From assembly GCA_963753345.1 (NCBI GenBank), contig CAVWBU010000028.1:8972-72971 (forward strand): DNA of 64,000 nucleotides, read 5' to 3'. The DNA comes from an uncultured Fibrobacterota bacterium (GTDB lineage Bacteria; Fibrobacterota; Chitinivibrionia; Chitinivibrionales; FEN-1185). The translations under genes and the position numbers were made by a program. The number at the start of each line of letters is the position of its first letter. Position 1 is the first letter of the stretch. The notes below the pieces were generated by a model, which was not told the DNA's origin, did no database searches, and worked only from the letters and a program-made list of their open reading frames with translations. Shown here piece by piece: positions 1 through 64,000 of the stretch.

Positions 1-954
1 CTGGACAAGCGATAATCCGTTCGCTTCGCGCAGATCCGACGCGGTGAGCATGGCATTGCCGAAATCCGCGTTGTCCATTCGTGCGTACCGGAGGTCGGCC
101 CCGCGCAGAAACGCATTTCGCAGCGCGGCGCCGCTCAGATCGCAGTACCGCATCTCGGCGCCGCGCAAGTCGCAGCCCGAAAAGTTCGCTCCCGAAAAAT
201 CGAGACCGTTCAGCCGCATCCCCTTGAAATCGATCCCCGCAAGCGAGCACGACCTGAAGCAGCGGCGCCCGGACTGGAGCGCGGCAAAAAACGTTTTTGC
301 ATCGGTAAAGGCGAAAGTGTCGGCGACGCGCGCACCGGCGTCCGCGGCCGGCGCCGCGGGCCTGGACTGCTCCGCCTTGGTGAACGACGACAACAGCTTT
401 ATCATCGCCTTGTCGTTGTTCCGGGACGCGACCATTTTTGGCGTGACCCCCGTTGCCGACTTTCTCGTCCGGTCGGCGCCGTGCGCAAGGAGGAAGTACG
501 CGGTCGCGCAGTCTCCCCGCATGACCGCCGACATCAGGGGCGAGTTCCCCTGTGAATTGGGGCGGTCGACAGCCACGCCGTGCGCCAGAAGAATATCGGC
601 GACCGGGTAAAGACCCTTGTACAAGGCCCAGTGCAAGGGGTCGAAATTCATGGTATCGGCTATGGATGCATCGGCGCCGTGTTCCAGCAGGACCGTCACC
701 GTTGCGCAATTATCGGCCTGCACCGCGGCAAGAAGCGGCGTGAGACCGTCTGATCGCCGCGTGTTGACGGAAGCGCCTTTTTCGATGCAGAGGGTAAGCT
801 CGGTGACCGGACCGTCCGCCGCCAGTTGAAAGAGCAGGCTGTCGGTTTCTTCCGCCGCATACAGTGTGGAAACAAAAATCGGAATCGCCAGGAGAAGCAC
901 GCGCACGGTTGATATTTCCCTTGTCATTAAATTCGATACACGGTGATTTTTCAT
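1..954 (-). CDS. Secreted ankyrin-repeat + pentapeptide-repeat protein (3'-partial, runs off window start)
   Basis: Manual translation (absent from the ORF track because no stop lies in the window): MKNHRVSNLMTREISTVRVLLLAIPIFVSTLYA (signal-like), ankyrin motifs (GLTPLLAAV..LLEHGADA, DPLHWAL..LLAHGVAV, GNSPLMSAV..LLAHGAD), then pentapeptide repeats (LDFSGANFSGCDLRGAEMRYCDLSGAALRNAFLRGADLRYA). Alternative start at 927. Confidence 0.85.
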   Translation of the reverse strand, partial: MKNHRVSNLMTREISTVRVLLLAIPIFVSTLYAAEETDSLLFQLAADGPVTELTLCIEKGASVNTRRSDGLTPLLAAVQADNCATVTVLLEHGADASIADTMNFDPLHWALYKGLYPVADILLAHGVAVDRPNSQGNSPLMSAVMRGDCATAYFLLAHGADRTRKSATGVTPKMVASRNNDKAMIKLLSSFTKAEQSRPAAPAADAGARVADTFAFTDAKTFFAALQSGRRCFRSCSLAGIDFKGMRLNGLDFSGANFSGCDLRGAEMRYCDLSGAALRNAFLRGADLRYARMDNADFGNAMLTASDLREANGLSLVQ

Positions 955-1061
955 TGGTGCAGTTTGATAAAAATAATGGGAGACGGGTGGAACGAGGAGA
1001 CGTTTTTATTTCAATCCGTAATCCACTTCTGCAAGCCGAAATGAAGAAGGCAAAAATGATA

Positions 1062-1186
1062 ATAAAGATAATCAAGATAATAAAGAGATTGGAAGGGGCT
1101 GGCCGCCCCTTAGACCTGCCAAGGAAAATGCTTGTTGTAACAACCCCCGGCGGCCAAAGCGCCGCCACCCCCTTGGAAAGGGGGAA
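1062..1186 (+). repeat. Palindromic intergenic repeat, family C (related copy at 50800-50895, reverse partial at 31305-31332)
   Basis: Shares ATAATCAAGATA...GGAA(A/G)GGGCT..GCCC(C/T)TTAGA.C....GGAAAATGCTT followed by a CCCC..GGGG hairpin with the 50.8 kb copy. Confidence 0.6.
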
Positions 1187-1209
1187 CTTCGGTACCAATC
1201 TGGTTGCAT

Positions 1210-1258
1210 GTCATTCCCGCGAAAGCATGCCCTCGACCTGATCAGGGGCGGGAATCCA
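1210..1258. repeat. dRS3/RPE-like palindrome (GTCATTCCCGC...GCGGGAATCC) with an internal insertion
   Basis: ATTCCCGC / GCGGGAAT inverted arms flank GAAAGCATGCCCTCGACCTGATCAGGG. The insert resembles CCTGCCCTGAGCTTTGTCGAAGGG at 12504-12527. Confidence 0.55.
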
Positions 1259-1398
1259 CTTCGTTGCCATCTGATCTTACTCGAAGCTTGACCGGGAGGA
1301 GAAATGGACTTGATTTGGGGGGAAAGAAGAGGTAGATTATCGGATGATGAAGTAAAGCTTTGGAGTCTAACACTCATTCGGCCTGCGGGGCCAAAACT

Positions 1399-2307
1399 AT
1401 GGCTAGAAATCCGAGATTCATTCTGATGCTTGTTGTCGTCGCCATTTGCATTGGATTTGACTCTCTTCTGGCTGCCCCAATACCACCCGAAGTCAAATCC
1501 GTGGTAGTTTTTGTTTTTGTACCGGGAAACAAACCCGATCAATACATGCCCTACGGTACGGCTTTCTTCGTAGGAGTCAAGAGCCCAAAATCACCTGACC
1601 GATCTTTTGTTTACTTGGTCACTGCCAAGCATGTCCTCCAAACCCCAGACCAGAAATCCTGGCTTCCGAACATCTTGCTGAGACTGAATACCAAAACGGG
1701 TGATTCAGAAATACTCAAAGTTCCCGTGACTTTGTCCGGAACCGATAAAACCGTATTTTTTCATCCAGATTCTAGTGTAGATATCGCCGTAATTCCGGCT
1801 CTTCCAGATGAGAAGAAGTTCGACTTCAAGATTCTTCCTGAAGAAATGATTACCACCGAGAAGGATTTTAAAGATCTCAAAATCACTGAAGGATCTGAAG
1901 TGTTTTTTACAGGTTTATTCTCGGGCTACCTTGGCGCACGCAAAAACTATCCAATAGTTCGTTTCGGTAGGGTCTCGCTTGTTACTGATGAAAAGATCAG
2001 GTTTGCAAATCAAGATGCGCAACTTTACCTGATCGAGTCCGGATCATACGGTGGGAACAGTGGTTCGCCGGTATTTTTTTACTTTGGTTCCGATCGGACT
2101 CCAGGAATGCTTGTCGTTGGTCCCCCGGTGCTAAAGTTGGCAGGCGTCATGAAGGGCTGTTTTCAGGATTGTCAGCCCGTGACTGAAATCGAAACTTCAA
2201 AAGCCTCTATTGCGCAATCGAATATGGGTGTTGCAGCGGTTGTGCCAGCATTCAAGTTGCATGAGCTCCTCTTTGGACCGGAGCTCGCAAAACAGCGTGG
2301 GCAATGA
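1399..2307 (+). CDS. Secreted trypsin-like (S1) serine protease
   Basis: Signal peptide and the catalytic triad motifs VTAKHV (His), DIAVI (Asp), GGNSGSP (Ser). ATG at 1399 preferred over TTG at 1360. Confidence 0.85.
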   Translation: MARNPRFILMLVVVAICIGFDSLLAAPIPPEVKSVVVFVFVPGNKPDQYMPYGTAFFVGVKSPKSPDRSFVYLVTAKHVLQTPDQKSWLPNILLRLNTKTGDSEILKVPVTLSGTDKTVFFHPDSSVDIAVIPALPDEKKFDFKILPEEMITTEKDFKDLKITEGSEVFFTGLFSGYLGARKNYPIVRFGRVSLVTDEKIRFANQDAQLYLIESGSYGGNSGSPVFFYFGSDRTPGMLVVGPPVLKLAGVMKGCFQDCQPVTEIETSKASIAQSNMGVAAVVPAFKLHELLFGPELAKQRGQ

Positions 2308-2616
2308 CGACCTGCGACCTGACCCTTGCATACGCGTAGCCAGCGCTGGGCATTCTCTCAGAACTCTTCTCAGAAAATCTATGTAGCAATCTGCCCGGAT
2401 CTCACAGATCACAAATAAGTAATTCCTGTTTGTGCGAACTCCTTTCCCGAAACTGAGAATCATCCCTCCTTTCCATCCGGCCCTTACCTCTTGTCATCAG
2501 GTCATTTCTTAAATTGAAAAAGTCTGGTATTGTTATTGCATACTATTCAATCAAAAGCATTTCGCCTGACAAATTTCTCATAAACCGCATTCTATAATGG
2601 AAAGCCGAGAGCTTCC

Positions 2617-4305
2617 ATGACGGCAAGGAAGGGCATTACAAAGCTGAGCGCGCTGCTGGGCGCAACAGCCCTTCTTTCGACATCGGTAATTTTTGCGGAT
2701 GTCAAACCCGTATCGCTCACCGGTGCGTTCAATGCGACCGGCGGGCTCTACGCTTCAAACGGCATCGCGCACAGGCAGGACCCCGCGTACTACCGGCTGG
2801 CCCTCTCGCCGACTCTCTCGATTTACGATCAGGTGTCCCTCCCCTTCGAGCTCTATCTGTCAAGCACCGGCGGCGGCTACCGGCAGCCGTTCGACCAGTT
2901 CGGCGTGAACCCGAATATCGGAAACTGGCTGACCCTGCACGGGGGATATTTCAGCACCCAGTTGACCGATCTGAGTTTCGGCGATACGCGGCTTTTGGGC
3001 GGCGGCATCGATCTTCATCCGTCGATATTCCGGCTCGTTCTTCTCTACGGCCGAAGCGAGAAGGCGCAGCAGGCCGACACCGTTGCGGGACTTCACGGCG
3101 TGTATGACCGCTGGGTCGCCGCGGGCATGGTGAGCGTGGGGAAGGCGAACGGCAACTTTATCGGCCTTACGGTGCTCCGGGCCGCCGACGACTCCGCTTC
3201 CCTTCGCGGCAAGAACAACCCCACCGCTTCCGATTCCACCCTCATGCAGTATTACAACGGTCCAAAAGAAAACCTTGTGGGGTCGCTGTCGTGGGGCCTC
3301 TCAATTGTAAAGAACGTGCTTTCATGGCACGGTGAGATTGCGGGATCGGCATTTACCAACGACGCGACCGATTCGGTATCGCTCCGCAACGTCGTCCCGT
3401 CGTGGATATATGGCATCTATACGCCCCGGTTTTCGTCGCAGTACGACCTTGCGGGGAAAACATCGATCATGTTGGTTCCTGCAAAGCAATTTCAGATCGG
3501 GCTTAACGGCAAATGGGTTGGACCGGGATACATGACGCTCGGATACACGGGGATGCCCAACGACATGTTCGACGTGACCCTTACTCCGGCGCTGCGGCTG
3601 TTTCAGAGCAAATACCAGATCCGTTCCAGCATCGGGGTCCGGTTCAATAATCTGTACGGTTCGCGCATAGCCACCACCGACCGCACGATTTTTTCGATCA
3701 CGGGCGTCGCCCAGCCAACCAACGCATTCGGCTTCGACGTGCAGTACAGCAATTATGGAAACAAATCCAATGCCCGTAACGACACCCTGCGCATTTCGAA
3801 CGTGGCGCAATCGTTTACGGCCACGCCCCACCTGTCCTTTACGTCGTGGGGCGCCGCCCAGGTCGTCACGGCAAATTACGCGTATCAGGACTTTACCGAC
3901 CAAAACGTGGTAACGTCGGGACTCGACAAATACACGGTGAGTTCGGGCATGGCGCTGTGGAGCCTCACCTGGCCTTCCACGTTTTCGCTTTCGACAAACG
4001 CGAACGTGGTGAATACTGTTACGCCGCTCCTTGCCACGACCATTGCCGGCATTACCGCCGCGGTCTCCCGCTCGTTCCTCGTCAAGAACGCGCTGACCGC
4101 GGGCGTCAATCTCGGGTACAATCTTGTAATGAATTATAAAACCGACGGCCAGTTCACCGCCGGCGTCAATGGTTCGTACTCGTTCGGCCGGTTCGGAACA
4201 TTTTCGCTGCTGTTGTCGAGCAACCGCTATGACTACGGCGAGGCCGGGTCGGTACCTTCGTTTCAGGAGTACCAGGGGACCCTGCAATACACGCTTTCGT
4301 TCTGA
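2617..4305 (+). CDS. Outer-membrane beta-barrel protein, first gene of the TANFOR-like operon
   Basis: Signal peptide, amphipathic beta-strands throughout, C-terminal BAM-type motif LQYTLSF. Ends 11 bp before the next gene. Confidence 0.75.
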   Translation: MTARKGITKLSALLGATALLSTSVIFADVKPVSLTGAFNATGGLYASNGIAHRQDPAYYRLALSPTLSIYDQVSLPFELYLSSTGGGYRQPFDQFGVNPNIGNWLTLHGGYFSTQLTDLSFGDTRLLGGGIDLHPSIFRLVLLYGRSEKAQQADTVAGLHGVYDRWVAAGMVSVGKANGNFIGLTVLRAADDSASLRGKNNPTASDSTLMQYYNGPKENLVGSLSWGLSIVKNVLSWHGEIAGSAFTNDATDSVSLRNVVPSWIYGIYTPRFSSQYDLAGKTSIMLVPAKQFQIGLNGKWVGPGYMTLGYTGMPNDMFDVTLTPALRLFQSKYQIRSSIGVRFNNLYGSRIATTDRTIFSITGVAQPTNAFGFDVQYSNYGNKSNARNDTLRISNVAQSFTATPHLSFTSWGAAQVVTANYAYQDFTDQNVVTSGLDKYTVSSGMALWSLTWPSTFSLSTNANVVNTVTPLLATTIAGITAAVSRSFLVKNALTAGVNLGYNLVMNYKTDGQFTAGVNGSYSFGRFGTFSLLLSSNRYDYGEAGSVPSFQEYQGTLQYTLSF

Positions 4306-4316
4306 GAAAGGCTGTT

Positions 4317-7300
4317 ATGAAACGCAACATGGCTTTAAGAACCATCGCCAGCACGCTTTGTGCAGTCGCCGTGTTCAGCACAACATCCTGGGGCCTGGTA
4401 AACGTGACGCTTATCATCCGTCAACCGGCGCCGCCCTTGCTTTCCACATGGGAACACGACAAGACGGTCGTGCAGATGGTGATAAGCAACGTAAGCACGA
4501 CATCGTATGTGAACGCGCACGTGTCGTTCACGATACGCGACGTCAACAAAGACAAGATCGTGGTCCATTCGCTCGACAACAACCCGGCCATTCCCCGTTT
4601 TATTCTTGCCGCGGGAGGCACGAGCACCCGGTTCGCGCCTGATCTTATCGCGCAGTCGGCCCTTTCCATCGATCCGTCGCTCAACGCCTCCCTGCTCACC
4701 AGCAACAGTTTTCCCGAGGGCGATTACGAATTCTGCGTGGGCCTGCTTGACAACAAGGGGGACACTATCGCCACTACCGGCGTATTGTGCAAAATGTTTA
4801 CCATAACCATTCCCGACCCGCCCACCCTGGTAGTCCCGGCCGACAAAGACTCGATAACCTCGACGGTGCCGCCCACCTTCACGTGGACCCCTGTTTCTCT
4901 TTTGGGCCAGATTCCGAATTACAAGCTCGTTATCGCCCCGATATTCAACACCCAGTCGGCCGCCGACGCAATCACGATCAACACGGCGCTGGTGAAAAAG
5001 ACCATCCAGACATCGTCGTATTTCTACGAACTGTCGAACCCGGCGTTTACAAGCTCCGTAGGCGCCGTCGGGTTCGCGTGGCAGGTGACCGCGGTTGACA
5101 ATAACGGAATTCCCTGCGCGCGCAACGGGGGCGCAAGCGAGGTATTCTCCTTTTACTTTGCGGTCCCGGCCAAAACGGACACTACAAAAGACACCTCGAA
5201 GGCCGCGTCGGACACCTCCAAAGCGGCGGCCGACACCACCCCCGGCGCGTGCATCGCCAGTTGCACTGCGGCAGCGCCCTCGTCGTCGGTGGCCTCATCG
5301 AAGACGTTCGCGGCCAACGATACGCTCCATATCGGGCTTTTTACCCTCACGATCACCAGCTTGACATCCGCAACAGGCGCATCGCTTTCCGGCGAAGGCA
5401 CGATAAAAGTCCCGTTCCTTCATGCGCCGATCATGGTCAAGTTTACCGGCCTCAAGGCGAACGACGCGAAGCAGGTTTTCGACGGGACCGTGAGCGGCAA
5501 GACGGACCCCGGCTCACCCATCGTGGATGCAGTAGCGAACGCCACGGGGACTCTCGGGTTGACAAGCAGCGACGTCAAGTCGATCACCGACTACGCCAAG
5601 CAGCCGGGAAAACTGGTGAGCGCGCTCATAGGCTCCACGCCCGTCGGATTGCCCATCGGCCTTGACAATTACATAGACGGTGTCAACATGACCGTGGCGA
5701 TCATGGGGCTCAATTTCACCCCCACCAAGGCCACGCTCAATGCAGTGGCTCAGTTTCCCATGCCCGACCTCGGGCCCGGCGTGGGCATCGGCGTGGGCGC
5801 GCGGGACATCTGTTTCCATCCCCAGGGACTGGCCGCCGGGGCGGGCTCGCTTTTCCTTTCCCAGGACCTTGGATACAACCGTCCCGGGTCGTTCGGCTTT
5901 GTCTTTCGCGCTCCGACAAACAGCGATTCCGGCACGTATCTGAGCTGGGACTGCCGGGGGTTCCAGTTTCTCCACCTGAAAGCCGATGCGGTTTTCCCGC
6001 GCGAATGGCTCCTGCCTTCTCCGGACAACGGCGACACGGTGAAGGCGACGTTCACGGCCGACATCCGGAAGAGCGGCGACTGGCTTGCTTCGGCGTCCCT
6101 TCCCGCTTGTGAAATAAGCGGCACCAACGGTATGAAACTCGGCGCGACCACAATGACCTACGATCACTCCGACGTTAAGAACCCGACCGGCATTACGTTC
6201 CCGACCGGGTATGCAACCACGACGCCCGGGCCGGATTGGCACGGGTTTTATATCAACAGCGTATCGATCACGCTTCCCGCCGATCTCAAGACCTTCGATG
6301 CGTCTGCGCCGACCATTACCGCGACCAACCTGATCATCGACGACCAGGGGTTCAGCGCCGCCATCTTGGGCAGCAACATCATCCATTACCCCAACGGCAA
6401 TTTCGGCCAATGGGGGGCAAGCCTGGATTCGGTGGGCGTGGTTTTTGTCAAGAGCTCGCTCACCCATGGCGAGCTTGACGGACGGATACAGATACCCATC
6501 AGCGACAGCTGTTTTGTCTACCAGGCCCTGCTCAACCAGGTCCCGGACTCCGGCATGTCGTTTCAGTTCACCATCACGCCGAAATCCGACATTCCGGCAA
6601 GCATCTGGGCGGCCACCTTGACAATCGACCATACCTCCATGATCTCCCTCACCAAGGGACCATCGAGCGGGTTCAAGGCCCAGGCGACGCTCAACGGGAA
6701 AATATCGATACACGGCAACGTGGGCGGCGTGAACAACATGAATTTCGACCTTATGGAATTCACGGGCCTGGGGGTGGGCACCGACACGCCCTACGTCTCC
6801 ATCGGCCACTGGTCGTTTGCGAGCCCGGACCACGGGGTGATGGGCTTCCCGGTTTCCATTACCAACATCGGCCTCGCCACAGGCACGCGCGGCGGCGGAG
6901 GGTTCGGCGTGGGCCTGGCCATGAACTTCGCGGTGAACCTGTCCGATGCGCTGAGCGGCAACGCGGGGCTCACCGTGTGGGGAAAGCTCTCCATGAGCGG
7001 CGCGCAGCATTTCTCGTTCGACGGCGTCGATCTCGATTCCATCGGGCTGCACGCCGACATGGGCGCGGTTGACGTGACGGGAACCATCTCGTTTTACCAT
7101 AACGACGCGACCTACGGCGACGGGTTCCGCGGGGCGATAGACGCGAAATTCCTCAAAAGCCTCGAGGTGAAAGCCACCGCGCAGTTCGGATCGGTGAGCG
7201 GCTACCGCTATTGGTATGTCGACGCGGCGGCGATCTTCCCCGACCCCGGCATCATCATGTCGCCCGGGCTTGCGTTCTTCGGGTTCGGCGGCGGCGCATG

Positions 7301-10130
7301 GTATCACATGAAGAAATCGTCCAACGAACTTCCCCCGCCCAAGGCCAACAGCACCGCCGCGCCTAGTCCCGGCGCCACGGCATCGGGGTTCACCTTTACG
7401 CCCGACCAGACCATCGCGCTCGGTTTGCATGCGTCAATCACCATCGCGGCCACGCCCGAGAACTCCGCGTTCAACGGCGACGTTGCGCTCGACATGCAAT
7501 TTACCAACAGCGGTATCGGCGAGATGACCCTGTCGGGCAAGGCCTGGATGATGACCGACCTGGCCACCCGCAGCAATACGATCACCGCGGGCGTGATGAT
7601 CGACTACAATTTCTCGACCTCCACGTTCCACGGCGTGTTCAATTACACGGTGGACTTCAGCCCCATCATATCGAGTCACGGCCAGATGGTCGCGCACGCG
7701 GACCCGAGCGTGTGGTACTTCACCGTGGGCACCCCCAACGAGCCCATCACCGCCCAGCTCCTGAGTCTTGTCGAAGTGAAGTCGTATTTCATGACCGGCA
7801 GCAGCATCCCGTCGCCGCCTGATCTTCCCGACTATATCAAAAGTAAATTCCCAAGTTTTGCAATCGCGCGCAGCCCGTTTATCAGCACCGGCGGCGGTTT
7901 TGCATTCGGCGTGAGCGCCGGGTTCCACACCGGGAAGGTCACGTTCCTCATTTTCTACGGTCAAATCGACGCGCAGATGGGGTTCGATATCTCGCTCTTG
8001 GACGTGGGCACCAAACAAATCTGCAACAACGTGAACGGCACGGTGGGAATCAACGGCTGGTATGCATCGGGAGACATCTATGCCTACCTTGCCGCCTCGA
8101 TCGGCCTTCACGTGGACGTCTGGTTTACATCCGGCGATTTCGAAATACTCGGCGTGTCCGCTGCCGCGGCACTGGTGGGCGGGGGGCCTAATCCCACGTG
8201 GCTCAAGGGCGGGGTTGATGGAAGCTACGACATCCTCGACGGCCTTATCAGCGGAAACTGCCACTTTGAATTCACGCTGGGCAACGTGTGCATCCCCGAT
8301 CCCGGGACGCCGTTCGACAAAATAGGCCTTATTTCCGCGGTGCAACCGGGCGGCGGGAACGGCGTCGATGTTTTCGTGCAGCCGCAGGCGGCGTTCAACT
8401 TTGCAATCGGCCAGAACATTGAGATCAAGGAAGTGGGCGACGACGGCACGACGATCATCCGGACGTTCCGCGCGTCCCTCACCGATTTCTCCATGGCGCA
8501 AGGCGGCCGCGGCGTTCCGGCAACCTACGGCGTTTCCGCGGACGGCACGCAGGCGACCCTCACTCCGCAGGAGTGCCTGGCTCCGCGCGCGCAACACGCG
8601 GTCCATGTGGCTGCCGCGGGCGAGGAATTCAAGAACAACGCATGGGGACCGGCCAAGAAGCCCGACGGCACATCGGCGGTCCAAGACACCACGGTCACCT
8701 TTACAACAGGGGACCGTCCAGACAAGATCGACTCCAGCAACGTGATGTACAGTTATCCTTTCACCCGTCAACGGTTCTTCTTGCAGAATGAGAACCACAA
8801 CGGACGCGTGGCGCTCAGAATCGGGCAGCAGTATCTGTTCGCGCCGCGAACAGGTTATGAGGTGAGCTTTACCGCGCGGTTCGTCCCGCTTCTCGGCGGC
8901 GGCGCGGAGGTGGAGACCCCGCTCGGTTTCGACGACAAGAGCGTCACCTTCAGCGTTCCGCCGCTTGACAAAGAAAAAGTCTACGCGCTCCAGATCGTCC
9001 GCAAGGAGAAGAGCGACTCCCGTTTCCAGATGATGTCGAGCAGCGTTCTCTCGTCAGCGGTGACCTCGCAAATGGCCACCAAGACCAGAACGTTCATGAA
9101 TGCTTCGCTCACAAGCGCGGTCCAGGTGAACATCAAGAAACGTGAGCTCCCTGGCGTGCAGGTCCGCCAGGGCGAAAAGCTCCTCTACGTGTACTATTTC
9201 CGGACGAGCAAGTACGGGACGTTGCAGGAAAAAATAGCTTCGCTCCAGCAGCTTGGCGTGGAAAACCGCCCGACTTCCGACGGCCGGGTCGTGCGTGTCA
9301 ATTACAATTCCGGCGAAGGATGGGACGGCTGGGACGTGGGCGACCACTCCTACGACGCCGGCAGCGGCTCTACGGGATACCAGCATGCCTTGCTTTCGCT
9401 CGAGGCCTACGCAATGGAAAGCCCATGGCACAAGAAGTTCGTCAACCCCTGGGTGTACGACGCGGTCACCACGCTGCAGGGCATGGGCGTGTGGGACGGC
9501 AGCCAGACGGCCTTGTCAAAAGCTATTTTCAACACGGATTTGCCCCTGGCGCAGCTTGACGTTGTTGCGCAGCCGCCGCTCAGGGACGATGAGCTTGTGC
9601 CGCCCATGAAATGGGCGGCAAGCTTTGCCGCGCTCGGCATTCACGGGCTTGTCGGGGCCGGCGCGCTGTCGACCGGGAGCGCATCGGCGCCCATGGCGGC
9701 AAGCCACCTCTACAGCATGTCCATGGCCTCGGCCCCTGCCGTATCGAGCCGCCTTTCCGGGGGCTTTGCAACCATGACCGTTGCGCCGGCGCTTCAGGCG
9801 CCCACGGGCGATTTTCACGTGCTGTACAATCACGACGTGATCGCATCACGGGACTTTTCGCTGGTGAAGCGGAACATCGCAGAGGGAATGGCGAACTTCT
9901 GGACCGCCGTGACCATGGTGTCGAACATGGGCTGGGTGAATACCGAAGTCGCAAAACCGTACGAGACCATATATCCGAAGGACAGCTACAAAATGGAATT
10001 CGCGTACAATTATCCAGAAGACAACTGGATATTCGGCACGAAGCTGCCGGTGACATTTACAAATGGTACTCCAGTTGCGCCGCAGCCCGTCAAAGGGACC
10101 GGTTCAATATTTCATATTCCCCTAAAGTGA
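4317..10130 (+). CDS. Giant secreted protein (1937 aa) with an N-terminal TANFOR-like domain, a long beta-rich core and Ig-like domains
   Basis: Signal peptide. VNVTLIIRQPAPP..FPEGDYEFCVGLLD..C..DPPTLVVP..FTWTP resembles TANFOR plus an FN3-like domain as I recall them (not searched). Thr/Asp/Ala linker, ~1000-aa Gly-rich beta region (FFGFGGGAWYHM), C-terminal YYFRTSKY motif. Confidence 0.7.
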   Translation: MKRNMALRTIASTLCAVAVFSTTSWGLVNVTLIIRQPAPPLLSTWEHDKTVVQMVISNVSTTSYVNAHVSFTIRDVNKDKIVVHSLDNNPAIPRFILAAGGTSTRFAPDLIAQSALSIDPSLNASLLTSNSFPEGDYEFCVGLLDNKGDTIATTGVLCKMFTITIPDPPTLVVPADKDSITSTVPPTFTWTPVSLLGQIPNYKLVIAPIFNTQSAADAITINTALVKKTIQTSSYFYELSNPAFTSSVGAVGFAWQVTAVDNNGIPCARNGGASEVFSFYFAVPAKTDTTKDTSKAASDTSKAAADTTPGACIASCTAAAPSSSVASSKTFAANDTLHIGLFTLTITSLTSATGASLSGEGTIKVPFLHAPIMVKFTGLKANDAKQVFDGTVSGKTDPGSPIVDAVANATGTLGLTSSDVKSITDYAKQPGKLVSALIGSTPVGLPIGLDNYIDGVNMTVAIMGLNFTPTKATLNAVAQFPMPDLGPGVGIGVGARDICFHPQGLAAGAGSLFLSQDLGYNRPGSFGFVFRAPTNSDSGTYLSWDCRGFQFLHLKADAVFPREWLLPSPDNGDTVKATFTADIRKSGDWLASASLPACEISGTNGMKLGATTMTYDHSDVKNPTGITFPTGYATTTPGPDWHGFYINSVSITLPADLKTFDASAPTITATNLIIDDQGFSAAILGSNIIHYPNGNFGQWGASLDSVGVVFVKSSLTHGELDGRIQIPISDSCFVYQALLNQVPDSGMSFQFTITPKSDIPASIWAATLTIDHTSMISLTKGPSSGFKAQATLNGKISIHGNVGGVNNMNFDLMEFTGLGVGTDTPYVSIGHWSFASPDHGVMGFPVSITNIGLATGTRGGGGFGVGLAMNFAVNLSDALSGNAGLTVWGKLSMSGAQHFSFDGVDLDSIGLHADMGAVDVTGTISFYHNDATYGDGFRGAIDAKFLKSLEVKATAQFGSVSGYRYWYVDAAAIFPDPGIIMSPGLAFFGFGGGAWYHMKKSSNELPPPKANSTAAPSPGATASGFTFTPDQTIALGLHASITIAATPENSAFNGDVALDMQFTNSGIGEMTLSGKAWMMTDLATRSNTITAGVMIDYNFSTSTFHGVFNYTVDFSPIISSHGQMVAHADPSVWYFTVGTPNEPITAQLLSLVEVKSYFMTGSSIPSPPDLPDYIKSKFPSFAIARSPFISTGGGFAFGVSAGFHTGKVTFLIFYGQIDAQMGFDISLLDVGTKQICNNVNGTVGINGWYASGDIYAYLAASIGLHVDVWFTSGDFEILGVSAAAALVGGGPNPTWLKGGVDGSYDILDGLISGNCHFEFTLGNVCIPDPGTPFDKIGLISAVQPGGGNGVDVFVQPQAAFNFAIGQNIEIKEVGDDGTTIIRTFRASLTDFSMAQGGRGVPATYGVSADGTQATLTPQECLAPRAQHAVHVAAAGEEFKNNAWGPAKKPDGTSAVQDTTVTFTTGDRPDKIDSSNVMYSYPFTRQRFFLQNENHNGRVALRIGQQYLFAPRTGYEVSFTARFVPLLGGGAEVETPLGFDDKSVTFSVPPLDKEKVYALQIVRKEKSDSRFQMMSSSVLSSAVTSQMATKTRTFMNASLTSAVQVNIKKRELPGVQVRQGEKLLYVYYFRTSKYGTLQEKIASLQQLGVENRPTSDGRVVRVNYNSGEGWDGWDVGDHSYDAGSGSTGYQHALLSLEAYAMESPWHKKFVNPWVYDAVTTLQGMGVWDGSQTALSKAIFNTDLPLAQLDVVAQPPLRDDELVPPMKWAASFAALGIHGLVGAGALSTGSASAPMAASHLYSMSMASAPAVSSRLSGGFATMTVAPALQAPTGDFHVLYNHDVIASRDFSLVKRNIAEGMANFWTAVTMVSNMGWVNTEVAKPYETIYPKDSYKMEFAYNYPEDNWIFGTKLPVTFTNGTPVAPQPVKGTGSIFHIPLK

Positions 10131-10140
10131 CGAGGTGTCC

Positions 10141-12357
10141 ATGCGCTTTTATCGAAATGCCCTGATCCTCACCGCGATCCTTTTGGGCGCCGCGTACGGC
10201 GCCAACGCGCCCACAGCCAGCGTAAAGTCCGGCTCGGCCGCACGTGCTGCTGCTCAGCAGAAATCCGCGGCCCGCACAAAGGCCCTTGCCGCGCTCAATC
10301 CCTATGTGCAGGACTCGGCCGCGCTTGCGAAAAAAGACCTGCCTTTGCACGCGCATATCGCCGTGATCGCCAGGGCTTTCGGCGACTCCGTGGTGGTCAG
10401 ATGGGCGCCCTCAAAACCCGGCGGCTGGCTCTTTGGCAACAAGAACGGCTACGTGGTGGAACGCTATGTGATTTCCGGCAATCTGTCCAAAGGCCCGGTC
10501 CCATTCGAGCGGCTGAACGCGCAGCCCGCAAAACCGCTTACACTCGAGGATTGGAAAAAGAACTCAAAGCCCGAAGACCGTCTTGCGGCCATTGCGGCGC
10601 AGGTACTGTACGGAAAGCAGATGGTCACGAAAGGTGCCTACGGCGGCGGACTCTCCTATATCAAGTTCGCGGCCGACGAGCTTGAAAACCGCTGGGGATT
10701 CGCCCTCTTCGCGGCGGACAACAGCGCCCATGCGGCCGACGGGCTCGGTCTGCGGTTGGTTGACAGAACAGTAAAACCGGGGCAGAAGATCATCTACCGG
10801 GTGTACGCGGTTTCCGGCGATGCGTCGTACCATCTCGACACCGGCGCGGTGATGGTCGACGTGCAGGCGGCGCGGCCCGTTGAGGGGCCGGGCAATCTCG
10901 CCGCCGACGGCGGCGACGGAAGGATCATGCTGTCGTGGAGCACCGCCTTTCCCGAACACTTCTCGGGCTATTACGTGGAACGGTCCGACGACAACGGCGT
11001 GAGGTTTCGGCGCCTGAACGCCGTTCCACTTGTCAACGTTCATAATCGTTCGTCAAAAGACGACAACCTGTATTATTCGGACACAAGTGTCATAAATTAC
11101 CGTCATTACCGCTACAAGGTTTGCGGCGTTACTCCATTCGCCGAAATTTCAGAACCGGTGGAGATCGAAGCCTTCGGACGCGATCTCACACCTCCGGCGC
11201 CTCCTCATGTTAACAAACCGAAACGGACCGGCGAGCACAAAGTGAAGCTGACGTGGGAGATGCCGGTGCTGTCCCCCGATCTTCACGGCTTTGTCGTCAC
11301 CCGCAGCGAGAATCCCGTGCGGTTCTTCCATCCGCTAACCGACAAATTGCTGCCCGTAAAGGCCCGCGAGTTCGTCGACACCGCGGCGAATTTCGACGAA
11401 CCGTATTATATCGTAAGTTCCATTGACACGGCCGGCAACATTGCGCCTTCGCTGCCGCTCTACGTGGTGTTTCGCGATTCTACACCGCCCGCGCAGCCTA
11501 CCGGTCTCACCGCCGCAATCGACTCGACCGGCGTGGTTAAGCTCCATTGGCACGCGAACCCGGACAGCACCCGCATGCTCGGCTACCGGCTCATGTGGGC
11601 CAACGACGCCCGCCACGAGTTCTCACAGGTTACCTCCGAAGTGATCCGCGACACGGCATACGTGGACACCGTTTCGGTGAAGACCCTTACCCGCTCCGTG
11701 TATTTCAAATTGGTGGCGCTCAACAGTTGGTATGTGCCTTCGAAACCATCGGCGATCCTCGAAGTGAAGCGGCCGCATCTTATTAAGCCCGTTGCCCCCG
11801 TCATTGTGAGCGTGAGCGTCACCGACTCCACCATAAGGCTGGGATGGGCCAGGTCGCCAAGCGCGATGATCGACAGACAGATTATCGTGCGCAAGGGACC
11901 TTCGGACACGGGATGGATCACCGTTGCGTCCCTGCCGCCGCGCGATTCCTTCTGGACCGACCGCAAGGTCACCCGCGCCGTGACCTGCCTGTACGCGATT
12001 AGCGTCCACGACAGCGGGGGGCTTTCTTCCGCGCGGTCGCCCGTCATGCGCGGTCGGCCCTACGATCCCGGCGTTCTTCCGGAGGTGAAAAACCTGAAAG
12101 CTGTTTACAATAAGGGAAGCCGCGCGGTGGAACTGCAATGGGCCTGGGCGACTCCCATTACCGACGCGTGGTTTGTGATTTATCGGGGCGTGGGAAAAGC
12201 GGCGATCACCGAATATCAATCTGTCGATGCAACGAAAACGGCCTTCGTCGATAACGGCGTACCCAACAAATCACAAATCCGGTACGCCGTGCGGTGCGAG
12301 ACCCGCTCAGGGTCGAAGTCGCCGTTGTCAAAGGGCGCGGAGGTGCAGACGCCGTAA
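10141..12357 (+). CDS. Fibronectin type III repeat protein
   Basis: RBS GAGGTG, signal peptide, tandem FN3-like units (IMLSW..FSGYYVERS..YSDTSV..YRYKV; PPAPP..VKLTW; PPAQPTGL..VKLHW). Confidence 0.85.
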   Translation: MRFYRNALILTAILLGAAYGANAPTASVKSGSAARAAAQQKSAARTKALAALNPYVQDSAALAKKDLPLHAHIAVIARAFGDSVVVRWAPSKPGGWLFGNKNGYVVERYVISGNLSKGPVPFERLNAQPAKPLTLEDWKKNSKPEDRLAAIAAQVLYGKQMVTKGAYGGGLSYIKFAADELENRWGFALFAADNSAHAADGLGLRLVDRTVKPGQKIIYRVYAVSGDASYHLDTGAVMVDVQAARPVEGPGNLAADGGDGRIMLSWSTAFPEHFSGYYVERSDDNGVRFRRLNAVPLVNVHNRSSKDDNLYYSDTSVINYRHYRYKVCGVTPFAEISEPVEIEAFGRDLTPPAPPHVNKPKRTGEHKVKLTWEMPVLSPDLHGFVVTRSENPVRFFHPLTDKLLPVKAREFVDTAANFDEPYYIVSSIDTAGNIAPSLPLYVVFRDSTPPAQPTGLTAAIDSTGVVKLHWHANPDSTRMLGYRLMWANDARHEFSQVTSEVIRDTAYVDTVSVKTLTRSVYFKLVALNSWYVPSKPSAILEVKRPHLIKPVAPVIVSVSVTDSTIRLGWARSPSAMIDRQIIVRKGPSDTGWITVASLPPRDSFWTDRKVTRAVTCLYAISVHDSGGLSSARSPVMRGRPYDPGVLPEVKNLKAVYNKGSRAVELQWAWATPITDAWFVIYRGVGKAAITEYQSVDATKTAFVDNGVPNKSQIRYAVRCETRSGSKSPLSKGAEVQTP

Positions 12358-12413
12358 TTTAATGTAGAATGTAGAATGGAAATACAAAATCCGTTTTGCA
12401 ATCTACAATTAAA
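12358..12413. repeat. Short derivative of the AT-rich 94-bp TIR element
   Basis: AATGTAGAATGTAGAATGGAAATACAAA...ATCTACAATTAA matches the ends of 57995-58088. Confidence 0.6.
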
Positions 12414-12540
12414 GAGGCATTTACATCCGCTTTCCGCAATCCGTATAGATTGTGAATCCTTGGATTGATGATTGAAAAGTGTTTCAATCCGCATTCCGCA
12501 ATACCTGCCCTGAGCTTTGTCGAAGGGATCAATCCACAAT

Positions 12541-12728
12541 TCTCCGTGGGTGCCCCCACACAGGAGTCTGGTTCCGCAACTGCTTCCACTTGGGGGCCAC
12601 CCAGGAGGGGGAGCGCCCGCCCAACAGGAAGGGCGGAAAGCGCCGCAGGACACCGCAGGCCGAAGGCCGAGGAGGCCGGAGCGAGGGGGACGACCCTTGG
12701 AAGTACCCGACGGGGTAAACTTCCCCCA
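12541..12728 (+). repeat. Structured repeat module A, copy 1 (with two nested insertions)
   Basis: CTCCGTGGGTGCCCCCA..TGGGGGCCACCCAGGAG stem, GCAGGCCGAAGGCCGAGGA, terminal GGGG..TTCCCCC hairpin. Confidence 0.85.
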
Positions 12729-12768
12729 CAATTTCTTTTTATAATTCTTCAATCTCCTTTGTTCGCAT

Positions 12769-14007
12769 TTACCAAACACACGCAATCTTCCCGGTCTGAG
12801 TTTTTCCCGCATATTCCGCCAAGTACACGTAGAGTCCCGGCTTGACCCTCTTTCCCTGTTCGTCGATGTTGTTCCACACCGGATTCCTTCCTATCAAGTG
12901 ACGGACCGCACGGCCCTGCTCGTCGCACACCGTCACGGCGATCAGCCGATCTCGGTCCCCGCCCCTTGCCGCAAACGTTGTCCGGCCATGCGCGGCATTG
13001 GCGACAACCTGTATACTTTGGGGGGCTTCGGGAATACCAATTTCAACATCACGTACCCCGCTCTGCGTAGAACCCTGCCACACGCGCACGTAATCGATGT
13101 CGAACGTGTCAATGGCGCTCAGGTTCGGCAGCGTGCAGGCTGCCGCCCGGCACCAGTCGTTTTCCACCATCTGCTGGATCAGGATATAACCAGGGGTCCG
13201 GGCGATGTTCGAGTTGTTGGTGCCGGGCGTGGGGAATGTGCCGGCGGCTGTCCCGTCGAGGTAAAAGGTGAGGTGGTCGGCTTCCCAATCCACGCCGATG
13301 GTATGGAACGCGTTGGAAAAATCCCCGGCCGGTCCGGTGCCGTTGTTGCCGGTTCCGGTGTTGGGGGTCCAGCTCTTGTTGCGGGCCGAGTCGGTGGGCA
13401 GGCCGTCGAACCAGTTGTAATGCATCCACATGGTGCGCGGGTCGTTGCCCAGCACTTCCAGAATGTCAATTTCCCATTCGTAATTGTAATTCTTCTTGTC
13501 TGGGAGCATCCAGAACGCGCCGAAAAACCCTGAGACATTGACGATCTTCAGCCGGGCCTCAATGTACCCGTACAGGAACGAAAACTTGTACGGGGTGAGC
13601 GAGTTGGTGTTGGCGCGGGCGGAGATAAGCTCGCCCGACTTGTACGAATTCGCGAACGTGGTGATTCCGGGATTTGGCTGCGCCACAAGATGGCACACCC
13701 CGTTGCTCACCTGGATCTGCGACGGATAGTAATTCTCCCGCCCGTTGTTGAACGAGCCCACCCCGCCCCAGTCGGCATAGGGATTCCAGATTGACGTATC
13801 GTAGGCCGTGCCGCTAAAATCATCGTTGAGGATCAGCTTCCAGGAGCTCATTCCGGTCGGCAGGGGAACGGCGGCCGGCGGCAGCGGATCTGCTGCAAGC
13901 ACGCGCTCGGGCAAACCGGTGATGAAAAGCCCAAGCCAAAAAGAGCAGTAAACCGGCACCCATTGACCGCGTGATGCGGAAAGGATTCTTCCTGTCTGCA
14001 GCTTCAT
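12769..14007 (-). CDS. Glycoside hydrolase family 16 with a C-terminal FlgD/T9SS-like domain
   Basis: RBS GGAGG, signal peptide, WKLILNDDF, YGYIEAR, catalytic EIDILE, FHTIGVDW, FDIDYVRVWQ; C-terminal WNNIDEQGKRVKPGLY. Confidence 0.9.
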   Translation of the reverse strand: MKLQTGRILSASRGQWVPVYCSFWLGLFITGLPERVLAADPLPPAAVPLPTGMSSWKLILNDDFSGTAYDTSIWNPYADWGGVGSFNNGRENYYPSQIQVSNGVCHLVAQPNPGITTFANSYKSGELISARANTNSLTPYKFSFLYGYIEARLKIVNVSGFFGAFWMLPDKKNYNYEWEIDILEVLGNDPRTMWMHYNWFDGLPTDSARNKSWTPNTGTGNNGTGPAGDFSNAFHTIGVDWEADHLTFYLDGTAAGTFPTPGTNNSNIARTPGYILIQQMVENDWCRAAACTLPNLSAIDTFDIDYVRVWQGSTQSGVRDVEIGIPEAPQSIQVVANAAHGRTTFAARGGDRDRLIAVTVCDEQGRAVRHLIGRNPVWNNIDEQGKRVKPGLYVYLAEYAGKTQTGKIACVW

Positions 14008-14094
14008 TTTTCCTCCTTGTTCAAAGACCATTGCCCGGGCAATTCGCTATTTGCAGCGCCATACGTTCTTGCACAAATAACGTTTCTTTTCTAT

Positions 14095-15825
14095 CTACTT
14101 CCTGTTTCCGGCCGGAAGCGTTTCCAACGAGTCCGCATCCCGGGGATTCCTGCGGACCGTTGCCAAGGGAACATGCCTGTATGTTGCATATTCTTTTTGC
14201 GCTCCACGTGCTTCGCCGAGTCTGTGTACGGCCGGCGTAAACAAGGAATCCGCGGCAATGGCCCGGCCGAAACACTCTATTGCCAATGTTGTGTCGCCAA
14301 GCATTTCATAAGCATTGCCGCAGTTGAAATTCGCAAGGACATCGGTTGAGTCTTTGGCAAGCAATGCTTTGAACAAAGGAATGGCTTCCTTGGGCCTTCC
14401 CTGCTTGAGATAGATGAGTCCAAGGTTCAATCGAGGCATCCATTGATCCGGTCGCAGCGCAAGCGATGCGGCAAAACAACGAAACGCCTCGTGGTCGCTG
14501 TGGTGGGAAAGCAGGTAATTTCCTTTGATATTATAGGCAAAATAATTCGCCTTTGAAACGGCAAGTCCATGGTCGCCGAGGGTAACATCGTTTTGCCAAT
14601 AATCAACCTGTTTTCGCGTTTGATACGTGGCACAACAGAGCACAACAAGAGAACCGGTTACAACAATGACTTTGACGATGCTGCTGCGGGACGCAATATC
14701 GCGCAGAAGCCATGCGATAATGATGAAAAGCCCGATAAGGGGAACATAGGTATACCGGTCTGCCATTGCCTGGGATCCGACCGGGACAATGCCGATGACG
14801 GGCACCAACGTTCCAAGAAACCAGAGCCACCCCATAATTACGTAAGGCATTTTTTTGGCAACGGTGAGCGCAACGCCTGTCAACGCGATGAGGATTATGC
14901 AGGAAAACAACAGGTCCCACAACGACGGCATGACAACAGGAAAGGGATAAAAGAACGAAAGGTTTACAGGCCAGAACATTTTTCCGATGTAGCTCACATA
15001 AGAAATTAGGGAATTTGCAAGTCCCGACAAAAGGGACAATGAATCGGTTTTTCCAATTGCTTCTCCCCCGTGCTGTGCCAGGACGGTAATGACGCATGAA
15101 GCCGCTGCGAGACAAAAAAACGGTATCTTGTCGACAAGTAGGAATAACAGGTCTTTTTTACGGATGGCATTGCCGGGCGTCAGGTCAGGTTCGGCATGCA
15201 AAGCGTGCAGGCGAAGAGGCCAGAAATCAAGTAGCAGCAGCACAAAGGGCAGCGTTACGAGCATGGGCTTTGCCATGAGGCCAAAGGCAAACGCAATAAC
15301 CGCCCCAAAATAGCAGAGCCGCCTTCTGCGGATGGAAAATGATGAATAGAACAGAAGGGTGACCATCATGAAGAACGTGCTCAAAACATCTTTTCTTTCG
15401 GACACCCAGGCAACCGATTCGACGTGGAGAGGGTGAAGCCCGAAGAGCGCCGCGACAAGCGCGCTCCTCCATACGGCGCCCGTTGCGCCCCTGAGAAGCA
15501 AAAACAGAAGTAGCGTGTTGAGAACGTGAAATACCAGGCTGGTAAGATGGTGTCCCGCCGGTTTAAGCCCGTAGAGTTCACAGTCGAGCGTATGCGAAAA
15601 CCATGTGAGCGGGTGCCAGTTTGCGGCATAAAACGAGGTAAATGACCAGAGAATGTTTTTCTTACTAAATCCGGAGGTGATATGATAATTATTGGAGACG
15701 TACTGATAGTCATCGAAGGTGATAAAATCACATTTGTCAATCTTCCAATACGCAAACAACGTGGCTGCAACAAGCAGAAAAAGTATCAAATACAACGATT
15801 GTCGCGACGGTGTTGCGCTGTTCAT
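14095..15825 (-). CDS. TMTC-like membrane glycosyltransferase (GT-C fold) with C-terminal TPRs
   Basis: FDD, NWHPLTW, HPLHVESVAWVSERKDVLS, KPMLVTLP and ADRYTYVP motifs; many TM helices; TPR tail. Confidence 0.85.
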   Translation of the reverse strand: MNSATPSRQSLYLILFLLVAATLFAYWKIDKCDFITFDDYQYVSNNYHITSGFSKKNILWSFTSFYAANWHPLTWFSHTLDCELYGLKPAGHHLTSLVFHVLNTLLLFLLLRGATGAVWRSALVAALFGLHPLHVESVAWVSERKDVLSTFFMMVTLLFYSSFSIRRRRLCYFGAVIAFAFGLMAKPMLVTLPFVLLLLDFWPLRLHALHAEPDLTPGNAIRKKDLLFLLVDKIPFFCLAAASCVITVLAQHGGEAIGKTDSLSLLSGLANSLISYVSYIGKMFWPVNLSFFYPFPVVMPSLWDLLFSCIILIALTGVALTVAKKMPYVIMGWLWFLGTLVPVIGIVPVGSQAMADRYTYVPLIGLFIIIAWLLRDIASRSSIVKVIVVTGSLVVLCCATYQTRKQVDYWQNDVTLGDHGLAVSKANYFAYNIKGNYLLSHHSDHEAFRCFAASLALRPDQWMPRLNLGLIYLKQGRPKEAIPLFKALLAKDSTDVLANFNCGNAYEMLGDTTLAIECFGRAIAADSLFTPAVHRLGEARGAQKEYATYRHVPLATVRRNPRDADSLETLPAGNRK

Positions 15826-15889
15826 GGAATAGGGAAAGATCCTTTAATGGAAAAGCCTTTATCGACCAACGCGCACCCGCGTAACCGCA

Positions 15890-17647
15890 TTATCTGATAA
15901 CCGTCACCTTTTGCACCGCAGTATTCCTGTCTTTTGCGATGAAATAGATTCCCTCTGTTTTCAAAGACGTTGGATTAACGGTATTCCCCGCCATATTGTA
16001 AACCTTCAAATCTTCCATAGTATGAAGATACCGTTGCAAAAGCGCCGCCTTGATCGGGTTAGGCAGGCGGAGCACAGAGGCATTGGCGGTTTGCATTCCG
16101 TAGACTACACCGCCCGTGACTGGATACTCGTACGCGCCGATGTCCCATGCCGGGCCTTGCGGCCGCACAACACCGTCCTTGTCGTCCGTGAAATAGGTGC
16201 TCAGCGAAATCCCCGCATCTTTTGCCACCGTATCCGTTGACGCGAGATGCAGGTTGTTGTTTGCATTGTTCGGGGAATAACTGACAAATGCCGGTGCGTT
16301 GGTCTTGCCGTGCGGCTCCCTGGCGGCGACCCAGCCGGCGGCCGAATAATCGGTGCCGTTGTAGTAAATATGTGGAGCTATGGTGCTGTTGTAATAGACG
16401 TTGGCGTCAAAAGAAAACGACGCATTGGTAAAACCGGTGCTGGCCGCGATATAGATATTCTGATACTGCGCCCCGTTGCCGCAGTTGTAGAAGATGTTGT
16501 TTTTTATTTCGTTGCCCGAACCGCTGGGGTTGCTGTTGAATCCGTTGAAGCGCACCGTCACAAAGCCGACATTTTTCCCGTTGTCAAAACCGGTGTTGTC
16601 CACAAAGGTGTTGTTGAGCAGCTTGAAGTTGGTGATGGAAGTCATGGCGTTGCTGGAGGAGTTGTACAACCGGAAATATTCCGGATAGGGGTCGATTACC
16701 TGCACTATGTGGAAGAGATTGTTGTAGATCCACACGTCGTGCGGCGTTTTGTTGTTATAGCAGTCGTAATCGATATGCGAATCCCCCACGTTGGTGAACT
16801 CATTGTCGTAAATTTTATTGAAGTTGCCCTGAAGCTGGAACATGTCCGGATGCTGATCCGAGGTGATCACCGACGTTGCGGAGACCCTGAAGGTATTTCT
16901 GTAGGCGGACATCCCGCCGTAGGGCTGGATGCCGTCCGGCCCGCCGCAGGAGTCGTTGTCCAGTGTCTCGATGGAATTATCATGTATCTTCACCTCATCC
17001 CACGTGGTTCCGTCCGCCCCCACCGCGATCGCCGCATCACCCCGTATTTGTGTAAGATTTGAATATCTTATTTCGGTGCCCGCGGTTCCCGAGAACAGCG
17101 CCAGACCGTTGTTACAATTGGTGATATCGATATGATCGATAATAACAGCCGTAATTCCATCACCGTAGATGGAGGTTGCCGCCGTGCGATTCGTAATATT
17201 GCGCAGGTTTTTCAAGCCGATGTGATTTTGTCCATTTACATTCCCGCTGATAGTAATGTAGCTGCGGCCGCTTAGGGCAATGCCGCTTACCGTCGCGTTA
17301 TCTCCCAGCGCATCATAATCAAATACCGCGGTCCCGTTATGGCTCGCGTTGGCGGCATCCACCGTAATGGTAATCGGATTGCCCGAAGATCCACTTGCTC
17401 CGACCGACCATGACTCGGTATACGTTTTTGTTCCGCCGGACGGTCCGCCGCTGATGTAGACGAAGTCGCCCGGATGAACGCTTGACCATGCAATGTTCGA
17501 AAAATTCTTATAAGCGGTCGCCCACGACTGACCGTTTCCCGAAGCCGCCACCGCATTGTCGACATACCAGGAAGCTGCCCGTGCATCGCCGGCCCCGGAC
17601 AGTATTGCGGCGAGTGCAACGAACATTGATGCTGCTTGCTTATTCAT
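15890..17647 (-). CDS. Secreted right-handed beta-helix protein (pectin-lyase-like fold) with a choice-of-anchor-Q-like segment and C-terminal sorting domain
   Basis: Signal peptide, WYVD..GNGQSWATAY start, repeated I.NN.F units, DKDGVVRPQGPAWDIGAYE. Confidence 0.8.
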   Translation of the reverse strand: MNKQAASMFVALAAILSGAGDARAASWYVDNAVAASGNGQSWATAYKNFSNIAWSSVHPGDFVYISGGPSGGTKTYTESWSVGASGSSGNPITITVDAANASHNGTAVFDYDALGDNATVSGIALSGRSYITISGNVNGQNHIGLKNLRNITNRTAATSIYGDGITAVIIDHIDITNCNNGLALFSGTAGTEIRYSNLTQIRGDAAIAVGADGTTWDEVKIHDNSIETLDNDSCGGPDGIQPYGGMSAYRNTFRVSATSVITSDQHPDMFQLQGNFNKIYDNEFTNVGDSHIDYDCYNNKTPHDVWIYNNLFHIVQVIDPYPEYFRLYNSSSNAMTSITNFKLLNNTFVDNTGFDNGKNVGFVTVRFNGFNSNPSGSGNEIKNNIFYNCGNGAQYQNIYIAASTGFTNASFSFDANVYYNSTIAPHIYYNGTDYSAAGWVAAREPHGKTNAPAFVSYSPNNANNNLHLASTDTVAKDAGISLSTYFTDDKDGVVRPQGPAWDIGAYEYPVTGGVVYGMQTANASVLRLPNPIKAALLQRYLHTMEDLKVYNMAGNTVNPTSLKTEGIYFIAKDRNTAVQKVTVIR

Positions 17648-17929
17648 CGTTTCTCCTTTTGCCCGGTCGTCGCTGGAGAGAGCAGGCGATAAGGCCGCTG
17701 TTTCAACCTTGCCTGATCACGGGAATGCTTCAAAGGTAATATAGGGATATTTGGGCACAATTTGCAAGAAAATCCTCGCTTGCGCACCGCCAGGAAATTA
17801 GCGATTATCTCAAACATTTTCGGGCAAAACCGATTATATTAATGGGGGAACATTTGGCAGCTTCCTTCAACCAGATTAGTATAGTTGACGACACCGGAAA
17901 TTAAACCACTTAAACCAAAGGATCTTTGT

Positions 17930-19608
17930 ATGAATCTCAACAAATTCTGCCGGTCGGTTGCGATCTTCAGGAACATCATGGTTATGGCAATTGGTCTTTT
18001 CGTGGTCGGGACAACCTACGGACAGAGCGTTGTATGGATGCGTTCATCCAGCGGCGGGGACAAGCTAAAGACCCAAGCCCTTACGTTTGCCCCAACAGGA
18101 ACTGCGCCGGCGGTCAGCATTACCGTGAGCCCCGGCGACCAAGTATCAGACCATGGTGGGATTCGGCGGTTCTTTCACCGATGCAGGCGCCTGGTCTTTG
18201 AACTACCTTAGCGCGACAGACCGCGCGGCAGTGGTGGCAGCTTACTTTGGGCCGTCGGGCGCAAACTATGAAGTCTGCCGCTCACAGATGGGTGCCAGCG
18301 ATTTTTCCGCCGGCCTGTACAGCTACGACGACCAGGCCGGAGACTATTCCCTGAGTCATTTCACCATGGCACACGACTCCGTATATATGCTCCCCTGGGA
18401 AAAAGAAGCGATTACCCTCAACCCCGATCTCAAAATATTCGGATCGCCGTGGAGCGCTCCCGGTTGGATGAAAACGAGTGGCCAAATGGATAACGGCGGA
18501 ACATTGCTTCCGAGTTGCGACACCACCTGGTCGCTTTATTTTGTCAAGTGGTATCAGGCATACAAGGCCTTTGGGGTGACGCCATGGGGAGTAACAGTCC
18601 AGAACGAGCCGCGGCGCGGTCCAATCCTGGCCGTCCATGACCTTTACGGATGTTGCAGAGCGCGATTTTGTAAAGAACTACCTTGGGCCTATGTTGGCAA
18701 GAAACGGTCTTGGTCCAACCGTACTCAATCTCATGTTTCTCGATCATAACAGGGACATGATGGTCCAATGGGCAAACACCTTTTACGCAGATGCCACCGT
18801 GACCGGCATGGTCTGGGGTGAGGCGATTCACTGGTACGACTACCAGAACCTGTTCAGCGCCGTCAATCAGGTTTACACGCAGTACGATATTGCCGGTCCT
18901 CATAAGCACATCCTTGCAACGGAACAGTGCATCACGGGCTTCAATCAGAACAATCCTCCGTCGTGGCAAAACAGCGCCGAACTATATGCCCACGACATCT
19001 GGGGTGATTGCACAAACGGTTCCGAAGGCTGGGTCGATTGGAACATGATACTTAATCAACAGGGAGGCCCGAACGTATCCAACAACTGGTGCGATGCCGG
19101 GATCCTTATCAACACTGCGGCAAAAACATACCAATTCAGGCCGGTTTACTATGCCATGGCCCAGTATTCGAGATATGTCCGGACCGGAGCGGTGCGCATA
19201 GGCTGCACGGCTGCCGGCGCCAATTCTCCGGAAGTGATGGCGTTTAAGAACCCTGACTCCAGCTACGTCGTCATCGCGCACAATGGCGCGAACGCCTCAT
19301 ACAACGGCCGGGTCGTTATCGGGAGCACCGAGATAGATTATGCCACCACGCCCTATTCCATCGATGATTTCGTATGGTACCCCAACGGGGTTTCGGTCAC
19401 CAATAATGTCAGCAAAGTCCACTCTGCCGCGAAAAGCAACCTGACCGCATGGCGGCACGTGATGGGCCTCAACAGTACACCGTACCAGCAGGCTGCCGGT
19501 TCGGAAAGCTACACGGTATCGGGCAAACGGATCGCGCAGTCATCCGCGGTCCGTGTCGGCGCCGGCGTATACGTGGACAAACCAAGCGACAACTCAGTGG
19601 CGAAGTAG
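17930..19608 (+). CDS. Glycoside hydrolase family 30, split by two +1 frameshifts (~18131 and ~18612), probably sequencing errors
   Basis: Three ORF pieces join into one protein: signal peptide, TKYQTMVGFGGSFTD, MGASDF, SPWSAPGWMKT, acid/base VQNEP, HWY, nucleophile ATEQC, WVDWN, RTGAVRI, AFKNPD. Confidence 0.85.
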
Positions 19609-19614
19609 GCACAC

Positions 19615-19653
19615 AAGGAACCCCCGCTTTATGCAGCGGGGGTTCCTTTTTTT
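19615..19653 (+). terminator. Rho-independent terminator after GH30
   Basis: AAGGAACCCCCGCT-ttatgc-AGCGGGGGTTCCTT followed by a T-run. Confidence 0.9.
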
Positions 19654-19707
19654 GGTGCGAAGATGCATGCGGCCTCTGCTTCATGGCCTTCCTTGAGATA
19701 GTAAAGG

Positions 19708-19843
19708 ACCACGGCCACAGGCCGTGGCTTTGATGAGGGGGTATAACCCCCGAAATCAAAGAAAAGCGCGTCGGCGCTTTTGCGTAACATTGTGCACCAC
19801 GACCCTTGGAAGTCCCTGACGAGGGACGCCCATAGGGCGTGGT
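19708..19843. repeat. REP-like palindrome doublet with a nested 27-bp mini-element
   Basis: CCACGGCC-aca-GGCCGTGG, and ACCACG[27 bp]CCC-ata-GGGCGTGGT. Confidence 0.65.
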
Positions 19844-20146
19844 CTCTTTTCGAGAAAACGCCACAGGCTTACCACAAAAGTCCTTTCAGGCTGCACAAAA
19901 TAAATTTCCTGGTAGATTAGATGAATTTTGACGGACGTTGTTTTTATTTTATATTGTAATAGTCCGGCAGTATCGCCCTGCTGTCGCCGTGTAACCAGTT
20001 TCGGAACAATAACCTCCGGCGGGTTTCCGGATTCCGGCGTTGAAAGAGTGCGCCGGAGGCTGGAAAGAAAAGCGTCGGCCTTTACAAAAGCGTCAAATGA
20101 TTTCCAAAAGACATTCCACCAAACTTTTATCAAAGGAGTCTTACGA

Positions 20147-21574
20147 ATGATGAAACACAGGCTTTGCACTGCAGCGATTATCAGCCTTGTGTGCCTGAGC
20201 GGTTTGCTAATGGCCGCAAACGCCGAAGGGATTGACACTGCAAGCTCAACAGCATTGTCGCCGGGTCTGACCACGCTCGGCATGCGTTTCACCGGTTTTC
20301 TGTCCTCAGAATTCGGTCAACTGGACAATCCCTACATGCTTTCACAGTCGACCGGGCATCAGGATGTCATGAGAACTTACGTAAATTTCGGCGTCGCAAA
20401 GCAGTTTGGCGACCGGTTCCAGGTTCAGGCCGCGTTCGAGGGAAAGATGTATTACAACTCGTTCAACCAAAATGAGAAAGGCGGCGTGGAAGGATTCTTC
20501 CTGCCCGCGATGTATTACTCACTTTACTTTGACCGGGCCTTTGGCAATTTCTACCTCGGTGATGCCGCATCGCCGTACCTGCAGTTCACCCTGGGATACT
20601 TTCCGTTCAAGTACAATCCGGAAGCCCGCGATCTGGGGGAATATCTTTACAGAAGCGGAGCCTACCCGGCGGTTCTCTTCAATCAATTCGATTTTGCGAT
20701 GGCAAGACTTCTGGGCTTGAAGGTGAGCAGCGATCTTGGGGGCTTTTTTCACCAGGACCTTCTTCTGACTGCGTCCACCGATATGCCGCCGTTTTTCGAT
20801 TTGAACCTTGGTTATATCGCAACGTTCGATGCCGCGAAAATCTTCAACATAAGCATAGGCGGCATGTATCAAAGTCTCGTGCCTGCCGATGAAGGCGTGA
20901 CGTCTCCCCATACGGAGTCTCCCGGAGCTTTTCCCGCATCCAACGGCAATGCGTACAATGTTGTGACGGACAGCACCGGAGCCGTGGTTTCTGCGGATTA
21001 TTACACAGCCGCGGGCCTCAAGCTCATGGCGCGTTTTTCATTTGACCCCAAGCGTTTCTGCCAATCGTGCGACCACTTTACGTTCATAGGAAAAGAGGGA
21101 TTGAAAATCTACGGCGAAGCGGCAATACTGGGCGTGCAGAGCTATCCTGCGAGCCAAGACAACCCCTACGGTTACGACACGCTCATGCACAAGATTCCGA
21201 TCATGCTGGGCCTGAACCTGCCGTCGTTCGACTTCGGGAAATTCAGCATCTTCGACGTGCTTACGGGGCAGGTCGAGTACTACGGCTGCACCTACCCGAA
21301 CAATTATCAATACAAGGACCAGGCCGTCTATCAGCCGGTTCCGGTCCCGTCCGGCCAAATTCACCTGGATGCCCACAACTACGCCAGTCTTGATAACTGG
21401 AAATGGGCCGTCTATGCACAGAAAACCTTCAAGAACGGCCTTTTTATCGTGGGACAGGTCGCGTGCGACCATATCCGGAACGAATCGCCCGTCAATAATT
21501 TCTACGATTCGGAGGAAGCGTTGCGCTCCGATCGTTCCTGGTGGTGGGTGCTTAAGCTGGGATATAAATTCTGA
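20147..21574 (+). CDS. Hypothetical outer-membrane beta-barrel protein
   Basis: RBS AAGGAG, signal peptide, aromatic-rich amphipathic strands, C-terminal WWWVLKLGYKF. Confidence 0.7.
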   Translation: MMKHRLCTAAIISLVCLSGLLMAANAEGIDTASSTALSPGLTTLGMRFTGFLSSEFGQLDNPYMLSQSTGHQDVMRTYVNFGVAKQFGDRFQVQAAFEGKMYYNSFNQNEKGGVEGFFLPAMYYSLYFDRAFGNFYLGDAASPYLQFTLGYFPFKYNPEARDLGEYLYRSGAYPAVLFNQFDFAMARLLGLKVSSDLGGFFHQDLLLTASTDMPPFFDLNLGYIATFDAAKIFNISIGGMYQSLVPADEGVTSPHTESPGAFPASNGNAYNVVTDSTGAVVSADYYTAAGLKLMARFSFDPKRFCQSCDHFTFIGKEGLKIYGEAAILGVQSYPASQDNPYGYDTLMHKIPIMLGLNLPSFDFGKFSIFDVLTGQVEYYGCTYPNNYQYKDQAVYQPVPVPSGQIHLDAHNYASLDNWKWAVYAQKTFKNGLFIVGQVACDHIRNESPVNNFYDSEEALRSDRSWWWVLKLGYKF

Positions 21575-21743
21575 CAAGACCCGGGAACCAGTCCCCTGCC
21601 GGACAGGCGCAACGAAGCCTTGTCCGGCAGCAGCGGCTATTTGTTTTATCATGTTGCGCGATTGTCAAGCAGCCATCCGGAAATTGCAACCAACGCATCC
21701 TCTGCGGAAAACCCCGATGACGGAAGAAAATAAGGGCGGGTGA

Positions 21744-22301
21744 ATGTCAAGCCATCGCACGGCATCCGTCATTGCGCTCTGGGCGGGCATTGTCGCGCTC
21801 ACGCTGGGCATCGGCTTCATCGATTACGTCACCGGCTACGAGTTCAATTTCTTTGTTTTCTATTTTCTTCCCATCAGCATGGCGGCATGGTTTCTCGGAA
21901 TAGTGCCTGCCGTGGCCATGTCGCTGGTTTCGGTCACCATCTGGTATCTTGCCGACTATTACACCGGCCACCGGTATTCAACCTACCTGTTTGCGATCTG
22001 GAACACGATAATACTTCTCGTGTCATTTCTTGCCATAGGCTGGACCATGGCGCGGTTGCGCGAACTGCTTCAAAGGGAACGGCAAGTCCGGCAGAAACTG
22101 GAGCAGACCATTTCGGAGGTGAAAGTGCTGGAAGGCATTCTCCCCATTTGCGCCAGCTGCAAAAAGATCAGAAACGACAAAGGAGAATGGCAGCAGATCG
22201 AACAATATATCAGACAGAAAACCAACGCCGAATTCACTCACGGCCTGTGCCCGCAATGCGGGCAGAAGCTCCTGCGCGATGCCGGTATCGGCGGCAACTG
22301 A
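21744..22301 (+). CDS. Membrane protein with a 4-TM sensor-like domain (DUF4118-like), coiled coil and C-terminal Cys/His zinc-binding-like motif
   Basis: Four hydrophobic helices, then LPICASCKKIR..W..IEQYI..FTHGLCPQC. Confidence 0.8.
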   Translation: MSSHRTASVIALWAGIVALTLGIGFIDYVTGYEFNFFVFYFLPISMAAWFLGIVPAVAMSLVSVTIWYLADYYTGHRYSTYLFAIWNTIILLVSFLAIGWTMARLRELLQRERQVRQKLEQTISEVKVLEGILPICASCKKIRNDKGEWQQIEQYIRQKTNAEFTHGLCPQCGQKLLRDAGIGGN

Positions 22302-22360
22302 CGGGAAGCTTGGTTTTTTGCAACGCGGGTTGTCCCGCATAATCCGAGGAGGCATGCTTT

Positions 22361-23380
22361 ATGACGCACATCAAATCGCTCTGTCGTGTTTCGGTCCTGT
22401 CCGCGGCGATGTTTTTGGCACTGGCCTGCGTCTGGCAATCAACGGCCGGCGCAACGGCGAACCGCCATCATGCTTCGCACGCGGTGCAGCCGCGCTCATT
22501 GGAAATGCAAGGCGCAAAGGATGCGAGCCAGCCCGGCCAGAAAACCATTGACCAGGATCTCGACACCCTTTTCGCAAGGACAAAAACCACGTTCGACAAA
22601 ATGGCAACTTCCGCGGTTCTAAAGTTCCCCAAGCCAAAGCCGGTGAACGCCCTTTTCTGGAAGACGCTCAAGGCCCACCAGCCATGGCATTCGCTGCTCC
22701 GGACCGACAAGAAGGGTGCGGTTGTCAATGAGGTGATCAGAATCGAGGGCGAGTCGAAGGAGAAGCGCTCGGTGGCCGGCGAGGTATGGTTCGCGCAGGT
22801 TTCAAAGACCATGAAAGAGCATTTGAGCATCGTCAAGAACGAGAAGACCGGCAGATACTACCTGATCTGGGCCGCGCCCATCGTTGCGAAGGTAAAGGGA
22901 TCGGAAACGTTCCAGGGCGCGGTGGCGGCGCAAATCGACCTGTGGGACTGTTTCGACCGGTATTCCGACAAATCAACGACGCCGTTCAAGATCCACATCC
23001 TGGACCGCGTGGTCCTATTCGAGCACCTGTGGAGGGACACCATCAAGTACGCCGAGAAGCACCTTATTGTTCCCGGAATCGACAAGATCACGGTGCGGTA
23101 TCCCAGGATGGAGAACGAGGCGGCCGCCGTGGGCGCTGCCGATTCCGTGGCGCTCGAGTATGCGCGGCTGGATTCGATACGGATCAAGGCTGCAGGCGAT
23201 TCGGCCGCCAAGGCGGCTTTGGTAAAAAAGGCCAGGTCGCATAGGGCCGCCATCATAACGATAGCGGCAATAATCGGGTTGCTGGTCCTCCTCGTGGTGG
23301 TGGTCCTGTACGCAAGAAGCCGCAGGCGGCCGGAAAAAACCGGCACGGATCAAGGCAGAGACCGTTTCGGCAATCTTTGA
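22361..23380 (+). CDS. Hypothetical exported protein with a Cache/PDC-like domain and C-terminal TM anchor
   Basis: RBS GAGGAGG, signal peptide, W(F)..TGRYYLIWAAPI..FQGAVAAQIDL Cache-like motif, C-terminal hydrophobic helix followed by a basic stretch. Confidence 0.6.
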   Translation: MTHIKSLCRVSVLSAAMFLALACVWQSTAGATANRHHASHAVQPRSLEMQGAKDASQPGQKTIDQDLDTLFARTKTTFDKMATSAVLKFPKPKPVNALFWKTLKAHQPWHSLLRTDKKGAVVNEVIRIEGESKEKRSVAGEVWFAQVSKTMKEHLSIVKNEKTGRYYLIWAAPIVAKVKGSETFQGAVAAQIDLWDCFDRYSDKSTTPFKIHILDRVVLFEHLWRDTIKYAEKHLIVPGIDKITVRYPRMENEAAAVGAADSVALEYARLDSIRIKAAGDSAAKAALVKKARSHRAAIITIAAIIGLLVLLVVVVLYARSRRRPEKTGTDQGRDRFGNL

Positions 23381-23452
23381 CCTTGGCTGAGAAGAAGACA
23401 AGATACGAGAAGAGTTGGGCGTTCCGCAGCGTTATAAGAGAATAATGGAGTT

Positions 23453-23846
23453 GGGCGTTCCCCTCGCGGGGCTCGGGTCGGCCGTCCTTACGGTCTCGGC
23501 CTTCGGCCTCGGGCTGCCTGCCACAAGGGCCTGCGGGCCGTGGTCAGGCAGCACCGCGCTCCAGCGCGGCCTCCAGTCCTGCCTAACGCGCGGCAGAAGA
23601 GATATATTCAGTCAAGTGGATTCTCTTACGCCAGACTGAATTCTCAAGGAGAAAACAACGGCTTCTCTTTGAACTTCTCAACTCCTAAACTCCTCAACTT
23701 TTCAACACTTTTTCTTTTCAACTGCTCTCCTTGGGTGCCCCCACACAGGTGCTTGACTCTTGCAACTGTCTCCACAAGGGGTGCACCCTGGAGGGGGTAG
23801 CGGAGGACCGCTGAAGGCGGGCCGGTGCGAGGGGGGGCCTTCCCCC
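23453..23846 (+). repeat. Composite structured repeat: module B (23453-23589) + spacer + module A (23733-23846)
   Basis: GGGCGTT...CCTAACGC closing stem with internal hairpins, then GGGTGCCCCC..GGGGTGCACCC and GGGGG..CCCCC. Confidence 0.85.
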
Positions 23847-23888
23847 GCCAGACATCTGTTTGTATTTGTATTTAGTATTTGTCAACCG

Positions 23889-26800
23889 TCAACTGTCAAC
23901 TTCTTCTACCCCCCCCCCCCCCCCGTCCAGCACTCCCCTCACCGCCTGCAAAAGGTCGCGCACGGCATACGGCTTGTGCAAAAAACGGAAGTTGTTCTCC
24001 TTGATAAAATCCCAATGCGCCTTTTCGTCAGTGTAGCCGCTCGTGATGAGCACCTTGAATTTCCCGCGTTTGAGCAGATCCTGCACCATCAGGATGCCGG
24101 ACCTGTCGGGGAGAACGACATCGCTGAACACCAGGTCGAACTTGCCGTTTTCCCTTTCGAACAGCTCCATCGCCTCTTTCGCGTTCGAAACCGCAAACAC
24201 GGAATATCCGTTTGTCAATAGCAATTCCTTCGCGATCGCGCGCACCTCGGCCTGGTCCTCAACGATCATGACCCGCTCGCCTTTTCCTTCCAGGGAAGCA
24301 GCGCCGGCCTTCTCTTTGCTTTGCTGTTCGGGACTCGCTGACGAAGCCGGAAAATAGGCGCTGAACGTGGTCCCGTGCCCGGGTTCGCTGTAAACGTCTA
24401 TCCAGCCCTTGTGCTGCTGGACAATGCCGAACACCACCGACAATCCGAGCCCTGTTCCCTTGCCTGCCGGCTTGGTGGTGAAAAACGGCTCGAAAATGTG
24501 CTGCTGCGTCAGTTCATCCATGCCGGTGCCGGTGTCCGACACCGAGATGCGGACAAAGCGTCCGGGGCGGGCCGTCTTGCTCGTTCGGCAATACTCTTCG
24601 TCAATGGTCACGTTCTCGGTCTTCATGAATATTTTTCCGCCTTCCGGCATTGCGTCCCTTGCGTTCACCGCCAGGTTCATAAGCATCTGCTCGATGTTCC
24701 CCTCGTCGCCGAGAATGGTCCAGACGCCCTTTTCCAGGCCGGTCTCAATCACAATGTCCTCACCGATAAGCCTGTCGAGCATTTTGAGCAGGCGGGTGAT
24801 GGCGGCGTTGACGTCCATGGGCATCGGCTCCATGTGCTGTTTCCTGCTGAAAAGAAGGAGCTGGCGCACCACGCCCGCTGCCTTGTCCGCCGCAACGCTC
24901 ACCTGTCTCAGATCCCTTTGCACCGGATCGGATTCGTCTATTTTCCCAATGGCAAGGGTCGTGTAGCCGGAAATGGCGCAGAGAAGATTGTTAAAGTCGT
25001 GCGCTACGCCGCCGGCCAATGTGCCCATGGCCTCCATTTTCTGGGCCTGGAGAAGCTGGATCTGTAGGTTTTCCCTTTCCTTTTCATGCTGTTTGCGCTC
25101 GGACACGTCGCGGAAAATCCCCAGCATATAGTCGCGGCCGTTCATTTGTACCCGTGCGGCCCTGATTTCCACCGGCGTCAATGCGCCGGATTTGGAAATG
25201 ATCTGGTCGTCGACCGTGATACCCGGATCGTCTGTCTTATGCTTAACAAAGGCCGCCGATTGACCGTTGAGAAGATTTTGGGCCGGATGAATAACCGACT
25301 GCATCTGCCCCACCAGTTCCGTTTTGTCCATGCCGACCATGCGGCACAATGCCTGGTTGCATTCCACTATTTTTCCCGTTTCGGAATCGGCAAGCGCAAT
25401 GCCGTCCTTGGCGTCGTCGAAGAGCGTGCGGTAACGCTCTTCGCTTTCTTGCAATGCCTTCTCCGATTGCTTGCGTTCGGTGATGTCATGTACATTTTCT
25501 ACAACCATGGTGACATTGTTATTATTGTCAAATATTGGATAAGCGCTTACTTCCTTGAACAGCTTGGTATATTCGTTGTAATATTCGACAACAACAGGTT
25601 TCCCCGAGTTAAAGACACCAAAGGGCTCGCATGGTTCACAGGGCGAGTCTCGATGAATGAATGCCTCAAAGCAATGAGAACCTATGGGGAATTCGGTACA
25701 GCCGGCATAGAGAGGAGATTTCCAATTGGACTTTAGAATTCTTAGATTTCTGTCAACGACAGCAATGAGATCCTCAGAGGAGCTAAATACACTCTCGAGT
25801 AACTTGTTAGTATTCTGCAGTTCCTCCTCGCTCTTTTTGCGTTCGGTGATGTCGCGCTCGAGCGAAACTGCAAAAGTCTTTGAACCGACTTGCATTTCCG
25901 TGGCCGAGCACTCGAAATCCCGGACCGTACCGTCCTTGCATCGGTGTTTTGTCTCGAATACTTTCCCTAGTCGTGAAAGGATATTTTGCCGCATCTCATT
26001 GATCGTTTGGGAACCATCGAACGCCACATTTATGAAAGAAACCGGCTGGCCTATCAGCTCGTCTCGCGCGTATCCGAGGAGCCTCAAGGCCGCGTTGTTC
26101 GCATCCCGGATCACGGGCATGCCTTTCGGCGCAATCTCCAGTTGAAGTATGATGTCCGCTGCCTGCTCGAAGAGGATTCGATACCTCGCCTCGCTCTGGC
26201 GCAATGCCTTTTCCGCGAGTTTGCGTTGTGACAACCATTCGGTGATATCGCGGATGTTGCACTGGATCACTTTCTTTCGGCCCACAACATAGACATTGCT
26301 CACGAACTCCACGTCGATGCGCCGCCCGTCGGCGGTTTCCAGGGGCAGATCTACGTAACGGATGTATTCCTTTCGCTGCAATTCCAGGAAATTTTCTTTG
26401 TTGGCAATTATGTCCTTGAAGAGCCCCAGGTCCCATATTGTTTTTCCCATGAACTGTTCATGTGAATAACCCAGCAGTTTAATGAGAAATGGATTTACGT
26501 CTACAACCATCCCCGTCTCGGAATCAAGGATCAGAATTCCATCTTTCGCCGATTCGAAGAGCCGACGGTACCGGGCTTCCGAAATGCTTAAAGCCTCAGT
26601 CGTCAGTTTGCGCTGGATTTCCGCCTCGGCAAGCTTTTTCCTGTTCTCTATTTCCTCGCACGCGTGCTTCACCTTGACGGGCAATATTTCGTGAAACTGA
26701 ATGGACTTGGCGACATATTCCACGGCCCCGAGCTTCATCATCTCAACGGCGATCATCTCGTCGCCGTGACCCGTGATGATCATAAACGGGATTTCGAGGC

Positions 26801-27041
26801 CGCGGCCGCGCACCTTCTCCACGAACTCCCTTGCCGTCATGTCGGGCAGGGAATAATCGAGCAGCAGCAGCACATTGTCGGTATTTGACAATGCCGACAC
26901 ACGTTCCAGCGCTGTGGCGCCCGTAAAGAACCCCTCGGATTTCATTCCTGCCCCGTCAAGCAATCTGCGGATTGACTTGTTGAGCAGCTCGTCGTCTTCG
27001 ACGACAAGAATGGTGGTGGCGGATTTTGTGTTTTTGTTCAT
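23889..27041 (-). CDS. Hybrid sensor histidine kinase (REC-PASx4-HisKA-HATPase-REC)
   Basis: N-terminal REC ([12 protein letters not shown]), repeated PAS/PAC (RDITERK), H-box [25 protein letters not shown]-terminal REC. Confidence 0.95.
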
Positions 27042-27054
27042 GGGTCGGCCTTTG

Positions 27055-27513
27055 TTAATGCGTTCCGTTTTTGTTCCCGTTTATCGTCGGCACTTCCACC
27101 ACCAGAAGGAACAGCCCCAGCTTGCGCACCGCATCAATGAACTTGTCGTATTCGATGGGCTTGGTGACGTAATTGCTGCACCCGAGTTCATGGCACTTGT
27201 CAACCTCTCGCGGATCGTCGGTGGTGGTGATCATTATCACCGGCAGCTTTTTGAGCTCTTTATCATCCTTTACCCGGCGCAGCACCTCGATGCCGTCAAC
27301 CTTGGGCATGCGTATGTCGAGCAGCAGAAGGTAGCCGGTGTCGCGCTTCCGATGCGGCCCCTTGCCATTTTCAAACAGGAAATCCAGGGTTTCCTGGCCG
27401 TCCTTGAACCGGATAATTTCGTTGAGCAGGCCCGCGCGCCGCAGGTTGCGGTCTATGAGCGTGGCGTGGCCGTCGTCGTCTTCCGCGATAAGGATGATGA
27501 CTTCTTTTTTCAT
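27055..27513 (-). CDS. Single-domain response regulator (Rcp1-like)
   Basis: AEDD, LLDIRMPKVDG, PVIMITT, YVTKP. Confidence 0.95.
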   Translation of the reverse strand: MKKEVIILIAEDDDGHATLIDRNLRRAGLLNEIIRFKDGQETLDFLFENGKGPHRKRDTGYLLLLDIRMPKVDGIEVLRRVKDDKELKKLPVIMITTTDDPREVDKCHELGCSNYVTKPIEYDKFIDAVRKLGLFLLVVEVPTINGNKNGTH

Positions 27514-27569
27514 GGGAATCCTTTCGGAAATTGATTAAGAATGCCTGTTTGTTTTCTTTTTATCTTCTA

Positions 27570-27700
27570 ACCTCACCCCGGCCTTCGGCCACCCCTCTCC
27601 CACAGGGAGAGGGGAATTCATGCTTGTTTTTCTTTCGCCCCTCTCCCCGGGGGCGACCCTTGGAAGTGCCCGAAGGGGCAAGAGGGGCCGGGGGTGAGGT
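27570..27700. repeat. CCTCACCCC..CCCTCTCCC/GGGAGAGGG-class palindromic repeat with a nested 27-bp mini-element
   Basis: ACCTCACCCCGGCC ... GGCCGGGGGTGAGGT outer arms and two CCCTCTCCC hairpins; CGACCCTTGGAAGTGCCCGAAGGGGCA sits inside the second. Confidence 0.75.
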
Positions 27701-30700
27701 TACCTTCCCGGCAGCTCCACATAAAACCTGCTTCCCTTGCCCGGTTCCGATTCCAGCCGCACGTTGCCGCTGAGCCTTGCGACAATTTTCTTGACAATTG
27801 CAAGCCCCAGCCCTTCGCCTTCGCACGCCTTCGGGTCGAGCCGGTGAAATATTTCGAAGACCTTTGACTGATGCTCAGGCGAAATGCCAACGCCGTTGTC
27901 TTCGATGCAGTATTCGGAAATGCCTCTTTGGGTTTTGCCCGAAATCCGGACAACGGCCGGACGGTCCGGCGCCGCATATTTGAGCGCATTGTCAATGAGG
28001 TTTGTAAAGACCTGGTTCAATTGGTCGGGATCGCCGATGCACGGCGGCAGCGGTTCCGTCTCCACCGTGGCTTTGTTTTGTTGAATTTGGAACTCCATAG
28101 CTTTCAGGACGTGCGACAGCAGGCTGTTCATGTCGAGCTTCTGAAAATTGACCGCGACCCGGCCGAGCCGGGAAAGCTTGAGCAGGCCCTTGAGAAGAGA
28201 GTCCATTTTGACAACGCTCGCCAGAACGTAATTCTGGTCCTGGGGAAACTCCCGGATCATGATCTCGTCGAGTCTTGCGCGCTGCTTGGCGGGAAAATCG
28301 GCATGCGACGTAATCTCCGCAACTTCGTCGGCAAGAAGCCCCATTTCCCTGCTGAAGCCCTGCACGTTCACCAGCGGCGACCGCAGGTCGTGCGAGGCGA
28401 TATAGACAAGCTGCTCGAGTTCGGTGTTTTTCTGGAGAAGTTCGTTGTTCAGAAGGTTTATCTGTTCTTCGGCCAGTTTGCGCTCGGTGATGTCCTCAAT
28501 AGTGTCGTCGAAAAATATCCCGCCGTCTGCGTCGATTTTTTTTACTGCATGTATGCGGCACCAGATCAGCTTTCCCTTGAGGGTTTTGAACTTGACTTCA
28601 TCATCAACAAAACCCTTTGCCACAATGGCATCGCTTACGATCTTGCGCTGGCTTTCGTCCCAATAGATTTCGCTCGGATGAAGAGCCATCAACTGTTCAC
28701 GGCTGTCGGCTTCGAACATTTTAACCATGGCCGGATTCACATCGATAAAAGCCCCTTGGGGGCCCGGCGTGGTTCGAAGAAGACCAATGGCGACGTTGTC
28801 ATAAAGCTCCCGGTAAAGCCGCTGCGCTTCAGCCAGCTCCTTCTCGCTTTTTTTGCGCTCGGTGATGTCCTGGATTATGGCAAGGAAGTACATCAAGCTG
28901 CCCTGGCTGTTCCTCACGACGTTGATGCAGACATCGCCCCAGACAACCTTGCCATCCTTGCGCACATATCTTTTCTGCACCATGGAGCTCTTCTTCTCAC
29001 CCGTTGCAATGGCCCGCATGTCGGCCATGCCTATGTCAACGTCCTCCGGAAAGGTGACGTCGGCGATGGTCTTCTGCTTGATCTCATCCTCGCCAAAGCC
29101 CAGAAAATCGCAGAACGCCCTGTTGCAACCAAGGAACCGTTTGTCCATACCGACCGTGGCGATGCTCACGGGCGCCTGATCGATGGTGAGCTGCAGTTTC
29201 TCCCTGCTCTCCTCAAGCTTCTCCTGCGTCTGCTTGCGCTCGGTGATGTCGCCCACAATGTGAACATATCCCGAAACGCGGCCGTTGCCGTCAAGGATGG
29301 GATCGACATACACCGCAAACCAGCGGTCGCCCATTTCCAGTTCCATGGACTCCCGGTGAAGGCTGTTTCTCGCGCGCAGCACCGGACACTCGGGAATCGC
29401 GTCGGCCGTACCGTGCACTATTTCCCAGCAATGCTTGCCAATCATTTTTTCGCGGGAAAGATTGAATATCTTCTCGGCCATTTTGTTGGAGCGGACTATC
29501 TTCTGGTCTTTGTCAAGGAGCCAGATCGCGTCCAGGTCGGCATCAAAGGTCTTCTGCCATTCATTGCCCACACGTGCCAGCGATTCTTCCATTTCCTTCT
29601 GCTGGGTGATGTCGATAACGGAGGTAATGAAGTAGAGCGCGTTGCCCTTTTCGTCCCTCTGCAGCGCCGTGCCAACATCGGTCCAGACAACGTCGCCGTT
29701 TTTCTTTATGTATCTCTTTGTGAACCGGGCCGCCTTTATACGGCCTGACAATACCTCGTCGATATTCTTCTGCGTCAATTCGGCATCGTCCGGATGGGTT
29801 ATCTGCTGCCATTTTTTGTTTGCAAGTTCCTCCTTGGTGTATCCCAGCATGTCGCAGAACGCAGCGTTGACATTCACATGGCCGTCGGGCAGGGTGATGG
29901 ATTTTCCAACATTCGAGTTGTCGAACACGTTGCGGAATTTCTCCTCGCTTTCCTTCAACCCCGTTTCGGCCAGATATTGTTTTCTGAAGATTCTCCGCTC
30001 GCGCATCATCCACCACATCACCAGCAGGGACCCGGCGGCAATAATAACAAGACCCGCTCCAATCATTATGGCCCTCGCGGCGGCCCGGAGCGGTGCAAGC
30101 ACTTCCTCTTTGTCCACCTTCGCAATAATATACCACGGCGAGTCGGGAATGCGCCTGCCGACCGCAAATACCTTTGCGCCGTGGTAATCCGTGCCTTCCA
30201 TCAGCCCTTCCCTGCCGCGGGCGAACTGCGCCGCAGGAAGGTCCTCGGTTCCAACAGGAAACCGGAGATTCAAGGCAGCGCCTTGCCGGAACTTCAGATC
30301 GTTCAGAAACACGATTTTGTTGCCGTCCTGCCTGAACAGAAGGGTCTCCGAAGTTTTGCTCGGAACGGGCCAGGTGCTGATAAGCGGGTATAAAAATTGT
30401 TCCGGCGCGCACCGCAGGACCACGACCCCGGCAACGGCGGCCGCGGTATCGGGCCCGAGCAGGGGCGCAAGCAGGTCGAGCCGAGTGCGGCTGCAGCCAG
30501 GGCACCGGTAAAAATCCACAAACCTCATTTTTCTTTCGGCAACCACCTGTTTGATGGCGCCCGTGTCGAGATACAGCGGCAAGTTCGCCGTGTCGCCCAT
30601 TTTGTCAATCATCCGGCCTTCAGGGTCGGTAACGATCAGCGATTGATACGCGTATTCCTTTTTGCCGGTGGTGAGTATGGGGCCGATCCTGCGCAGGCAG

Positions 30701-30972
30701 TTGCGGAGCGTTTCTTTTCCGCCGCTGCCATTAAAAAGCAGGCCGCCCCGGGAAAGCACCTCGGCGTCGCCGAGCCGTTCCCGCCTCCAGGCGGCAATCT
30801 GTTCCATCTTGAGGTTTGCAATGGCGGAAAGCTCATCCTTGACTTTTGCTACAAAGCGCATTTCCTCAAACTGGTAATACTGCCAGGCCCCAATGACAAT
30901 TGCCGCCAGCAGCACGGCAAATAGGCCTGCCGCAAGATATGGAAACCGGGGATTGATCCGTTTCTTTTCCAT
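27700..30972 (-). CDS. Membrane sensor histidine kinase (periplasmic Cache-like, PASx4, HisKA, HATPase)
   Basis: Two TM helices, four PAS/PAC repeats, H-box ASHDLRSP, NLIDNALKY, GEGLGLA. Confidence 0.95.
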   Translation of the reverse strand: MEKKRINPRFPYLAAGLFAVLLAAIVIGAWQYYQFEEMRFVAKVKDELSAIANLKMEQIAAWRRERLGDAEVLSRGGLLFNGSGGKETLRNCLRRIGPILTTGKKEYAYQSLIVTDPEGRMIDKMGDTANLPLYLDTGAIKQVVAERKMRFVDFYRCPGCSRTRLDLLAPLLGPDTAAAVAGVVVLRCAPEQFLYPLISTWPVPSKTSETLLFRQDGNKIVFLNDLKFRQGAALNLRFPVGTEDLPAAQFARGREGLMEGTDYHGAKVFAVGRRIPDSPWYIIAKVDKEEVLAPLRAAARAIMIGAGLVIIAAGSLLVMWWMMRERRIFRKQYLAETGLKESEEKFRNVFDNSNVGKSITLPDGHVNVNAAFCDMLGYTKEELANKKWQQITHPDDAELTQKNIDEVLSGRIKAARFTKRYIKKNGDVVWTDVGTALQRDEKGNALYFITSVIDITQQKEMEESLARVGNEWQKTFDADLDAIWLLDKDQKIVRSNKMAEKIFNLSREKMIGKHCWEIVHGTADAIPECPVLRARNSLHRESMELEMGDRWFAVYVDPILDGNGRVSGYVHIVGDITERKQTQEKLEESREKLQLTIDQAPVSIATVGMDKRFLGCNRAFCDFLGFGEDEIKQKTIADVTFPEDVDIGMADMRAIATGEKKSSMVQKRYVRKDGKVVWGDVCINVVRNSQGSLMYFLAIIQDITERKKSEKELAEAQRLYRELYDNVAIGLLRTTPGPQGAFIDVNPAMVKMFEADSREQLMALHPSEIYWDESQRKIVSDAIVAKGFVDDEVKFKTLKGKLIWCRIHAVKKIDADGGIFFDDTIEDITERKLAEEQINLLNNELLQKNTELEQLVYIASHDLRSPLVNVQGFSREMGLLADEVAEITSHADFPAKQRARLDEIMIREFPQDQNYVLASVVKMDSLLKGLLKLSRLGRVAVNFQKLDMNSLLSHVLKAMEFQIQQNKATVETEPLPPCIGDPDQLNQVFTNLIDNALKYAAPDRPAVVRISGKTQRGISEYCIEDNGVGISPEHQSKVFEIFHRLDPKACEGEGLGLAIVKKIVARLSGNVRLESEPGKGSRFYVELPGR

Positions 30973-31431
30973 GCAGAAAAACCCCAGCGCGGGGAAAAGA
31001 CTTTTCGGAAGCGGAAATCTTCGGGAAGAATCGGCCCCTTGGGCCCGTCAACCGGGGATGCTGGAGGGTATTGACAAACTCAATCGCTACAAGCAAGCGG
31101 CCAAGGTGGCATGTGTAAGTATAGCACCGCGCGCGTGGGAATACAAGGTAATAAGGTAATACGGAGATATTTTCAGATACGGCGGCGGGGAAGCTTTACG
31201 TGCAGGATTACACCGTTTCCGTCAGAAAAAAGAAACATTCCTTGTTCCTATCCCATCGCCCATGCTGCGGGCATGGCGCCTATGGTGCCGCCGAACAGAC
31301 GGACGGCGGGATCAGGGGGACAAAGCCCTTTGCAAGCCTTAAAAACAAACAACCATCAGTTTAATCGCTTGGGCCACCTCTCGTTTATTATTTTTCCAAA
31401 TGATTAACAGCCTGTCAAAGGAGTCGAAAAT

Positions 31432-31674
31432 ATGCTCACGGTAAAAGCCAATCGGAGAACCGGGACAATCCGCCTGCCGAATGCTTCCCGCGGCTTTCTT
31501 GCTCGAGGGAACAAATTTATTTTTTCCCAAAGCGGCGACACGATACTGCTCAAGCAGATACAGGAAAAACCCTGGCCTGCTGATATCGGCAAATCTCCAA
31601 AACCGATGTTGTTGGAAGAAATTGATGCAATTGTCCATTCTGTCCGGAAAAAGTATGCAGGCAGAGGCCTTTAG
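31432..31674 (+). CDS. AbrB/MazE-like antitoxin
   Basis: RBS AAGGAG, GTIRLP..F..GDTILLK swapped-hairpin pattern, directly upstream of a PIN gene. Confidence 0.6.
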   Translation: MLTVKANRRTGTIRLPNASRGFLARGNKFIFSQSGDTILLKQIQEKPWPADIGKSPKPMLLEEIDAIVHSVRKKYAGRGL

Positions 31675-31678
31675 ATAA

Positions 31679-32098
31679 ATGCCTTTTCGCATTGTTCTTG
31701 ATACCAATGTTGTCATTTCCGGATTACTGTGGCGGGGAACGCCGCACCAGGTGCTTAAAGCGGTTTACAAGGGCGATTTTATCGCCTTCGCATCAATACC
31801 GCTGCTCGATGAGCTGAGCGGGACACTTTCTACTCTCAAACTAAAAAGGAATCTGATTTCAACTGGATACACGCCGGAAGAATTGAGATCCTTGTACGAA
31901 TCCTTTACCACTATCGTCGTCCCTGCCCATCTCGATGAAATAATCGTTATTGCCGATCCTTCTGATGATATCGTTATACAGACAGCGCTTGCCGCCAGAG
32001 CCGATTTTATAATTACGGGCAATCATCATCTTCTTGATCTATTATCCTATCGCGGGATATCCATTTTATCACCTTCCCATTTTCTGCGTACTATTTAG
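31679..32098 (+). CDS. PIN-domain toxin (VapC-like, PIN_3 type)
   Basis: IVLDTNVVISGL, DPSDD, ADFIITGNHHLL. Confidence 0.9.
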   Translation: MPFRIVLDTNVVISGLLWRGTPHQVLKAVYKGDFIAFASIPLLDELSGTLSTLKLKRNLISTGYTPEELRSLYESFTTIVVPAHLDEIIVIADPSDDIVIQTALAARADFIITGNHHLLDLLSYRGISILSPSHFLRTI

Positions 32099-32290
32099 AG
32101 CCTATCCGGGTTTTCTTGAGAAAACCAGCCGGGGAAGCAACCTGATACGGGTATCTAGCGTCAAGCTCAAGAAGGTGGGGATCGCCGGTGATTATATACT
32201 GAACGCCGCCGTCCACTGCAGCCGGTTAAACAGGATGAGGGGGAAACGACCCCTCACCTATTTTTTAATCAACGCTATCCGAAGGAACAC

Positions 32291-32938
32291 ATGCACATGA
32301 ACAAAAACTCAACGATCCTGGCGCTGGGGTTACTTATTCCAACGCTCACACATGCCCAGGAAACCGCCGCCGATGCCGATTCGCTTCCCGCATCAAACGG
32401 TCAAAGCATGCAAACGGCAACAGTGTCAACAACAAACAGGAATCCTTCTGCAACAGGAAGCAAGGACACAAGAAATGTGCGATTTACTTTCTCACAGTCC
32501 TATGGTTACACGTTCGGACAGTATAATAATTCTGTCGGTCCCGTCGCATCGTTTGGTGTAATAGTCAAAGGCAAAGTTTACATTGGCATAGATCCCACGG
32601 TCACATGCTTTGAAGCAACGCAAAGCAGTGAAGAGGGCACCTGCTATCTCATGGGACTCGGGGCCGTCTGCATGGGTGTGTACAAGCCAAATGACATCTT
32701 CTTTGTACAGTATGGCGGCACAGCGGGATATTGGTTCGAGCACAGCGGCTACACAGACTCCTTTGGTCAGGAAACCAATAACGACGCCAGGTATTTCGGC
32801 GGCACAAAAATGAAAATGGGGATTGGTTACAAAAAGGTTTTTGCGGTATTCAGTCTGATAAATCTGATGGGACTTCAGCAAAATGGCGGGTTTGCATATG
32901 CTTCGCCGATCACCTTTGGATTGCAGGGTGTCTTTTAA
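32291..32938 (+). CDS. Small outer-membrane beta-barrel-like protein
   Basis: Signal peptide (THA-Q), about 8 amphipathic strands, terminal Phe (FGLQGVF). Confidence 0.6.
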   Translation: MHMNKNSTILALGLLIPTLTHAQETAADADSLPASNGQSMQTATVSTTNRNPSATGSKDTRNVRFTFSQSYGYTFGQYNNSVGPVASFGVIVKGKVYIGIDPTVTCFEATQSSEEGTCYLMGLGAVCMGVYKPNDIFFVQYGGTAGYWFEHSGYTDSFGQETNNDARYFGGTKMKMGIGYKKVFAVFSLINLMGLQQNGGFAYASPITFGLQGVF

Positions 32939-32977
32939 AGGGGAACCGGAACCGTCGCCGGGTTATTAGCGATGTCC

Positions 32978-33943
32978 TTACCAGATGCGAACCATCATTC
33001 TCCGGCGCTCCTGCCCGGAAACAAGGGTGATGCCATACATTCCGGCCGGAAGGCAGGCTCTTGACAGCAAGACCCGGTGCGCTCCGGCGTCCCCGCGGAA
33101 CAGGCGCATTTCCCTGCCCGAAACGTTTGTCACCCTCAGCGTATATGCGGCAGGCACGGAAAATGAAAGTGCAATGCCCTCGGATACCTTCTGCAAAGAC
33201 CATTTCGGCAGCAACGATGATTGCCGAAGCTCCGGGGATGTTATGGCGCTTTTTTGGCCTGGCGCATACGCCGCATACAGTTTTTCCATGTCGGAGAGGG
33301 GAACGCTGTTAAGGACCACAATATCGGAGGAGGGTTTGCCGTTAAAGGAGGTGAGGGTGAGCCGGGAAGATATCTGGGTTGTAACCAGCGTCCCGAGCAT
33401 CGATGAAGCAACGCTTGCGGGCCCGCATTTTTGAAGATAGACGACAGTGTCCCATTCATTACCGTACTGGTAAGGACCTGCGTGAACCATGGTTTCGGTA
33501 AAAAGCGTATCGGTGTTATACAGCACTTTGTCAAAAGTCACCTCTGAGGTATCGCCGGGAAACATCGAATCCACGACAAAAGGATTTGTAATGATGGAAA
33601 CCACGGCAAGGTCAAGGTTCCGTAATGACGGAGCAGTCAAGGAATCATGTTCCGGTGTTGTCGTGCTCGTTCCTGTGCCCTCGAATACCGGCATTTCCGT
33701 AACCGTATTGGTTCCATCGACTATTGTCCTCACCTGCCCGGACGGAAGAATCGTAATGGTCACAGTGCCGGAACTCTGAGCGTCTCTTATTTCACCCCCT
33801 CCCCAAAAAACCGAACTGGTCGAATACGCATATTCCCACGTATTCCCCGGCGTCGTATCCGCAAACGGGTGGACATAGGCGCAGTGCGACGCCGTGAAAA
33901 CCGCCGCTGCAAGGACGATCTGGAGACCGGTTCGATGGATCAT
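32978..33943 (-). CDS. Secreted hypothetical protein with a C-terminal T9SS-like domain
   Basis: RBS GGAGG at the chosen start, signal peptide, PGNTWEY, C-terminal VTNVSGREM..LPAGMYGI. Confidence 0.7.
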   Translation of the reverse strand: MIHRTGLQIVLAAAVFTASHCAYVHPFADTTPGNTWEYAYSTSSVFWGGGEIRDAQSSGTVTITILPSGQVRTIVDGTNTVTEMPVFEGTGTSTTTPEHDSLTAPSLRNLDLAVVSIITNPFVVDSMFPGDTSEVTFDKVLYNTDTLFTETMVHAGPYQYGNEWDTVVYLQKCGPASVASSMLGTLVTTQISSRLTLTSFNGKPSSDIVVLNSVPLSDMEKLYAAYAPGQKSAITSPELRQSSLLPKWSLQKVSEGIALSFSVPAAYTLRVTNVSGREMRLFRGDAGAHRVLLSRACLPAGMYGITLVSGQERRRMMVRIW

Positions 33944-34237
33944 GGGTGCACCTCCCTTTTCCTCAAAGACAAATATATCTCCATAGAACCCAGCGCGCAA
34001 GGCAAACAGCGAGAAAGCGTTTTCTGCAAGAAAACTCATCGCCCGCCCATCCGAAAGGGATCTTCTCTTTTCACAAGCCGCTGTCGTCCACGAAAGCACT
34101 CTTGACGATCCCCCACCAAGAGAACTTGCAAGATTCGTTTTGACTTCTTTTTTGGGAGAGGACCATTTTCTGACTTGCATGCATTCCGACACACAGCGCA
34201 TTTTCATGCTAACAACCAACTACAAAGGAGCCTTTCC

Positions 34238-34642
34238 ATGAAACCTTCCTTCACCCTTACCGCCACCTTTCCAGTAACTCCGGAAAAGCTCTTTGCGGCC
34301 TGGCTGTCGTCAAAGGAGCATTCGGCTTTTACCGGCTCCCCCGCCAAGTTTTCCCCAAGAATCGGCGGGAAATTTACTGCCTGGGACGGATATATCTCCG
34401 GAACTACCGTGAAGCTGGTAAAAAACAAGAAGATCATCCAGCAGTGGCGCACCACGGAGTTTTCCGACGCCGATCCGGATTCCCTTGTGGAGCTTTCGTT
34501 TGAAAAAGTGAAGGCAGGAACGAGGCTGACCCTCACCCACAGCGGAATACCGAAGGGACAGGTGTCAAGCTACAAGCTGGGTTGGAATGATTTTTATTTT
34601 GCGCCCATGAAAGAATATTTTGCCAAGGCGGCAAAGGCATGA
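34238..34642 (+). CDS. SRPBCC/AHSA1 domain protein
   Basis: RBS AAGGAG, PEKLFAAW..GGKFTAWDG..IIQQWR..TRLTLTH..GWNDFYF. Confidence 0.9.
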   Translation: MKPSFTLTATFPVTPEKLFAAWLSSKEHSAFTGSPAKFSPRIGGKFTAWDGYISGTTVKLVKNKKIIQQWRTTEFSDADPDSLVELSFEKVKAGTRLTLTHSGIPKGQVSSYKLGWNDFYFAPMKEYFAKAAKA

Positions 34643-35049
34643 CCATGGTGAACCTCGGCGTGTGCGGCGACAACTGCGACAAGTGTCCCCGTGGCATTGC
34701 GACAAAAACCGGGGATGCGGAGCTTCTCGAGAAAACCCTTTCTCTGTGGATAAAAACAGGCCTGCTGCCGGCCGGCACGCCGGCAATCTCCCTCTACTGC
34801 AGCGGCTGCGCAACCACGGGGCAGTGCGCGTACGACAAACAGCGGGAATGCGCCGCAAGCAAGGGCCTTGACAATTGTGGTTTGTGCGACGACTATCCCT
34901 GCGCAATGGTAAATGAATCCTTCAAGCGCTCCGATGACTTCGCCGCTCAATGCAGAAAAGTCTGCTCGAAGGAAGACTTTGAGCAACTCGAAAAGGCCTT
35001 CTTTATGAAGCGGAAGTACCTCGATGAGGCGCATGGATCTCCGGCTTGA
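34639..35049 (+). CDS. DUF3795-like Cys-rich protein
   Basis: CGDNCDKCP..CSGC..ECA..KGLDNCGLCDDYPC; ATGA overlap with the upstream gene. Confidence 0.8.
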   Translation: MTMVNLGVCGDNCDKCPRGIATKTGDAELLEKTLSLWIKTGLLPAGTPAISLYCSGCATTGQCAYDKQRECAASKGLDNCGLCDDYPCAMVNESFKRSDDFAAQCRKVCSKEDFEQLEKAFFMKRKYLDEAHGSPA

Positions 35050-35088
35050 GAAGGCGCGTCCGTCAAGAGTGACACTTCCTACTCTAAC

Positions 35089-35124
35089 GGAGATTGCTTC
35101 GTCACTTCGCTCCTCGCAATGACA
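35089..35124. repeat. Half copy of the widespread GTCATTGCGAG..GCAATCTC palindromic repeat
   Basis: GAGATTGCTTCGTCACTTCGCTCCTCGCAATGACA. Confidence 0.6.
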
Positions 35125-35170
35125 CGTTTACTTCTATTTTCCACATCCTGCATTCTTCATTCAAAAATGT

Positions 35171-35300
35171 TTCTTGGTGCCCCCACAAGGGAGTTCCATT
35201 CTTGCTGCAGACTCCTCTTGGGGGCTACCCTCGAGGGGGTAGCGGAGGACGCCGCAGGCCTGAAGGCCGAGGAGGCCGCAGCGAGGGGGAGACCTCCCCC
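35171..35300 (+). repeat. Structured repeat module A, copy 3
   Basis: GGTGCCCCCA..GGAGT..ACTCC..TGGGGGCTACC; GCAGGCCTGAAGGCCGAGGA; GGGGGAGACCTCCCCC. Confidence 0.85.
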
Positions 35301-35341
35301 ACCAGACTATCTTTTTTTTAAATCTTCTTTTATAGTATTTG

Positions 35342-36844
35342 TTATTCGCATTCGGCAAGATAATAAACATGCCGTGGGTCAACGAAGTGGTCGAAGATCT
35401 CCTCGTTGTGGGAGATCATAAGCAGGGCGGCTCCCTTTTTTCGGCGGTCGTCAAGGATGGAAAGCACTTTCTTGACGCTCAGGAAGTCGAGTCCGTTGAG
35501 CGGTTCGTCGAGGATGAGGAGGTCGGGGTTGAGCGCGATGCTGCGCAGCAAATTGAGCCGCTGCTTTTGCCCGCCGCTCAGCATCGCGACCTTCTTGGCG
35601 AGAAACGCGTCGGTAACGGCTCCCTCGAACAGCTCGGCCATCACCGCTAAAAGCCTTTGAGGCGTCATCTTTTCCGGAAGCGGCAGGCCGTTAAACGTTT
35701 CCCGCACCGTGGCGGCAAGATCGAGCGATTCGTCGGCGTGCTGAAACACCATGCCCGCCCTCCTGCCCCAGACCTTTGTCTCCCACACTTTTTTGGGCGT
35801 GCGCGCGTCGAAGTTTGTGCCGCAGAGGTTCATCGAAAGGTCCTGCGCCGCGTACAGGCCCATAATCACCTTGGCAAGCGTCGTCTTGCCCACGCCGCTC
35901 GGGGCCTTTACATACGCCATTTCCCCCTTGTGAATGGCGAGATTCGCGGGCTGCCGGTGTCCGGCGTCGCGGAACAGGCACAGGTTGCGTCCGAACACCG
36001 AGAAGCGCGCGCCGAAATCAAGCACGGCCGCAGCCGCGTCCGCGCCCCCGGACGCAGGCGGAACCTCTTTGAGCCAGCTCAGGTAGTCCTGGGCGGAAAA
36101 ATCGACCACTTCCACGGCCGGCGGCGCGGCGCGGCGCAGCTCCTTGAGGTGAATGCGCCCGAGAAGCGGCCGGTACTTCGCGTACAGCTCGCTTATAATG
36201 GAATAATCGTGGGTGATCACCATCGCCGTAAAGGGACATTGCGCATATTTCTCAAAAAGCAATTCGAGGAACAGGTTGCGGTAGTTGTTGTCGAGGCTGC
36301 CGGTCGGTTCGTCGAACACGAAGAAACTTCGCGCGTTGGCGCCCTTCCCCGCGGCAAGCACGTTGATCTTCTTGAACGCCATGGCCAGCAGCGCGCGCTG
36401 CTTCTCCCCGCCGCTGGGACGGTACGGCTTTGGAAAAATGTCCAGCACGCGGCGGATCGCGCGCTCGTCGGCGTTCCGCCACAGCCTGCCCACGATCTCC
36501 CCTTCGTTCCTGCACAGCCGCAGGCTTCCCTCATTCAGCTGCTCGGAAATTTTCAAAAGGGAATTGAGGTGCGACGAAGGCTCCTGGAACACGAAGAAAC
36601 TGTCGTCGAGTATCTCGCGGGTCGCCGGATCTGCGCAATACGCCGCATACGGCCTGCCGTTCACCATAACGTCGAGCTCGTCCGGGTCGAGCAGGCCGTA
36701 CACGGCCTTGGCAACCATGGATTTCCCGATGCCCGATTCACCGAACAGAAACGTGATCTCGTTGAGCACAACGTCGTAGTTGTCCGTTGTCACAATGGTC
36801 CGCTCGCCGGAGCGGATGCTTACGGCATAGCGCTCGGCGCTCAT
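35342..36844 (-). CDS. ABC transporter ATP-binding protein with two nucleotide-binding domains (Dpp/Opp-like)
   Basis: GESGIGKS/PSGGEKQR/FDEPT and APSGVGKT/LSGGQKQR/LDEP; ATGA overlap with the permease. Confidence 0.9.
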   Translation of the reverse strand: MSAERYAVSIRSGERTIVTTDNYDVVLNEITFLFGESGIGKSMVAKAVYGLLDPDELDVMVNGRPYAAYCADPATREILDDSFFVFQEPSSHLNSLLKISEQLNEGSLRLCRNEGEIVGRLWRNADERAIRRVLDIFPKPYRPSGGEKQRALLAMAFKKINVLAAGKGANARSFFVFDEPTGSLDNNYRNLFLELLFEKYAQCPFTAMVITHDYSIISELYAKYRPLLGRIHLKELRRAAPPAVEVVDFSAQDYLSWLKEVPPASGGADAAAAVLDFGARFSVFGRNLCLFRDAGHRQPANLAIHKGEMAYVKAPSGVGKTTLAKVIMGLYAAQDLSMNLCGTNFDARTPKKVWETKVWGRRAGMVFQHADESLDLAATVRETFNGLPLPEKMTPQRLLAVMAELFEGAVTDAFLAKKVAMLSGGQKQRLNLLRSIALNPDLLILDEPLNGLDFLSVKKVLSILDDRRKKGAALLMISHNEEIFDHFVDPRHVYYLAECE

Positions 36845-37698
36845 AGGTGGTGCCTTTCCGCGTATCCGTTCGCGATATGGTAAATTGACATAAGCGAGAA
36901 GACGATCAGAAAGGAGACGGTGAGCCCCAGAAGGTGTCCGAAAAACAGGTTGTGGGCGTATCCCGGATGCGTGAGGGTGTACCCGATGGCGAGGATGTCC
37001 TGCTTGCTGTCTATTTTCGCAAGCAGGCTCCCCAGGCTCGCGGGCAGCGTCACCGCGTTCACGTCGGAGGACAGCCCCACCGAGATGATGAAGTCCACGC
37101 TGCACTGCAGGAATATCGCGGCGCCGAACACCGAGATCAGCTTGTTGAGAACATGGATGCGGCTGTTCTTCCACAGGATGTCGAAGTTGACGACCCGGCC
37201 CTCCGAAATCCCGCACACGCGCATCGCGTTGTAGAAATCGAGCTTCTGAAAGTGCGCGATTCGCTCCCGCATCAGGTCGACAAATTCGATGAACACGAAC
37301 AGGCTTATGCTCAGGGCAAGCAGCGAGAATATCACGATGGGGCTCCGCAACACCCCGGCCTCCACCAGCGCGCTCACCGCCACGTAGCCGAACAGAATGC
37401 CCACGACCTGAGGGACGGACCGGATGAGATTGAGCAGGAACGTGAGAAGCAGGTACGGCGTCCTGTTTCTCCATGTGTCAAGAAAGTGCAGTGCGAGCGT
37501 GACGCCCCACGCCAAAAGCAGCGTGAAGCCGACCGCCAGAAACGCGACGGCAAACGTGTTGAAGAATCCGGCCGTCACCTGCCGGAAGGCGGGCTTGTTT
37601 AAAAACAAAATGTCCCAAACACCAACGCATGACATACCGAGGATCCAAATTGCAACCCAACGAAGATCCTTCTTGCGCAAGCACGAGTAGAAATCCAT
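36841..37698 (-). CDS. ABC transporter permease (DppC-like)
   Basis: TM helices, EAA-like loop DFYNAMRVCGISEGRV, SLGSLL. Confidence 0.8.
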   Translation of the reverse strand: MDFYSCLRKKDLRWVAIWILGMSCVGVWDILFLNKPAFRQVTAGFFNTFAVAFLAVGFTLLLAWGVTLALHFLDTWRNRTPYLLLTFLLNLIRSVPQVVGILFGYVAVSALVEAGVLRSPIVIFSLLALSISLFVFIEFVDLMRERIAHFQKLDFYNAMRVCGISEGRVVNFDILWKNSRIHVLNKLISVFGAAIFLQCSVDFIISVGLSSDVNAVTLPASLGSLLAKIDSKQDILAIGYTLTHPGYAHNLFFGHLLGLTVSFLIVFSLMSIYHIANGYAERHHL

Positions 37699-37715
37699 GA
37701 TCTACCGGTCGGCGA

Positions 37716-37742
37716 GTTGACAGTTGGAAGTTGAGAGTTGAA
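37716..37742. repeat. Heptamer tandem repeat (AGTTGNN)n, one arm of the inverted pair around the four-helix-bundle gene
   Basis: GAGTTGACAGTTGGAAGTTGAGAGTTGAA, complementary to TTCAACATCCAACATCCAACTTTCAAC at 38172-38198. Confidence 0.7.
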
Positions 37743-37771
37743 TACGCACAAAATGCAAGTCGCATTTGTTC

Positions 37772-38179
37772 CTATCGATCCAGCGGCCTTAAATTCTTGT
37801 CTTTAAGCGACGTTGCAAGGCCCTGGAGCATTTTTGATATTGTTTTCAAATCATCGCATAGCATTTCCATATTCTGCTTGTTAAGAATGCCAATACTGCC
37901 GGAATATTGCAATATATATACCTGTGTCCTTAGTTCAGCAGCAGATCCCTTCGCGATGAAAATAAACCTTCTGAAATCTGTGTTGCTGTTTCTCTCACTC
38001 CCCTCCGCAATATTTGAAGCAATCGAAACAGCCGCGCGAAACATTTGGTCCTTAGATCATAATCCTTACAATTCTTCAAGCAAGGAATGAAGATGAACAG
38101 CCAGCCTGCAGGCTTTCTTCCATACTTCAAGGTCTTCAAACGCGGCACTCAAGGTTTCAAGCTGCCTTTCCTTCAACAT
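37772..38179 (-). pseudogene. Four-helix-bundle protein (23S rRNA-IVP/Avd-like family), disrupted by compensating indels (pseudogene or sequencing error)
   Basis: FEDLEVWKKAC..KDQMFRAAVSIASNIAEGSER..FIFIAKGSAAELRTQ. Two in-frame stops near 38058-38070 disappear if a +1/-1 pair is corrected (LKNCKDYDL). Confidence 0.8.
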
Positions 38180-38203
38180 CCAACATCCAACTTTCAACAA
38201 TTT

Positions 38204-39268
38204 TTATTTGTTCTCTATCCTCTTCTCCGCCCTGTTCGCCATAAGATCAACAACAACCTCCGTCCCCTTGACAGTGTAGAATATGCCCAGTATGATGACC
38301 AGCACGATGTCGTAGTTCTTGTACAGCATCTGCCGCAGCATTTCGTAGCTCAAATGGCCGTGGATGTTGAGCGCCATTTCGATAATGATGAGGCCGGAGA
38401 TGAGAAAGGACGCCTGTTCCTTGATCGTGGAAAGGTACTGGTGGCGCGCGTTGGCAAAGATGTGGCCGAACACGTGGCCGTCAAACCGCTTGAACGGCCG
38501 CAGGATCGCGCCGTAGCTTATGCCGCCGCGGGCGTTCGGCGAATAGGAAGAGGCGAGGTTCTTGACAAGCGCGGTCTCCACGTACCCCTTCCTGCTTTCC
38601 GCGGTGAGAAACGCGTAGAACTTGTTCGCGTAGGTCACCAGCAGGCCGTTCGAGATAACGCCGAGCAGCGCCATGAACACCACGGTGTCGGTGTTGAACT
38701 CGGTGCGGATGGAATACGCGATAACGTAGGCCGGCGCGAACAGAACGAAATACGCCGCGGTTTTTCCCACGGCGGCGGCAACGCGCACCACCACCGCTCC
38801 GAACGACCGCTTCTTCCCCGCGGATCGCAGTTTCCTCCTTGTAAACCTGAAGACGGCGAGCGTCTGGACGCCGTAATACGTGAGCACCATCACCGAGGCA
38901 TACACGAGCACAAACTTTATGTACATGCCGAGCAGCTGCCAGAGCTTTCCAAAAGAGAGGCGCTCCTCCACGTTTGCCTTCTGCAGCTTCCTGCCGAATT
39001 CCTCTTCCTTGTTCGCAAGGATCCGGTCCACGGCGGCGTTGTTCTGTTCGAACCGGTCCGGAAAGAAAATGTTCACGGCGTCGCGAAGCAGGGCCTTGTG
39101 AAACGCGTTGTCGAAGTCCACAAACGACAGGTCGCCGTAGGTCTGGGACGCGGCGGATTCCCGTTCCGTCCGGTGGTGCGCAGCCGCGCGGACCATAAAC
39201 AGGGCGCACAACAGGACCGCGGTCACAAAGGCGATGCTGAGAACATGCTCGACAAGTTTCCGTTTCAC
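38204..39268 (-). CDS. ABC transporter permease (DppB-like, divergent)
   Basis: TM helices, ESRKGYVETALVKNL EAA-like loop, LIIIEMALNIHG, KNYDIV; GTGA overlap with the upstream gene. Confidence 0.75.
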   Translation of the reverse strand: MKRKLVEHVLSIAFVTAVLLCALFMVRAAAHHRTERESAASQTYGDLSFVDFDNAFHKALLRDAVNIFFPDRFEQNNAAVDRILANKEEEFGRKLQKANVEERLSFGKLWQLLGMYIKFVLVYASVMVLTYYGVQTLAVFRFTRRKLRSAGKKRSFGAVVVRVAAAVGKTAAYFVLFAPAYVIAYSIRTEFNTDTVVFMALLGVISNGLLVTYANKFYAFLTAESRKGYVETALVKNLASSYSPNARGGISYGAILRPFKRFDGHVFGHIFANARHQYLSTIKEQASFLISGLIIIEMALNIHGHLSYEMLRQMLYKNYDIVLVIILGIFYTVKGTEVVVDLMANRAEKRIENK

Positions 39269-40143
39269 GGCGTCGCCCCGCTTCCCGCCTTCGGCCTCAC
39301 GAGGATCTCGCCCTTCCCGGCCACGACCTCGCACTGTTTGCCGATGAGCATGTTTTCAACGTCGCGTACCAGGTACTGCGTGCTTTCGTCAAGCTGCGGC
39401 GTGTTCCGGTACGGCAGGTTGAGGGTGCAGCGGACTTCGCCGCCGCGCGCCTCACATTGCCATACGGGAACGGTCTTCTCCTGGCGGGTCAACGCGTTGA
39501 AATGCCCGAAGTATTCCCCGTACGCCGTGTTCGCTTCGGCAAACCGCCGGACGATCATGTCCGACAGATACCCGGTGAGGCCCTGGGGTTTCTCGGCCGC
39601 ATGTTCGAGGCGCTTCCATGCGGACTTGGGCGCGAGCGCGCTCCATGCGTATTCGGGCCGCGTGCCACCGCGCCTCACATAGAAGGAACCGCCGTAGGAG
39701 AATATCCTGACTATGCTCTCCCCTTTTGCAAAAAACGCGCCCCGTGCCGCGGGCGGGTACTGTTGCGAAAAAGGAACCGCCTTGTCTTCCGTGATTTGCA
39801 CCGTGTCCCCGAGAACGCCGCATTTCCGGTACGACTGCCGAAACTGCTTCCCCTTGTCGCCCACGAGGTTGCCGGCTTCGTCCTTCTGCAGAAACCACGT
39901 TGTTCCGCCGAAAACAAACCGGAGCGCCCGGGTGATCTGGTCGCCCATCATTTCGTTTTCATTTTCGACCAGAATCGGCGTGTTCTCGACAAAAAGCGCC
40001 TTTTCCTGTTCGGAAACCGGCTGCTGGTACTGGTTGAGGATCGAATAGGATCCGGGATTGGACAGGATGATGAAATCTGCGTACTTCTGGGAAAATGCGC
40101 ATGCGACAAGACTGCAGATAAGAAGTGCTGTACGATTCATCAT
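39265..40143 (-). CDS. Secreted hypothetical protein, first gene of the ABC operon
   Basis: Signal peptide (AFS-Q), translationally coupled to the permease, no motif I recognise. Confidence 0.65.
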   Translation of the reverse strand: MMNRTALLICSLVACAFSQKYADFIILSNPGSYSILNQYQQPVSEQEKALFVENTPILVENENEMMGDQITRALRFVFGGTTWFLQKDEAGNLVGDKGKQFRQSYRKCGVLGDTVQITEDKAVPFSQQYPPAARGAFFAKGESIVRIFSYGGSFYVRRGGTRPEYAWSALAPKSAWKRLEHAAEKPQGLTGYLSDMIVRRFAEANTAYGEYFGHFNALTRQEKTVPVWQCEARGGEVRCTLNLPYRNTPQLDESTQYLVRDVENMLIGKQCEVVAGKGEILVRPKAGSGATP

Positions 40144-40281
40144 ACGTTGTTGGGCTGATAATGAGGTTGATTCTTTATGACCGGCCGGGATGCTGTTCCG
40201 ATCCTCAGCACGGTCTCAAAATACATGGTTTCCGGCATATTGAGCATGAATTGACATTAGGTAATCATCCGCCATTACGCA

Positions 40282-41133
40282 TCATCCTCTAAGTGACTTT
40301 TCTCCGCCGACAAAATCCCTCCCCTTCATCCGCTCCCATTCGCGCGCCACGGCCTCCTCGTCGTTTGTCCATTGAGAAACATAGGTGGCCGCGGCCTTGG
40401 CCCCGGGAGAGGCGTTCTTCACGGCCACCGCAATCCGTGCCGCGGTAAACAGCGGAATGTCGTTGTCGGCGTCGCCGAACGCCGCGGCTTCCGAAAGCGG
40501 AACGCCGTACTCCTGCGCCAGCACGGCGAGGCCCTTGCCCTTATCGGCCTCCGGGCTCAGGAATTCGAGGTAGTAGTCCCATGTCCGCACGATGTACAGC
40601 TTGTCGCCCCACCGCTTCCGCAGTTCGTATTCTTCTTTATCAAGACCGGCCGGGTCGCCCACGAAGATGATCTTGTGCGGCGAGCTGCCGCGCAGGGATT
40701 GCAGGGAATCCACCAAACGGTACTGCGACGCGGTCTGCGCGTAGTAGAGGTCGTTCCAGCGCGCCGTGCGCCCGTTCCGCACGGTGTACAGCTCGCCGTC
40801 GAGGTAATAGTTGACGGCGTAGTCCGCGTTTTGGGAATGGTCGACCAGGGCGTCGGCGCATGCGGGCGCGAGCGGGGCCGAATACACGAGCCGCCGCAGG
40901 CCTTTTTTCGCGCCGGTAAAGACCGCGGCGCCGTTGAGCGTGAGCAGCGCCGGATCGCACGACAGGCCGGCCGCGTACTGCAGCATGCTCGAGCCGATGC
41001 GGCCCGAGGCGAGCACCACCACCGCGCCGCAGCGGGCCATGTCTTCGAGCGCCGCGACGCTGGCGCGGGAAAGGCGTTTGTCCGAGGTCAGGAGGGTTCC
41101 GTCGAGATCGAGGGCGAGGAGTCTGGGGGGCAT
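40282..41133 (-). CDS. Cof-type HAD-IIB hydrolase
   Basis: ALDLDGTLL, ASGR, NGA, DKGKGL, FGDADND, AVKNA. Confidence 0.95.
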   Translation of the reverse strand: MPPRLLALDLDGTLLTSDKRLSRASVAALEDMARCGAVVVLASGRIGSSMLQYAAGLSCDPALLTLNGAAVFTGAKKGLRRLVYSAPLAPACADALVDHSQNADYAVNYYLDGELYTVRNGRTARWNDLYYAQTASQYRLVDSLQSLRGSSPHKIIFVGDPAGLDKEEYELRKRWGDKLYIVRTWDYYLEFLSPEADKGKGLAVLAQEYGVPLSEAAAFGDADNDIPLFTAARIAVAVKNASPGAKAAATYVSQWTNDEEAVAREWERMKGRDFVGGEKSLRG

Positions 41134-41167
41134 GAAGGATCCCGCCGGGAAAAGGTGTTCCCGTATA

Positions 41168-43015
41168 TCAACGGCTCACGTTCGCCATGTATTGTTCGCG
41201 GTAGAAGAACAGTTTGGGATCGGTGAACTTGTAGAAATAATTGCCGAAATCGATGCCGTCGCCGTGCACGCTTTTCACGCCGTAGCCCACATGCACGTGC
41301 GGCCCGCTGGTCTCACCCGTGAGCCCCACGGTCCCGACCACAGCGCCTTTTTTCACCATCTGGCCGGTCTGGTAGAACCGCTTGTCCATGTGCAAAAAGG
41401 TGAGGATCATGCCCTCCTTCGCAACGCCGAGCATGTGGCCCCCCGATGTGCTTTCGCGGTCCACCACCATGCCGTCGATCGGCGTGATGATGTTCGACCC
41501 GAGCCTCGCGGCAACGTCGATCCCGTAGTGCGGCGTGCCGCCGCCCATGCCGCGGTCGCACCAGTCCCCCGTGATGTAGGAGCAGGGGTCGTCGACCATC
41601 GCCATGAAGTAGTCGTACACGGGGAGCAGCTGTTTCTCGCGCGGGTTGACGATGGTTGACGGAGGATAAAAGACGACCGAGGTCCCCGACGGCAGCCCGT
41701 CGATGCCGGCGATGCGGGCCTCGCCCGGCAGCCTCGTCCTGTTGTAGATGTCGGCGGTTTCCTGCGCGTACCGACGGACGTCTTCGCCGCCGGGCACCAG
41801 CGCCCGGTAGCGGCAGATGACGAACTTTGCGTATTTGTAAAGAGATTCGCCGGGCAAGAACGTGTGCGCGATGAGCGGCCGCGACGGTTCGACAAGCTGC
41901 TGCGGGGCAACGGGACGCGGCGCCAGCGCGTTCGTGGCGGGAAGTCCGAGCCCCAGCGCTGCGCACACGAGGCAGGCGGCCGCAAGCCTTGGGACAAGGG
42001 ACGGCATGCGCCTGATGCTCCGCACAAACGGACGCGGCTGCGCGGCTGCGGGGCTGTTCAGAACATACTGCACCAGGCGGGAGAGCTCGTCAAACGCCTT
42101 GGTGGCCGCGCTGTACTGGTGAAAATCGTCGAGCGTCCTGCCTTCGTCCTGCGCGTCGCGGATCACGGCCGCCTCCGGAATCTCCAGATCGAACATCACC
42201 GATTGCGGAATGGTGGCAACCCCCGTGCGGGCCTTTAAACGCACCTGTTCGCACAGGCCGTCGAGATATCTGCGGTTCTCGTTCATGGTGCGCGTCTTGC
42301 CCTTTATCTTCGAATCCTGTCTGCCGAACACCTCGTTCTTGAGGATGCGCACGCGCACGCTCGGGTGCCTGCGGGCGAGTATCTTGACACTATGGAAATA
42401 GTTCTTGAGGCTCTTGGTTGAAAGCGCGTTGAGCGTCACCGGGATAAGGTTGAGGCTGCTGTGCAGGTACAGTGCTCGGGTAAGGGCGTTCCACACCGAC
42501 GGCGTGTCGAGGACGATGTACTTGTAGTAGGCCCGGCAGAGGTCGAGATTGTACAGGAAATTCTGGAGATGAAAAAACAGGACCGGCTTGAACAGGTCGG
42601 CATTGGCCGGGACAAGGTCGAGACCGGGGCGGATGGAACACACCACGTCCGTGAGGGTTCCCCGGCCCACGATCTGGGAAAACACCAGCGATTCGGCGCG
42701 GCCGAACCATTCCGCCGCGCGGCCCGCCAGGGACGCCGGCGTTCCGCTCTCCGCCGGCCGCGGAACGCCGAACCGACGGCGGAAAAGCTCCCATGAGGAA
42801 TTCCCGGACGCCGCAGGGTCCCTGCCCAACGCGACCGTGGCGCTTCCCTGAACGTCAAGGTCGATGCAAAGCGTAGGGCCTTTTCGCGAAAGCGCCGCCG
42901 CGAGATTGGTGGCAACCGTCGACTTCCCCACCCCGCCCTTGATATTGGCGACATGGACGACACCGCCGTTGTCGCAGTCGGCAAACACGAGCGTATCTGG
43001 GGCACGTCTGGCCAT
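41168..43015 (-). CDS. Fusion of a ParA/Soj-like ATPase, TM helix, LysM-like domain and M23 peptidase
   Basis: KGGVGKST, IDLDVQG, LVPAN, VLDTP; hydrophobic LAAACLVCAALGLGL; HTFLPGESLYKYA; HYGID and GPHVH zinc ligands. Confidence 0.85.
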   Translation of the reverse strand: MARRAPDTLVFADCDNGGVVHVANIKGGVGKSTVATNLAAALSRKGPTLCIDLDVQGSATVALGRDPAASGNSSWELFRRRFGVPRPAESGTPASLAGRAAEWFGRAESLVFSQIVGRGTLTDVVCSIRPGLDLVPANADLFKPVLFFHLQNFLYNLDLCRAYYKYIVLDTPSVWNALTRALYLHSSLNLIPVTLNALSTKSLKNYFHSVKILARRHPSVRVRILKNEVFGRQDSKIKGKTRTMNENRRYLDGLCEQVRLKARTGVATIPQSVMFDLEIPEAAVIRDAQDEGRTLDDFHQYSAATKAFDELSRLVQYVLNSPAAAQPRPFVRSIRRMPSLVPRLAAACLVCAALGLGLPATNALAPRPVAPQQLVEPSRPLIAHTFLPGESLYKYAKFVICRYRALVPGGEDVRRYAQETADIYNRTRLPGEARIAGIDGLPSGTSVVFYPPSTIVNPREKQLLPVYDYFMAMVDDPCSYITGDWCDRGMGGGTPHYGIDVAARLGSNIITPIDGMVVDRESTSGGHMLGVAKEGMILTFLHMDKRFYQTGQMVKKGAVVGTVGLTGETSGPHVHVGYGVKSVHGDGIDFGNYFYKFTDPKLFFYREQYMANVSR

Positions 43016-43042
43016 TCACCGCTCCCCGGGAAGTAGTACTGG

Positions 43043-43396
43043 TTACAGGCTGTGCGAAATCGCCTCGACAACGGTTTCGACTTCGGAAGGTTTCGGAAGG
43101 ACATAGTCCTTTTCGTGTCTGCTCCTGTCCGGGAGCGTCACGAAATTCGGCGGCGCATTGTAAAAGACCACGGGAACATGCTCGATCTTCTTCCCGATCT
43201 GGAAATAGGAATACATGGACCTGCCGCGGTGCCACGTGTCAAAGTCAATCAGGATCACGCCGGGCAGCGACGCATTGACACAAGCGAGAAAATCGTTGCA
43301 CGTGCCGCACTGCACGACTTTGTAACGATGCTTTTCAAGGATTTCGGCAAGCTTGGTTTTTCTGCTTTTGAGGTCGTCAAGAACAACAATGTCCAT
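43043..43396 (-). CDS. Atypical single-domain receiver protein
   Basis: VLDD, ILID and LPKP present; the conserved Thr/Ser after beta4 is absent. Confidence 0.7.
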   Translation of the reverse strand: MDIVVLDDLKSRKTKLAEILEKHRYKVVQCGTCNDFLACVNASLPGVILIDFDTWHRGRSMYSYFQIGKKIEHVPVVFYNAPPNFVTLPDRSRHEKDYVLPKPSEVETVVEAISHSL

Positions 43397-43433
43397 TTCC
43401 TATCCTCCTGTTTTTCGCGATGAATACCCGGCG

Positions 43434-44123
43434 TTAGTTCGAACGGGAGACTGCCATTTCCTCCACCAGATTTTCCGCCTTTTGCCGGTAGCCGGCGGCC
43501 TGGCTCGTGGTGTCGGATTCTATCCGTTTGCAGTAGCGCGCGGCATCGTCGGCCCTGCCCAGTTCCCTGCTGATGAGCGCGGCTTTCCACGCGATGGCCG
43601 ACTGCCGATACGTCAAGCGGGAATCATCGAGGGCTTTCGACAGACACTTGAGCGCTTGCTCTTTGTCTCCCTTCGCTTCATAGCATTCCGAAAGTCCCTC
43701 CTGAGCGTCCGCGGCGACAAACGCCGACTTCGCGGTGCCCGAAGCCGCCACGGTGAACCACGATATCGCCTCGTCGTATTTCTGCTGCCGCAGGAACACC
43801 GATCCGAGCACAAAAGCGCTGTACGCCGCCTGCGGGGAATTCTTGCTGTTGTCAACGACGGTCTTGAACGCCTCGACGGCCCCCCGTTCGTCCCCCGTCG
43901 AGTAGGCGACCATTGCCTTTCCGAAGGCGTCGACGGCCTTTTCTTCGCCGGACCGCATAAGATACCCGTAGACCAGGACGCCGGCCACCACGAGGCAGAC
44001 CGCGATGCCGGCCGCGGTGAGCGCATTGCCCCTCGATTCGGCAAAGTCCTTCGCCTTTGCCAGCAGGTCAAGGAACGGGTCCTGCCTCATCTCCTGCTTT
44101 TTCTTGCTGAACTTTATTTCCAA
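43434..44123 (-). CDS. Membrane-anchored TPR protein (YfgM-like)
   Basis: KQEMRQDPF motif, single TM helix, TPR helices; RBS GGGAGG before TTG. Confidence 0.8.
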   Translation of the reverse strand: MEIKFSKKKQEMRQDPFLDLLAKAKDFAESRGNALTAAGIAVCLVVAGVLVYGYLMRSGEEKAVDAFGKAMVAYSTGDERGAVEAFKTVVDNSKNSPQAAYSAFVLGSVFLRQQKYDEAISWFTVAASGTAKSAFVAADAQEGLSECYEAKGDKEQALKCLSKALDDSRLTYRQSAIAWKAALISRELGRADDAARYCKRIESDTTSQAAGYRQKAENLVEEMAVSRSN

Positions 44124-44306
44124 AATGTCCTCCCGATATTATTCTTCAAGATTGTTCTTCAAAAAGCGGTTTTGTAAAGGGGTCCGGAGTCAGATTGTTG
44201 TAAAATACATTCGCGGGGTGTTGTTTTTCAATTGCTTTCAAGTGCTTAAGAAGAGTTTGAATTCGGCGTTCCCATCGCCTTCGTTAAAAAAATAGAGCAA
44301 ATACTT

Positions 44307-44675
44307 GGGCGCCCCGCCGCTTCGCGGCGGCGGCCCTCCTTCCAGGCTCGGCCGTTCGGCCTCGTTGCCGGACCGCCCTATGCCTATCGGCCGGGTCGGC
44401 CGGCAATCCCGCTACGGCGGGACCATTTCAGTCCGGCCTGGCGCGCGGCAACAGAATTCTATTCAGTCAATGACTTCTTCCCGCGCCAATCGGCATTCGC
44501 AATAAACCGGTTAGGCACCTTGTTCGCATTTTCTACTTTTCTTTGTTTCAACTATTCTCCGTGGGTGCCGCCGCAGCAATGCATGGTCTTGCAGCCACTT
44601 TGCCAAGGCGGCTACCCAGGAGGGGGTGACGGAGGACCGTAGGGCCGCAGGCAGGGGGATACTTCCCCCCCCCCC
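44307..44675 (+). repeat. Composite structured repeat (module B 44307-44444 + module A 44557-44675)
   Basis: GGGCGCC...CCTGGCGC closing stem; module A has compensatory GCCGCC/GGCGGC. Confidence 0.85.
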
Positions 44676-44738
44676 ACACACACACAATCAATTCTTTTTG
44701 CAGAGTGCTTGATACTTGACTTGAAGCACAAACAACAA

Positions 44739-44765
44739 GCGCCCCGCTGGAAGACAGCGGAGCGC
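44739..44765 (-). terminator. Probable terminator hairpin after the 44799 gene
   Basis: GCGCCCCGCTG-gaaga-CAGCGGAGCGC, followed by TTGTTGTTTG on the minus strand. Confidence 0.55.
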
Positions 44766-44798
44766 CAAATTGCCAAAAGAGATTAACCAATGACCACT

Positions 44799-45989
44799 TT
44801 AGGGAGCAGGCCTATACGTGATATCGTCGAGCGCGTAGCTGGAACCGGCAGTGTATCCGGCTGCCGATGAAACAGGGGCCACGAACATCAGGTACTCCGT
44901 GATCGCGCTGAGATCGACCGTGGGAAAACTTGAAAGCGGAAGAGTGATCTCGTTCCAGGTGCCGTCGGCAGTATAGCCCAGCGTCGAGAGGTCGACAGCC
45001 GTGCCGGCGCCGCCGGTGGACGCGATAAACGCGCCGACACTCGGCGAGGTTCCGCGGATGTAGAAATGGATGCTTCCGCCGTAGAAACCGGACATGTCGA
45101 CCGAGCCGACAGCGGCGCTTACCACAAATCCCCATGTGGACCAGCCGACTGTTCCGCAGGTGACCAGCCAGCATTTTGTATTGCCTGTGTAGGGATTGAC
45201 CGTGCTTGCCCCGTCGAGCGCCGTCGACGTAAGGTGCAGCGACGTGTCGGCATTGGCGGCAGTGTAGTCCCACACCTGCACGGTTGTGTTCGCCCAATCG
45301 ATGCTCTTGGTGACCCGCTGCGAATATATCGCGGTTTCGGCCGACTTGGGGATCGCCGTAAGCACGCAGATCTGGCCGGAAAGCGTATACGAGGCAATGA
45401 ACTTCTTGAACGTCTTGTACCCGCCCTTCGTCGCGATGAGCGTGTCCGAAACATCCGCCGTCTTTGAAAGCGGCCGGCCGTTTATGTCCGGAACCAGCCT
45501 GAGTCCCGTCCCGGTAACGCGGACGCCGCTCAGCGACATTCTGCAAACGCTCGACCACGAGCCGATTCGAACCTTGACAAAATAGACTCCTGACGGGATT
45601 TCGGCGGCCGAGGGCGCGAACGAATAGACACCCCTTGCAAGCGTCCTGTCGAGCGCGCCGAGAACCAGGCGACCGTTTATGGAATACACGTCGATCCGGA
45701 CTGCCGAAGGTGACGCAACGGAAAACCGGATCGTGCTGCCGGCAACCGAGGCGGATACTGCCGCCGCATGCTCCTGCATACTCCTGACGGCCGTGGTCTG
45801 CGAAAGCGTGAATGAGCCGTCGCTCCCCGTGGTGGTCGAAATCCCCGCATACATCAGGCTCACTGTGGCGCCGGCAACCGGGTTGGCTGCGGCGTCGATT
45901 ACGCTCCCCGTGATGCTGATGTCCTGCGCACCCGCCTGCAAAGCAAGCGCCGCGACAAACGCGCACAGAACGGATCTTTTACGAATCAT
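44799..45989 (-). CDS. Secreted protein: carboxypeptidase-regulatory-like domain, internal T9SS-like domain, C-terminal carbohydrate-binding-like domain
   Basis: RBS AGGAGG, ITGSVIDAAANPVAGATV..TTGSDGSFTL, VRIDVYSINGRLV..PSGVYFVKV, DTLIATKGGY, WNEITLPLSSF..YALDDITY. Confidence 0.75.
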   Translation of the reverse strand: MIRKRSVLCAFVAALALQAGAQDISITGSVIDAAANPVAGATVSLMYAGISTTTGSDGSFTLSQTTAVRSMQEHAAAVSASVAGSTIRFSVASPSAVRIDVYSINGRLVLGALDRTLARGVYSFAPSAAEIPSGVYFVKVRIGSWSSVCRMSLSGVRVTGTGLRLVPDINGRPLSKTADVSDTLIATKGGYKTFKKFIASYTLSGQICVLTAIPKSAETAIYSQRVTKSIDWANTTVQVWDYTAANADTSLHLTSTALDGASTVNPYTGNTKCWLVTCGTVGWSTWGFVVSAAVGSVDMSGFYGGSIHFYIRGTSPSVGAFIASTGGAGTAVDLSTLGYTADGTWNEITLPLSSFPTVDLSAITEYLMFVAPVSSAAGYTAGSSYALDDITYRPAP

Positions 45990-46192
45990 ACAAACCTCCT
46001 GCATCGTGAAATGGTTTAAAAGGTACAGTCCCAGCGTTTTTTCAAGCGACAAATATAATAGAAAATGACGTTTTTCACAATGCAAAATTTACAATACGGG
46101 AAAATTTTACGGTCGGAATCGGAGTGAAGCGCTTTAATCAATGAGTTAGGGAGGCTGAACGGGAAAACGGCCGGGAAAATCTAAAAGGGTTC

Positions 46193-46219
46193 AAAAAAAA
46201 GGGGAGCTCGCGCTCCCCT
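46193..46219 (-). terminator. Rho-independent terminator
   Basis: GGGGAGC-tcgc-GCTCCCC with an 8-nt T-run on the minus strand. Confidence 0.85.
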
Positions 46220-46244
46220 CATAAGGATCAACCTATGGCCGGTC

Positions 46245-47042
46245 TTACTTCACAATTGAAATAGCGGAGCGGAATGTCCGCTCGCCGTTGTTGACCGACA
46301 CCAAATAGGTACCGTTCGAAACGGTCCGCGTGTTGAAATTGATCTGGTGCGAACCGGCGGTCATGGACCTGAGCGCGGACGAATAATCGGCGACCTGCAT
46401 CCCGCGCAGGTTGAAAAGCTTGAGCTCGGCCCTGTCGGGACGGGTGAGGTTGACAATAACGCCGTTCTTGACACAGCGGACATCGGCCGCCGTCCGGGCG
46501 CCCACCTGATTGGTCACCTTGGTATTGTCCACCATGATGGAAACGTTGCTGATGTAAATGGTCGCGCCCAGCGGAACGTTGCCGAAGCCGAGAGAGAAGT
46601 TGACCTGGCCGGAATCGTCGTCTGCCGCGGGCGAAAAGGGAAAGGAGTAGGTGGAATCGGTGGCGCCGATGGACACCATTGAGTCTGAGAACCAAACCGG
46701 CTCAGTCGTACCTGTGCCTACGGTCTTTACCTGGGTCGAAATGACGGAGGCGGCCGAGGCGTGTGACGTGAATGAATAGATGTAATTGACACCGGCCTGA
46801 AGTGTGATGTCCTCAAAATGGTAGAAAAAGACGTTCCAGGCAGCCGCACCGATTGCAGTTACCGTTAGGTGGAAAACACCGTTGGTGACCCCATAGGTGC
46901 TGAACCCCGTGCCCCAGTTTCCAACGATCCATTCGGGGGCTAGTGCGGCCGAGAAATCACCGTTCGTCACCAGATTGGTCTGCGCCTGCGACGCAGAAAA
47001 GGGAATGATACAGACGCACAGAGCAATAAGAAGACCGCGCAT
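46245..47042 (-). CDS. Secreted CBM4/9-like carbohydrate-binding protein with a C-terminal T9SS-like domain
   Basis: RBS AAGGAG, NLVTNGDFS..W..LQAGVNYIYSF..TIYISNVSI, LFNLRGMQV..VSNGTYLV. Confidence 0.8.
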   Translation of the reverse strand: MRGLLIALCVCIIPFSASQAQTNLVTNGDFSAALAPEWIVGNWGTGFSTYGVTNGVFHLTVTAIGAAAWNVFFYHFEDITLQAGVNYIYSFTSHASAASVISTQVKTVGTGTTEPVWFSDSMVSIGATDSTYSFPFSPAADDDSGQVNFSLGFGNVPLGATIYISNVSIMVDNTKVTNQVGARTAADVRCVKNGVIVNLTRPDRAELKLFNLRGMQVADYSSALRSMTAGSHQINFNTRTVSNGTYLVSVNNGERTFRSAISIVK

Positions 47043-47292
47043 AACAACTCCTTTTGAATAAAGGTTTAGAAAGGCTTGTTTCGTGGTTTGAGAATGCCCC
47101 GGTCCCAAGCCCCTTCCCGTTTCTACCGAGACATATTTCACAATATAAAACATGATCTTCTTTTTAGCAAAGGAAAAAGGACCGCATAAGAAGGCAAGAG
47201 GAACACTTTTTTGTGAAATTGCCGCCCATAGGTCATATATTTTGGGTAAGGAATTTCGATTTCATCCTGAATGAACCGGAAGAGGCCAATGC

Positions 47293-48135
47293 ATGCAGAA
47301 ATCACATCAAATCACCCTTGCCGTTCTTTGTATTATTCAAACAAGTCTCGCCCCAGCTGCGGTCTGCCAGACCTACCGGAACATCGCCCTCAACCCCAAT
47401 GACGTGCGGGCGCCCGGACACGGTTTTCCCCATGCGTCGTCGAACAGCGAATACCCCTGCAACTACGACACTGCCCCGAATTGTGTTCCCGACACCACCT
47501 TTCTGGCCTTAAGCGCAATCAACGGCGACACCCTCAACACGAGCCACGGGTCCCTCACTTACGCGTCCTGGGGGCCGCAGCTCACCGCACCCAGCCCGCT
47601 GTGGTGGAAGGTTGATTTCGGCCACGACGTGACCGTGGACAAGGTGAAAATCTGGGTGCGCGCCGACTGGTCGGGCGGTCACGACAGCTACTGGAAGCGC
47701 GCGACCATTGTCTTTACAAACGGCGCGAGGGACACCATAACAATCGATTCGCTCAAGACAGGCCAGGAATTTCCGTTTGCAAGCCGCACCACGCAGTCGA
47801 TAACCATAACAGACCTGGTTGCGAGCAATCCCGCCAAATGGTGCGCATTCACCGAAATTCAGGTGTGGGGATACGACCCGGCGACATCGGTTGTCTTGCC
47901 TCCCGCAAGCGCTCGCCCAGCATCCGCGTCGCCGGTAGTTTGTCTCGTGGCGGGAATATCATCCTGCCGCCTCCGCGTTCCCGCAGGAACTTCGCGCGTG
48001 GAACTCTATTCGGTTCTCGGAAAGAAAGTTTGGGAGTTCCCCTGCCAACCCCGCGAGAGCCAAACGCTGATTGACCTGCCCCGGAACCTGCCGCAGGGGG
48101 TGTTTGAGGCGAGATATGTGAAGGACGGGGATTAA
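47293..48135 (+). CDS. Secreted discoidin/F5-8-like carbohydrate-binding protein with a C-terminal sorting-like domain
   Basis: YRNIALNP, FPHASSNSE, AINGD, WWKVDFG, FTEIQVWG; C-terminal LYSVLGKKV..LPQGV. Confidence 0.7.
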   Translation: MQKSHQITLAVLCIIQTSLAPAAVCQTYRNIALNPNDVRAPGHGFPHASSNSEYPCNYDTAPNCVPDTTFLALSAINGDTLNTSHGSLTYASWGPQLTAPSPLWWKVDFGHDVTVDKVKIWVRADWSGGHDSYWKRATIVFTNGARDTITIDSLKTGQEFPFASRTTQSITITDLVASNPAKWCAFTEIQVWGYDPATSVVLPPASARPASASPVVCLVAGISSCRLRVPAGTSRVELYSVLGKKVWEFPCQPRESQTLIDLPRNLPQGVFEARYVKDGD

Positions 48136-48261
48136 GGGGCGGGGCGCCCATATTCTCTTTTAATCCTCGATTCATTTCTTCTTCCTGCCTCCCTCCTTGA
48201 TACCCCCAGCCCTCTCCCCGGCCTCAATTATTTTTGCCATGTTGAACACGGGAACACCCCT

Positions 48262-49800
48262 ATGGACGAATGGCTCGAACTGCAGGACCTTGTGGACCGG
48301 ATCGAGGATCTCCTCGAGCTGGGATTCCACGAAGACGCTTTGGCGCTTCTTGACGGATACGAATCACTGTACCCGGACGAATGGGAAATCCCGTTTCTCT
48401 ATTCGCGGGTGTATCTCGAGCAAGACGACCCTCGAACCGCAATCCCCTACCTTTACAAGGCGCTCAGGATCGAACGGAAGAACGTCGATGTGCTGCTCGG
48501 CCTCTTCTACGCCTATTCGGAGCTCGGCGCCCTTAAAAAATCCGGCAAGTACCTCTTCCGGGCCGACAAGTACAATCCCGGCACCGAGGCCGTGTTCAGC
48601 GCGATGATCTGGTACTACACCGAAACCAACCATTTCGACACGGCGGTGCAGTACTTCGAAAAAGCGCTCCAGATCGGGACCGACAACCCGGACACCTTCC
48701 GCAACGGAGGCATCGCGTACGAACGCCTCGGGGATTTCGAAAACGCGGAACATTGTTTCAAGACCGCCCTACAGCTCAATCCGCGTTTCGACGAGGCGAG
48801 GGACCTTCTCGCCGATCATTACATCTTTCTCGGCGAGACCGAAAAAAGCGTGGAGCTCTACCAGGAATACCTCAAGGACTCGCCGAGAAACGTGAAGACC
48901 CTTTCGCGGCTGGTGTTCTGTCTTTCGCAGAACAACCAGATCGACGACGCGCGCGCGCTTGCGCAGGAGACGATCCGCCTCTACCCCAACTCGCCCGTGG
49001 GGTACGTGGACCTTGCCTATGTGCACCTCAACGGCGGAGACCCGAAGGACGCGCTCGCCACGGCCGAAAGGGCGCTCGACGTTTCGCCGCTCGATGCAGA
49101 AGCGATCCGCGTCAAGGCAATCGCCTATTCGGAAATGCACATGGACAAGGAGGCGCGCACGGCGTTCGAGGCGGCGCTCGCCGCAGAGCCCGACAACCCG
49201 GAAATCATCCGCGATTACTACCACTTCCTGCGCGACATCGGCAGCGTCGGCCGCATGGAAAAGTACGTGCAGCGCGTGATAAAGCTGGAGCATCCCTACT
49301 GCATAGAAGACTACTGGTTCCTCGCCGACTTCTACCGCGAAAACGGGGAAAACCTGAAGGCCTTTGGTTACCTGCACCGCGCGTACGAAAGCATGCCCGG
49401 CGAAAAGGAGCTCATTCCCCCCATGGTCGACATCATGCTTGACATGGGGCACATTTCGTTCACCACCCCTTTCCTCATGCGATACGTCGAGCGAAGCGGC
49501 TGGAACGACATGATGACACGGTTTGCGCGCCACCGGCGGCTGCGGCACAAGCGGGCCCAGGAAGGCGTCCGGTTTCTGCGGTTCTACGGCCAGCGGCCAG
49601 CGGAATTCCGCAATTATGTTTTTTTCGTGTATCTTGAAAAGTTCGCCGTCCTGTCGCTGCTGTTTCTGCTTCCGTTCCTCGCCGTGCTCCTTTTCTTTCT
49701 GTTGGGAGTTCCCGGTCTCGTGGGGCTGTGCATTCTTGCCGGCTCGCTCGCGTTCGGATGGAAAACCGCGAAAACGGTGCTCAACCGAAGGCTCGCGTAA
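48262..49800 (+). CDS. Tetratricopeptide-repeat protein with C-terminal TM helices
   Basis: Many TPR units (ALQLNP, ALDVSP, ALAAEPDN); hydrophobic C-terminus. Confidence 0.9.
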   Translation: MDEWLELQDLVDRIEDLLELGFHEDALALLDGYESLYPDEWEIPFLYSRVYLEQDDPRTAIPYLYKALRIERKNVDVLLGLFYAYSELGALKKSGKYLFRADKYNPGTEAVFSAMIWYYTETNHFDTAVQYFEKALQIGTDNPDTFRNGGIAYERLGDFENAEHCFKTALQLNPRFDEARDLLADHYIFLGETEKSVELYQEYLKDSPRNVKTLSRLVFCLSQNNQIDDARALAQETIRLYPNSPVGYVDLAYVHLNGGDPKDALATAERALDVSPLDAEAIRVKAIAYSEMHMDKEARTAFEAALAAEPDNPEIIRDYYHFLRDIGSVGRMEKYVQRVIKLEHPYCIEDYWFLADFYRENGENLKAFGYLHRAYESMPGEKELIPPMVDIMLDMGHISFTTPFLMRYVERSGWNDMMTRFARHRRLRHKRAQEGVRFLRFYGQRPAEFRNYVFFVYLEKFAVLSLLFLLPFLAVLLFFLLGVPGLVGLCILAGSLAFGWKTAKTVLNRRLA

Positions 49801-49892
49801 TTTCATTATTGTCATGACCGTTGTCCTGCTCCGGCCAAACACGCGGGGATTGCGCTGATGGCGGCGTTCATTGTATACTGATTTTCACACCC

Positions 49893-50753
49893 ATGAATAT
49901 CGCCAACGCCATTAAAACGGTTCCGCAGCCGCTTCTCGTGATCTTCTACATCGCGGTCATATTCCTGTTCATGGTGCTCGACATCATCACCGGCCCCGAC
50001 CTTTCGTTCCTGGTGTTCTACCTTCTCCCCATCCTTATGGCAGCCTGGTTTTCCGGAAGGCGCATTGCATACGTTGTAACGGTCGCGGGCGCTGCCGCAT
50101 GGATCTATGCCGATGTAGTTTCGCACACCACCTACTCACATCCCATCGTTCCTTTCTGGAACGGCACCGTGGAGTTCTCCGTGTTCCTTATTGCCGCGGA
50201 AATCCTTTCGCGCCTCAGGGAGACGCTTGACCATGAAAAACACCTTGCGCGGAAGGACGAACTCACGGGCGCGGCCAACCGAAGGGCGTTTTACGAGGCG
50301 GCGCAGATCGAGATAGACCGCATGCACCGTTACAAGCACCCGTTCACGCTTGTCTACATCGACCTTGACAACTTCAAATCGGTCAACGACGCCCTCGGCC
50401 ACGAGGCCGGCGACCGCGTCCTGAGGCTCATTTCCGCGGCGATCATGCGCACCATCCGCTCCACGGACATCTTCGCGCGCATCGGCGGCGACGAATTCGT
50501 GGTGTTGCTTGCCGAAACCGGTAAGGACCAGGCCGCGCCCGTTGTCGAGAAGATCCACGCCGGCCTCATTGATGCCATGCGCAGCGGCGGCTGGCCCGTC
50601 ACCTTCTCCATCGGCGCCATGACCTACCTCCGGTCGCCCGGCGATGTCGACGCGCTTGTCAAGAAAGCCGACGACCTCATGTACGGCGCGAAACGGGACG
50701 GGAAGGACCGGATTAATTTCGGGGTGTGGAAGGAGTCGGCGTCGGCGAGATAA
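49893..50753 (+). CDS. Membrane diguanylate cyclase (GGDEF)
   Basis: Four TM helices, DELTGAANRR, DLDNFKSVND, RSTD I-site, RIGGDEF. Confidence 0.95.
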   Translation: MNIANAIKTVPQPLLVIFYIAVIFLFMVLDIITGPDLSFLVFYLLPILMAAWFSGRRIAYVVTVAGAAAWIYADVVSHTTYSHPIVPFWNGTVEFSVFLIAAEILSRLRETLDHEKHLARKDELTGAANRRAFYEAAQIEIDRMHRYKHPFTLVYIDLDNFKSVNDALGHEAGDRVLRLISAAIMRTIRSTDIFARIGGDEFVVLLAETGKDQAAPVVEKIHAGLIDAMRSGGWPVTFSIGAMTYLRSPGDVDALVKKADDLMYGAKRDGKDRINFGVWKESASAR

Positions 50754-50799
50754 CAATAGCGAAGCTCGTGATGTTTCGGTTATAACAAACTCAAGAACA

Positions 50800-50895
50800 A
50801 ATACATAATCAAGATATGGAAAGGGCTCTGCCCTTTAGATCCCGCTGGGAAAATGCTTATAATATCCCCCCTCCGAACCTCCCCCGGGGGAGGAT
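50800..50895 (+). repeat. Palindromic intergenic repeat, family C copy 2
   Basis: ATAATCAAGATATGGAAAGGGCTCTGCCCTTTAGATCCCGCTGGGAAAATGCTT...CCTCCCCCGGGGGAGG. Confidence 0.6.
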
Positions 50896-50931
50896 TTGAC
50901 AGGTGGGATGAGAATCCGTTGGACAATTCCC

Positions 50932-51601
50932 ATGCAAAACCTTTCCTTCCTCCAAGAACCCAAAGTAATCCAATGGCAGAAACCGTCCTTGACGCGGGCT
51001 GTTCAATCAACAAGCTCGTCCCCTTGTCGCTGCTTTACAAAAAGAACGGCGAACTGCTCTTTGCTTTATGCGAGGCTGATGTAACAGATCCGCAAGGCAA
51101 TAAACTTCCCCGCTATATCTTCATTCGCGGCCACGCGGTGATCGTGGTGCCGCTTGTGAAGAACAGGGACACCGGCGAGGAGCGTTTTCTCATGATACGC
51201 CAGCGCCGTATCGGCAACGGCGGAAACAACCTCGAATTCCCCGCCGGCATGCTCGACCGCGAGGTCAACGCGGCCAGGGCGGTTGCGGTGCGGGAATTGT
51301 CGGAGGAGACAGGGCTTGACGTTGAGCGCCAAGGGACCTTTTTCCGCTTCACGACGGCCCGCTGTACAGCTCCCCTGGTGCAGCAGATGAGGGCATTTAC
51401 TACTTCGGATGCATTGTTTCGCTTGCCAATGCGGAATTCTCCTCGCTTGAGGGACGGCGCGCGGGCAGCGCAGACGACGGCGAATCCATAACGGTCACCC
51501 TGCGCGACGCCGGGACGGCCGAGCGCGAAACCACATCGCTCCAGGTGCGGCTCGGCCTGCATCTTTTCGCCGCCGCCCGGGCTAATGCCCGCTTGCCATG
51601 A
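50932..51601 (+). CDS. NUDIX hydrolase (ADP-sugar pyrophosphatase-like), frameshifted at ~50980 and ~51325
   Basis: EFPAGMLD..AVRELSEETGL Nudix box. The joined frames give MQNLSFLQEPKVIQW.. and ..YSSPGAADEGI..; the stop overlaps the next ATG (ATGA). Confidence 0.8.
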
Positions 51602-53158
51602 AATCATACACCGGCAAACAGACCATCCGCGAACAGCTTCCCGAGATTCTTTACGACGAATCCCGCTTCACCCTGGGCATTCCGGACGCCGTGTATTTTC
51701 CGCAAACGGTTTCCGACGTGAGAGACGTCGTTCTTGACGCACACAAGTCGAAGGTCCCCATCACCGTGATCGGCGGAAAGACCGGCATCGCCGGCGGCAG
51801 CGTTCCCATTGACGGATGCGTCGTGCTCTGCATGTCGCGACATGAACAGGATCGTTCGCGTTTCATCCGACGCGGACAACGGTTATGAGCTTTGCTGCGA
51901 GCCGGGCGTCACCCTTGAGAACATCGCCGCGTTCCTCGCAGATCCCGGCGCATGGCCATCTCCTGTGGACGGCGCGGCCATTATCACCCCGGCCGGTCTC
52001 TTCTACCCTCCCGACCCCACCGAAACAACCGCCCAGCTCGGCGGCACCGTGGCCACCAACGCCTCGGGCGCGCGCTCGTTTCGGTTCGGGCCCACGCGGG
52101 CGCACGTGATTGAACTCCGGATCGTGCTTGCCAATGGCGACACGCTCCTGCTCAGGCGCGGAGCATGCGGGGAAAAGAACGGCGTCTTTACGGCCAAAAC
52201 GGAGCAGGGAAACAACGTCACCATCAGCAAATCCTCGTACCGTTCCCCTTCTGTAAAGAACGCCAGCGGATACTTTTCTTCGCCCGACATGGACCTGATA
52301 GACCTGTTTATCGGTTCCGAAGGCACGCTCGGGATCTTTACGCAATGCACCGTGCGCCTCATGCCGCAGCCGCGTTTCGCCGCCGGGCTCAGCTTTTTTC
52401 CGGACAGGAAAGCCGCGTTCGGCGCGGCGGCATTTCTCAGAAAACAGCGCCAGGTGTCGGCCATCGAGTATTTCGACCAAAGCGCCCTCGGCTTTCTCGA
52501 ATCGGCGCGGCGCGAGCTTCCGTTCGACTTGCCGGAATTTCCGGCCGGCCGCAGAAACGCGGTGTACTGGGAATATCTGGAGACCGACAACGCGCCGTTC
52601 GAGGATCAGATGGACAAATGGGAAAGCGCGCTTGCCGGTTTCGGCTCCTCGTTCGAGCACACGTGGAGCGGATTCGAGGCAAAGGAGGTCGAGCGGCTCA
52701 AGGCCATCCGGCACGCCGTTCCCGAGGCCGTCAACGCCGCCGTCGCGCGCTGCAAGCGCGACTGCCCCGGCATCCGGAAAATTTCCACCGACACCGCCCT
52801 TCCGGCGTCCGCGTTCGAGCGGGTCTTCGAAACCTGCATGGAGAGGATTGCCGCAAGTCAATTGTCACACGCCGTGTTCGGCCACCTCGGGGATTTTCAC
52901 CTCCACATGAACCTTGTTCCGCGGTCCGAAGCTGAGCTTGACAAAGCCAAACGCCTCTACGACGACCTGATGCGCATCACGGTGGAGAACGGCGGGACCG
53001 TGTCGGCCGAACACGGCATTGGAAAGCTTAAGACCAAGTATTTGCCTATGATGTATGGCGACGCGGCAATTGAAGAAATGCGGGCGGTGAAATCGGCGCT
53101 TGATCCATTATGGCTGCTCAACAGAGGTACGCTGCTGGAATATCAACAACAAGGCTAA
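51598..53158 (+). CDS. FAD-linked oxidoreductase (GlcD/D-2-hydroxyacid dehydrogenase family), +1 frameshift at ~51840
   Basis: PDAVYFP..GGKTGIAGG, YPPDPT..GGTVATNASG, GSEGTLG, GHLGDFHLH, SAEHGIGK. Confidence 0.9.
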
Positions 53159-53189
53159 TGTTCTTTTCGTTTTCTTCCTTGATTTGCTT

Positions 53190-53218
53190 TCAACTTTCAA
53201 CCTTCAACTTTCAACTCT
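53190..53218. repeat. Heptamer tandem repeat (TTCAACT)n between convergent genes
   Basis: TCAACTTTCAACCTTCAACTTTCAACTC. Confidence 0.6.
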
Positions 53219-53250
53219 TTGGATATGAGGGACACTTCCCCCACCAAGTG

Positions 53251-54267
53251 CTATTCACACTGTGATGGCGCCTTCTTGCACTTATCAATACAGGCATCAA
53301 CAATACCCAGCAAAATTGGAAAAGAAGGCCTGCCCCGGAGCGCAAACCTCAAGCGCGCAAGCGCCACGGGCACGAAGGTCCGGTACCATGCCTTGCCCTT
53401 GCGGATCGAGAGATTTCCGTACGCGCCAAGCGCCTGCATGAGGCGCTGAACCGCGCAGATCCGGAAATTGCGTAAAGGCACGTTGACAGGTGCAACAGAC
53501 CGGTAGTATTCAAAAAGCCTTTTGCTCAGCGCAACGGTCAGCCGCGCCACGTAGGGATCGTACAGCAGCGACGCCGCGTCGTAGCCCGCGGGCCCCCGGC
53601 GCGCGCCCTGAAAGTCCACGAACCGCACCGCGCCGCCGGCAAGCAGGATGTTCTCCGACTGGAAATCGCGGTGGATGCACACCTTGGGAAAGGACGCGGC
53701 TTCGGCCGCGATCCGGCCGCGCTCTTGTTCCCACGCGGAAGTGAGCATTGCGTCAAGCCCGAAATAGTCCCTCACGCAATGCTCGGCGAAGTAGTCGCTT
53801 TCCCAGAGGAACATCTCCTGGTCCATGTCACGGCCGGAAATCACCGCGCATGACCCGGGATCCACGCGCTGCCATACGGCGAGCGCGTCAAGGACCTTCG
53901 GGTAGACACGCGCAACGGAGGCGGGAGCCGCGCGGCTGCAGAACCGCTTGAGCGTTTCTTCCCCAAGGTCTTCCTCGAGAATAAGGCCGTGCCTGTCGTC
54001 GTAGGCGTACAGGTGCGGCAAAAACGGCACGAACGGCGCAAGGTCCCGCTGGATGGCGATGAACCGGTCCCAATCGCGGTCGACGCTGTCCCACACCACG
54101 AGCACGCACGAGTCCTTGGCGCCGCGCGAAGCGATGCGCACGAACCTGCGGTCCGATCCGGCCCAGCCGGCGCAGGTGACGCTGCACGTCCGGGCGTCGA
54201 ACCACGGCACGGTTTCCTTGACAAAGCCCGCCTGCGCGGGCGTCAATTCCACGGTCTTACGCTTCAA
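53251..54267 (-). CDS. amgK: Anomeric MurNAc/GlcNAc kinase (APH family)
   Basis: AGSDRRFVR, EDLG, HRDFQSENI, DFQGAR, YDAASLL, QRLMQALGAY; adjacent to a nucleotidyltransferase. Confidence 0.8.
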   Translation of the reverse strand: MKRKTVELTPAQAGFVKETVPWFDARTCSVTCAGWAGSDRRFVRIASRGAKDSCVLVVWDSVDRDWDRFIAIQRDLAPFVPFLPHLYAYDDRHGLILEEDLGEETLKRFCSRAAPASVARVYPKVLDALAVWQRVDPGSCAVISGRDMDQEMFLWESDYFAEHCVRDYFGLDAMLTSAWEQERGRIAAEAASFPKVCIHRDFQSENILLAGGAVRFVDFQGARRGPAGYDAASLLYDPYVARLTVALSKRLFEYYRSVAPVNVPLRNFRICAVQRLMQALGAYGNLSIRKGKAWYRTFVPVALARLRFALRGRPSFPILLGIVDACIDKCKKAPSQCE

Positions 54268-55207
54268 AGGGGATCACTCCGTACGGCGTGACGATCGCGC
54301 TATGCAACGACGCGTTGTCCGGAACCACTGCGCCCCGGAACACCACCACGCGCGAAAGGCTGCTTGACAAAGGGACAGCGTCGGCCTCCACCCACGAATA
54401 CGGGCCGAGGGCCGCGGCCACCTCGGGCTTCCACGAACGCGGATACGCCCTCTTCCCTGCCGGATCGACGACGATGTCCTGCGGAACGTCGAGGCCGCAT
54501 GCTCCGTCAATCACGTCGAAATGGACCTGCGCGAGCTTGGCGGGCGTCCCCAGATCGTTCCAGTAAACCGGGCATGTTTCGACGATCTTCACGCTCATGC
54601 CGGTCTTCTGCATCCGTTTCCAGACGGGCAGAATCGAAAAATCCGCCTGCCTCAACACATTGAGCATCTGCTTCTTGTAGAAAGCGATGCCGAGAAACTC
54701 GGCCTCGAGCGCGCCGTCTCCCCCGTGCTGCGCGGCTGCGGCGTCTTCGGACCGCGCGCCGATATATTCCCGGTCCCGCTTGCGATACCACACGGTCCCG
54801 CGGTCCGACGGCATGGCGACAAGTCCTGCTTCGCAATCGAGCTTCAGAAATTCCCGCCACACCGCGCCCAGATCGATTGCGGCGATGATGTCGACATTCG
54901 CCACGCAGAAAACGTCGTCGGTTCCGAGAAATCCCCTTGCAAAATGGAGCGCTCCGCCCGTTCCCCTGATGCGGCCGGTCTCATGGAAAATGACGCATCG
55001 GCCGCCCTGGGAGTCGAGAAATGTTTTGATGCGGTCGGGGTGGTGGTGCGCATTCACGGCGATGCGCTCAATGCCGTGGCGCCGGAAAAAATCAATGGAT
55101 CGGCCAAGCAGCGGCCTGCCGCACACCGGCACCAGCGCCTTGGGAATGTGTTCGGTGAGCGGCCGCAGGCGCGTGCCGAAACCGGCGGCAAGAATGAATC
55201 CGATCAC
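54257..55207 (-). CDS. murU: Sugar-phosphate nucleotidyltransferase (MurU-like)
   Basis: ILAAGFGTRLRPLT..PKAL, GTGGAL, WNDLGTP; GTGA overlap with namZ. Confidence 0.75.
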   Translation of the reverse strand: MIGFILAAGFGTRLRPLTEHIPKALVPVCGRPLLGRSIDFFRRHGIERIAVNAHHHPDRIKTFLDSQGGRCVIFHETGRIRGTGGALHFARGFLGTDDVFCVANVDIIAAIDLGAVWREFLKLDCEAGLVAMPSDRGTVWYRKRDREYIGARSEDAAAAQHGGDGALEAEFLGIAFYKKQMLNVLRQADFSILPVWKRMQKTGMSVKIVETCPVYWNDLGTPAKLAQVHFDVIDGACGLDVPQDIVVDPAGKRAYPRSWKPEVAAALGPYSWVEADAVPLSSSLSRVVVFRGAVVPDNASLHSAIVTPYGVIPFEA

Positions 55208-56403
55208 TCGCGCTCCTCGGGATACCGTGCGACTTCGCGGAATTCTGCCAGGAACTTTGAATACGACTGCCGCCAGGATTCCTTTTCGACGGAAAGGTCG
55301 CCGCCCGCCTCCAGGACCTGCCGCAGGGCCGTATTGCCGGCAAGGATGTCGAAGGGTTTGTGGACCGCATCGTATTCGTAGGGCGGCTGGGTAAACGCGA
55401 ATTTTCCGTTCGAGGCCTTGATCGTTGCCGCGATGATTGCGGCGGTTGTAAACACCGGTTCGTAGGCGCGCGCGTCGCGCACGTGCACCTGGAAACCCGT
55501 GCAGGATTCGCCGCGCCATTTCTGGAACGTCGGGATGAAATCGTGCCGCCGCAGAATACACCCGCGGATGTCAAGACGCTTCACCTCCGCGATTACGGCG
55601 TCGGCATCGGCATACGGCGCGCCCACGATCTCGAACGGCCGCGTGGTCCCTCTCCCCTCGGACAGGTTGGTGGCCTCCAATAGCACCATACCGGGATACA
55701 CGAGCGCCGTTTCAAACGAGGGCATGTTCGGGGAGGGCATCACCCAGGAAAGGCCGGTGTCCGGCCACAGGGAATCGCGCCACCAGCCGTCCATCCACAC
55801 CACGCGGCAGTCGGCGCGGGGATAGTACCGGCGTTTGAGCAGCATAGCGATCTCGCCGAGCGTCATCCTGTGACAAAGAGGAATCGGCGCGCCGCCCACA
55901 AAGGATTGGAGCCCGTCGTCGAGCACCGGCCCGTCAAGCGCAACGGCCGCAATGGGATTGGGCCGGTCGAGGATCCAAAGCGGAATTCCCGCTTCGCCGC
56001 ACGCCTCCATGCACAGCTTTACGGTCCAGACATAGGTGTACGGCCTGGCGCCCACGTCCTGCAGATCCACCACCAGGGCATCCAGACGCGACAAACTTTC
56101 CGCCGACGGCTTCCGCCGTTCGCCGTACAGGCTGTACACGGGGATGTTGAGCACGGGGTGCGTGTAACCCTGCCACTCGATCATATTGTCCTGTGTCTGC
56201 CCAAACATCCCGTGCTGCGGGCCGAACAGGGCGCAAAGCGTGCACGCCGAATTCCTGAAGACGTCGACGGCATGAACGTAGCCGGAGGTGACCGACGCCG
56301 CGTGGCACAGAAGTCCCACCCGCTTGCCCGCTAGTTCACGCGGCAATGCCGATGCTGCAATGTCAAGGCCTGAACGGGTCATGGTAACCTTTGCGGCGTT
56401 CAT
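55204..56403 (-). CDS. namZ: Exo-beta-N-acetylmuramidase (DUF1343)
   Basis: FGPQHG, YSLYG, DLQDVGARPYTY, LDRPNP, PSPNMP, NLSEGRGTTRPFE. Confidence 0.9.
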   Translation of the reverse strand: MNAAKVTMTRSGLDIAASALPRELAGKRVGLLCHAASVTSGYVHAVDVFRNSACTLCALFGPQHGMFGQTQDNMIEWQGYTHPVLNIPVYSLYGERRKPSAESLSRLDALVVDLQDVGARPYTYVWTVKLCMEACGEAGIPLWILDRPNPIAAVALDGPVLDDGLQSFVGGAPIPLCHRMTLGEIAMLLKRRYYPRADCRVVWMDGWWRDSLWPDTGLSWVMPSPNMPSFETALVYPGMVLLEATNLSEGRGTTRPFEIVGAPYADADAVIAEVKRLDIRGCILRRHDFIPTFQKWRGESCTGFQVHVRDARAYEPVFTTAAIIAATIKASNGKFAFTQPPYEYDAVHKPFDILAGNTALRQVLEAGGDLSVEKESWRQSYSKFLAEFREVARYPEERE

Positions 56404-56694
56404 GGTGCATGGTAGAAAATATACAAGAGGCGGTCGGGAACACAAAGCGGTCGGGCGAAAACCGGCTTTTTTCGGAATGCAGAGGCACGCAATATCCGTA
56501 AAAGCATGCGGTGATTTCGACACGGCGCAGGAGACGCCGGGCTTTGCTTCTGCAAAAACTTTTTATCTTTTCTCGTGGCGGAAATTAGATTAAATGAGAA
56601 AATTGTTGAGTGTCGGCAGCTTTTAAAAAAATGCCGAAAATAGTTCGTTGCGCGTTTTTTCACCATCCATTCAACCTTTTTAAAGGAGTGCAGC

Positions 56695-56934
56695 ATGAAC
56701 GTCACAGTCAAAATGGTACTCGCAGCCTTCATCGCGGCTTCGTTTGCCGTTGCAGCCCTTGCCGAAGAGCCGGCTCCCGCAACCCCGGCGCCTGCCGCGA
56801 CATCAGTAGCGCCCGCGAGCACGGAAACCGCCCCGGCAGATACCACAAAGAGCAAGAAGAAAGCCAAGAAGGCCAAGAAAGTCAAGAAAGTTAAGAAAGC
56901 TGCTGCAGCCGACAGCACAATGGCACCCAAGTAA
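56695..56934 (+). CDS. Small exported Ala/Pro-rich, Lys-rich protein
   Basis: RBS AAGGAG, signal peptide (ALA-E), APATPAPA, KKKAKKAKKVKKVKK; followed by a terminator. Confidence 0.8.
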   Translation: MNVTVKMVLAAFIAASFAVAALAEEPAPATPAPAATSVAPASTETAPADTTKSKKKAKKAKKVKKVKKAAAADSTMAPK

Positions 56935-56953
56935 TTCTTGCGGCTACAATAGT

Positions 56954-56989
56954 AACAAAGGCGGAGGACGCGAGTCCTTCGCCTTTGTT
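56954..56989. terminator. Bidirectional terminator hairpin
   Basis: AACAAAGGCGGAGGAC-gcga-GTCCTTCGCCTTTGTT between convergent genes. Confidence 0.8.
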
Positions 56990-57011
56990 GTTTCCACCTG
57001 CCGGTATCCGG

Positions 57012-57359
57012 CTACCGCCGTATGGTCTGCACCTTTGCAGATGCCATTTTCCTCGCGTGGCCTTCCAGACCCGACTCTTTAATCTGGCGGATGCAGGCGC
57101 CCCGGTCCGACCTGAACACAAGCCCGAACAGTTTCGACATGAGGTTGTTGAATTTCCCGCAGTCCATGGCATCAGCGAATTCCGTGCATTCCGCGCAGGA
57201 AAGAATGCCTTTCCCCTTGCAGCAATTCCTGATTCCGCACCACGATGCCTTGTTGTTGGCCGCGCATCCGGGGCACCGTTCCTTCAGATACGAACCGCAG
57301 GCGCCGCAATACAGGCCGCAGAACGCAACCAGGGATTTGTCGGCTGTTATTTCACGCAT
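57012..57359 (-). CDS. DUF3795-like Cys-rich protein
   Basis: AFCGLYCGAC..CPGC..CGIRNCC..SCAEC..C. Confidence 0.85.
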   Translation of the reverse strand: MREITADKSLVAFCGLYCGACGSYLKERCPGCAANNKASWCGIRNCCKGKGILSCAECTEFADAMDCGKFNNLMSKLFGLVFRSDRGACIRQIKESGLEGHARKMASAKVQTIRR

Positions 57360-57411
57360 CCATATTTCACTTCTGTCAATAATGATAAAACTGCGATGAT
57401 CCGCGTGCCCT

Positions 57412-57894
57412 TTACTCCTCCGCAGTTCCGCTTTCGTTGTTCCCAAACAAATCCTTGATGATCCGCCTCGCCTCGCCGGCACGCCGTTTCTCGACCTCTA
57501 TCTTAACCGTGCCGGTCACGGGGTTGAATCCTCCAAGAAGACCCGCTCCGAAAAGGCTCTGCAGTTCCTCGCCTTTCGCGTTATACGGAATGTGCGCTGC
57601 CTCCAATGCGCCTTTTATCAAGACAAGCTCGGGCAGGTGCGACGTCTCGTGCACGACCACCGCCTCCGCGTCGAGATATTCGGGCGTTCCCTCCCGTAAA
57701 TCATCCGGCGTCCTGTAGGCCACGAGCGGTTTCCTGCAGTCCGGGCACCTGGTGATGCCCGCGGGGTACGTCGCGCCGCACGAGGAGCAATGCAGGGGCA
57801 GGTTGTCAAATGGGACGAGCTTCACTCCGCAGTCCGGGCACACATCAATGCTTTCGCGAAATTCGGAGAGGCAGGAGGGGCAGAAGAGGGACAT
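57412..57894 (-). CDS. Double zinc-ribbon + DUF2007-like protein
   Basis: FCPSC..CPDC twice, then LIKGALEAAHIP..VKIEV. Confidence 0.8.
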   Translation of the reverse strand: MSLFCPSCLSEFRESIDVCPDCGVKLVPFDNLPLHCSSCGATYPAGITRCPDCRKPLVAYRTPDDLREGTPEYLDAEAVVVHETSHLPELVLIKGALEAAHIPYNAKGEELQSLFGAGLLGGFNPVTGTVKIEVEKRRAGEARRIIKDLFGNNESGTAEE

Positions 57895-57930
57895 AAGCTA
57901 GATCTTTTCCATCTTGTTTAGTAAAGAATT

Positions 57931-58355
57931 GGGCGTTACCCGGCTTGCGCGGGGTCGGTCTCCCTCCGGGCTCGGCCTATGGCCTCGGGCCATCTAATTG
58001 TAGAATGTAGAATTTAGATTGTAGAATTGAAATACAAACATCGGAACATTTTTTCAATCCACATTCATCAATCTAAAATCTACAATTAAGTGTCCAGGCT
58101 GCATCCCGCCTCAAGCGGGACCATTTTTCCAGTCGCCCCTAACGCTGGGCAGAAGATCCTTGCTATATCTTTTTGTTGCATTTTGCCAAGGCGGATGTAA
58201 TCTTTGTCATCTATTTTTTCGGAGCAACTGCTCTCCACGGGTGCCCCCCAACCGAAGCTTGATTCTTGCAACTACCCTCACTTGGGGTGCACCCAGGAGT
58301 GGGGAGTGCCGAGGACGGTAAAACCGGCCGAGGCCGGGGGAGATACCTCTCCCCC
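57931..58355 (+). repeat. Composite structured repeat (module B 57931-58145 with a nested 94-bp element + module A 58233-58355)
   Basis: GGGCGTT...CCTAACGC; GGGTGCCCCC..GGGGTGCACCCAGGAG; GGGGGAGA..TCTCCCCC. Confidence 0.85.
57995..58088. mobile_element. 94-bp AT-rich MITE-like element with terminal inverted repeats
   Basis: Perfect 10-bp TIR TAATTGTAGA/TCTACAATTA extended by heptamer units; occupies the central arm of module B. Confidence 0.6.
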
Positions 58356-58370
58356 AGCAACGCCTCAAGA

Positions 58371-60319
58371 TTATCGTACAACGGCCACCGTTCCAACTAT
58401 TTTCCGGTCTGCAACAACGGTACTAAATAAATACATTCCCGCGCCGACAGATCTACCTTTTTCATCCGTCAAGTCCCAGTTCTGCCCCCGGCGCAACGAA
58501 CGGACAATCCTTCCGCTTCGATCAAAAATATGTATCTGCCCGCATCCTCCAAATTCGACCGGCATTCCGCTCGAAAAAAACGAGGTGCGCACCATGCCAT
58601 GGGTTCCGCTGCCGGCAACAGCCCGCACGCCTCCCGCGCCCACAACGCCCTCATACGCGCCGATGTCGAACGCAGGCCCTTGCGGCCGCGGAACGCCGTC
58701 GAAGTCCACGCTCACCACCGCGCTCACGTCCCTTCCCGCGTTGAGGGCGGCTGAGCCGTTTGTCAAATGCATGTTCCCGGCCGCGGTGTCGGCGAACTTC
58801 GGGTCTGCATTGACCGACGTCGCATCCCAGGAAGGGAGGCCGCCCTTGCCGAACCACAGGTTGTTGCCGGCCTGCACCTTGCTCAAATCGGCGTCCGACC
58901 ATCCGGCGACATACGGCTCGCCCGTGGAACAGATGATGTTGTTGTTGAAATGCAGCGCGTAGCGGCTGTTGTCGGTAATGCACACGTTGCCGCTGGCACC
59001 CTGGCCGCTCGCGGTCTTGCCCCAGCCGCAGCCGTACACCGTGTTGTTGTAAAAGTAAATTACGGTCGAAGTGTCTTCGTGGCCCGCGTCGATCTGGACG
59101 CCGTAATGCGTTGACGCGCCGCTTTCGTTCGGGTCCGGGTCCGGCCCCAGTCCCGCCTTTACGATGATGTTGTTGTAGAACCAGTTCTCCCCCACCGTGT
59201 AGTAGCCGATGAGCATGCCGTCGCTCACCTGGTTGATGATGAAATTGTCGTGCACCCGGTGGCCGGTCATGAATGCGGTTGAGTCCTGCTCGCTGTAGAT
59301 GTTGATGGCACGTATGGCGTTGTTGTCGTGGAAATAGTTGAAAGCGATCTCGCGGTTGCGCTGCGTGGGATACCGCGCTCCCGTTCCCGAACGAGGGCTT
59401 GACACATACAACGGATGGTACAGTTTGCTGCACCCCAGCCTGCCCGCCCTGGTGATTTCGTTGCCGAGGATGTACACGCTGTCGCCGTCGGCCTCCACGG
59501 TGCCTTCGGCCGCGCTCGCCGTGGGCGCGGTTATGTAGTTGCCCACCAGCCTCGAACCGGTGCTCACCGGTATGCTTATTTCACCGGAAGTGATGTGGAA
59601 TTTAGCCACGTTCCAATGGTTCGTGTATCCATACCCGGACTCCCAGTGGCCAAAGCCATAGGTGAGTGAACTGTCGCCCACAAGCACCCGCGCGCCCGGA
59701 TACGCGATTATCGACAGGGGCTGGGCGTCGGAGCCGTGACGGTCGAGGTTGACCGCGCCGCCGTAGCTGTCCTCGGTGGTCGCGGAAACGCCGTCGCACA
59801 CGTAAACAATGCCCCCGGCCGCCATGCCGCTCACGGCCTTGGGCATGGTCTGCCACGGTTTTGCCCAGGAGCCGTCACCCGATGCGTCGCTGCCGGTCGT
59901 CTTTACAAAGTACATTGAGGCCAGCCGTACGGCAAACGCCAGCACGTTCGACGTCTCCCCGTTCACGGTGACCGTGATGCCCGCGCCGCTGTCGGGCGTC
60001 GAACCGCTCACCTGGAATTCGATCATCTGCATGACGTGGCGCGAAAACAGGTCTGCCGGCGCCGCGGCGTTTTTCCACGAATACACCCGCGCCTCAGTGC
60101 CGTTGACAAACATCTTGGATGTCGCCTGGCTTGGACCAAGGTTCTTTCCCCAGACGGTCACGATCGCGCCATCCACGCCCGCAGCCTGCCCGAGCGATAC
60201 GTCGCTGTTTCCAGTCTTCGGCCCGCTTGCGAGATCGGAGAAGCAGAGGATGGGAGCGGAGAAAGAAAGAAAGGAGATAAAAGAATGATAGGAAGGGGCT
60301 TGCATGATTGATAAAACAT
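58371..60319 (-). CDS. Secreted beta-helix protein (IPT-like, DUF1565-like, choice-of-anchor-Q-like, FlgD/T9SS-like C-terminus); probable -1 frameshift in the signal peptide (~60278)
   Basis: RBS AAGGAG before ATG 60319; GSDASGDGSWAKPWQT; FYNNT repeats; DFDGVPRPQGPAFDIGAYE; WDLTDEKGRSVGAGMY. Confidence 0.8.
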
Positions 60320-60400
60320 GAGAGGCTCCTTTCGGGATTCTGTCGAACAATGATCATGGGCGTTTCCCTCGCCTACGTCAAGAAATCTAAATAAAAATAT

Positions 60401-60773
60401 GGGCGCCCCTCCGCTTCACGGCGGCGGCCCTCCTTCCAGACTGCGGCCAAGGGCATCGTTGCTGCCTGCCACGCGGGCCCTTGGGCCGTGGTCGGCGGCA
60501 ATGCGCTCCAGCGCACCTTCCAGTCCTGCCTGGCGCGCGGCAATGGAATTCTTATTCAGTCAGATTATCTCTTTCCGCGCCAAGCGGCATCCGAATAAAT
60601 CAGTCAGAGCTTCCTGTTTGCATTTTCAACTCTTCAACTCTATATCTCGGTGCCCCCGCAACCGAAGTTTCTTCATTGCAAATCAACTTCCTTGGGGGCT
60701 ACCCCGAGGGGGCAGCGGAGGACACCGCAGGCCGAAGGCCGAGGAGAACGGAGCGAGGGGGAAACTTCCCCCC
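60401..60773 (+). repeat. Composite structured repeat (module B 60401-60536 + module A 60646-60773)
   Basis: GGGCGCC...CCTGGCGC; CTCGGTGCCCCC..GAAGTT..AACTTC..GGGGGCTACCCCGAG; GGGGGAAACTTCCCCC. Confidence 0.85.
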
Positions 60774-60821
60774 GTCAAAGGGAAGCTCCTCTTTTTCGCC
60801 GATCTGAATAGAATGGCAATT

Positions 60822-61835
60822 TTATCTCACATGTAGCTGCGACCTCACCTGCCTGCCGTTGACAATCTCTATTCTCCGCCACGAACTCTCGTCGTTGAGC
60901 GCCTGCCAGCGCCGTTCTTCCTTGATGTAGTTCCAGTCCTTGTCGTTCTGGTAGTGGATCCGGATTCCCACGGCCTCGAGGATATTGAGGATTTCGTTGT
61001 CGTGGTAATTGAGCTCGTCGAAATCGGTGAGCGCCTTCTGCGCCATTTCGGAATAGATTTCGTTGAGATCGAGCAGCAGATCGTTCACGTTCTTTTCGAG
61101 CTTGCTCACTTTGAGCCCGATGCGCCGCGCCTCGCGCACCGTAATGGGATAGCTGTGCGAAGGGTAATCGGAATTAAGGCGTCTGCTGATGCGCTCCGCC
61201 GCGATCTCGTCCTTGACGTGATACGAAAGGATTTCCTTGCATATCTTTATTGAAAGCGAGCTCGACCGGTCGATTGCGCCCACCACCAGCGGGTGGATGT
61301 ACTTGAAAATGTCCGAGTACGGGTTGCCGTCAGTGGGCTTCCGGTTTTCGTTCCACAGCTTGACAATGCGCGACAGCTCGTCCTGGCTCACGCTTACCTT
61401 GTGGTTCTCCAGGGGTTCCACGGGCGACATCGCGTGCGTGAGCGACGAGTCGATCGCGGTGAGGTGCGCGAGCGGCCCCATTTTGATGATGTCGGCGCCC
61501 ACGGCGATCATGGTCGCGGCCGACGCGCATTCCATGGGCACGAGCGCCACGACCTTCTTGTAGTATTCCCGGATCAAATTAACCATCCGGAGCGAAGGCT
61601 CCACCTCCCCGCCGCTCGACTTGATGAAAAATGCCATCTCCTCGCCGGGACCAACCTTCTTGAAAAGCTCGTACAGCGCTATAACGTCGTTGTCGCAGAC
61701 GTTGCCGCGGTTCGAGGTCCAGTACGTGAGGAGCTTGGTGCCGATGATACGCTGGATCCTGGAAATGACTTTCTGAGATTTCTCAAAAAGCAACGGAGGC
61801 TGCTTGACGACCTTCTTCCGGGTTTGTCGGGGCAT
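60822..61835 (-). CDS. SDH-family Clp-fold serine proteinase
   Basis: IKSSGG, ECASAATMIAVGAD.I.MGP..L..ID (catalytic Ser), DYPSHSYPI (His). Confidence 0.85.
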   Translation of the reverse strand: MPRQTRKKVVKQPPLLFEKSQKVISRIQRIIGTKLLTYWTSNRGNVCDNDVIALYELFKKVGPGEEMAFFIKSSGGEVEPSLRMVNLIREYYKKVVALVPMECASAATMIAVGADIIKMGPLAHLTAIDSSLTHAMSPVEPLENHKVSVSQDELSRIVKLWNENRKPTDGNPYSDIFKYIHPLVVGAIDRSSSLSIKICKEILSYHVKDEIAAERISRRLNSDYPSHSYPITVREARRIGLKVSKLEKNVNDLLLDLNEIYSEMAQKALTDFDELNYHDNEILNILEAVGIRIHYQNDKDWNYIKEERRWQALNDESSWRRIEIVNGRQVRSQLHVR

Positions 61836-62061
61836 GATTGGGCCTTTCGCGGTTACGATTAATTTACGCGTGATACAACGGTTCTGCACTATGAGAAATA
61901 CACGTTTTTCAGGGTGATTTCAAGGGGAATCTTCAGGCGGCGGCAGGTTGTTGAAGAACCCGGCGTTCACGTCCGCACAAACCACGGCAGGATTGGTTTT
62001 CGGCCGGTTCAGGACACCTTGACTTGTTAAGATTCGGCCGCAATGCCCACTCAGGAATTAC

Positions 62062-62090
62062 TTGACATTTGAAAGAAACAGGGGTATAAT
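62062..62090 (+). promoter_or_regulatory. Perfect-consensus sigma70 promoter upstream of the pilin
   Basis: TTGACA (62062-62067), 17-bp spacer, TATAAT (62085-62090). Confidence 0.9.
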
Positions 62091-62222
62091 ATAGTTGATT
62101 CCTCGTCAGTGGCCGGGTTGGAAAGGGGGGGTTGCAATGGTTAGTCATTCCTTGACCACCAACGTGACCAAGACCGGATTGTGTGTTATCGTACAGAGAG
62201 GACCTCCCCAAAGGAGGATACT

Positions 62223-62654
62223 ATGGAGCTCATCTCCTTAAAAACCAAAGGGTTCACCCTTGTTGAGCTGATGGTAGTTGTCAGTATTGTCGGCGCACTT
62301 GCCGCAGTTGCCGTTCCCAAGTTCCTCGATGCCTCAGCGAAGGCGAAAGCCTCCGAGTTCCCCACACAGTTGAGCGCACTTTATACCGGCCAGATTGCCT
62401 ACCAGGCAGAACACGGGTATTATGTAACGGCCTTTCAGTTCCTAAAGGACTCCGCAGGGGTAGACGTTCCGTCCTCAAGCAAATGGTTCGCCTACACACT
62501 TCCCTCGGCCGATAACACTTCCTTCACCGGGCAGGCCACAGTGCAGGGAACCGGATTTGGAAGTGTAACAGCATCAGATTACGGGACAGTGGATCAGACC
62601 AATTCCAAGTTTTGCAGTTCCCCACTGCAGAGGTATTGCCCGAACTGGAAGTAA
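62223..62654 (+). CDS. Type IV pilin (prepilin N-terminal cleavage/methylation domain)
   Basis: RBS AAGGAGG, KG|FTLVELMVVVSIVGALAAVAVPKF, C-terminal Cys pair. Confidence 0.9.
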   Translation: MELISLKTKGFTLVELMVVVSIVGALAAVAVPKFLDASAKAKASEFPTQLSALYTGQIAYQAEHGYYVTAFQFLKDSAGVDVPSSSKWFAYTLPSADNTSFTGQATVQGTGFGSVTASDYGTVDQTNSKFCSSPLQRYCPNWK

Positions 62655-62677
62655 GAATTTATAACAAAGGGTTGGCA

Positions 62678-62714
62678 CGGGAGCCCACGCATAAGAAGGG
62701 GCGGGGCTCTCTTT
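62678..62714 (+). terminator. Probable terminator hairpin after the pilin
   Basis: GGGAGCCC-ACGC...GCG-GGGCTCTC followed by TTT. Confidence 0.5.
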
Positions 62715-63819
62715 ATGCGAGATTCCTGGAAGCCGTTTTCTGGATGCTATCTCGCGGTAACCGTCGAAGTTCTTCAATTCCTTTTTCTCTGAAAAAGACC
62801 GACGAAAAACAATAAAGGAACACGGGGATCATTTCGTGCCATATTCTGTATTCGCGTACCGACCCGTAAACCAGGATGCTAACCGCAAAGACCAACGCTA
62901 TGGCCTTGAACATCACGGTCTTTCGGGTGTTGGGGAGAAAGAAGAGGGCCACCAATGTTCCGCCGTTAATGAACAGCGGATGATTAAGATTGAGGTTGAA
63001 GATATTATGAATATTGAAAGCGAAATTCGAAGGATAACCGCCGATGCATTCCCTGTTTGGCGACATCGTCATCGTTAAAAAAGGAATTGGACAGGAGGTG
63101 ACTATATCGATTATGGTCTTCATCATGATGCACGCAAACAGATAGATTCCGAAACGCGCTATTCGTTCTTTTCGCGGCATGTCGAGCCAGAACAGCGGAA
63201 TGATTGCTCCGACCATAACGGTCTCCTTGAAGCCGGTGCCTATCATAAGCAAAAAAGGGAGCAGATTTTTGTGCTTGGGGTCCGAACACAGCACCAGAAA
63301 CGTCCAGAAGAAAAGGGATGGCCCGTCCCAAGGATAAAGCAGGTGCGCCGCAGCCGGCGTCCACGCATAGCACACAGCGGCAAAGGTACCGAAAATCCAG
63401 AAAAGGGCATTTTTTGTGAGAAAAACACACAGAACAAACGTGGCAAAAAGCCAGACAGCATTATAGGCAGCTACCTGATCAACAAACCGGAGATACCAGT
63501 CTTTCTCGTTCTTAAGCTTGTTTTTTACAGCGTTAAAATTTACAGCGTTAAAAAGCGACGCAGCCGCGTTTGAGAAAATCCTCGTGCGCCAAAAAGGGGC
63601 GATTTTCTGGCGGTACCAGGTAAAGCCGAGCGACGTGCTGTTGAAGGTTTTCAATCTATCGGTAAAATTCTCAGGGGTTTCGGCAATGGTTTTGCTGAAA
63701 TAGAATTGCGTTACGGTGAGAGCCAAAGCGATGAAAATGATGATGAAGTAGTAAGCGGTTCTTTGCGAAGAAACAATGCTGAGGAATTTTCTCATGACAA
63801 GTAAACGGTCTGTTTCCAT
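62713..63819 (-). CDS. Polytopic membrane protein of unknown function (possibly GT-C-like)
   Basis: About 9-10 hydrophobic helices; PFWRTR, YPWD, GFKET and EYRIWHE motifs; alternative start near 63795. Confidence 0.65.
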   Translation of the reverse strand: METDRLLVMRKFLSIVSSQRTAYYFIIIFIALALTVTQFYFSKTIAETPENFTDRLKTFNSTSLGFTWYRQKIAPFWRTRIFSNAAASLFNAVNFNAVKNKLKNEKDWYLRFVDQVAAYNAVWLFATFVLCVFLTKNALFWIFGTFAAVCYAWTPAAAHLLYPWDGPSLFFWTFLVLCSDPKHKNLLPFLLMIGTGFKETVMVGAIIPLFWLDMPRKERIARFGIYLFACIMMKTIIDIVTSCPIPFLTMTMSPNRECIGGYPSNFAFNIHNIFNLNLNHPLFINGGTLVALFFLPNTRKTVMFKAIALVFAVSILVYGSVREYRIWHEMIPVFLYCFSSVFFREKGIEELRRLPRDSIQKTASRNLA

Positions 63820-64000
63820 TTCGTACCCGTGGGTTTAATCTTTGCCCATCGCCTGCGGGGAGCGTTGTTTTTTGAATTTATCATAATATACTTTTGGTTT
63901 GCCGAGCAAATTTCCGCAATTTCACAACGTTTCCATGAAAAAACAAAAAGCCCCTGAAATTGCCTTCTTTTGCGAAATTCCGGCAATCTTCAGAAGCTTT

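Follow-up and report, generated by a model that had tools for sequence, protein, structure and literature searches.

The question raised by this locus concerns a long hairpin element, hereafter module A. The preliminary description had reported six copies of it in a 64,000-nt stretch of DNA (the window), all in one orientation and each just 3′ of an unrelated minus-strand gene. The element was taken to be structure-selected and outside any known family, and to be either a 3′-UTR or non-coding RNA module or a non-autonomous element moved by an HUH-type enzyme with replication-strand bias. Our analysis confirmed this observation in part, and likewise supports its interpretation in part. We explain A best as one of the modules of an old repeat family whose structured, intergenic members are interspersed in genomes across the order.

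Module A in the window

A covariance model of A gave exactly six matches in the window, each at the place where a copy had been reported, all on the plus strand and none on the minus strand. The motifs said to be shared are present in the copies, and each copy lies 15–124 nt past the stop codon of a minus-strand gene (Table 1). Among the proposed neighbours, the GH16 protein, hybrid kinase, ABC ATPase and ClpP-like protease were recovered with Pfam, whereas the 'CBM' and 'beta-helix' proteins had sub-threshold matches only (CarboxypepD_reg, DUF5123).

Table 1. Coordinates of the repeat modules and associated features in the window
Feature	Position	Strand	Score	Context
Module A, copy 1	12536..12728	+	85.2 bits (own covariance model)	Small nested module in terminal-hairpin loop; stop of GH16 gene 12769-14031(-) (Pfam) 40 nt away
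Module A, copy 2	23721..23847	+	116.9 bits	3′ part of B-tract-A composite; stop of hybrid kinase gene 23889-27041(-) (Pfam) 41 nt beyond copy
Module A, copy 3	35163..35301	+	113.1 bits	No adjoining B; stop of ABC ATPase gene 35342-37474(-) (Pfam) 40 nt beyond copy
Module A, copy 4	44551..44670	+	117.6 bits	CCGCC/GGCGG variant; 3′ part of composite
Module A, copy 5	58227..58354	+	96.9 bits	Stop of gene 58371-60350(-) 16 nt beyond
Module A, copy 6	60636..60773	+	94.9 bits	3′ part of composite; stop of ClpP-like protease gene 60822-61889(-) (Pfam) 48 nt beyond copy
Module B joined to A copy 2	23435..23663	+	E 6e-54	
Module B joined to A copy 4	44286..44515	+	E 5.4e-55	
Module B joined to A copy 6	60380..60612	+	E 7.3e-44	
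Partial module B (first third)	57917..57991	+	E 2.7e-14	Upstream of A copy 5
Degenerate CAAC-heptamer tract	23665..23725	+		B-to-A linker at copy 2
CAAC 7-nt tract	23883..23900	+		Over 3′ end and stop codon (23889-23891) of the kinase gene
Small repeat, family D12	12686..12718	+		Nested in terminal-hairpin loop of A copy 1
Small repeat, family D12	19795..19827			Further copy
Small repeat, family D12	27649..27681			Further copy
Canonical terminator-like hairpin with T-run	44738..44766	-		Between A copy 4 and stop of gene 44799-46085

Copy number and composite architecture

Six is the number of copies in the window but not in the genome. In the 4.52-Mb assembly, which comprises 55 contigs and is 94% complete, 285 copies of A were detected (nhmmer, E < 1e-5), 136 of them on the plus and 149 on the minus strand. 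Few are decayed, as 272 of 307 nhmmer matches reached E < 1e-10. A is 120–190 nt long (125–230 nt as extracted with 16 flanking nt). A second module, B, is present in 429 copies, and 206 copies of A are joined to B via a CAAC-repeat tract. The usual composite, B-tract-A, is a unit of about 420 nt that occupies gaps between genes; its outer ends consist of an A/G-rich run followed by TGGGCG on one side and of CCCCC followed by ACCAAAA and a T-run on the other. A full-text literature search found no published description of these repeats.

Fold and covariation of module A

Read on the strand originally described, A starts with a long irregular hairpin containing two invariant G:C helices, the interior of which is variable yet paired and the apex of which is near-palindromic. 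Next come a G-rich junction, which is conserved, another hairpin, whose sequence is free, and a second conserved junction. The 3′ end is formed by a 6-bp terminal hairpin, GGGGGA-N4-TCCCCC, which can also be read as a palindrome of 16 bp whose invariant arms enclose 4 free nt, and by a tail that is first A-rich and then T-rich. The conserved junction carries AGGAGG-like, GGA-rich stretches and, in most copies, GTAG (variants GTGC, GTGA, GCAG and GGAG).

Base pairing of A is supported by covariation. The structure was assembled manually from the folds of individual subfamilies; with MAFFT or HMM alignments as input, RNAalifold returned only 14 pairs for A and little for B. When 60 copies were aligned with plain MAFFT, two-sided changes affected 116 cells; shuffled alignments gave 50.9 ± 7.6 (observed value reached in 0 of 500) and slid controls at most 61. 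The corresponding values for 150 model-aligned copies were 318, 136.1 ± 12.3 (0 of 500) and at most 145. Within these 150 copies, the terminal hairpin changes from G-C to A-U in 14 and the third helix from C-G to G-C in 33.

The paired replacement of CCCCC/GGGGG by CCGCC/GGCGG, noticed initially in the window, proved to be a compensatory change in 61 of 260 genome copies. The change named for the CTCC/GGAG outer helix is present as well, but the helix itself is doubtful, with C-A in 59 and 78 of 260 copies and a pyrimidine strand that toggles between C and T even opposite A. The interior arms differ in sequence by subfamily and keep their pairing, as had been proposed; this was seen in per-subfamily folds only. 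In one fixed register just 58% of interior-helix cells are paired, because the register differs among subfamilies.

Of 260 copies, 186 have the lower minimum free energy on the strand antisense to the neighbouring gene and 72 on the other strand. On the strand originally described, G-U pairs outnumber A-C pairs in two tallies (630 vs 175 and 491 vs 247), an asymmetry due to a few high-frequency positions, rare variants being symmetric (∼13 vs 16). Conservation is strongly uneven: across the 187 copies of the five largest subfamilies, per-site deviation is 1.0–3.5% in the G:C helices and 28–41% in the loops, second hairpin and tail. Covariation and uneven conservation together support the notion of a structure-selected element.

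Position and orientation relative to genes

Gene neighbours were assigned with a rough gene caller made for this analysis, which gave 264 copies of A a called neighbour; 16 of the 285 copies overlap a gene call. In 179 of these 264 copies, the 3′ end of A points toward the stop codon of a gene on the opposite strand, at a median distance of 20 nt; the remaining 85 face a gene start, so that the fixed arrangement 3′ of genes holds as a bias and not as a rule. Of the 179 stop-facing copies, 137 are situated at most 40 nt from the stop codon, too close for another terminator in between. Between co-directional genes, A is antisense to both in 109 cases and sense in 33 (binomial p = 1e-10). Relative to gaps of at least 100 nt, with no gap-length filter applied to the copies themselves, A occupies 68 of 249 convergent (27%), 142 of 1157 tandem (12%) and 49 of 348 divergent gaps (14%).

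The suggested replication-strand bias was not borne out. Contig orientation is mixed, neighbouring copies being on the same strand in 134 cases and on different strands in 108. The orientation of A relative to local GC skew (161:124) shows the same bias as that of the genes (1799:1372) and thus follows from the antisense relation of A to genes.

Age and distribution among relatives

Copies of A are old yet kept. Among 199 composites, median pairwise identity is 72.1%; the highest value for a pair whose similarity stops at the element's own boundaries is 90.6%. Pairs with at least 94% identity all extend into the flanks and hence represent duplicated DNA or contig redundancy. The 3′ core of A occurs in 32 of 81 genomes and in 14 of 33 genera of the order, and in the genus analyzed here A has expanded to some 285 copies in a genome.

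Individual positions are shared with the closest species (G001) only. The orthologous-site comparison covered five of the six window sites. Three were informative in G001: A is present at 12.5 and 44.5 kb and absent at 58.2 kb, where the CAAC tract alone is found. No A was seen at orthologous sites in G002, G004 and G005 (1, 1 and 4 informative comparisons, 6 in total), the G005 site orthologous to copy 5 lacking the element; yet in each of the three, the model matches 39–40 of the 40 candidates that were scored. A further genome of the same genus, G003 (99% complete), had no match to A. One filled/empty pair shows a possible 6-nt repeat that is not general. At two loci, gene and element are jointly missing (44799-46085 in G005; 58371-60350 in G004). 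At one site, the G001 ortholog has 81% identity in the hairpin and 66% in B, compared with 75–92% at neighbouring third codon positions.

Search for a mobilising enzyme

A protein search revealed RAYT-like (IS200-like Y1) ORFs at five places in the genome. None of the four places examined has A within 2.5 kb, and the proposed tie to an HUH enzyme is not supported. Moreover, RAYT-like genes are present in 21 of 32 genomes with A and in 35 of 49 without, and therefore do not track A across the 81 genomes. One of these ORFs, on contig C27, is a weak match to the Y1_Tnp family of Pfam, at 18.3 bits against a cut-off of 23; a search of the genome with this family gave no match, a miss in view of the ORFs found by the protein search. 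A hairpin of another, classical-looking kind, which does not occur in the window, interrupts the C27 ORF. Neither TnpB nor a reverse transcriptase was found in the 94% complete assembly. Small GIY-YIG genes were rejected as partners: they are flanked by other hairpin types, and one has B about 340 nt away, with no A.

Comparison with known families

In agreement with the initial assessment, A matches no described RNA family: Rfam 15 gave no window match at gathering score, its best score around copy 6 being at chance level (15.1 bits vs a threshold of 50), and no match for the elements at five loci in other genera.

The REP/BIME sequences of enterobacteria and pseudomonads, which include REPINs with RAYT transposases, offer a close parallel in behaviour. 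Like these, A is high-copy, intergenic, GC-rich and folded, forms mosaics with B and linkers, has lineage-specific subfamilies, and is enriched between convergent genes and near stop codons. A thus falls into a REP/BIME-like behavioural class, whereas it differs in build: REP is a 20–40-nt palindrome, while A comprises 120–190 nt, has three or more helices joined by conserved junctions, and possesses a core whose conservation spans families within an order. A is not a short palindrome with a 5′ GTAG, its own GTAG being no foot of a simple palindrome. In contrast to the REP/REPIN-RAYT system, in which the repeat flanks a cognate RAYT gene, RAYT-like genes neither adjoin A (four places examined) nor co-occur with it.

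Other modular, foldable intergenic repeats of 100–400 nt are RIME and Sm-repeats of rhizobia, BOX of pneumococci, ERIC and Correia/NEMIS, and bacterial mosaic repeats are often co-transcribed with neighbouring genes. The A/B composite resembles these in being modular, intergenic and foldable, though no sequence relation would be expected. Correia and MITE-type elements carry terminal inverted repeats and target duplications, neither of which was seen in A by inspection. A MITE was rejected accordingly, the composite ends having no inverted-repeat relation and no recurrent direct repeat on inspection. An IS200/IS605 derivative (PATE, omega-RNA carrier) is not supported either, with no TnpB domain found and a skew split that is that of the genes.

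A also shares with intrinsic terminators a GC hairpin and a downstream T-rich run at gene ends, at both ends of the composite. However, an intrinsic terminator has its T-run 0–2 nt after the stem, whereas here the run lies about 8–10 nt past the last helix at both ends of the composite, read outward; T enrichment (50–61%) begins at +10 from the terminal hairpin, and A is multi-helix and conserved in sequence. A terminator scan of 43.9–62 kb called 24 terminator-like sites, none of them at the end of the three A copies in that region.

Possible roles of module A

We infer that A is transcribed, and likewise its strand and its role. Our preferred, though tentative, reading is that A is a REP/BIME-like structured repeat that affects flanking transcripts in cis. 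Transcription of the neighbouring gene would run on into A, as it must where A lies 10–40 nt past a stop codon, and A might then act in cis as a stable 3′-end structure, possibly stabilizing mRNA, terminating transcription or insulating neighbouring, especially convergent, genes, while spreading or being lost over evolutionary time. Stabilization of mRNA, termination and insulation of neighbouring genes are known for REP/BIME in E. coli. The data are compatible with a 3′-UTR module, but the better fold and the G-U excess on the strand antisense to the gene fit such a role poorly. Several observations speak against a cis role: 85 of 264 copies are directed at a gene start, and 49 are flanked by divergent genes; the gene at 44.7 kb (44799-46085) has its own terminator ahead of copy 4, which lies beyond it; the terminator scan calls no site at three copies and the T-run is apart from the helix; and at one site the G001 ortholog diverges about as fast as third codon positions. 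A rather speculative variant is that the core of A, which extends from the G-rich junction through the free-sequence hairpin and the second junction to the terminal hairpin, is a cis RNA or ssDNA signal read by a dedicated, hypothetical order-specific protein, serving as punctuation at hundreds of gene boundaries, for instance as a factor-dependent terminator, a 3′-end processing site or an antisense-insulation site. If true, this would explain why helices are retained in old copies and why the core outlasts family-level divergence.

A could instead be a purely selfish, non-autonomous mobile element without host role, whose folded single strand is copied or moved by a putative enzyme recognizing the conserved helices and junctions. 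We consider this rather unlikely, though by no means negligible. It would account for the turnover of positions, with A at two of the three informative sites of G001 and absent at one, for the lack of A at the examined sites of G002, G004 and G005 alongside 39–40 of 40 matching candidates in each, and for the missing match in G003 (same genus, 99% complete). Compensatory changes that set subfamilies apart, the small module nested in copy 1 and the high-frequency G-U variants on one strand point the same way. On the other hand, near-identical copies at different loci are absent, pairs of at least 94% identity extending into the flanks; inspection of the ends revealed neither terminal inverted repeats nor a consistent target duplication; no linked transposase was found and replication-strand bias is absent; and strongly uneven conservation is unexpected for inserted copies that are neutral relics.

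An independently transcribed sRNA family, encoded on the strand originally described and acting as antisense or decoy regulators, appears improbable. Such an RNA would end at the terminal hairpin and T-run, heading toward the 3′ end of the neighbouring gene. That strand does fold better, a T-rich run follows the terminal GC hairpin at +10 to +18 in both context classes, and the conserved junction has AGGAGG-like, GGA-rich stretches; yet stem and T-run are not adjacent, no conserved sigma-70-like promoter was seen inside the composite or before B by eye and consensus scan, the latter listing none on the plus strand at the 5′ side of A or B, and 285 near-redundant sRNA genes would be unprecedented. 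We give equally little credence to a DNA-level site, that is a cruciform or protein-binding palindrome for nucleoid organisation, gyrase/IHF-type binding or site-specific recombination. The palindromic terminal hairpin with its invariant arms, the near-palindromic long hairpin centred on TTGCAA and the binding of gyrase and IHF by REP/BIME of E. coli would suit it, but compensatory changes, which affect the terminal hairpin in 14 and the third helix in 33 of 150 copies, indicate pairing and not sequence read-out, and one strand tolerates G-U pairs. Integron-type attC sites marking gene cassettes are scarcely credible. As in attC, the hairpin keeps its structure while its sequence varies, lies just past the stop codon and folds on the strand antisense to the gene; moreover, CAAC motifs adjoin it, and gene and element are jointly missing in a relative at two window loci. 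Nevertheless, A has no R boxes and no GTTRRRY partner box at its other end, its copies are dispersed on both strands beside large housekeeping-type genes instead of forming co-oriented arrays, and 85 face gene starts.

The uneven conservation suggests that copies of A are perhaps maintained by selection. Should this be so, an uncultured polymer-degrading lineage would have a single large folded module in use at some 8% of the boundaries between its genes, providing a system for studying how structured repeats join gene expression, as well as a candidate new recognition pair, RNA-protein or DNA-protein. In practical terms, the repeats break assemblies, contigs of G001 ending inside them, and generate spurious ORFs; a model of the repeats therefore aids annotation in the group.

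Copy number and composite architecture

Modules A and B form a large, old, modular family of structured repeats. Sequence inspection recovered all six hairpin stretches of module A that the preliminary description had located in the window. Aligned with MAFFT, they have 39 invariant columns, and a repeat finder grouped them into families D1, D2, D5, D6 and D8. A covariance model of module A (R1), built from 60 genome copies, returned six matches in the window, all on the + strand, and no further copy there (table below). The description of a six-copy element nevertheless understated the number: when the genome (4.52 Mb, 55 contigs, 55.9% G+C) was searched with nhmmer using a profile of the six copies, 307 matches were obtained, 285 of them with E < 1e-5 (136 on the + strand, 149 on the − strand) and 272 with E < 1e-10. 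Full-length copies in the genome number 267 and distinct copies 260.

BLAST comparison of the window with the genome showed that the repeated DNA extends beyond module A. A block of ∼410–420 nt found at three window sites comprises a second repeat (module B) and module A, joined by a linker in which CAAC recurs every 7 nt, an arrangement that we call the composite. Module B is a GC-rich multi-helix repeat with a 5′ end made up of an A/G-rich run followed by TGGGCG; it sometimes occurs in inverted pairs and is more abundant than module A (429 genome copies, refined profile). It is present within 250 nt on the 5′ side, on the same strand, in 206 of the 285 A copies, and 223 B copies are without A. 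Genome-wide, CAAC tracts are much more frequent at spacings of 7 nt (105 tracts) and 8 nt (131) than at 6 nt (4).

The preliminary description could assign module A to no known family, and an Rfam check gave no match. A literature search at the level of listings found no description of these repeats.

Coordinates of repeats and RAYT-like frames
Feature	Position	Strand	Basis or remark
A copy 1	window 12536-12728	+	R1 match
A copy 2	window 23721-23847	+	R1 match
A copy 3	window 35163-35301	+	R1 match
A copy 4	window 44551-44670	+	R1 match
A copy 5	window 58227-58354	+	R1 match
A copy 6	window 60636-60773	+	R1 match
Block of ∼410–420 nt	window 23436-23857		BLAST
Block of ∼410–420 nt	window 44265-44672		BLAST
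Block of ∼410–420 nt	window 60359-60779		BLAST
Module B	window 23435-23663
Module B	window 44286-44515
Module B	window 60380-60612
Module B	window 57917-57991		partial
Stand-alone CAAC tract	window 38174-38198	+	tandem, 7-nt spacing, near gene end
Stand-alone CAAC tract	window 53191-53215	+	as above
Stand-alone CAAC tract	window 37716-37740	−	as above
Stand-alone CAAC tract	window 23883-23900	+	as above
∼33-nt repeat (D12)	window 12686-12718		repeat finder
∼33-nt repeat (D12)	window 19795-19827		repeat finder
∼33-nt repeat (D12)	window 27649-27681		repeat finder
RAYT-like ORF, 287 aa	G000 (window's genome) C27 259567-260427 (locus L057 10-873)	−	middle consists of inserted GC hairpins
RAYT-like frame, 266 aa	G000 C32 21912-22607		uninterrupted; B copy 135 nt downstream

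Base pairing and folding strand

Pairing in module A is well supported. The fold was set from folds of subfamily representatives, and pairs were counted on two alignments. When 60 copies were aligned with MAFFT alone, pairing was seen in 85.7% of cells, compared with 80.9 ± 0.4 after shuffling, and there are 116 both-side changes against 50.9 ± 7.6; neither value was reached in 500 shuffles, and slid controls gave at most 61 such changes. The model alignment of 150 copies, which leans toward structure, has 318 both-side changes against 136.1 ± 12.3 (0 of 500 shuffles; slid controls at most 145). Compensatory changes are clear at three places: in the third helix, C-G is replaced by G-C in 33 of 150 copies, and A-U takes the place of G-C within the terminal hairpin in 14 and at the foot of the second hairpin in 25. 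The variable interior of the long hairpin behaves as first reported, its sequence varying by subfamily with pairing kept in each subfamily fold; in a single fixed register, only 58% of its cells pair. The CTCC/GGAG sequences of the proposed outermost helix are present, but their pairing is doubtful because the 5′ pyrimidine tract toggles between C and T even opposite A.

As to the folding strand, the data lean toward the strand originally described (+ in the window), which is antisense to the adjacent gene. This strand has the lower minimum free energy in 186 of 260 copies versus 72 for the complement (mean difference 3.3 kcal/mol), and G-U pairs exceed A-C pairs by 630:175 over 23 hand-set pairs and by 491:247 in the model alignment. 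The data go no further than this leaning, since the G-U excess is due to a few frequent positions and rare variants are about evenly divided (13 vs 16, manual tally).

Position relative to genes

All six window copies lie 15–124 nt past the stop of a minus-strand ORF, as previously noted, and they share one strand because the six adjacent genes are all minus-strand. Pfam supports the identities proposed for four of these genes (GH16, an ABC ATPase, a ClpP-like protease and a hybrid kinase of PAS/HATPase/receiver build) and gave sub-threshold matches only for the remaining two.

Genome-wide, on position counts that rest on a rough gene caller made for the analysis, a fixed orientation always 3′ of a gene proved overstated, although a bias exists. 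Among the 264 copies for which a gene was called beyond the 3′ end of module A, that end points toward the stop of a gene on the opposite strand in 179 (median gap 20 nt; at most 40 nt in 137 of the 179) and toward a gene start in the other 85, at a median of 96 nt. Between co-directional genes, 109 copies are antisense to both and 33 sense; 68 lie between convergent and 49 between divergent genes, and 16 of all 285 copies overlap a called gene. With intergenic gaps of ≥100 nt as the denominator and numerators unfiltered by gap length, module A occurs in 27% of convergent (68/249), 12% of tandem (142/1157) and 14% of divergent gaps (49/348). Consecutive copies along contigs are on the same strand in 134 cases and on different strands in 108, and orientation relative to local GC skew (161:124) matches that of genes (1799:1372); the bias is therefore gene-relative, and the suggested replication-strand bias is absent.

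The other modules also lie near gene ends. CAAC tracts without A share the bias of module A, being directed toward a stop in 57 cases and a start in 17 (median gap 12 nt); on the gene strand they read as GTTG repeats, at a median of 12 nt beyond the stop. Where B occurs without A, its 5′ end tends to adjoin the stop of a gene on its own strand (median 3.5 nt). At both outer ends of the composite, reading outward, a T-rich run lies 8–10 nt beyond the last helix; a consensus terminator scan did not call these ends. At 44.7 kb, the gene's own terminator precedes module A.

Age, constraint and spread

Judging from sequence identity, no recent burst of composite copies has occurred. The 199 composites compared together with their flanks gave 3465 pairwise alignments of at least 250 nt, with a median identity of 72.1% and a 99th percentile of 82.1%. 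In all pairs of at least 94% identity the similarity runs on into the flanks, which marks them as duplicated DNA or redundant contigs; where it stops at the ends of the element, identity reaches at most 90.6% (over 288 nt). Within five subfamily clusters of module A (187 copies), per-site deviation is 1.0% in the terminal-hairpin stems, 1.7% in the third helix and 3.5% in the second helix, versus 28% in the terminal loop, 33% in the second-hairpin region and 41% in the tail. This very uneven deviation and the scarcity of weak or partial matches point to individual copies being under constraint or to damaged ones being removed quickly, with the caveat that copies are detected by similarity.

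In one other species of the genus (G001), module A is present at the sites orthologous to 12.5 kb and 44.5 kb and absent at 58.2 kb, where a CAAC tract abuts the gene end; two more contigs stop within or just before the repeat, and the comparison covers the five window sites other than 35.2 kb. The sole orthologous copy fully aligned, at 44.5 kb, is 81% identical in the hairpin and 66% in B; the genes on either side are 75–92% identical at third codon positions. No A copy was found at orthologous sites in G002, G004 and G005, also of the genus (one, one and four informative comparisons, respectively). Two accessory genes (44799-46085 and 58371-60350) are missing together with their flanking composites in relatives (window 44124-46244 and 57895-60821 vs G004 and G005), so composites mark variable spots of the genome.

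A DNA search located the composite in four of five further species of the genus and not in two other genera of the same family. R1 matches 32 of 81 genomes of the order (14 of 33 genera), with no match in the congeneric G003. In other families, shorter hairpins replace the long hairpin, and the core sequence is kept (G-rich junction, free hairpin, second junction, terminal hairpin). Eleven A-like matches there, read manually from flanks and ORFs, divide into five toward a stop, five toward a start and one ambiguous. In genome G072 (locus L071 1833-1878, +), the Acido-Lenti-1 RNA motif scores 27.6 bits, below its gathering score of 37, close to but outside an A-like element.

Candidate enzymes and possible roles

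Neither a TnpB domain nor a reverse transcriptase was found in the window's assembly. A Pfam search of the genome for Y1_Tnp gave no match, though a RAYT-like (IS200-like Y1) ORF exists on contig C27; interrupted by classical-looking hairpins, it scores 18.3 bits against Y1_Tnp. Its relatives occupy five places in the genome and are present in 56 of 81 genomes. Presence of RAYT-like genes does not track module A (21 of 32 genomes with A vs 35 of 49 without, the genomes being kin and non-independent), and no A copy was found near them at four places examined in the window's genome, one of which has B 135 nt away. The C27 ORF adjoins a GIY-YIG gene situated in a tandem hairpin array; GIY-YIG genes carry repeats other than A. 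On C35 (∼162342-162761), inverted stretches like the first ∼17 nt of B lie on either side of a RAYT-like gene that is split in two, a hint that one RAYT lineage could have the 5′ end of B as its cognate repeat.

In behaviour, the A/B family comes closest to REP/BIME and other mosaic repeats. It does not pass the tests that define REP-RAYT elements, MITEs, attC sites and simple terminators. Tentatively, and at somewhat less than even chances, we propose that module A acts in cis on flanking transcripts at gene ends. A purely selfish mobile element is less likely, and an sRNA and a site acting at the DNA level are each accorded smaller odds still.

Other repeats in the window

The ∼33-nt D12 repeat, one copy of which sits within the loop of the terminal hairpin in A copy 1, may represent another small mobile hairpin. 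The hybrid kinase ORF contains, in its 3′ end, a run of 16 C (23909-23924; poly-G when read on the coding strand, 18–35 nt before the stop), and a C-run followed by (CA)6 comes directly after A copy 4 (44665-44687); both could be slippage-prone tracts or assembly artefacts. Within two large kinase genes (25074-29614), repeats of 30–36 nt spaced by ∼366–381 nt (families D3 and D4) fit repeated PAS domains, coding and separate from the A element.

Follow-up and report, generated by a model that had tools for sequence, protein, structure and literature searches.

The window, that is, the whole 64-kb stretch of DNA analyzed here, carries four copies of a multi-stem element, designated B, each of which is followed on the same strand by a second module, A (Table 1). 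Four copies had been reported at these positions by a sequence-only reading of the window, and HMM searches confirmed them and set their bounds. The closing helix of B reads GGGCGTT...CCTAACGC in copies B1 and B3 and GGGCGCC...CCTGGCGC in copies B2 and B4, and the compensation of TT/AA by CC/GG across this helix is genuine. Two further exchanges were verified inside the element: an internal hairpin is either GCGC-tcca-GCGC or CCCGC-tacg-GCGGG, and the central arm is either GCTGCC..GGCAGC or TTGCCG..CGGCAA. A spacer of the form ATTCAGTCA..CGCCA lies 3' of B1, B2 and B4, as had been described for three of the four copies, and is missing 3' of B3; the complete units, from B to the end of A, are about 375 to 420 nt long.

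Table 1. Copies of B and A, and the parts linked to them, in the 64-kb window
Feature	Position	Strand	Support or remark
Solo A, long form with inserts, B absent upstream	12540..12698	+	nhmmer 77.4 bits
B1, TT/AA closing helix	23453..23595	+	nhmmer 94.5 bits, model 1-144; row in alignment A2
Spacer of unit 1: S motif (ATTCAGTCAA..ACGCCA), then CAAC-type short tandem tract	23596..23725	+	
A coupled to B1	23726..23849	+	nhmmer 101.7 bits; A fold computed
Solo A, B absent upstream	35168..35303	+	nhmmer 99.0 bits
B2, CC/GG closing helix	44307..44450	+	nhmmer 91.1 bits; row in alignment A2
A coupled to B2	44555..44672	+	nhmmer 79.6 bits
B3, TT/AA, with nested hairpin element of ~97 nt (~57994-58090)	57931..58151	+	nhmmer 98.8 bits
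A coupled to B3, S motif absent from the interval	58232..58355	+	nhmmer 89.9 bits
'b', a small second copy of the 5' end of B (GGGCGTTTCCCTCGCCTACGTCAAG), lying ~20 nt upstream of B4	60358..60382	+	
B4, CC/GG closing helix	60401..60542	+	nhmmer 97.0 bits; row in alignment A2
A coupled to B4	60641..60773	+	nhmmer 89.2 bits

B3 is longer than the other copies because the hairpin element is nested in its central arm, and the same element recurs inside a B of the congener G001. Pieces resembling 'b' are found elsewhere in the window (at about 23417-23436 and 44264-44285), at 20 to 80 nt upstream of 28 of the 377 anchored B copies, and also in a genome of another family (G018). The two solo A copies of the window were absent from the earlier reading, as was the genome-wide abundance of B.

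This abundance was determined with HMMs derived from the window copies and searched over the 4.5-Mb genome of this uncultured peat bacterium (G000, 94.26% complete). The search returned 386 B and 285 A, which together amount to 2.06% of the genome and are nearly all intergenic. B is not a four-copy gene; it is a repeat family with several hundred copies. A and B together occupy 382 of 3330 intergenic gaps, namely 104 of the 637 convergent, 71 of the 643 divergent and 207 of the 2050 tandem ones. The coupling of B to A, which had been read as fixed, is non-random, since 200 of the 386 B are followed by an A on the same strand (spacing 67 to 378 nt, median 121) and no other order or orientation of the two within 600 nt occurs genome-wide; it is nevertheless not fixed, as 186 B lack an A and 86 A lack a B. 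The S consensus is present 3' of most B copies, and at least three CAAC-like words are found in 169 of 193 B-A spacers. B also forms convergent inverted doublets (36 pairs, modal spacing about 112 nt), while close divergent B pairs are lacking from the genome-wide arrangement table; such doublets are a minority, the majority of B copies being single or joined to A. The family is a mosaic in which distinct modules stand in a set order and orientation at many extragenic sites.

The B model comprises 142 positions and 47 pairs in 9 helices. In an alignment of 43 copies, 91.3% of the pairing cells are paired, versus 81.4% in shuffles, and 27 of the 47 pairs are compensated, versus 16.6 in shuffles; for both measures none of 500 shuffles scored as high, and slid controls gave 31 to 47% pairing. 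The first pair of the closing helix is UA in 22 and CG in 21 of these copies, with zero mismatch, and the second is CG in 20, UA in 11 and C-A in 12. When 134 distinct copies are considered, the closing-helix counts are 65 CG, 63 TA and 6 CA. Compensation in the closing helix is far above chance, and the description of B as a multi-stem element with compensatory changes in both the closing helix and the internal hairpins is well supported.

Two sets of single-stranded junctions, CGGCCCTCCTT..GGCTC and CCTCCAGTCCTGCCT..CGC, are conserved in B. In 29 of 36 comparisons the helix alleles occur in each of the four possible combinations; the 134 copies make up 59 haplotypes, but the long-range pairs P1, P4 and P5 remain paired despite this reshuffling. 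As judged from the alignments, the fold is under selection, the long-range pairs being kept compensated while the intervening hairpins are reshuffled among copies. The covariation supports a fold of single-stranded nucleic acid and would be compatible with either RNA or DNA. The copies are not recent: identity to the nearest neighbor is 0.913 in the median and 0.986 at most. On the + strand, G-U cells outnumber A-C cells by 254 to 119, a weak signal in favor of this strand because two fixed positions account for 120 of the G-U cells, leaving 134 versus about 114. A coding function of B was considered and rejected: the three + frames are open equally often (in 92, 94 and 90 of 134 copies) and the length modulo 3 is flat.

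Of 151 genomes sampled in the phylum, 14 were matched by a covariance model of B, among them four of five congeners and genomes from four other families of the order. B is borne by G000, G001, G002, G004, G005, G018, G022 and G033 and is absent from the relatives G003, G006 and G007. In 20 copies from the distant families, 89.8% of the cells pair and 40 of the 47 pairs are compensated, figures that are inflated because the alignment was fitted to the model. The B fold is conserved across the order Chitinivibrionales. A scan with a 20-nt junction motif returned 39 loci; the seven singleton loci tested in other phyla all failed the B model at E<=1 and were discarded as chance matches.

Occupancy varies between strains and between species. 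The B content of strain-variant contigs differs at five places, and among 14 occupied collinear gaps compared between G000 and its congener G004, 3 are occupied in both, 9 in G000 only and 2 in G004 only. One congener, 99% complete, has neither B nor A, and in a congener a region of 400 kb holds 15 B and a single A. At the site of B4, the congener G001 has a different type of B, yet S and A are orthologous. Both in the strain-variant contigs and in the orthologous gaps of G000 and G004, filled and empty states differ by replacement of the whole spacer, and no clean insertion edges or duplications could be defined in either set. Among the contigs listed from four DNA runs for 41501-61500, none spanned a BA unit; contig joints at BA units have short sides that resemble other repeat copies.

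BA units are more often antisense than parallel to co-directional flanking genes (75 versus 33, p=6.6e-5). The A end is directed toward the 3' end of a gene in 120 of 193 units, and is situated roughly 30 nt after a stop codon. BA orientation is associated with local GC skew (Fisher p=0.004) and is equally correlated with gene-strand bias, so that an effect of replication and one of gene strand are inseparable; solo B show no bias. The G-U asymmetry of the + strand runs opposite to the bias in gene orientation. As to termination, a consensus scan found 25 terminator-like sites versus 22.8 expected, none of them at the A hairpin, which has no directly adjoining T run, and some B variants possess a terminator-like hairpin within B itself. 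The gene at 44799..46085 is provided with a canonical terminator of its own, which precedes the BA unit, and divergent (promoter) gaps are filled about as often as tandem gaps; both observations argue against a simple terminator role.

The borders of B+A are sharp and conserved, with a position-specific A-rich leader and T-rich trailer. Together with a nine-helix fold whose unpaired junctions are conserved across an order, and with the modest G-U excess of the + strand, such borders could suggest discrete small-RNA genes of about 400 nt, read on the + strand from the A-rich leader to the GGGGG..CCCCC hairpin of A and endowed with a function in the cell such as that of a protein sponge or scaffold. 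We judge this unlikely: no -35/-10-type boxes at constant distance are conserved in 356 leaders, the hairpin that should end the transcript does not resemble a terminator, some B variants have a terminator-like hairpin inside, and half of the B copies are without A. Moreover, hundreds of diverged copies and the absence of the family from a 99%-complete congener misfit an essential gene. The large structured noncoding RNA that had been suggested is possible as a family of hundreds of members and not as a single gene.

Rfam gave no match in the window at gathering score. Relaxed searches (E<=10 on one unit, 23380-23920, and E<=1 on 20 B or B-like copies) produced solely unrelated sub-threshold matches; Flavo-1, which the ends of B had been thought to resemble, does not figure in these lists, and no ribozyme family of Rfam 15 was matched in the window or in the relaxed searches. 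B matches no catalogued RNA. Of 58 papers with Chitinivibrio-type names, the 15 titles listed included none on repeats, and a search of the literature on structured interspersed repeats gave nothing relevant. B might be a new class of large structured RNA across Chitinivibrionales, its nine helices arranged around invariant CCUCCUU and CCUCCAGUCC junctions, that would act at the RNA level as an RNP scaffold, by mimicry of the anti-Shine-Dalgarno tail of 16S rRNA, or as a catalytic RNA, and that would have spread to hundreds of loci without Y1 transposase or reverse transcriptase by an undescribed mode of mobilization. Taken as one joint proposition, we give this little credence.

Could B instead belong to the REP/REPIN type, mobilized in single-stranded DNA form by a RAYT (Y1 HUH) transposase, the convergent doublets being the mobile REPINs? 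The 36 convergent pairs with their mode near 112 nt, the extragenic location and the high copy number would all be expected of such an element, and Y1_Tnp genes are common in the order, long forms of 320 to 360 aa included. However, Y1_Tnp (PF01797) has no match in G000, an assembly 94.26% complete in which absence is unproven, none in G001 and weak ones in G005, all of them genomes with many B, and the Y1 genes of G002 are six identical 144-aa copies of IS200 type. B is, in addition, a 140-nt multi-branch fold, whereas a REP is a hairpin or short imperfect palindrome of 20 to 40 nt, and is chiefly single or joined to A. A RAYT-driven origin is, in our opinion, quite improbable.

It is very improbable, too, that B and A represent the termini of a MITE derived from an autonomous parent with a transposase lying between the two, as the sequence-only reading had envisaged for a non-autonomous element. 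Their constant order and orientation, an A-rich left and a T-rich right flank that make a loose inverted pair, and an occupancy varying among strains and species are compatible with this proposal. Yet all 16 B..A or B..B' pairs lying 380 to 3000 nt apart enclose unrelated ordinary genes, and no autonomous parent with a gene between B and A was found in this genome; the transposase search for such a parent covered Y1_Tnp, and a search for reverse transcriptase (RVT_1) also found none in G000. The flanks of 166 BA units, inspected by eye and by motif counts, show no per-copy target duplication, and no terminal inverted repeats were found. Neither module is an inverted copy of the other, many of each are solo, and the B:A ratio varies between congeners. 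The searches having turned up neither a mobilizing enzyme nor target duplications nor terminal inverted repeats, mobility is deduced from differences in occupancy only. Finally, a new class of self-cleaving or otherwise catalytic RNA could account for the complex multi-branched fold and for junction nucleotides that are invariant across genera, but is extremely improbable, with no matching Rfam 15 ribozyme family and no indication of a cleavage site in the sequence data.

The explanation that we favor, and consider probable, is that B is a module in a mosaic family of interspersed structured repeats of BIME/BOX type, whose conserved fold is unusually complex. B would work as do the BIMEs of E. 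coli or the pneumococcal BOX elements, with a much larger and more intricate unit. Members of this mosaic family are assembled by a rule in which B, the S spacer, a tract of short tandem repeats and A follow each other on the same strand, or by an alternative rule in which a pair of B copies is set head-on, about 112 nt apart. The family may persist through copying and exchange between copies, by gene conversion or by recombination that swaps whole spacers, in place of clean cut-and-paste insertion. If there is a mover enzyme, this assembly encodes it neither as a Y1/RAYT transposase nor as a reverse transcriptase. Most likely it is in single-stranded nucleic acid that the fold is read, and our leading guess is RNA in the untranslated ends of neighboring transcripts. 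By analogy with REP, the A end, about 30 nt past a stop codon, could serve as a 3' stabilizer or insulator.

Most interspersed repeats of bacteria are simple hairpins, whereas the nine-helix fold described here, 140 nt long and with conserved junctions, is maintained by selection in hundreds of copies, across an order of uncultured bacteria, and with no known mobilizing enzyme in sight. If it acts as RNA, few uncatalogued RNA motifs of bacteria would be as complex; if it acts as DNA, it would imply a system of recognition or copying that is new. For practical purposes, the A/B family fills about one ninth of the intergenic gaps and disrupts metagenome assemblies, and should be masked or modeled during annotation.

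With regard to known systems, B resembles Flavo-1 RNA in that both are structured, repeated motifs of bacteria in the FCB group of phyla, but has no Rfam match to it at gathering score or in relaxed searches. MITEs such as the Correia elements of Neisseria are likewise noncoding intergenic repeats of 100 to 400 nt that are polymorphic among strains and can fold in transcripts, but searches of the A/B family found no terminal inverted repeat, target duplication or related insertion sequence. The likeness to the BIME/REP of E. coli and the REPINs of Pseudomonas extends further: these are hundreds of extragenic self-complementary units, arranged in mosaics with orientation rules, specific linkers and inverted doublets, that adjoin gene 3' ends with strain-variable occupancy, and B likewise is a high-copy extragenic repeat with inverted doublets (386 copies, 382 of 3330 gaps, 36 pairs). 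It differs from them in its size of about 140 nt, its nine helices and conserved junctions, in the lack of a Y1/RAYT gene in G000, and in being joined to a second, unrelated module through a spacer and a tandem tract. The BOX elements of Streptococcus pneumoniae (boxA-boxB-boxC), with modules of 45 to 59 nt and about a hundred copies, are modular, intergenic and predicted to fold, with a set order and without a known transposase as mover, as is the family described here; this family belongs to another phylum and has another sequence, and its B module alone has nine helices, conserved across an order.

The multi-stem module B belongs to a repeat family rather than to a four-copy gene. A search of the genome that holds the window (G000; 4.52 Mb in 55 contigs, 55.9% G+C, completeness 94.26%, contamination 4.79%) with window-derived HMMs (nhmmer, E ≤ 0.001) returned 386 copies of B and 285 of its partner module A, and the idea of a single non-coding RNA gene was therefore not upheld. 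These raw counts include some allelic duplicates, since the MAG contains strain-variant duplicate contigs of 91 to 99.9% identity (for example, C4/C16, C2/C26, C10/C3/C17/C37 and C44/C45/C46). Matches to A and B cover 2.06% of the genome and, according to crude gene calls, occupy 382 of 3,330 gaps between genes (104 of 637 convergent, 71 of 643 divergent and 207 of 2,050 tandem gaps).

Within the window, both the sequence and an HMM built from the four B copies confirmed these copies where the sequence-only reading had placed them. The two closing-helix alleles it described were recovered, GGGCGTT...CCTAACGC (TT-type) in two copies and GGGCGCC...CCTGGCGC (CC-type) in the other two; the internal hairpins vary in sequence while keeping their pairing, the spacer ATTCAGTCA..CGCCA is present behind three of the four, and A lies behind every one. 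Two additional copies of A have no B upstream. The extra length of B3 is due to a hairpin element of ~97 nt nested in its central arm. This element is a separate small hairpin repeat (arms tgtagaat...ctacaatta), which is also free-standing upstream of a solo A, and the same insert was found inside a B of the congener G001.

Repeat modules and tracts in the window
Feature	Position	Strand	Remark
B1	23453-23595	+	HMM
B2	44307-44450	+	HMM
B3	57931-58151	+	HMM
B4	60401-60542	+	HMM
A coupled to B1	23726-23849
A coupled to B2	44555-44672
A coupled to B3	58232-58355
A coupled to B4	60641-60773
Solo A	12540-12698
Solo A	35168-35303
Nested hairpin element	57994-58090		in B3
Free-standing hairpin repeat	12357-12415		upstream of solo A (12540)
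b	23417-23436
b	44264-44285
b	60358-60382
Mini hairpin GACGACCCTTGGAAGnnCCCGAnGGGG	12686-12718		family D9
Mini hairpin GACGACCCTTGGAAGnnCCCGAnGGGG	19795-19827		family D9
Mini hairpin GACGACCCTTGGAAGnnCCCGAnGGGG	27649-27681		family D9
~16-C run	23900-23925		just past A1, at 3' end of ORF 23889..27041(-)
C-run, then (CA)n	listed with 44676-44697		just past A3
TTCAAC-type tract	38167-38210
TTCAAC-type tract	53184-53227
36-nt motif	25074-29250		~375-nt spacing, family D2

The fold of B was derived from 43 copies that are mutually less than 90% identical, 3 from the window and 40 from other loci. RNAalifold predicted 29 pairs, 18 of them compensated, and this structure was extended to nine helices and 47 pairs, helix P5 being picked by covariation. 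In the nine-helix structure 91.3% of cells are paired compared to 81.4% in shuffles, and double changes affect 27 of the 47 pairs compared to 16.6, with none of 500 shuffles reaching either value; a control with slid partners left 31 to 47% paired. Copies called 5'-truncated by the HMM are actually complete and carry a long, variable P2 hairpin. Among 134 distinct copies, helix variants are reshuffled into 59 haplotypes, all four allele combinations being present in 29 of 36 helix comparisons; linkage between the alleles of P1 and P2 is complete (64/0/0/60), and the long-range pairs P1, P4 and P5 remain paired over the reshuffled interior. Such reshuffling with retained pairing argues for selection on pairing, and inheritance from a few master copies alone would not yield it. 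The multi-stem structure and compensatory changes proposed for B thus both hold. A coding role was rejected, the forward frames being open in 92, 94 and 90 of the 134 copies and length modulo 3 being flat. A folds more simply, into 29 pairs of which 5 are compensated, and 91.9% of its cells are paired.

A same-strand A lies downstream of 200 of the 386 B, at 67 to 378 nt (median 121), and a B lies upstream of 199 of the 285 A; no other arrangement of the two modules was found within 600 nt in G000. The proposed coupling is therefore real, with a non-random order and orientation, yet it is not obligatory. A is joined more often to TT-type B (150 of 253 copies) than to CC-type B (41 of 115). Coupling also depends on lineage; a 400-kb stretch of the congener G004 holds 15 B versus 1 A, and at first look A candidates numbered 328 in G000, 225 in G001 and merely 49 to 62 in three other congeners. 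The spacer usually contains its characteristic motif (S) and a short tandem tract, and at least three CAAC-like words occur in 169 of 193 spacers. The second most frequent composite is the convergent inverted B pair (36, modal gap ~112 nt), while close divergent pairs are absent from G000. The 5' end of B is duplicated as a short piece, b, 20 to 80 nt ahead of 28 of 377 B copies; most commonly b is TT-type and the B behind it CC-type. Besides its window sites, b was seen at loci L070, L073 and L077, and a b-like arrangement is present too in G018, a genome of another family.

The suggestion that B and A are the two ends of a mobile element with an autonomous parent failed in G000: all 16 B..A or inverted B pairs spaced 380 to 3,000 nt apart enclose unrelated ordinary genes, and no parent was found among them. 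Y1_Tnp (Y1/RAYT) was not found in G000 or G001, though both are rich in B; in G005, likewise rich in B, its matches were no more than weak, and it is common elsewhere in the order. The reverse transcriptase RVT_1 was not found in G000, G003 or G005. The left flank of B is A-rich and position-specific, with TT directly before GGGCG, and A is followed by ACCAAGAA and then a T-rich stretch; no per-copy duplication was seen at the flanks of 166 B-to-A (BA) units. A ~930-bp repeat of 98 to 100% identity, which encodes a putative IS5-type transposase, occurs in G000 at C18:84600-85529, C32:215191-216120, C35:54412-55345 and C49:51027-51957, one copy lying directly behind a B and its S.

As a gauge of copy age, the identity of B copies to their nearest neighbours was taken; its median is 0.913 and the highest value 0.986. 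B content differs at five places between strain-variant contigs within the G000 MAG. Between G000 and G004, 14 collinear gaps are occupied (3 shared, 9 in G000 only, 2 in G004 only) and 56 more are empty in both; between filled and empty gaps, the entire spacer is replaced. The B4 site carries a TT-type B with nested hairpin in G001 and a short b remnant plus CC-type B in G000, while S and A there are orthologous. From occupancy and spacer replacement, we infer turnover by exchange between copies rather than by clean insertion.

Between co-directional genes, BA units are antisense in 75 cases versus sense in 33 (p = 6.6e-5), and 120 of 193 units have their A end towards the 3' end of a gene, at a median distance of 30 nt. 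Both biases would fit a location in 3' untranslated regions like that of REP, with the unit read from the strand opposite to the one given in the sequence-only reading. BA orientation tracks local gene-strand bias and GC skew, whereas solo B does not. The case for a simple terminator role is weakened by three observations: occupancy is as frequent in divergent as in tandem gaps, a canonical terminator belonging to one flanking gene precedes the BA unit, and a weak G-U excess in B points to the + strand.

By BLASTN, B is found in four of five congeners and is essentially absent elsewhere among 40 relatives; the fifth, G003 (99% complete), has none by this search. The covariance model R1 has a wider reach: of 151 genomes sampled from the phylum it matches 14, G000 among them and several from four further families of the order (13 scored matches in G018, with a best score of 61.8 bits, 6 in G022 and 4 in G033); outside the order, there was one weak match. 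When 20 distant copies were aligned, pairing reached 89.8% of cells (62.4% in shuffles), with compensation at 40 of the 47 pairs, in an alignment that leans towards structure because it was fitted to the model. Their best-conserved parts are the unpaired junctions CGGCCCTCCTT..GGCTC and CCTCCAGTCCTGCCT..CGC. In the species collection, the 20-nt junction motif has 39 occurrences; two Chitinivibrionales/Fibrobacterota MAGs account for 31, and all seven singleton loci tested from other phyla fail the B covariance model.

Other repeats were noted in the window. Elsewhere in G000, the ~30-nt mini hairpin is also found as an insert within certain copies of A and B. C-rich tracts beyond A copies could be slippage-prone or assembly artefacts. 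Two TTCAAC-type tracts are remote from B and A; the second is length-polymorphic, since in three of four DNA runs compared (X1, X2 and X6) the metagenome contigs lack 53164-53234 (69 nt). The 36-nt motif lies inside the large ORFs 23889..27041(-) and 27700..30972(-), and probably marks internal protein domain repeats.

Against Rfam 15, the whole window had no match at gathering score, one full BA unit (E ≤ 10) gave three unrelated matches only, of 12 to 14 bits, and 20 B or B-like copies (E ≤ 1) gave five unrelated sub-threshold matches, each from a different source. Neither Flavo-1, to which a likeness had been suggested, nor any ribozyme family was therefore matched by the window, the unit or the 20 copies. 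This study adds genome-wide counts, arrangement rules, order-wide fold conservation and a helix-variant reshuffling test, together with negative enzyme searches and a between-species occupancy comparison. B is best classed as a novel form of bacterial mosaic interspersed repeat: it is a member of none of the REP/RAYT, MITE or Rfam families, and is likened to BIME and BOX in its way of working.
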